Of a DNA stretch of 20,000 nucleotides, positions 1-20,000 are shown in pieces. The translations under genes were made by a program, and so were the position numbers. The notes under the pieces were generated by a model that saw nothing but the letters and a program-made list of their open reading frames with translations, ran no database searches and had not been told where the DNA came from. Position 1 is the stretch's first letter. Each line of letters starts with the position of its first letter. Source of the DNA: an uncultured virus (IMG/VR IMGVR_UViG_3300020214_001677) (Duplodnaviria; Heunggongvirae; Uroviricota; Caudoviricetes); the IMG/VR virus record IMGVR_UViG_3300020214_001677; one strand, given 5' to 3'.

Positions 1-261
1 ACGGGCTTTTTTAATCTCTAAAGATCCTGAAGTGGATTTATTCAGATTCTGAGTAATCCATAATAAGTTATGACCCTGTTCGTTTGGCAATACGACGGAT
101 ATGTAACCATCATGAGCTGGTACAAAAGGCGTGTACTTCTGGCCGCCCCGCTCAATGAAAGATTCTCTATTCCATAATGCATGATGAACTCTAAGAATAG
201 AAACTATCTTAGGGTCATCTGTCATTGGTAGGCGTTTAGAATCCATGAGCTGCGTTGACAT
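1..261 (-). CDS. Hypothetical protein, 5' part only (runs off the left edge)
   Basis: Open frame from ATG at 261 (MSTQLMDSKRLPMTDDPKIVSILRVHHALWNRESF...LEIKKAR) to position 1 with no stop; AAGAAAGG upstream. Not in the ORF track because it is truncated. Confidence 0.65.
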   Translation of the reverse strand, partial: MSTQLMDSKRLPMTDDPKIVSILRVHHALWNRESFIERGGQKYTPFVPAHDGYISVVLPNEQGHNLLWITQNLNKSTSGSLEIKKAR

Positions 262-450
262 ATGATAATGAACCTTTCTTAAGTTGGATATAGTTCTGGC
301 GATTCACAGGGGGAGTAGGAATCGGGAACATGTTAGGATAAATGGAGGGAATCCTACAAGGTTGGTCTTCATCCACACATTTTTGTTATGTGCCCAGAAA
401 CTATACCGAATTGGCTGACGCAACAGCCGATACTTTTAGTTTCCATTTTG

Positions 451-523
451 CGCCCTGGGTAGGAGTCGAACCTACGACCTGCGGATTAGAAGTCCGTTGC
501 TCTATCCACTGAGCTACCAGGGC
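451..523 (-). tRNA. tRNA-Arg, anticodon UCU; CCA not encoded
   Basis: Minus strand reads GCCCTGGTAGCTCAGTGGATAGAGCAACGGACTTCTAATCCGCAGGTCGTAGGTTCGACTCCTACCCAGGGCG: acceptor GCCCTGG/CCAGGGC, D arm GCTC/GAGC, anticodon loop CT-TCT-AA, T loop GGTTCGACTCC; followed by CAA. Confidence 0.96.
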
Positions 524-955
524 AGGCCGCCCGCAAAAATTTTTATAATTTTTACGTATATGCTAATAGGGATAGAGTATATGCTTGTAGGAATATAAAG
601 ATATCCCCACTGTTCACCACTACAACCCACTGAGAGTTAATCGAAGTTGTGATCCAAGGGTATTTTTATTCTACAAGCCTTTTTGTTCCACTTCTTTTTT
701 TTATCCTGTATGGTAACAGCACGTAGGCGTACTCCATTTTTGAAGTCTTTGCGATCCTGATCATTCCATTTGTTGGGCAATTTAGCCATAACATTACCGC
801 CTTTGATATTGATATAGTATGTTGATAATACAAAATATAATAAAAGTATAATGGGTTCAGGCCCGAGAGAGCCTTTAATTTTACTTTTAATAACATTTTA
901 TTCTAATACTGATATTTATTTAAGTTTAATAATAAAAAGTCCTTTTAAGTAAATC

Positions 956-1000
956 GAGCTACGAGGTCACAATATAGGGGCATATTTAACCTCGTAGCTC
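956..1000 (-). terminator. Inverted repeat downstream of the HicA-like gene; probable terminator or stabilising hairpin
   Basis: Perfect 12-bp arms GAGCTACGAGGT (956-967) / ACCTCGTAGCTC (989-1000), plus inner AATAT/ATATT; lies 17 nt after the stop codon; U-tract is weak. Confidence 0.5.
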
Positions 1001-1017
1001 TAACAAACTTTTCCTTG

Positions 1018-1248
1018 TTATTTGACTTTAAGAGTAGATTGAAGAGTTATGTTATAATATTTTTTGAAGTCACGGCGTATTGGGTGTAACGCTGATTCTG
1101 TGCCGTGAGTTGTGTATATCGGGCCCGGAATTGTGGAAGGGGGGACAATCCGGTATGCGCCTGATTTCTTCTGTTCTACTACAAAGCCAAGTCTTCTCAG
1201 CTCCCGAAAGACTTCTTTGATGGCTTTGGATTGATGTTGCTTTGGCAT
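1018..1248 (-). CDS. HicA-like (dsRBD-fold) small protein
   Basis: Pattern KEVFRELRRLGFVVEQKKSGAYRIVPP...IYTTHGTES...IRRDFKK resembles phage HicA-like proteins (helix-G-F-strand, K-S-G-[H]-Y-x-I); RBS AAGGAG. Ala is at the usual His position. Confidence 0.6.
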   Translation of the reverse strand: MPKQHQSKAIKEVFRELRRLGFVVEQKKSGAYRIVPPSTIPGPIYTTHGTESALHPIRRDFKKYYNITLQSTLKVK

Positions 1249-1297
1249 ACATTGCTCCTTGTAAGTTTGGATAATTTTGGTATTGCTTGCTGAATAT

Positions 1298-1327
1298 ACT
1301 ATAGCATATATTCTTTTTTAGATGCAA
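1298..1327 (-). promoter_or_regulatory. Host sigma70/sigmaA-type promoter (extended -10) for the HicA-like gene
   Basis: Minus strand TTGCAT-N18-TATAGT, with TG-n immediately before the -10 hexamer, about 50 nt upstream of the ATG at 1248. Confidence 0.5.
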
Positions 1328-1356
1328 CACCTAAAAGAACTTTTTTCTGGGGCCCC

Positions 1357-1450
1357 CCGAAAAATTCGGTGACCAGAGGACTAATAAAAATAAAAATATT
1401 TATTACCGTAAAGGACCGAATTTTTTCGGTACCCAGAAGACTAAAAATAT
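1357..1450. repeat. Two imperfect direct repeats, each containing a CCGAA-N3-4-TTCGG palindrome
   Basis: ccgaa-aaa-ttcggtgaccagaggactaa (from 1357) and ccgaa-tttt-ttcggtacccagaagactaa (from 1416) in AT-rich DNA. Confidence 0.65.
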
Positions 1451-1511
1451 TTTTTGTTACTGCTACCCTATAGCCTTATATATACTATAGAGTAGACAGT
1501 ACACATTCGTT

Positions 1512-1742
1512 CTATAGATCGTGATTGTAACCGATAAACCTGAGTCGTTTGGATTGAACCAAGTCGTCTACACATTCGTCACACACAATGCCGGCAAATT
1601 TAGAGGTATCAAACTCACTACCATAATGAGCATTGATCCTGATGTCACAGCCACCATTGAGGTTGGTGGCGTTGTTTTCCCATAGGTGCATTACTGCTTT
1701 TTCACAAATGATACATGGTGTTAATGGTGGGCGTTTTGTCAT
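1512..1742 (-). CDS. Small putative zinc-binding phage protein
   Basis: CIIC ... HYGSEFD ... CDEC (CxxC / YGSxxD / CDxC pattern); RBS AAAGGAG. Confidence 0.75.
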   Translation of the reverse strand: MTKRPPLTPCIICEKAVMHLWENNATNLNGGCDIRINAHYGSEFDTSKFAGIVCDECVDDLVQSKRLRFIGYNHDL

Positions 1743-1827
1743 TGTTTGCTCCTTTTTGAATTAGTAAAATTTTTTTTATAGGGGTTTGTGGGTGATAGTG
1801 CAAGGACACTACCACCCACTACTACCT

Positions 1828-2109
1828 TTAACGCGTCAAAGCGTCAGTGATTTCATCTACGGTTTTAGTAGCGACCACGATGGCAAATGCCGAACCAACG
1901 ACATTCAACCATTGATCTCCACCAAATCCATAGGCTCCCAGAATGCTGACATCTGCTGCCCAGACCGTCAAGACGGTCAACACCGGAAACAGAACTTCAG
2001 GCTTTCCTAGGTATGGAACCTTCTGCAGGAACGGAAGATAATTGAGAATTGCATCAGTGGCAAACGCCACAGCAAAACCCAAGAACACCGCCAAGGCAAT
2101 CGGGTACAT
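1828..2109 (-). CDS. Small membrane protein, possibly holin-like
   Basis: Three hydrophobic segments; start MYPIAL at 2109 preferred because AAAGGTAGG lies upstream. Confidence 0.65.
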   Translation of the reverse strand: MYPIALAVFLGFAVAFATDAILNYLPFLQKVPYLGKPEVLFPVLTVLTVWAADVSILGAYGFGGDQWLNVVGSAFAIVVATKTVDEITDALTR

Positions 2110-2230
2110 AAATAGCCTACCTTTCATTAGGGCTAGTATTATTTTTTATTATTATAAGTATTGGTGGTGTCCCCGCCAGATGGGCTTTTTGCTCTGATGG
2201 CAACTAACTGGCGGGAACAACACCTTCTAC

Positions 2231-3268
2231 TTAGAACGGTGCAACCGTGGTGTCAACCTGTACTGCGACAGATGCGTTGGCTGGCTTGTTGGTCGAGTTA
2301 GACCAGACATCCAGATCCACGTTACCATTGGCAGTCACAACCGTCCAACGACCACACGGTGCGTTGGTTGCGTTGTACTTGTCTCTGGTAACTTTCTCAC
2401 CATTGGCTTGCACATCAACCTGACGAGAAGCACCAGACCAGATCACTGGGTACTGACGGCTCATGTCAAGTTCGTTCTTGATCTTGGCTTCGTGCAGTTT
2501 GACATCCGCTTGGGACATCTCGGCTGCCTTCTCCTGAATCTGCTTGGACAGGATGCTCGCTGCGGTCTTGTGTTCAATGACACGCACGAGGTTGCTGAAC
2601 ACCGCGTCAACGATGTCAATGAAACCCTGACCAGTGGTGGACTGCTTGCGGTCGGCTGAACCCAACTCGAAGGCAACCACTTCCAGACCCTGATTGGCTT
2701 TCATGTCATAGCAGGTGTGGAAACGCGGATTCTTGTGCAGCGTTGCCAGATCGTCAATACCACCTGCCGCCTTGAAGATTTCCACCGCGTGGGCGAAACC
2801 GTTCTGGCTGGCACCCATCTGTTGGAACATCAGTGGCATACCGTCGCTGAGGCCCTTGATCAGGTTGGTGTCGTTGAGGATCTTACGCACGTCATCAAGG
2901 CTCTTGCCCTTGGCGCTCTCAAGAATGAGGGTTTCGATCAACTCACTCAGCGTCATTACCTGACCGCCGAGTTCGACTTCAACCTTCAACTTGACTGGCT
3001 TGAACACGCCACCAAAGACTTGGCTGATACGGGGCTCTGCGTTCTGGCGGCGGACTTCGTGGTCACGAACCGTCAGACGAGTCCAGAATGCGGACTCCAG
3101 AGTCGCATAGGTGTCAATGGCATTGCCGTTGATGGAACCCTTGACCTTGACGCGCTTGTCCTTGATCAACTTGACGGTTGAGCTCTGGGACTTGAGCGCA
3201 TCGGGGTTCTCGGTGACAACAGCGAATGTGTCGCTCTTGATACCGAACTTGTTGCTTAGTGTGGACAT
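2231..3268 (-). CDS. Hypothetical 345-aa protein with flexible tail ending VAPF
   Basis: Long ORF with RBS AAAGGA; no family recognised. Confidence 0.85.
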   Translation of the reverse strand: MSTLSNKFGIKSDTFAVVTENPDALKSQSSTVKLIKDKRVKVKGSINGNAIDTYATLESAFWTRLTVRDHEVRRQNAEPRISQVFGGVFKPVKLKVEVELGGQVMTLSELIETLILESAKGKSLDDVRKILNDTNLIKGLSDGMPLMFQQMGASQNGFAHAVEIFKAAGGIDDLATLHKNPRFHTCYDMKANQGLEVVAFELGSADRKQSTTGQGFIDIVDAVFSNLVRVIEHKTAASILSKQIQEKAAEMSQADVKLHEAKIKNELDMSRQYPVIWSGASRQVDVQANGEKVTRDKYNATNAPCGRWTVVTANGNVDLDVWSNSTNKPANASVAVQVDTTVAPF

Positions 3269-3361
3269 AATATGTTTTTTTCCTTTGTTATTTGTTGTTT
3301 GATATGATATGATGTATTGCTGAAGGAAAGTTCACTGCTGAACGATCCCCTATTTTGTATT

Positions 3362-3562
3362 TCAATCGCTTGATTCAGGAACGATTGGTGTGGACTTTTC
3401 GCCACCAGCCTGTTCCTTGTAACCAGCAACGAAGTCGTCTTTGGCCGTTACCAATGTTGACTTTGTCTTGCTGATCGCAGCCTTACCACCACTCTTGGTG
3501 GACTTGGCGAGGTTCTTTGTTTGGGCGGTTGTCTTGCCCAACAGTTTACCTAACTTACGCAT
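3362..3562 (-). CDS. Small Lys/Thr-rich hypothetical protein
   Basis: 66-aa ORF with RBS AAAGAGGT. Confidence 0.7.
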   Translation of the reverse strand: MRKLGKLLGKTTAQTKNLAKSTKSGGKAAISKTKSTLVTAKDDFVAGYKEQAGGEKSTPIVPESSD

Positions 3563-3585
3563 GACATTACCTCTTTCTTTTGTTG

Positions 3586-3657
3586 TTAGAATTCTTCGTA
3601 TGTTCCGAATATTGCATCCATTAGTTCAGTGATTAGATCGAACAACCAATCGAACAC
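3586..3657 (-). CDS. 23-aa acidic amphipathic peptide MFDWLFDLITELMDAIFGTYEEF
   Basis: GTG start preceded by a strong RBS AAGGGAGGTG, just downstream of the class B motif at 3680. Confidence 0.5.
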   Translation of the reverse strand: MFDWLFDLITELMDAIFGTYEEF

Positions 3658-3720
3658 GCATCACCTCCCTTCAATATGACCCCTATTTTCCTAGGAATTT
3701 TTAAAACAGGAAGGCTAGTG

Positions 3721-3816
3721 TTATTTTTTTCTATTGTCATTAGCCTTGGCCAATCCGACTAAGGCTATGATAATAAGATTTAGAATGATTGCCACGAATA
3801 TTCCCGGTAACAGCAT
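3721..3816 (-). CDS. 31-aa single-TM peptide MLLPGIFVAIILNLIIIALVGLAKANDNRKK
   Basis: TAATG stop/start coupling with the upstream ORF; one hydrophobic helix plus a charged tail. Confidence 0.6.
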   Translation of the reverse strand: MLLPGIFVAIILNLIIIALVGLAKANDNRKK

Positions 3817-3911
3817 TACGAGCTCTGCTTTCGCCGGAACTTGTATGCTGCACCAGAAATTAGGAATGCAATCGTGGTGACGATCAAACCAATTTTAGTG
3901 ATCGGTTTCAT
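3816..3911 (-). CDS. 31-aa single-TM peptide MKPITKIGLIVTTIAFLISGAAYKFRRKQSS
   Basis: ATGA overlap with the stop of 3908..4228; RBS GAGGAG; hydrophobic core and basic tail. Confidence 0.65.
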   Translation of the reverse strand: MKPITKIGLIVTTIAFLISGAAYKFRRKQSS

Positions 3912-4228
3912 GAGTACAACTCCTCTTTACGAACTTCACCCAGCATTTCGTACAAACCTGCACGATAGTTGTCCACAATGGCTTTTGCCTGTTCGAAATT
4001 CGCACAGGGCATCGTGTAGTCGAAGTGGTCTGACGAGTCACCAGTTGGTGATTGAACGGCGAACTCGATCTGGCTGAAAGAAGGGAACCTATCCAAGGTT
4101 TTGTACCACATCGCATTGAACGAAGTGATCATACCCTTGGGCATGGACTTTCCGTCTTTGCGGTAGACAAAGAACCCGTAGATACTGCTGCTATCGGTGT
4201 CGTACTGGTTTTCGTGGAATATGTACAT
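3908..4228 (-). CDS. Hypothetical 106-aa protein
   Basis: Translationally coupled at both ends (TAATG and ATGA). Confidence 0.75.
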   Translation of the reverse strand: MYIFHENQYDTDSSSIYGFFVYRKDGKSMPKGMITSFNAMWYKTLDRFPSFSQIEFAVQSPTGDSSDHFDYTMPCANFEQAKAIVDNYRAGLYEMLGEVRKEELYS

Positions 4229-4362
4229 TATTCACTCTCTTTCTTTTTGGCTTTGGGATTGTGTATACCGGGATTTGCTTTGCGGCGGGCAGAACGACGC
4301 TTGTTCTTTTCCTTCAAGCGTTCGGATTCCTTCCACCATTTGGTGTTTTCAGGGCTGGCCAT
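4228..4362 (-). CDS. 44-aa highly basic peptide MASPENTKWWKESERLKEKNKRRSARRKANPGIHNPKAKKKESE
   Basis: RBS AAGGAG; its stop overlaps the next start (TAATG at 4228). Confidence 0.6.
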   Translation of the reverse strand: MASPENTKWWKESERLKEKNKRRSARRKANPGIHNPKAKKKESE

Positions 4363-4555
4363 ACTTCATCTCCTTGTTCACATAGTGATCGTAGACGGAC
4401 TGCATTTCTTCGGTCTTGAAACCATCCTTGGTCCTTTTGCTTGGAACCTTGTCCTTGGTCACAAACAAACCGACGATGAACATTACCGAAAATGCGATGA
4501 CCATCCAGATTAGTTGAGCACGCATTACTGCTTTGGTTAACTTCCATGATGACAT
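4349..4555 (-). CDS. 68-aa protein with one TM segment
   Basis: Hydrophobic LIWMVIAFSVMFIVGLFV; TAATG coupling with the upstream ORF. Confidence 0.7.
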   Translation of the reverse strand: MSSWKLTKAVMRAQLIWMVIAFSVMFIVGLFVTKDKVPSKRTKDGFKTEEMQSVYDHYVNKEMKYGQP

Positions 4556-4728
4556 TACTTTACCCCTTTGTTGTTGAATATTTTCTTAGCCCACTGCCTA
4601 TCAGCATAGTGAGGATCAATTGCATCGATACGATCAAGTATCGTGTATTCAAGTTTGCTCAATTTGACGGATATGCGCCAACAAGCATTCTTTAATTTCC
4701 ACATTACTGGCAATAACAAATATTTCAT
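4555..4728 (-). CDS. 57-aa hypothetical protein MKYLLLPVMWKLK...FNNKGVK
   Basis: Starts 5 nt after the class B motif at 4734; stop coupled to the next start. Confidence 0.6.
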   Translation of the reverse strand: MKYLLLPVMWKLKNACWRISVKLSKLEYTILDRIDAIDPHYADRQWAKKIFNNKGVK

Positions 4729-4742
4729 AATTACCCCTATTT

Positions 4743-4964
4743 TTAGTGCGATTTTGGAATACCAAGTATATCCGCCCCGTCGTCCTCAATGATGGAAACC
4801 CAAACAATGCGGCACGAATCACAAACCCAGTGTTTGCGCGTGTCATCAATGATCAAGCGACAATCACGTACACTGCGTTCTTCAGTGAGTGTCAGTTGTT
4901 TTACTCTCATCGGAACATTGTGTATCGTGCACTCGGGCACCAAATCTGTCCATTCTTGCGTCAT
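4743..4964 (-). CDS. Small putative zinc-ribbon protein
   Basis: CTIH ... CDSC; directly downstream of the class B motif at 4973. Confidence 0.65.
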   Translation of the reverse strand: MTQEWTDLVPECTIHNVPMRVKQLTLTEERSVRDCRLIIDDTRKHWVCDSCRIVWVSIIEDDGADILGIPKSH

Positions 4965-5362
4965 GAAACACCCCCCTATTTTTCTAGTGTAAATTTTTAG
5001 AATTATAATCTAATAAAAAATTTTTTAAATAGCATACTATTGCACTTTGTGCCTTGGTATGCCAGCAAGGAGTTCCTGATGCTGCAATTACACCATTGAT
5101 GAATTTATGGGACATCAATCTCCCATTAGATGGCAACTAATTATAAGCGCCCTATCTGCTGCTTCGAAGATATCAACAGATTCCGACATCCTTTGGGACG
5201 GGCCAGCCCAGTTCACAATAAGTTTCGTTTATCCTGTACGGAACTTCCACTAAGGGGCCGACACAGAATAAACCCGGACAATCCAACCATTCTCCGCTAA
5301 CATCGGTTCTTCGCCCGATGGCATAACCCTGAAATGTGATTACGGTTGTTCAGGGAAACATC

Positions 5363-5569
5363 TTATACGTTATTGTCCTCCGGGATTGAGGAAGCTGCCA
5401 TCACATTGAAGAGATGGAACTCTTGTTCTGCACTTTGGTACTTGTCCCACTTGGAAGAAGGTGCGTTCTCAACGATGCTGACGATTTCCGCCAACACCTG
5501 AGACCTATCTCCCCGCTTGGGAATCATTACTTCAAACGGAATTACTGGATTCACTGATTGCTTAGGCAT
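5363..5569 (-). CDS. 68-aa hypothetical protein (start MPKQSVN)
   Basis: RBS GGAGG before the ATG at 5569; the longer 115-aa call would run through the class B motif and a long hairpin. Confidence 0.65.
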   Translation of the reverse strand: MPKQSVNPVIPFEVMIPKRGDRSQVLAEIVSIVENAPSSKWDKYQSAEQEFHLFNVMAASSIPEDNNV

Positions 5570-5722
5570 GATGCCCTCCATTGTTGACTTGGATACTACC
5601 CCTATTTTTTTTGTATTACCATTCAAGAACCCACACGAAAAGACAGCCCAGCCCGACGGTGAGAAGTGCGTAGCACCGCCGGACTGGGTGTCCCCAAGGA
5701 GGGTTAGCAAGAAATCATACGC

Positions 5723-5989
5723 CTAGTCCCGAAAGACTTGAAAACCCTGCAAGGGCTGTTGTTCGATTGCCCACATTGCGTCATAGCACTGTGGATGAAC
5801 ACCATTGATCATGAACTCACGCTCACCTGGTGTCTTGTCAGGAAAGACATGTTGAATGAACTGACCCATTACCTGCCAAGCATTCCACTGGGCAAGAGTA
5901 ATCTGGTACATACCTTCTGTCTTGCAATGAACACAGAAGTTGTGCACGACCACCACATCATCCTCGAATTCTACTTTTGTCGCTATCAC
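5723..5989 (-). CDS. 88-aa putative metal-binding phage protein
   Basis: CVHC ... IQHVFP ... EREFMING-HPQC pattern; GTG start with RBS GGGGAGGT. Confidence 0.75.
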   Translation of the reverse strand: MIATKVEFEDDVVVVHNFCVHCKTEGMYQITLAQWNAWQVMGQFIQHVFPDKTPGEREFMINGVHPQCYDAMWAIEQQPLQGFQVFRD

Positions 5990-6034
5990 GGGTTTACCTC
6001 CCCATTGTCGATTTGATGACTAGACCAATTTTTT

Positions 6035-6068
6035 TGTTGGCAGGGGGGCCGAAGCCCCCCCACCAACA
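6035..6068 (-). terminator. GC hairpin with UUCG loop after the SSB-like gene; followed by an A-tract rather than a U-tract
   Basis: Minus GGGGGGC-TTCG-GCCCCCC, extended by TGTTGG/CCAACA. Confidence 0.45.
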
Positions 6069-6083
6069 CATTCCGCCGTTCGG

Positions 6084-6596
6084 TCAGAACGGTGCGTCAC
6101 TGCTCTCAGCGACCACCACTGGCCGCGTCGGCTGCGACATCCGACTCTTCAGCGCTGCGAACGCTGCGTTGTCCATCTTCACCGCTGCTGGCCTGCTCCG
6201 CTGGTAGGTCTCAACCACGAAGTTCACGGGGTACACCGTGATTTGCGGGTGGACGCTGCCATCCTTGTAGGTCAACTCGGTGGTCTTCCCCAACACGATG
6301 TCGTCGCACAAGACGCGCAACACACCCTTCGGGTTGATTCCACCAGTCGCACTGCGAACCACTTCGTCCACATAGGACTTCAGGTTCACTGAGTGCTTGG
6401 CACCGTCCACTTCCACGGTCAACTGGTCATCTTCGTTGATTGCCCAGTTGTACGCGTTGACCTGACGGTCTTCCGCCGAAACGGCATCAAAGCCAACAGG
6501 CCCAACTAGCACCTGCCAGAATCGCTTGCCCGTCTCGGTGTTCACTCGCTCCTGCCAATCGTTGTTGGCATAGAGCGCCTTCAGTATCTGCTTCAT
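6084..6596 (-). CDS. 170-aa beta-rich protein with acidic tail ESSDAPF; possible ssDNA-binding protein
   Basis: RBS AAGGAG before MKQILK at 6596; low-complexity linker and an acidic-Pro-Phe C-terminus like bacterial SSB tips. Function is inferred. Confidence 0.6.
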   Translation of the reverse strand: MKQILKALYANNDWQERVNTETGKRFWQVLVGPVGFDAVSAEDRQVNAYNWAINEDDQLTVEVDGAKHSVNLKSYVDEVVRSATGGINPKGVLRVLCDDIVLGKTTELTYKDGSVHPQITVYPVNFVVETYQRSRPAAVKMDNAAFAALKSRMSQPTRPVVVAESSDAPF

Positions 6597-6854
6597 ATTG
6601 CTGCGGCTCCTTGACCGCTTTGCCACTTTCTTACGCAGGCAGTGACCGCCTGAAGAGGCTCGGGAATGAGCCCCTATTTTCAGAGTCAAACCCGTTCAGC
6701 AACGCCAAACGGGAAAAGACCCCTATTTTGCGCGTTAGACCCGTAGGAAGAGTCAACACGCAACAACCCAAGCCAGCCAAGCAACCAAGAGCCTAGCCAG
6801 CCAGAGAGACCTATTTAGAATACCCATAGGTATTCACAATCAATGAAGGGTTAA

Positions 6855-9497
6855 TTACCTCAGATTAGTCAGACCTTGGATCAACAGATCCATGACCGCC
6901 GGTTGTCCTTCCTGGCCATTCTGGAAGATGATCCGGTCACTGAGACCGTACTTGCCAGAGTTCAGGCTCGGATCCACGATGTACCGGTACAGCAGTACAG
7001 CCCACTTTTCTGGAGCTGTGTGTGAATTGATCCTGTTGTACAGGTCCGATTGAATATCGCCAATGTCCCTGCTGCGCTCGGTTTCGGCAAACATCTTGAG
7101 ATACTTGCTGTTGAACCCGAGTTTACCGGCCTTGGCCATTGAGGAGTGGTACTTTGCGTCTGCACGCTTGAGGCGCACATCAAACTCCTTGAAGAGTCCA
7201 CTTGCCCACTCGACATGTTCCGGCTTGACTATCGACAGTTTGTCCATGACCAACTGACGAGTTTCAGATTCCAGACGACGACCGAATGAAACTTCAACGA
7301 TCATCTTCTTGACTTGATCCAGGGTGTGCTTGTTCACATTGTCCATACGGGTGAATTTACCTTCCACCAGAATGTCCTCAAACGCCTCCTGATCTTGTTT
7401 CTCCATGCCAATCGACAGACGTGTCTTGAACACGAACTTGTCAACAGGAATCTGTTCGCGAATGATCTCGTTCACGATCAACTGCTGCATGTGCATCATT
7501 CCAAACTTCAGGTAGATGAAGGAATCGATGTCTGCCTCCTGTTGATTGGTGTCAATGACATCATTGCTGTTTGCCGGCAGCCACTCAGGATAGCTCACTC
7601 CCATGATTGCAGAGTAAGCCATGATCAAGTTGGCATACGTGCCCACGTTGGGATTCGCAAACTGTGCCCTGATCATCCGTTTGATGTTGTCTCGTGTGAT
7701 CATCCTGCTGGTGTACTCCACTGAATGAGGAATTTCTCCTCGCTCAGAGGTTTCCAACAGAGTCGACATGCCGAACGGAGCAGTGTTCAAGTCGATGACC
7801 GGAACCCGCTCGTCATTACGCCTGTGCCATGGCATGGTCTCTGCATCAAACCACTCAATGCTGTACCCACCTGGTCCGTTTGGTGAACGAATCACTACGC
7901 AGACGTCGATGGCTTCTTCCGGTGTCTCAGGCACAACCATGTTGACTGGCAGTACCGAATCCGAATACAGCTTCTCCAGTTTCTCTCGACCATACTGGCT
8001 GCACCAGATTTTGATCCAGATGAACTTGGCTTGATCACCGTCTTGATCCCATGTGTCATGCAACACAGCGGTATCAACGAACCTGTCGGTGGGGATTACC
8101 ACACCAACATTCTCCAGATAGAAGACACAATTGCGCTTCTCTTCCGGAAGGTCCATCATCGCCATGTGCTCCAAGGCAGCATAGGTATTGACGGTTGCCA
8201 TGAATGCATTGCTCATTGGCAGCCACCAACGGTTGTTGTCTCGTGCTGATTGCATCTGCATTTCTACAGAACCAATCGCCAGCCTGTTAAAGCAAGCAGA
8301 AGCAGACAGATCATTCCCTGCCTCAAGCCACCTGACAACAGCGGTCTTCCAACCAGCCACTACAGGTTCTTCGTGGTGCACACCAGCTTCGTCATGAGCA
8401 AACTTTACTTGGTGCAAGATGAAGTCCGGCACTTTGTTGTCTGCGAACGATTTGGTGATGTCATTCACCAACGATTCCGAATCCTGAACAAAGCGTTCCT
8501 CGGTGAACAACCAATCGTGATTGTGGAACGTGCTTTGCATATCCCACATCGCCGTGTGAATGTTCTCATGAATGAACGCCGTTGCCAGATAGTTGTTGCC
8601 ATCTGAATGGAACTCCGGTTTGATTGCACTGCTGTGGAAGATGACATCGTGAGACATCACCCTGTCAGGCCTGCACAAACCCAGACCCTTTACGAGTCCG
8701 TATGGAGTCCTCAGTCGGAAGATGAACCGGTCAATCTTGTTGCCCATGATCATTGCAATCATACGGCGCTTTTCATGACCTTCTTCCATCTTGTAGCACA
8801 TCTCCCGCAAGAAGCTCTGACTGACAATGATTGGTCCGTCGTACGGATTGCAGTTATTGCCATCAGGGCTCATCTCCAGGGTGACTTCTTCACGAGCAGC
8901 AGGCCAGTTACCCGGTCCGTGATCATGTTCAGCTTCTGGGATTTCATTGCTGGGGTCCACCAACATCAAGCAGCTCAGTTCGTCGAACTTACCAGACTTG
9001 TACATCTGGCATGAACGACCAACTTCTTGCAGTCGCTTTGGTGTCTTCTTTGCATCCAGTGCAATCATGTCCATTGCCTCGAGGCTGAAGATCTCACGAT
9101 CCATTCCATCGATGTAAAGGAAGAATGCATAGGTCGCATTTGCCCAAGCAAAAGTGGATCCATCAACCAACAGGTCGATATTGGTCCTCTTCAACTTGAT
9201 TTCATGCTTTAGGTCACTGATTGAGATTGAACCAAGTCGGAATGTGAATCCTCTTTTGTTCAACTTGCTCAACGCAGGGTAGATCCAGGTTCCATTGTGG
9301 ATTTCCATCAGGTAGTTGGAAATTGTCCTACCTTGTGGAGTCCGTGTCTGGACTTGGATTGGCTCTTTGGTATCCCTGAACAGTTCCAGAGCAGACTTTT
9401 CGTGTGCCCTGGGATTGTTGGTCAGGATTCGCCACTTTCCTGACAGGAATGCGATGATCGGGATTTCGCCCTTCACCGCTTGGTTGATTGCGCTCAT
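6855..9497 (-). CDS. Single-subunit two-barrel (DPBB) RNA polymerase, YonO/RdRP-like
   Basis: In order: KKTPKRLQ, YDGPIIVS (D220), FRLR..GLVKG (K270), VIFHSSAIK (K293), WDMQ, DQDGD (D484/486/488; nt 8034-8048), VVIRSPN (R537), VGTYAN, VIDTNQ. These match the recalled signature series of eukaryotic RdRP/YonO polymerases. RBS AAAGGA. Confidence 0.8.
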   Translation of the reverse strand: MSAINQAVKGEIPIIAFLSGKWRILTNNPRAHEKSALELFRDTKEPIQVQTRTPQGRTISNYLMEIHNGTWIYPALSKLNKRGFTFRLGSISISDLKHEIKLKRTNIDLLVDGSTFAWANATYAFFLYIDGMDREIFSLEAMDMIALDAKKTPKRLQEVGRSCQMYKSGKFDELSCLMLVDPSNEIPEAEHDHGPGNWPAAREEVTLEMSPDGNNCNPYDGPIIVSQSFLREMCYKMEEGHEKRRMIAMIMGNKIDRFIFRLRTPYGLVKGLGLCRPDRVMSHDVIFHSSAIKPEFHSDGNNYLATAFIHENIHTAMWDMQSTFHNHDWLFTEERFVQDSESLVNDITKSFADNKVPDFILHQVKFAHDEAGVHHEEPVVAGWKTAVVRWLEAGNDLSASACFNRLAIGSVEMQMQSARDNNRWWLPMSNAFMATVNTYAALEHMAMMDLPEEKRNCVFYLENVGVVIPTDRFVDTAVLHDTWDQDGDQAKFIWIKIWCSQYGREKLEKLYSDSVLPVNMVVPETPEEAIDVCVVIRSPNGPGGYSIEWFDAETMPWHRRNDERVPVIDLNTAPFGMSTLLETSERGEIPHSVEYTSRMITRDNIKRMIRAQFANPNVGTYANLIMAYSAIMGVSYPEWLPANSNDVIDTNQQEADIDSFIYLKFGMMHMQQLIVNEIIREQIPVDKFVFKTRLSIGMEKQDQEAFEDILVEGKFTRMDNVNKHTLDQVKKMIVEVSFGRRLESETRQLVMDKLSIVKPEHVEWASGLFKEFDVRLKRADAKYHSSMAKAGKLGFNSKYLKMFAETERSRDIGDIQSDLYNRINSHTAPEKWAVLLYRYIVDPSLNSGKYGLSDRIIFQNGQEGQPAVMDLLIQGLTNLR

Positions 9498-9559
9498 GAT
9501 GAGTTTCCTTTCTCTTGAGCTACTAGCGGCCTCAGAATAGAGACCTAAGTACTAGTCAT

Positions 9560-9582
9560 AAAGTAAAAGGGGCCGAAGCCCC
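9560..9582 (-). terminator. Rho-independent terminator
   Basis: Minus GGGGC-TTCG-GCCCC then TTTTACTTT. The same hairpin recurs at 15091-15104, 16915-16928, 17252-17265, 17723-17736 (one mismatch) and 18152-18165. Confidence 0.8.
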
Positions 9583-9645
9583 TTCTACTGTCGGCTGAAC
9601 CCGACTCTTGTTTTGCAGGGGTGACTTCTTTCCCCTGCTAGGTTA

Positions 9646-9957
9646 TTACTTCAAGCTCTCGATGACCTGATAGGTCTTCTCGGGCTGTCCGTCCACGTAC
9701 TTGACTTTCGTCGTTCCGAGTCGGGTCTTTGGCGTTTTGGCAATGAATGCCTCGGCGCCTTCCTTGTTCGGGAACACATGGACCTTGTAGGTCTTGGGCT
9801 CCTGTGGCTTGGGAGTCTTGACGACTTTGGTCGTTGACCCCTTGGTCTGCACCTGGGTGTCTTCAGCGAAGACTCCTTTGGTGCTGTGGCAGAGGCGAAC
9901 CTCTTCCACGCTCGAGTGCGCATGCCCGCAGGCAACGCACTTGATTTGCTTGTTCAT
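9646..9957 (-). CDS. 103-aa protein with N-terminal zinc-finger-like motif
   Basis: IKCVACGHAHSSVEEVRLC (CxxC-x3-H-x8-C); RBS AAGGAGG. Confidence 0.8.
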   Translation of the reverse strand: MNKQIKCVACGHAHSSVEEVRLCHSTKGVFAEDTQVQTKGSTTKVVKTPKPQEPKTYKVHVFPNKEGAEAFIAKTPKTRLGTTKVKYVDGQPEKTYQVIESLK

Positions 9958-10052
9958 GTCATCCTCCTTGTATGGATGTACATTGCGTCATTTTTGATTT
10001 GGGAAACGACACTTCAACCCTGACTGATACTTGAAGTCTAAGTACTAGTCAT

Positions 10053-10080
10053 AAAGAAAAAGGGGCCCTTTTGGACCCCT
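10053..10080 (-). terminator. Rho-independent terminator
   Basis: Minus AGGGGTCC-AAAA-GGGCCCCT followed by TTTTCTTT. Confidence 0.7.
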
Positions 10081-10102
10081 TCTTCTTTTCCTGCTTGCCT
10101 TG

Positions 10103-10540
10103 TTATTCGTAGATGTGACCGAAGTCGATCTCGCATTGATCAAGGCTTTCTTTTTCCTTGGTCTTCTTCGAGTTCATCAGTTCACCAATGATTTTTCTGC
10201 CTTCTGCCATTGACAGATAGGGCATGCCAGCCAAATGGCCAGCCATCTTGTGTTCGATACGTGACCATTGCGCGGTAATGCCTCCGAAAGCGGACTCCCT
10301 GGCAATAACTTGGTCCACCAACATCAGTTTCCTGATGAGTGCAACTTGCGCGATGCTCATTATCTGAACTTGTCCAGTTCCATCGCACCGAAAGCACTTG
10401 TGGTGCAAGCCTTCCGGATCATCGATGGTTGGCCACAATCCAGTGCCAGCACATGGCTCGCACTTGATGGTCAGTCCTTCAACGTAACCCTTTTCTATTG
10501 CCTTCTGTACTTGTTCATCAAACCGCTTACTCTTACTCAT
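10103..10540 (-). CDS. Protein with DnaJ-type CxxCxGxG zinc finger
   Basis: CEPCAGTG and CFRCDGTG; RBS GGGGAGG. Confidence 0.8.
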   Translation of the reverse strand: MSKSKRFDEQVQKAIEKGYVEGLTIKCEPCAGTGLWPTIDDPEGLHHKCFRCDGTGQVQIMSIAQVALIRKLMLVDQVIARESAFGGITAQWSRIEHKMAGHLAGMPYLSMAEGRKIIGELMNSKKTKEKESLDQCEIDFGHIYE

Positions 10541-10661
10541 GGGTTTTTCCTCCCCATTGTGATTTTGGTAGCCGGATGGCTAGCCATAAAAAATAAAGAC
10601 TAGTAATATAGTTAAATTTACTAGCCATATATAGATCCCTTATTACCAACCAATTAGCTGG

Positions 10662-11177
10662 TTAAAGCTTCTTGGTGGTGTCAACGATAAATGCAGGCTT
10701 GCCAACCTCCTTGGAGTAGGCAAAGCACTGAGCAGTACCGCGGGTAGTCGGGTTATACACCCAGAGAATGTCCGCATGGTCAACCATCCACTCATTGCGA
10801 TGGAAGTTGGCATGACGGCCATCAGGTCCATATATGCCATCGCATACATAGACAATGTCACCTGCCTTTGACAGGATGTCTTGTGCCTCAGTCATTCTGT
10901 TACGACCGAGCATGCTCTTCTTACCCCAGTAATACTCGATGTAACCCTTGTTGGGGATTGCCGCAATGAACGGTACATCAGCCAGGATTGCAGCACGCGC
11001 AAGTGCTTCATCAAAGCCTTCTGCCATTCCGCTGATGACAATCAACTTGTCACCATGCTTTTGCTTTTCCTTTGTCAGAAGGTCCGCAAGATAATCACGG
11101 ACCTCACGACGCTTGTCAACATCCAGAATCAGCTCACGAGAGCCAGTCCCAGCGATGTAGTAGCGGTTTGCTTTCAT
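10662..11177 (-). CDS. YspA-like SLOG-superfamily protein
   Basis: IAGTGSR, VISGMAEGFD, AAIP, RNEWMVDHAD and RGT...GKP are characteristic SLOG/YspA motifs. Confidence 0.85.
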   Translation of the reverse strand: MKANRYYIAGTGSRELILDVDKRREVRDYLADLLTKEKQKHGDKLIVISGMAEGFDEALARAAILADVPFIAAIPNKGYIEYYWGKKSMLGRNRMTEAQDILSKAGDIVYVCDGIYGPDGRHANFHRNEWMVDHADILWVYNPTTRGTAQCFAYSKEVGKPAFIVDTTKKL

Positions 11178-11303
11178 TGTTTTGGGCCCTCCTAAGACCC
11201 TTGACTAGGAAACCATATTCCTAGCCATAAAAAATAAAGGACTAATAATGTAGTTAAATATACTAGCAATGTATAAATCTCTTATTACCAACTAATTAGT
11301 TGG

Positions 11304-12881
11304 TTAATCTTGGTTGTTGTTGATCAATCTATTAATGAACGCTTGGGGGGCGCCAATAATCCAATTTTTGATAAATTTGCGTATGACAAGATTATCAGGT
11401 TCATTAAGAAGTGCATTGTGTTTGCCAAGAAGTTGGGTGATTCGACCCCATTTATTGTCTACTTTAACAATTTCTGCGTGACCAATCCATTTATTTGTTT
11501 CAATGTCCCTAAAGCCAACAATCAAACTGTGCTTTTCAAGAACTCTATCCGCATAACTACCAATGCAGTTGCTCTGAACCGAACCCCACTCAATTAGAGT
11601 GTAAGTATCATACGGGAGAACGCACTCAATCCTGTTCTCAATCCTTCGTCCATTCAACGCATCAACGTCTTCTGCATATTTAATCTTGCGATTTTCTTGT
11701 TTGATCTTATTGTACTCAAGGACAATGAAATTGTGGATTTCTTCAATACTGCCCCTGAATTCAAAGATGTTGTTTCTTACTGTTCGATTTCTGATTCCCC
11801 GAAGCATGCGTCCGCTATCAACCATTAGGCGAAGCAATGCATCAATAAGGGTAACACGACCTTCGGGCGTGACATGTCGTTGAACGACTTTGTCAAGATA
11901 TTCCAGTATCTCTTCTTGAATCTTAGGACGATTGAAGTACTTGAGGAAGTAATCCATATCTTTGAACATGTGCCTGATAGAAGGATAATTCAGGTATTCA
12001 ACATTCTGTCTGATTAGTTGGTCAATCTTTTCAAAGAAAGGTGCAGGGCAGCCCTTGAACAACTTCACAATATATGCTGCGTTCATCAATTCGTTCAACG
12101 TAGATATTCTGTGAAGGCCACCAAATGCATTTTTAGTCAGGCCGAGTTGTCCATCTTTTCCATAAATCTTATTTAAGATATCTTTAACGTTTGTTCCGTA
12201 AGACAAATTATTTATATCAAATTTGCTCAAACCCCAAACGTTATCGGAGAACATGAATAGAGAATGGTTCTCTCGCATGTCGTCAAGTGGCAAGTACTTT
12301 GCTATGGGAATGAACTTGTCAATCGAATAAATAGATTCGATTTCTTGGACTATATTGCGCCAAATGACATTTTCAAAACCATATAGATGACCCCCCAATA
12401 CTCCATCAACATTCCAACAAGGCTTTTTATTAACAAACCAAAGAAGCCTGACTCCGTTGTTGGTTTCGTTGATTGTGAGACAAATATTCTTTAGGTCTCT
12501 CACATAAGTCTTTACTTCAACCGTTTTTGCATTGCCCACCAAACGAAAGAACACAACCCATCCTTTATTGTTACTCTTTTTCTGCATTTTGGTGATTATG
12601 CCCATTGACTTATAGTCACGATAGTTCATAGATGCGTAACCCGTGTGAATTATTGGACTTTCACCAGATTTATCTACCTTTCTCATGATCATCGCCTCGC
12701 CTGATGGGTCCACAAAGCTTTCTGGGTACATAGCTTTGATGTTTGCCTTAAACTCTGAGAAATGAATTGCAGGCCCAAAGCTTACTGCTGTATTAACGTA
12801 ATCATAAACGAATTGCCGTACTCTTGCCATAGCTTCCACGGTTACTACCCCTTTCTTTTCCTCGTTGTTGTGAATTTTCAT
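11304..12881 (-). CDS. PcfJ-like domain protein (525 aa, start MKIHNN)
   Basis: C-terminal P...L.EWG..Q.NCIGSYADRV....LIVGFR...ITQLLGKHN. Start reassigned to 12881 because it follows the same leader and RBS (AGGAGG) as the 11177 and 17967 starts. Confidence 0.75.
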   Translation of the reverse strand: MKIHNNEEKKGVVTVEAMARVRQFVYDYVNTAVSFGPAIHFSEFKANIKAMYPESFVDPSGEAMIMRKVDKSGESPIIHTGYASMNYRDYKSMGIITKMQKKSNNKGWVVFFRLVGNAKTVEVKTYVRDLKNICLTINETNNGVRLLWFVNKKPCWNVDGVLGGHLYGFENVIWRNIVQEIESIYSIDKFIPIAKYLPLDDMRENHSLFMFSDNVWGLSKFDINNLSYGTNVKDILNKIYGKDGQLGLTKNAFGGLHRISTLNELMNAAYIVKLFKGCPAPFFEKIDQLIRQNVEYLNYPSIRHMFKDMDYFLKYFNRPKIQEEILEYLDKVVQRHVTPEGRVTLIDALLRLMVDSGRMLRGIRNRTVRNNIFEFRGSIEEIHNFIVLEYNKIKQENRKIKYAEDVDALNGRRIENRIECVLPYDTYTLIEWGSVQSNCIGSYADRVLEKHSLIVGFRDIETNKWIGHAEIVKVDNKWGRITQLLGKHNALLNEPDNLVIRKFIKNWIIGAPQAFINRLINNNQD

Positions 12882-12999
12882 TGTTTTGGGCCCTCCTAAG
12901 ACCCTTGACCAGGAAACCATATTCCTAGTCATAAAAAATAAAGGACTAATAATGTATTTAAATTTACTAGTCCTATATCAGTCGGCTAAAGAGTATTTA

Positions 13000-15030
13000 T
13001 TAGTTTTCCTTCTTTACCAGATTGTTCTTCATCCACCTGACGAGCTTGTCATGTAGATCTTGTTGTATGTCTCCACTCTTAGCTCGAAACTCTTGAATTT
13101 CAAGTTGTTTGCCGGAATCAAAGATTATGAACCTTGCATGTCCAATCCACTTACTCGTATTTACATCCTCAAAGCCAACGATGAATTGTTGTCTGGCGGC
13201 AACAGCGTCTGCCCAAGAAGTTCCGATGCAGTTGTTCTGTTGTGTACCCCACAGATAAAGATCATGCGTGGTCTTAGGAGCCCTGAAGATTACTCCATCA
13301 ATGATTTCTTTGCCATTGAACGAATTGATCAACCGCGTATTTGAAGTTTTCTTTGCCTCATTCGTGTATTTCATTGCTTCTTGGACTACGTAATCATGAG
13401 TTTGATCAAAGTCATACTTCTGCCTCTTTACTTGTTCAATAACCGCTTTTCTGCGATTTCCAACAGGAATTTTCTTCAATGAAGAAAGAGCGTCAGTAAC
13501 TTGATTCAATAGATGATAGATGGCATTCTGACGGTCAGAAACGTATACACGCCCATAATCCTGTCTGTCGTTTGGATCAATGAGAGCTTCCAGACTCTTT
13601 CTATCAGCTTCATCCCATGTAAAAGTCCGCAAGATTTGATTCTTGTATGCAGTTGTAGCACCAAAGATCTTGAGATACTTCTGCATGTTCTGTACATCTT
13701 GATAATAAGTATTCATACGCCTGCCGCCTGCTCTTGTTGGATATATTACATAATTCTGATCGCCCCCAAGTCTTTCAACCTTGTGTATTACAACTGGTGG
13801 CAGAACAAAATCAATCTTCATTTGTTCAAAGAAATTAGGTCCAAATGCTTTGAACATTCTGACCATTTGAATGGCCGAGCACAACTGGTGCCAATGCTTA
13901 AATTCTTGTTGTCCACCAAATGCTTTTCTTGTAATTCCAGAATTTTCTTTGATAGGAATCTCAAGGAAGATATACCGTGGTTCTTCTTTGCCCATTTTGT
14001 CTACAGGAGTACCAAAGGCATTATTCAATGCTTGGTGAATGTTTTTCGCACCAGATAAATAACGCAAATCATCTTGAGTTATTCCATGTAGTTGAATTGC
14101 CTCCATCCAGTTGTTTAAATATCTGTAATCATCTGGGAAAATTGCGCCAAATGACAGATTTTCACAAATTGGCAAGACGTCTGTCCTCTTGTATACCTTT
14201 TCTAGATAGCAATACGCGTCATTAACGGAACTCTGTAATTCACCCTGTAGAAACTTGATTTTCAATTGCCGAGAAAGAGATTGCCCCCACAGTGGTTTAA
14301 ATCCGTTCTTGTCGACTTTTGTGGTCAAGCAACGTACTCCAACCTTGGTTTCGTTGACAAAGATCATTTCTTTCATCGGTTTGAAAAAAGTCGTGCACGT
14401 TTTCCTGTGCTTCATTTTAATTCCCGCTGTTTCAAGTGCGTTCGCGAGTTTGACATAAAGGGAATCATAATCCCTGCTTTTTTCATCCGATATTGAATCA
14501 TAGTTGTTGTAGTAGGTCATACTTACAGAACAATGAATCGTCCATCCCTTGCCATTCTTTCTCTTGTTGAGATTAACTTCTAGGCCCCATATCCACTTAC
14601 CCCAGTCATGCTTGGTGTAAGCCCATTGTCCCAACATGTTCTTATCTACTTCACCGGTCTCAGCATTGACGATCATTCGTAGATAATACCGTGACTCTGG
14701 CCAAAGGTTCTTTCCAACTTCCGTTATCCCAAATTTCCGAAACCTGTACCCGCTCATCATGTTTTCTGCCTCACAAGCTTGAACTTGATCCCGGTTTTCA
14801 ATGTCGTTGAGTTTCGTAAGCCAATATTGAGCGAAACTTTCAGAGTTTGGGTTTAGCGCATTGTTGTTTTCGTCAACAATGATACCAACCTCTTTCATAT
14901 CGATCATGTTGATTTGACGCAGAATGTCAACTAACTGGTAGGTGTTCTTTGATTCCAGATTGTCTAGGTCAACTACGATCTCTTGAATCGAGTTGTCTTC
15001 GAGTCTGTTAATCCATTTTATTGCTTTCAT
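13000..15030 (-). CDS. PcfJ-like domain protein (676 aa), paralogue of the adjacent gene
   Basis: C-terminal APKTTHDLYLWGTQQNNCIG..WADAV...FIVGF...KWIGHA; shares G[LI]TxxAFGG and KWIGHA with 11304..12881. Confidence 0.75.
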   Translation of the reverse strand: MKAIKWINRLEDNSIQEIVVDLDNLESKNTYQLVDILRQINMIDMKEVGIIVDENNNALNPNSESFAQYWLTKLNDIENRDQVQACEAENMMSGYRFRKFGITEVGKNLWPESRYYLRMIVNAETGEVDKNMLGQWAYTKHDWGKWIWGLEVNLNKRKNGKGWTIHCSVSMTYYNNYDSISDEKSRDYDSLYVKLANALETAGIKMKHRKTCTTFFKPMKEMIFVNETKVGVRCLTTKVDKNGFKPLWGQSLSRQLKIKFLQGELQSSVNDAYCYLEKVYKRTDVLPICENLSFGAIFPDDYRYLNNWMEAIQLHGITQDDLRYLSGAKNIHQALNNAFGTPVDKMGKEEPRYIFLEIPIKENSGITRKAFGGQQEFKHWHQLCSAIQMVRMFKAFGPNFFEQMKIDFVLPPVVIHKVERLGGDQNYVIYPTRAGGRRMNTYYQDVQNMQKYLKIFGATTAYKNQILRTFTWDEADRKSLEALIDPNDRQDYGRVYVSDRQNAIYHLLNQVTDALSSLKKIPVGNRRKAVIEQVKRQKYDFDQTHDYVVQEAMKYTNEAKKTSNTRLINSFNGKEIIDGVIFRAPKTTHDLYLWGTQQNNCIGTSWADAVAARQQFIVGFEDVNTSKWIGHARFIIFDSGKQLEIQEFRAKSGDIQQDLHDKLVRWMKNNLVKKEN

Positions 15031-15081
15031 GGGTTTATCCTCCCCATTGTGATTTGATGACTAAGTCGGATGACTAGTCAT

Positions 15082-15104
15082 AAAGAAAGAGGGGCCGAAG
15101 CCCC
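15082..15104 (-). terminator. Rho-independent terminator
   Basis: Minus GGGGC-TTCG-GCCCC-TCTTTCTTT. Confidence 0.75.
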
Positions 15105-15137
15105 TCTCCCTTATTTCATGTGTGTGTGTGTTGGTTG

Positions 15138-15410
15138 TTATCGCTTGCCTTTTGGCTTGCTATTGCTTTTGCGTGGTGGTTCGCTGGAAAGAATGAATCT
15201 TCCTTCCTTTTGCCACCAGAGCATCGCTTCACCCAATGACTCGCACTTCCCGGCGAGGAGTGCGTCCTCGTGTGGGAAATACCAGTGCCTGACGAAGTGT
15301 GTACCTCGTCGCTTGTGGATTTTGTTTCCTTGACGATCATCCTTTTCCAGGCGTTCCTGCAAGAGAAACATCCTATCGAGGAAGTCGTCGTTTATTTCGT
15401 GTATTGTCAT
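15138..15410 (-). CDS. 90-aa hypothetical protein (start MTIHEIND) with basic tail
   Basis: RBS AGGAGGT before the ATG at 15410. Confidence 0.75.
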   Translation of the reverse strand: MTIHEINDDFLDRMFLLQERLEKDDRQGNKIHKRRGTHFVRHWYFPHEDALLAGKCESLGEAMLWWQKEGRFILSSEPPRKSNSKPKGKR

Positions 15411-15489
15411 GAGTACCTCCTGGTACTTGATTGACACATACACACACAAAAGCTAACGGTCTAAAACTACAGACCTAATTCCTAGCCAT

Positions 15490-15526
15490 AAAGAAAGAGG
15501 GTGGCCGGGTTTCCCGAACCACCCTC
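15490..15526 (-). terminator. Rho-independent terminator
   Basis: GAGGGTGG/CCACCCTC stem with an inner CGGG/CCCG pair, followed by TTTCTTT on the minus strand. Confidence 0.7.
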
Positions 15527-15543
15527 AGTCTTTATTTATTCAT

Positions 15544-16182
15544 TTATTCGTGCTGGAGTTTGTCTTCCATTTTTGCTTGCCAAACCAGTTTACTGATTTC
15601 TTGGCTTGGTCGGCCGAGGAAGTCTTCGAGGAGCTCAAACACATTTCCGCAGCTGTAGCCGACGCGTTTTTCCGCGCCGTCTCCAGTATTTGGTGTGATT
15701 GGTTCCCACTCGATGACATAGCAATACACGTCGTATCCAGCCTTATCCAGACTGTTCGCAACGTTCTTCATCTTACCAAAAAGACGATTGTCTTCGTCCT
15801 TGGTCATTGTTTGCCCATTCTGAGGAGTCCACACGAAGTGAATTTTCAGATTGATTTCGTGTTCAGTGTGGTCGCCGGTCAAGTGGTTCCAGAAGTAACC
15901 ATCGTATGAGGTAACCCAGTACACCGTGTTCCACACACCGGTTCTGATGTATGTCTTCAGCGTTTGACTTGCCTGCTTCATGATCAACTCGAACATTTCG
16001 CTGTCATTGGCAATTGCTGCCTTGACCGCTTGTTTGTTGCAGTTGATCCATTGTCCAAGCGAAACGCAAGAACGAATGCCGGGGCGTTCGTCCTCTGTCC
16101 GCTTTCCGTCATGACGCCGTGCTACCACAGCATCCATGACTTTGCTCATGAACTCCATGAGCATCCTGTACATTGCTTCCAT
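15544..16182 (-). CDS. Hypothetical 212-aa protein
   Basis: RBS AAGGAGG within the shared leader; no family recognised. Confidence 0.8.
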   Translation of the reverse strand: MEAMYRMLMEFMSKVMDAVVARRHDGKRTEDERPGIRSCVSLGQWINCNKQAVKAAIANDSEMFELIMKQASQTLKTYIRTGVWNTVYWVTSYDGYFWNHLTGDHTEHEINLKIHFVWTPQNGQTMTKDEDNRLFGKMKNVANSLDKAGYDVYCYVIEWEPITPNTGDGAEKRVGYSCGNVFELLEDFLGRPSQEISKLVWQAKMEDKLQHE

Positions 16183-16246
16183 TGTTGTGGGCCCTCCTTG
16201 GACCCTTGACTAGCGGTCACCTTTTGATGACCTAAAAACTAGTCAT

Positions 16247-16287
16247 AAAGAAAAAGGGTGGCCCCCCAGAGGGTAAGGGACCACCCT
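16247..16287 (-). terminator. Rho-independent terminator; near-duplicate at 19762-19801
   Basis: AGGGTGG...CCAGAGGGTAAGGG...CCACCCT followed by TTTTCTTT on the minus strand. Confidence 0.7.
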
Positions 16288-16332
16288 AATTCTCCTGTAG
16301 GTAGTTGGCTCGTGCCAATCAACTACTTACAT

Positions 16333-16803
16333 TCAGCTGTAGATCTTCTTCTTGATTATTTGATCGAGAAGAGCTTCTACAGCATCTGCCGGAATGTGCT
16401 CAACGACTTTCTCGTCGTCAAACACCTTTCTCCAGTCTTTGCTCTGAACGACTTTCAGTTCGTCATCGCACTCAAGGACGAGTAGCGGTGAGCTCACTGA
16501 GATCATCCAGATACCGCTGGAAAACACCATGTACCACTTCTCAGAGTCGTCAAGCTTGACGATATCCCCAAAGTAGTACCCAAGTGCCGTTGGCGGTTCC
16601 CAGACTGGGTTCTTTTTGCCCATCAGACCCCTGATTTCAGGCCTGATGCTTGTCCACCAGAACTCCTGGAAAGAATACGCAAGATCTGCGTACGCCTCCA
16701 TTGCGAGATTCCAGTGCTTGTTGATGGCTTCGGCATTGATCACCGAAACCAGGGTCACAACGCCCAAGAAGAGCGTTGCCATCACTACCAGGAAGATATC
16801 CAT
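16333..16803 (-). CDS. 156-aa protein with N-terminal TM/signal segment
   Basis: IFLVVMATLFLGVVTLVSVI; purine-rich RBS. Confidence 0.75.
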   Translation of the reverse strand: MDIFLVVMATLFLGVVTLVSVINAEAINKHWNLAMEAYADLAYSFQEFWWTSIRPEIRGLMGKKNPVWEPPTALGYYFGDIVKLDDSEKWYMVFSSGIWMISVSSPLLVLECDDELKVVQSKDWRKVFDDEKVVEHIPADAVEALLDQIIKKKIYS

Positions 16804-16983
16804 GATGGATACCCCCTTTCTCCCTTTCGGGAAATGTGCGACACTTGTTGATTAGGTGTGTCGCTCATACCTGGCACGATAACTAGAGACCTAAGTCCTA
16901 GTCATAAAGAAAAAGGGGCCGAAGCCCCTTCTTCTTCTCTTGGTCAGGCGACATGGTGATCGCCATCATGTGTCATGGAAGAA

Positions 16984-17187
16984 TTACTTCTTCCCTTTCG
17001 GCTTGCTGTTCTTGTGGAAGCGCCGCCAGTTACGGCGATACTCCCAAGGAGCACGCAGACCGTAGCCGTTCCTCGGATGAACGGCTTCCATCTGCGGCAG
17101 GTACTCAAGCGTGTTGATGTACCCGGCGCCAGTCAAGCCGCGCCGACGCTTTGGGTTCTGCGTGGTAGCCGACTTCTTCCGTGCCAT
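16984..17187 (-). CDS. 67-aa basic protein
   Basis: RBS AAAGGA; fills one repeat-bounded cassette. Confidence 0.7.
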   Translation of the reverse strand: MARKKSATTQNPKRRRGLTGAGYINTLEYLPQMEAVHPRNGYGLRAPWEYRRNWRRFHKNSKPKGKK

Positions 17188-17304
17188 TGGTTTTTCCTTT
17201 CTTGACTAGCGATCTCAGATTAGAGACCTAAAAACTAGCCATAAAGAAAAAGGGGCCGAAGCCCCTCTTCCTGTTGGCTGATCCCAACTCTTGGTAAAGT
17301 AGTA

Positions 17305-17529
17305 TCACTTACCTACTTTGTAGCTCGCTATCCATGACTTGATCTCATCAAGTAGCGTTATTACCTTGGCGGTCTTGTTGCCCTTACCATCAAAGGTGTA
17401 GACAACCGTACCTCTTCGGTAACGAAATTCCTGACGATATGCTTTCGCATCTCGCCTTTCGTTTCGCCACATGAGGAAATCAAATACGAGGCCTCTGTAA
17501 AAGCCTCGTACCTTATTCCAGTTGGACAT
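17305..17529 (-). CDS. 74-aa hypothetical protein (start MSNWNK)
   Basis: RBS AAGGAG; the longer 124-aa call would read through the non-coding repeat. Confidence 0.7.
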   Translation of the reverse strand: MSNWNKVRGFYRGLVFDFLMWRNERRDAKAYRQEFRYRRGTVVYTFDGKGNKTAKVITLLDEIKSWIASYKVGK

Positions 17530-17590
17530 TGCTTTCTTCTCCTTGCCTTTTACGGCGTTGGTTTTAGCTAGCCTAATGACTAACCATAAA

Positions 17591-17705
17591 AAAAAACTGG
17601 ATTTACTAGTTATGTACTCATCTCTGACAAAGAAGCGGAGAGGGGAGCCGAACGCATCCCCTCGCCTATGAAGAGCCAACCACCGGAAAGCAAGAAACCG
17701 GATGG
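17591..17705 (-). ncRNA. Structured non-coding repeat unit, copy 1 (candidate sRNA)
   Basis: Bounded by two class A cores; hairpins GAGGGGA/TCCCCTC and CCGG/CCGG; ends in a T-run on the minus strand. Confidence 0.55.
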
Positions 17706-17754
17706 CTAGCCATAAAGAAAAAGGGACCGAAGCCCCTCTTTCTTATCACCTGAA

Positions 17755-17967
17755 TTAGAGTTCAAATTTCTCTAGTTCAGTTTGCTTCCTTGCCAACAAG
17801 ATGCCAATCCTGCAGCACTCATCACAAACCCTACGAAATTCTTCGTCCACTTCATCGTTTCTTCCTCTTCCCTGACTATTCCAAAGAATCCGCTGCCTAC
17901 CCAGCATTTCTATCCATTGCAATCTGAGATCAAATTCTTCCTCAAATAAATCGAATAAGTCCTTCAT
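17755..17967 (-). CDS. 70-aa helical hypothetical protein
   Basis: Shared leader with RBS AGGAGG. Confidence 0.75.
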   Translation of the reverse strand: MKDLFDLFEEEFDLRLQWIEMLGRQRILWNSQGRGRNDEVDEEFRRVCDECCRIGILLARKQTELEKFEL

Positions 17968-18021
17968 TGTTCTGAGCCCTCCTAAGACCCTTAACTAAGA
18001 AACCATATTCCTAGTCATAAA

Positions 18022-18134
18022 AAAAACTGGATTTGCTAGTAATGTACTCATCTCGACAAAGAAGCGCAGAGGAGAGCCGAACGCATCTCCTCGCCTATGA
18101 AGAGCCAACCACCGGAAAGCAAGAAACCGGATGG
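18022..18134 (-). ncRNA. Structured non-coding repeat unit, copy 2
   Basis: As copy 1, with compensatory stem variant GAGGAGA/TCTCCTC. Confidence 0.55.
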
Positions 18135-18224
18135 CTAGCAATAAAGAAAAAGGGGCCGAAGCCCCTTCTTCTTCTCTTGGTCAGGCGGCAAGGTGACCGC
18201 CATCATGATCACAACGAAATTGGT

Positions 18225-18554
18225 TTATTCAACCAAATCGTCGATGGAATCTGAACTATTCAGCAACAAATAGTCCAAAGATTCCTTGGGTGGCGTTACT
18301 ACACCTCGGTAGACGCGGTCGACCCACGAAAACCTCATTGCAGTATCCAACTGGCCCCAGAGAATAACGCCTAGGTGGATCACTTTGTAGTAATCCCCGA
18401 CGGTTCGCTTGAGCTGCAAGGAGAGACCTTGTGGCGTGCAGGATGCCCACACACTTGTGTCGATCTCAACTTGCCAGTCTGGAAGCGTCTTGTTCACTTC
18501 CAGAACCAAGTCAGAAAGCCACTGCTTCATTTCCGGCTTGCTGTAGCCAGCCAT
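18225..18554 (-). CDS. 109-aa hypothetical protein
   Basis: RBS AAGGAG; fills one cassette. Confidence 0.8.
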   Translation of the reverse strand: MAGYSKPEMKQWLSDLVLEVNKTLPDWQVEIDTSVWASCTPQGLSLQLKRTVGDYYKVIHLGVILWGQLDTAMRFSWVDRVYRGVVTPPKESLDYLLLNSSDSIDDLVE

Positions 18555-18629
18555 GAGCAGCTCCTTCCCTCTACTATCTTTTAGGCGCAGTAGAGCTGCC
18601 TAGCCAGAGACCTTTACTCTAGCCATAAA

Positions 18630-18742
18630 AAAAAACTGGATTTACTAGTTATGTACTTATCCCTGACAAAGAAGCACGGAGGGGAGCCGAACGCATCCCC
18701 TCACAGAAGAGCCAACCACCCGGAAAGCAAGAAACCGGATGG
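18630..18742 (-). ncRNA. Structured non-coding repeat unit, copy 3
   Basis: As copy 1, with small indels outside the main stem. Confidence 0.55.
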
Positions 18743-18750
18743 CTAGCAAT

Positions 18751-18800
18751 AAAAAGAGAGGGTGCCTCAACGCCAGTGGTTAGTTGGCGTTGAAGCACCC
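18751..18800 (-). terminator. Long-stem Rho-independent terminator
   Basis: Minus GGGTGCTTCAACGCCA-N9-TGGCGTTGAGGCACCC followed by TCTCTTTTT. Confidence 0.75.
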
Positions 18801-18893
18801 CTTCGGTATGTTGCAGGCTGCTCTTTTATTGATCCTGCGCTTCGGGTCGCAAAACCAATTATTCAGCCCTTATTTAAGGGAAGGCAGCTGAGC

Positions 18894-19124
18894 TTAGCTC
18901 AGTGCGCGGTCAAATTCCGCAATGGCCATCATGAGATGCCGACAAGCCGAATCGACGACGCTTACGCGTTCATCGTATTGTGACTTGTAGATCACCTCAA
19001 CGAGGTTGTTGACCTCCACAGAAAGCCTCGCCAGTTCCATGACAGCGTCACGAACCCCGGCAAAGGTTTCCTGTAAGGCTTGCGGAAACCGCTCTGGGTG
19101 AGTACCCAAAACGTCACCTCTCAC
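18894..19124 (-). CDS. 76-aa helical hypothetical protein
   Basis: GTG start overlapping the end of the upstream ORF; start position uncertain. Confidence 0.65.
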   Translation of the reverse strand: MRGDVLGTHPERFPQALQETFAGVRDAVMELARLSVEVNNLVEVIYKSQYDERVSVVDSACRHLMMAIAEFDRALS

Positions 19125-19395
19125 CGAGTTCCCGAATTACGCGTTGGTTGCGGTTTTGAACCGCCCAATGCATGGAATGGTCGATACACCAGTCCAGCTT
19201 TGAGCAGATCTCATCAGCAAGCTTCGCGTACTCGTACTCGCTAGCCTCGTGCATCTGGAAACTCTGTGCACGGAAGTAAGACTGCATCTCGCGAAGCAGC
19301 TTCGTCCATGCAACAGGAGCCTCTTCGATAACACGCGCTTGGCGGTTCGAGTTCGGATCCTCGTTGGAGGCGAAGACCTCAATGTTGTTAAACAT
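19114..19395 (-). CDS. 93-aa hypothetical protein (start MFNNIEVF)
   Basis: RBS AAGGGAG before the ATG at 19395. Confidence 0.7.
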   Translation of the reverse strand: MFNNIEVFASNEDPNSNRQARVIEEAPVAWTKLLREMQSYFRAQSFQMHEASEYEYAKLADEICSKLDWCIDHSMHWAVQNRNQRVIRELGER

Positions 19396-19816
19396 TGAAT
19401 CTTCTCCCTTCTGTCCTTTCGGACAGTTGTGGGCGCAATATAACACGCCCTATATCCAGGTCGTTTCTCACAAGATTAGGTATCCTGTGCCTTCCGCTTG
19501 GATAGAAGCGCCAGGTGTCAAATCTTCATTAACTCCAGCAATAAACCTTCCTTACGAAATTTCAACCACATCTTCTCCAGCACGTTTGGCAGAAGTAGGG
19601 CGAAACCTCAAGTAAGGTATTGCCTTTATTAACGAAGCACCTAGCAGGCATTCCCTACACACAGGGATCGTGCCCGCATCCTCGCGAGCTGTGCTCAGCA
19701 AGGTATGCACTTCGACGGGGGCAGCCCGCCTTCGCTGGCTAGGAACCTTTATCCTAGCAATAAAGAAAAAGGGATGGCCCCCAGAGGGTAAGGGCCATCC
19801 CCCAATCTTTTATTAG

Positions 19817-19984
19817 TTATTTATTCAATTCCAACTTGAAACGAATGTATTCAGATACCGTCATGTTTGCCATCATGGCGTCATCTTCAATAATTTCGTA
19901 TTGCTCAAGGGTCACTGCAAAATGCACGATTCTGCGTTGTTTTGCACAACCGTACTTTTCTCCCGCTAGTGGAATATTAGGCAT
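19817..19984 (-). CDS. 55-aa ribbon-helix-helix DNA-binding protein (MobC/NikA/CopG-like)
   Basis: MPNIPLAGEKYGCAKQRRIVHFAVTLEQYEIIEDDAMMANMTVSEYIRFKLELNK: alternating strand, helix, then the MTVSEYIR helix; RBS AAAGGAG. Below the ORF track cut-off. Confidence 0.75.
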   Translation of the reverse strand: MPNIPLAGEKYGCAKQRRIVHFAVTLEQYEIIEDDAMMANMTVSEYIRFKLELNK

Positions 19985-20000
19985 TGCTGCTCTCCTTTCT

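Follow-up and report, generated by a model that had tools for sequence, protein, structure and literature searches.

How does a phage hand transcription from one block of genes to the next when two unlike short motifs, each repeated many times, meet at a single polymerase gene? The question is raised by a 20,000-nt stretch of DNA from an uncultured virus (the window), in which an earlier note had seen two mutually exclusive promoter-like motifs, here called class A and class B, and had proposed a cascade of two polymerases. The motif pattern is confirmed and the cascade supported in part. Two dissimilar start signals flanking the polymerase gene probably reflect a stepwise expression programme that depends on two phage polymerases, a pair not described before. 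The best overall explanation, to which I give a probability of about 0.6, is that the window holds the transcription-switch module of a lake-water myophage of ~210 kb, whose host is probably an actinobacterium: the polymerase encoded in the window (RNAP1) would read class B, class A would be a junction cassette with another reader, and the rest of the genome would depend on host-type signals.

The polymerase gene and the two motif blocks

6855..9497, minus strand: RNAP1, an 880-aa single-chain two-barrel RNA polymerase by predicted fold and DxDGD loop

That this ORF encodes a polymerase, as had been proposed, is supported by a two-barrel predicted fold (AF2 model, pLDDT 85.8) and by the loop HDxWDxDGD at residues 480-488, with invariant columns across 23 sequences. 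Foldseek matched the model to QDE-1 (E 2.8e-7), RDR2 (4.7e-7) and P74 gp62 (1.7e-3), and VIA-align gave Z scores of 11.2 for RDR2, 9.2 for QDE-1, 9.0 for P74 gp62 and 7.6 for P23-45 gp96. QDE-1 and RDR2 are the best structural matches. At the sequence level there was no match to these or to YonO of the Bacillus prophage SPbeta: Pfam, PHROG and NCBIfam returned no family, and tblastn no hit among 50,697 phage records. Fold and motif point to a two-barrel RNA polymerase of the QDE-1/RDR2/P74-gp62 type, with a predicted polymerase activity.

Class B, AAAATAGGGG, has seven exact copies in the window, all on the minus strand between 3347 and 6729 (0.07 expected by chance; seven copies reached in 0/200 shuffles), and none upstream of the RNAP1 gene, just as had been counted before.

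6720..6729, minus: first copy of a tandem pair, just past the RNAP1 stop, with ACGGGTCT upstream
6671..6680, minus: second copy of the pair, 49 nt from the first
5599..5608, minus: copy ~30 nt ahead of a Shine-Dalgarno sequence and ATG
4973..4982, minus: copy 8 nt ahead of the ATG of a 73-aa ORF
4734..4743, minus: copy 5 nt ahead of the ATG of a 57-aa ORF
3680..3689, minus: copy ahead of the conserved ..FDWLFDLI.. gene
3347..3356, minus: copy ~80 nt ahead of a conserved 345-aa gene (2231-3268)

Of class A, TTTATKRCTAG, there are 16 exact copies, again all on the minus strand (9552-19764; 0.04 expected by chance, 16 copies reached in 0/200 shuffles), and no exact copy downstream of the 880-aa ORF. 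The restriction to its block stands; the count of 17 given earlier does not, the 17th being probably one of four copies with one mismatch (17580, 19535, 10600 and 10621, minus strand).

9552..9562, minus: class A copy directly upstream of RNAP1, after the GGGGCTTCGGCCCC hairpin and a T-run; 55 nt from motif end to ATG
10045..10055, minus: class A copy
10580..10590, minus: class A copy with an AT-rich hairpin upstream
11221..11231, minus: class A copy with a 9-bp stem, GGCUAGGAA/UUCCUAGUC, from the G
12925..12935, minus: class A copy
15074..15084, minus: class A copy
15482..15492, minus: class A copy
16239..16249, minus: class A copy with an outer stem and an inner hairpin
16898..16908, minus: class A copy
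17235..17245, minus: class A copy
17591..17716, minus: class A copy (17706-17716) and the first ~125-nt ORF-less unit (repeat families D6, D10), which ends at the one-mismatch copy 17580-17590
18011..18021, minus: class A copy
18022..18145, minus: class A copy (18135-18145) and the second ~125-nt ORF-less unit
18619..18629, minus: class A copy
18630..18753, minus: class A copy (18743-18753) and the third ~125-nt ORF-less unit
19754..19764, minus: class A copy, the most upstream of the window

The mutual exclusion of the motifs and their switch at the polymerase gene hold in the window and for all copies in a complete relative, G002 (209,701 bp), whose RNAP1 is 98% identical to that of the window. 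There the order is class A (136,936-148,784), RNAP1 gene (148,839-151,478) and class B (151,607-159,647), with the motifs on the plus strand; a whole-genome search placed 16/16 class A and 8/8 class B copies, all plus, within their own blocks and none outside, with no intermixing. The switch at the polymerase gene is seen again in distant relatives.

Class B and the RNAP1 lineage

Class B begins directly after the RNAP1 gene in every case, 4-10 sites following the gene, and tandem pairs recur in L004, L029 and L019 (spacing 52-53 nt). The word itself changes among lineages. Ahead of orthologues of the ..FDWLFDLI.. gene stand AAAATAGGGG in the window (3680), AAAAGGGGGG in L004, AAAATAGGGGA in L029 and GGAATAAGTCGG in G008 and G009. 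The latter two, whose RNAP1s are 70% identical, have one common variant, AATAAGTSGG, with 4/4 copies each at most 3.3 kb past RNAP1. The variant nearest to theirs belongs to G011, the RNAP1 of which is 49-53% identical to theirs as against 34-38% to the others, while its second polymerase, RNAP2, does not cluster with theirs. In G005, a 169-kb contig, 7/7 copies of AAAAGGGGGG lie between RNAP1 and RNAP2; CATACAAA, possibly the class B variant of the G015 lineage, occurs seven times between the RNAP1-like gene and RNAP2; and 2/10 copies in G010 lie past RNAP2.

That class B varies at orthologous sites along with the RNAP1 lineage is as expected if RNAP1 reads it, which lends support to the reader named in the earlier note; class B is most likely the promoter of RNAP1. 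The co-variation is not strictly tree-like, since L019 and L029 share the word of the window though their RNAP1s are just 36-37% identical to its own, and L004 differs at 43%. RNAP1 would initiate at AAAATAGGGG, presumably within the G run, and class B would drive a conserved block of 8-10 kb ending in the RNAP2 gene.

RNAP2 is a paralogous polymerase with a DxDD loop. Its gene closes the class B block, 7-10 kb downstream of RNAP1, and is no part of the structural module; among relatives the protein is 47-69% identical. For the window its gene lies outside, ~2 kb beyond position 1 and behind the last class B copy. A second polymerase, as a cascade demands, does exist, but its place downstream does not suit the order first proposed: on gene order, RNAP2 looks like the product of the class B step rather than its predecessor. 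The layout otherwise recalls T7, in which host-read early genes and the polymerase gene are followed directly by tandem phage promoters. Here too, two tandem copies of the presumed promoter come directly after the polymerase gene, and a run of G closes the motif; unlike the T7 enzyme, RNAP1 belongs to the two-barrel and not to the Pol I-like polymerases, and its presumed motif is far shorter (~10 nt).

The class A cassette and its reader

Class A had been described as a promoter word, and it appears to be more than that, namely a cassette of terminator, start and 5' stem-loop within an accessory block. Across 50 copies from five lineages, the order is a terminator-like hairpin (present in 47/50), a T-run, TTTAT and, beginning with the following G, a stem-loop in the sense strand. 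At least five of the positions +1 to +6 pair with a downstream arm in 42/50 copies, the control values being 325/1500 for random starts and 256/1000 for shuffles; in 42/50 the first base of the stem falls between -2 and +2, and in 43/50 folding is better for the sense than for the antisense strand (Wilcoxon p 4e-8). Pair types differ at +2 (GC 16, AU 16, GU 4, CG 4) and at +3 (CG 29, GC 8, GU 3), and the fixed-register count is moderate (276/450 cells canonical vs 145-214 in slid registers). AGGTCTC is conserved 12-18 nt past the G, and the cassette has neither a sigma-70-like box nor -10/-35 geometry. Most likely, each cassette would end one transcript and start the next at the G, leaving a protective 5' hairpin on the mRNA.

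TTTATGRCTAG or TTTATGGGTAG lies upstream of RNAP1 in G005, G009, G010/G007, G013 and G015, whose RNAP1s are 34-44% identical to that of the window or detectable by profile only; in G013 and G015 the distance to the RNAP1-like gene is 51-52 nt. Judged from these sequences, class A is conserved across very deep RNAP1 divergence. A search of 596 Gb of genomes (185,579 species genomes) gave 67 single hits and no multi-copy one, and among 32 viral hits multi-copy occurrence was limited to contigs of this phage clade. The scheme in which class A leads to RNAP1 is nevertheless not universal: class A was not found in G008 (97% complete), which has retained RNAP1 as well as RNAP2, the latter 88% identical to its G009 counterpart, so neither polymerase needs class A. 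Genes of the window's class A block have no homologues in G008, whereas those of the class B block do, and cassette content varies among close relatives; class A is, on this comparison, the mark of a hypervariable accessory gene block. The cassettes would insulate such early genes and deliver the RNAP1 gene. In G008 and G011, RNAP1 is an operon member behind host-type -10 boxes, so host-driven RNAP1 expression is present in the clade.

The explanations part on what reads class A. In the joint reading preferred here, the reader would not be RNAP1 and would be conserved clade-wide, the candidates being RNAP2 and a host enzyme aided by a conserved factor. The cascade of the earlier note, in which an injected virion polymerase encoded elsewhere reads class A, is possible though doubtful; it could take the form of a packaged RNAP2 closing the loop RNAP2 to A to RNAP1 to B to RNAP2. 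It would account for a class A that is not sigma-70-like, directly drives RNAP1, is confined in multiple copies to this clade and is conserved like RNAP2 while RNAP1 diverges, as well as for the common GC of the class A and class B blocks (46-50% vs 35-38% elsewhere), and it has a precedent in P23-45 (PMC10770324). However, the proposed search of the virion module for a second DxDGD-type protein found no polymerase there: when the proteins of the complete relative were queried with 270 family members and its ORFs of at least 400 aa scanned for DxD[GIASD]D, no third polymerase appeared, and a DxDGD-type loop was seen only in RNAP1 and a 404-aa protein. RNAP2 is moreover encoded outside the structural module, its presence in G008 without class A weakens it as the reader, and the CTAG and GGTAG forms of class A do not track the RNAP2 identity matrix. 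A T7-type arrangement, with host RNA polymerase reading class A through a host sigma or a phage ECF-like sigma and only class B dependent on a phage polymerase, is rather unlikely. The host-driven RNAP1 operons of G008 and G011, intrinsic terminators that fit a bacterial enzyme and a phage-encoded sigma-70/ECF-like protein (G002 5107-5589) agree with it; the cassette without -10/-35 geometry, the absence of multi-copy class A from the species genomes and other viral contigs, and host-type boxes elsewhere in the genome that look quite unlike class A do not.

Class A might instead be a junction for RNA processing and insulation, a long transcript being cut in the U-rich linker UUUUUCUUUAU between hairpins, which would give mRNAs bounded by a protective hairpin at the 3' end and a hairpin at the 5' end, much as RNase III does with the early mRNAs of T7. 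Since the predicted 3' end of one cassette's RNA and the next 5' end are a few nt apart, cleavage would give the same class A pattern, and a single-stranded linker of 11-12 nt between two hairpins, a structure selected on the sense strand, i.e. in RNA, the missing sigma-70-like box and a G008 that manages without class A all sit well with it. I consider it unlikely: the upstream hairpin and T-run form a textbook intrinsic terminator, which would halt a bacterial-type enzyme before the junction, the 11-mer and AGGTCTC are exact across deep lineages, as a sequence-specific protein reader would explain, and the cassette-bounded ~125-nt ORF-less units are more readily start-stop units. That RNAP1 alone reads both classes through a common WWAGG core is very improbable. 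The conserved (T/A)nAGGTC of class A, 5 nt past CTAG, does resemble ATAGGGGT, and the CTAG-N5-TAGGGG likeness noticed earlier was found again, confined to the 2/7 class B copies with CTAG just upstream. Yet class B varies among lineages while class A is constant; selection on the sense strand means that the left arm of the class A stem is transcribed, which puts the start upstream of AGG; and RNAP1 would have to be present before its own gene, driven by class A, could be read.

Known systems and the rest of the genome

The Thermus phage P23-45 has a cascade with a virion RNAP, gp96, and a non-virion RNAP, gp64 (PMC10770324). As far as the available text of that paper goes, it shares with this phage a pair of paralogous two-barrel polymerases; two unlike motif classes, each with its own genome territory, a likeness of layout; a first class spread over a block of small genes, among them the one for the next polymerase; terminator motifs conserved within this block; late genes that fall to the host enzyme; and some relatives without the first class. 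It differs in being a siphovirus, this phage being a ~210-kb myovirus whose complete relative showed no virion polymerase, whether fused to a tape measure or not. The second paralog, with its DxDD loop, is encoded here downstream of the class B sites, and a terminator and a 5' stem-loop are joined to the motif of the first class. From what is accessible of PMC5467207, YonO of the Bacillus prophage SPbeta, like QDE-1/RDR2 and RNAP1, is a single chain of ~100 kDa with two double-psi beta-barrels, a DxDGD loop and no known sigma-like partner. YonO reads one late operon, as against the 4-10 sites after the RNAP1 gene; its promoter sequence is given as still undetermined in that source, and its likeness to RNAP1 is one of protein architecture. 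The PeSLs of T4-type phages, composite terminator/promoter cassettes described in the available parts of PMC4122927 and PMC2839356, are small conserved stem-loop-plus-start elements repeated among the variable genes of a hyperplastic region, and their content, as with class A, differs among close relatives; PeSLs bear host sigma-70 early promoters, whereas class A is without such boxes.

Most of the remaining ~190 kb would be served by host-type -10 boxes. Elsewhere in the genome, TATAAT-N7-ATG and TTACTAT boxes occur; intergenic DNA is 4-6 fold enriched in TTACTAT, which shares the orientation of the genes. The sigma70-like promoter reported near 1300 is there as TATAGT (1298-1303), preceded at 18 nt by a weak TTGCAT, though a consensus scan did not list it.

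1298..1327, minus: host-type promoter-like site TTGCAT-N18-TATAGT ahead of a conserved 76-aa gene
450..523, minus: tRNA-Arg (TCT)
11304..15030, minus: two PcfJ-like accessory genes (542 and 676 aa) within the class A block (PF14284, E 1e-8 and 9e-7)
10662..11177, minus: 171-aa gene (phrog_289; hits to P0123, P0107)

The PcfJ-like genes are variable among relatives, and in other phages a homologue of the 171-aa gene is found as a fusion with proteins of the RNAP1 family.

Motif territories and the predicted polymerase gene that divides them

All long open reading frames of the window lie on the - strand, as do both motifs. Class A (TTTATKRCTAG) occurs in 16 exact copies at 9552-19764, against a chance expectation of 0.04, and class B (AAAATAGGGG) in 7 exact copies at 3347-6729, against 0.07, the two sets being divided by the 880-aa open reading frame at 6855-9497, hereafter RNAP1. 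The earlier note had counted 17 class A copies; the motif stands, the number does not, the seventeenth being probably one of four copies with one mismatch on the same strand, while its 7 class B copies were recovered in full. The proposed switch of motifs at the polymerase gene was examined genome-wide in G002, a complete IMG/VR record of 209,701 bp and one of three IMG/VR contigs with a 98% identical copy of the 880-aa protein. There, 16 class A copies, all on the + strand, are restricted to 136,936-148,784, the RNAP1 gene occupies 148,839-151,478, and 8 class B copies, also all on the + strand, are restricted to 151,607-159,647. The two motifs are thus not intermixed: since each is confined to its own block around the polymerase gene, with that gene belonging to the first of the two territories, the observation is confirmed and holds genome-wide. 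In a survey of intergenic 8-mers of G002 the main over-represented words are those of class A and class B together with a terminator stem, GGGGCTTCGGCCCC.

By its predicted fold and active-site motif, RNAP1 is a single-chain two-barrel polymerase, with a presumed polymerase activity. The AF2 model (pLDDT 85.8, pTM 0.85) has two DPBB domains in one chain and an overall likeness to solved two-barrel members. Foldseek returned 21 PDB matches at E <= 0.001, all of them, among the matches listed, QDE-1 or RDR2 (best E 2.8e-7 and 4.7e-7, respectively), followed by P74 gp62 (1.7e-3), P32 gp64 (1.1e-2), crAss phi14:2 gp66 and P23-45 gp96; the ranking order agrees with that of VIA-align, a method independent of Foldseek (RDR2 Z 11.2 over 601 residues, QDE-1 9.2, P74 gp62 9.0, P23-45 gp96 7.6). 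The metal-binding Asp triad DxDGD is present, D484, D486, G487 and D488 being invariant in 23/23 aligned relatives, and so are H480 and D481. At the sequence level, neither Pfam, PHROGs and NCBIfam (0 families) nor BLAST to YonO-bearing phages places RNAP1 in a known two-barrel family; tblastn against 50,697 phage records gave 0 matches, and a profile search of PDB sequences gave noise only. Its relatives (56 word-indexed; 96 clusters at 50% identity) are, where they bear a name, "hypothetical protein" at most, save for an N-terminal NADAR-domain label.

A predicted paralogous polymerase and the class B variants

A profile of RNAP1 relatives retrieved a second gene in G002, at 160,174-162,759 (L014:174-2759), whose 861-aa product, RNAP2, aligns to the profile over residues 42-680 with 99% probability and is, by this profile homology, a paralogous polymerase. 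Its loop reads HGGxDxDD, invariant in 22/22 sequences, in place of DxDGD, and its family (>250 relatives, mostly >50% identical) is larger and better conserved than that of RNAP1. According to the alignment of the window to G002, the gene lies about 2 kb past window position 1; in G002 the last class B copy (159,638) is followed by a 137-aa gene and then by RNAP2. The order RNAP1, 7-10 kb, RNAP2 is seen again in five relatives (G005, G008, G009, G010, G011), and three others (G013, G014, G015) carry a far more diverged RNAP1-like gene about 15-16 kb upstream of RNAP2. A third paralog was not found in G002: 270 family queries returned RNAP1 and RNAP2 only, and the pattern DxD[GIASD]D, sought among its 47 open reading frames of at least 400 aa, is present only in RNAP1 and one 404-aa protein. 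The virion-delivered first polymerase of the earlier note did not emerge from these searches either, neither the family queries nor the loop search having found a polymerase domain among the virion proteins of G002.

The class A block includes a 171-aa gene (window 10662-11177, -) that is homologous to a domain fused to the RNAP1-family proteins P0107 and P0123, the former additionally bearing a PIF1 helicase domain. A 177-aa gene after RNAP2 (G002 163,758-164,291) has its homologue in the N-terminal extension that P0051, P0052 and P0056 carry. These gene fusions suggest that the two products are polymerase partners.

Class B variants in related genomes (RNAP1 identity to that of the window in brackets)
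G005 (43%): AAAAGGGGGG; 7 copies, all in the RNAP1-RNAP2 interval, none elsewhere in 169 kb
G010 and G007 (36-37%): AAAATAGGGG; 8/10 and 8/9 copies in the RNAP1-RNAP2 interval
G008 and G009 (34%): GGAATAAGTCGG; 4/4 copies each at most 3.3 kb beyond RNAP1 (genome sizes 205 and 216 kb)
G011: GGAATAAGTGGGG; in loci L023/L024
G015: CATACAAA, tentative; 7 copies between the RNAP1-like gene and RNAP2

Class B variants stand 5-80 nt ahead of start codons, with no terminators upstream, and end in a G run, the exception being the tentative CATACAAA. In five lineages the variant proper to the lineage precedes the orthologous gene encoding ..FDWLFDLI.., and directly past the RNAP1 stop codon the window and the loci L004, L029 and L019 share a tandem pair of copies 49-53 nt apart; L023 likewise has two copies after the RNAP1 stop. 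G008 and G009, whose RNAP1s are 70% identical, have one variant in common, and that of G011 is nearest to it, the RNAP1 of G011, but not its RNAP2, grouping with theirs. Such a pattern is what would be expected of a promoter co-evolving with RNAP1, yet the window and G010 use the same word although their RNAP1s are only 37% identical. That RNAP1 reads class B is the best-supported part of the overall reading.

The class A cassette and its candidate readers

The anatomy of class A was derived from 50 copies of five lineages (16 from the window, 12 from L004, 8 from L019, 7 each from L025 and L029). A hairpin lies upstream of 47 of them, its 3' arm ending at most 16 nt from the motif; positions -7 to -1 are T-rich, TTTATG.[CG]TAG follows, and AGGTCTC is conserved at 16-22. 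In RNA taken from the G behind TTTAT, at least 5 of the first 6 bases are paired with a downstream arm in 42/50 copies, against 325/1500 random starts and 256/1000 shuffles, and in folds that include TTTAT the first paired base falls at -2 to +2, again in 42/50. The pair types are compensatory (+2: GC 16, AU 16, GU 4, CG 4; +3: CG 29, GC 8, GU 3), the GGTAG form being partnered by CTAYC, and the stem, of about 9 bp with a loop of 5-6 nt, extends from the presumed start. A count in a fixed register is weaker (276/450 canonical cells versus 145-214 in slid registers), loop lengths varying between copies. In 43/50 copies folding is more stable for the sense than for the antisense strand (mean -15.2 versus -10.5 kcal/mol; p 4e-8); the stem is therefore under selection in the transcript. 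The RNA should accordingly include the left arm, so that it either starts at the G or slightly upstream of it, or reads through the terminator. The TTTAT linker is wholly unpaired in only 6/50 long folds, because A-tracts that precede the terminators base-pair with the T-run. The position matrix of the 50 copies shows no -35/-10 geometry, and a sigma-70 scan of the window gave no signal (29 sites versus 28.9 expected), none of the 29 sites being a class A copy. The best reading of class A is that of a terminator/start cassette, by which each accessory gene would have its own hairpin-capped transcript and RNAP1 would be delivered finally; RNA cleavage at the U-rich linker is a real alternative.

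Three units of about 125 nt, bounded on both sides by class A cassettes and containing two hairpins but no open reading frame, could be small RNAs or empty cassettes; an Rfam search found the tRNA only and no match for them.

Units of about 125 nt in the window
17591-17716, - strand, ORF-less unit
18022-18145, - strand, ORF-less unit
18630-18753, - strand, ORF-less unit

A different repeated junction, the hairpin CCCCTG..CAGGGG followed by CATTGTGGTGTRAGAGACCACGATCTGAAGAGCCATCT, is found in G002 at 135,705 and 136,303, where it separates genes at the beginning of the GC-rich island, upstream of the first class A copy.

Class A has the form TTTATGRCTAG in G005 and G009 and TTTATGGGTAG in G010, G007, G013 and G015, and in these genomes RNAP1 is 34-44% identical to that of the window or detectable by profile only; class A is kept, then, even in genomes with a diverged RNAP1. 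From the last copy to the RNAP1 start codon the distance is 51-55 nt in the window, G013 and G015. In G008 (97% complete) neither word search nor matrix scan found class A, and both polymerases are present, RNAP2 being 88% identical to that of G009; the cassette is therefore dispensable. The RNAP1 gene of G008 sits in a tight operon behind host-type boxes, and no class A-block gene of the window has a homologue there, whereas the class B-block genes do. The class A block is variable in content or absent among relatives, and even between the window and G002 it differs in content, the class B block being 86-100% identical. The extended word TTTATGRCTAG-N5-AGGTC has 67 scattered single matches in 596 Gb of prokaryote genomes and 32 viral matches, multi-copy solely in contigs of this clade; a looser collection scan with TTTTYTTTATGRCTAG gave, among the matches listed, scattered single AT-rich ones. 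A lone TTTATGGGTAG occurs in G002 outside the block and on the opposite strand (130,782, -; matrix score 21.1). The accessory early block of the window also holds a NikA-like protein of 55 aa (19817-19984, -) and two PcfJ-like proteins (11304-15030, -), families whose other known members come from conjugative plasmids.

Whatever reads class A is very probably not RNAP1 and has to be something kept throughout the clade; the candidates are two, RNAP2 and the host enzyme with a conserved factor. In favour of RNAP2, it is a conserved paralog, the cassette is clade-specific and the class A and class B blocks share their GC content; against it, G008 has RNAP2 and no class A. The latter genome, together with G011, speaks rather for the host enzyme, and so do the intrinsic terminators, yet promoter boxes are missing from the cassette and the cassette is absent elsewhere. 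A reader was also sought among proteins that class A-bearing genomes have and G008 lacks; the differences were confined to tail-fibre-like genes and to cassettes of the class A block (PcfJ-like, 63-71-aa proteins), and the idea was rejected. The PcfJ-like proteins were rejected as well, being present in G011, which is devoid of class A, and not found in the class A-bearing loci L019 and L029.

Should RNAP2 be the reader, the two paralogs might form a mutual-activation circuit (RNAP2, class A, RNAP1, class B, RNAP2), to which a probability of roughly one in five is given. RNAP2 would be virion-borne or made first from a host-type promoter; on class A it would stop and restart, being released at the T-run and re-initiating a few nucleotides further on, at the G behind TTTAT, so that every accessory gene would become its own hairpin-capped mRNA. 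RNAP1, made from the last cassette, would read class B, whose last unit would yield RNAP2 again. If true, the circuit would be a sigma-free two-enzyme program with feed-forward and feedback across a large clade of uncultured phages from lakes, and its junction logic would recall that of gene junctions in non-segmented negative-strand RNA viruses.

Known systems and the phage and host setting

The closest system, in the portions of the literature covered, is P23-45, the sole phage found there in which two motifs are assigned to two enzymes of this kind; in its relatives without the virion enzyme the first motif is missing too (PMC10770324). The two P23-45 RNAPs are structural relatives of the YonO/QDE-1-like branch. 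To our knowledge, no promoter has been defined for YonO/QDE-1-like single-chain two-barrel polymerases. A 2017 paper gives the YonO promoter as not yet known (PMC5467207), and a 2021 jumbo-phage survey, in the passages covered, reports YonO-like enzymes from just two phages, both of group 3 (PMC7824862). No description of this lake-phage clade or of its motifs was found in the PMC and bioRxiv literature. As for architecture, the closest analogue of the class A cassette is the PeSL cassette of T4-type phages (PMC4122927), in which a stem-loop joined to a start signal likewise recurs through a hypervariable region (here with 47/50 copies behind a hairpin). Unlike PeSL, class A has no host sigma-70 early promoter. 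In N4-type hairpin promoters, a short hairpin of the template strand lies upstream of the start; the class A stem, in contrast, is favoured in the sense strand and begins at the presumed start.

The clade offers short candidate promoters of about 10 nt, with natural variants at orthologous sites (AAAATAGGGG, AAAAGGGGGG, GGAATAAGTCGG, GGAATAAGTGGGG, possibly CATACAAA), each with a diverged polymerase, that is, a ready specificity-swap system and possible orthogonal transcription parts. It also offers another paralog, RNAP2, which is more widespread and has an unusual DxDD loop, and a compact terminator/start/5'-hairpin cassette insulating hypervariable early genes.

G002 is a myovirus-type genome. 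Its - strand, from 1 to 132 kb, encodes DNA polymerase, DnaB-like helicase, primase, ribonucleotide reductase and thymidylate synthase, as well as tail sheath, baseplate, portal, major head protein and large terminase; on the + strand, between about 133 and 204 kb, the polymerase module is followed by a helicase, tRNAs, a WhiB-like regulator, SSB and lysis genes. The DNA is present in 24 sequencing runs, all lake-water metagenomes, with no RNA run among the 24 listed. A phage tRNA has a 96% match to an Actinomycetia phage, which, together with WhiB and TATAAT-N7-ATG starts of leaderless type, points to an actinobacterial host. Intergenic TATAAT-like boxes occur beyond the class A and class B blocks, several of them 7-8 nt ahead of a start codon. 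As to TTACTAT, 15/53, 21/54 and 23/46 of its occurrences are intergenic (intergenic DNA being 6-8% of the genome), and 11-14 per genome lie at most 60 nt upstream of a co-oriented start codon; TTACTAT[AT], co-oriented with many structural and late genes of G002, G008 and G009 and lying 16-56 nt ahead of them, is a candidate late-promoter -10 box. Because of these boxes, of TTACTAT and of a phage sigma-70/ECF-like protein (G002 5107-5589), most genes are likely transcribed by the host core enzyme.

The polymerase module has a GC content of 45-50%, versus 35-38% across most of the genome (window 1-20000; G002 136-164 kb; G009 52-68 kb). In many lineages, arrays of 6 to 27 copies of GAATGAATCA, spaced by about 37 nt in G013, adjoin the RNAP2 gene; being iteron-like, they may mark a replication origin, perhaps with a role of RNAP2 there. 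Where the - and + gene blocks diverge, an AT-rich stretch followed by (GGGGTA)3-like repeats is kept in three genomes, possibly as an origin, terminus or packaging site.

Repeat sites in the relatives
G002 about 164.3-164.6 kb, GAATGAATCA array
L065-L068, L071 and L078/79, GAATGAATCA arrays
G013 71.8-72.3 kb, GAATGAATCA array
G002 132,600-132,760, AT-rich stretch and (GGGGTA)3-like repeats
G008 about 148.6 kb, AT-rich stretch and (GGGGTA)3-like repeats
G009 about 47.1 kb, AT-rich stretch and (GGGGTA)3-like repeats
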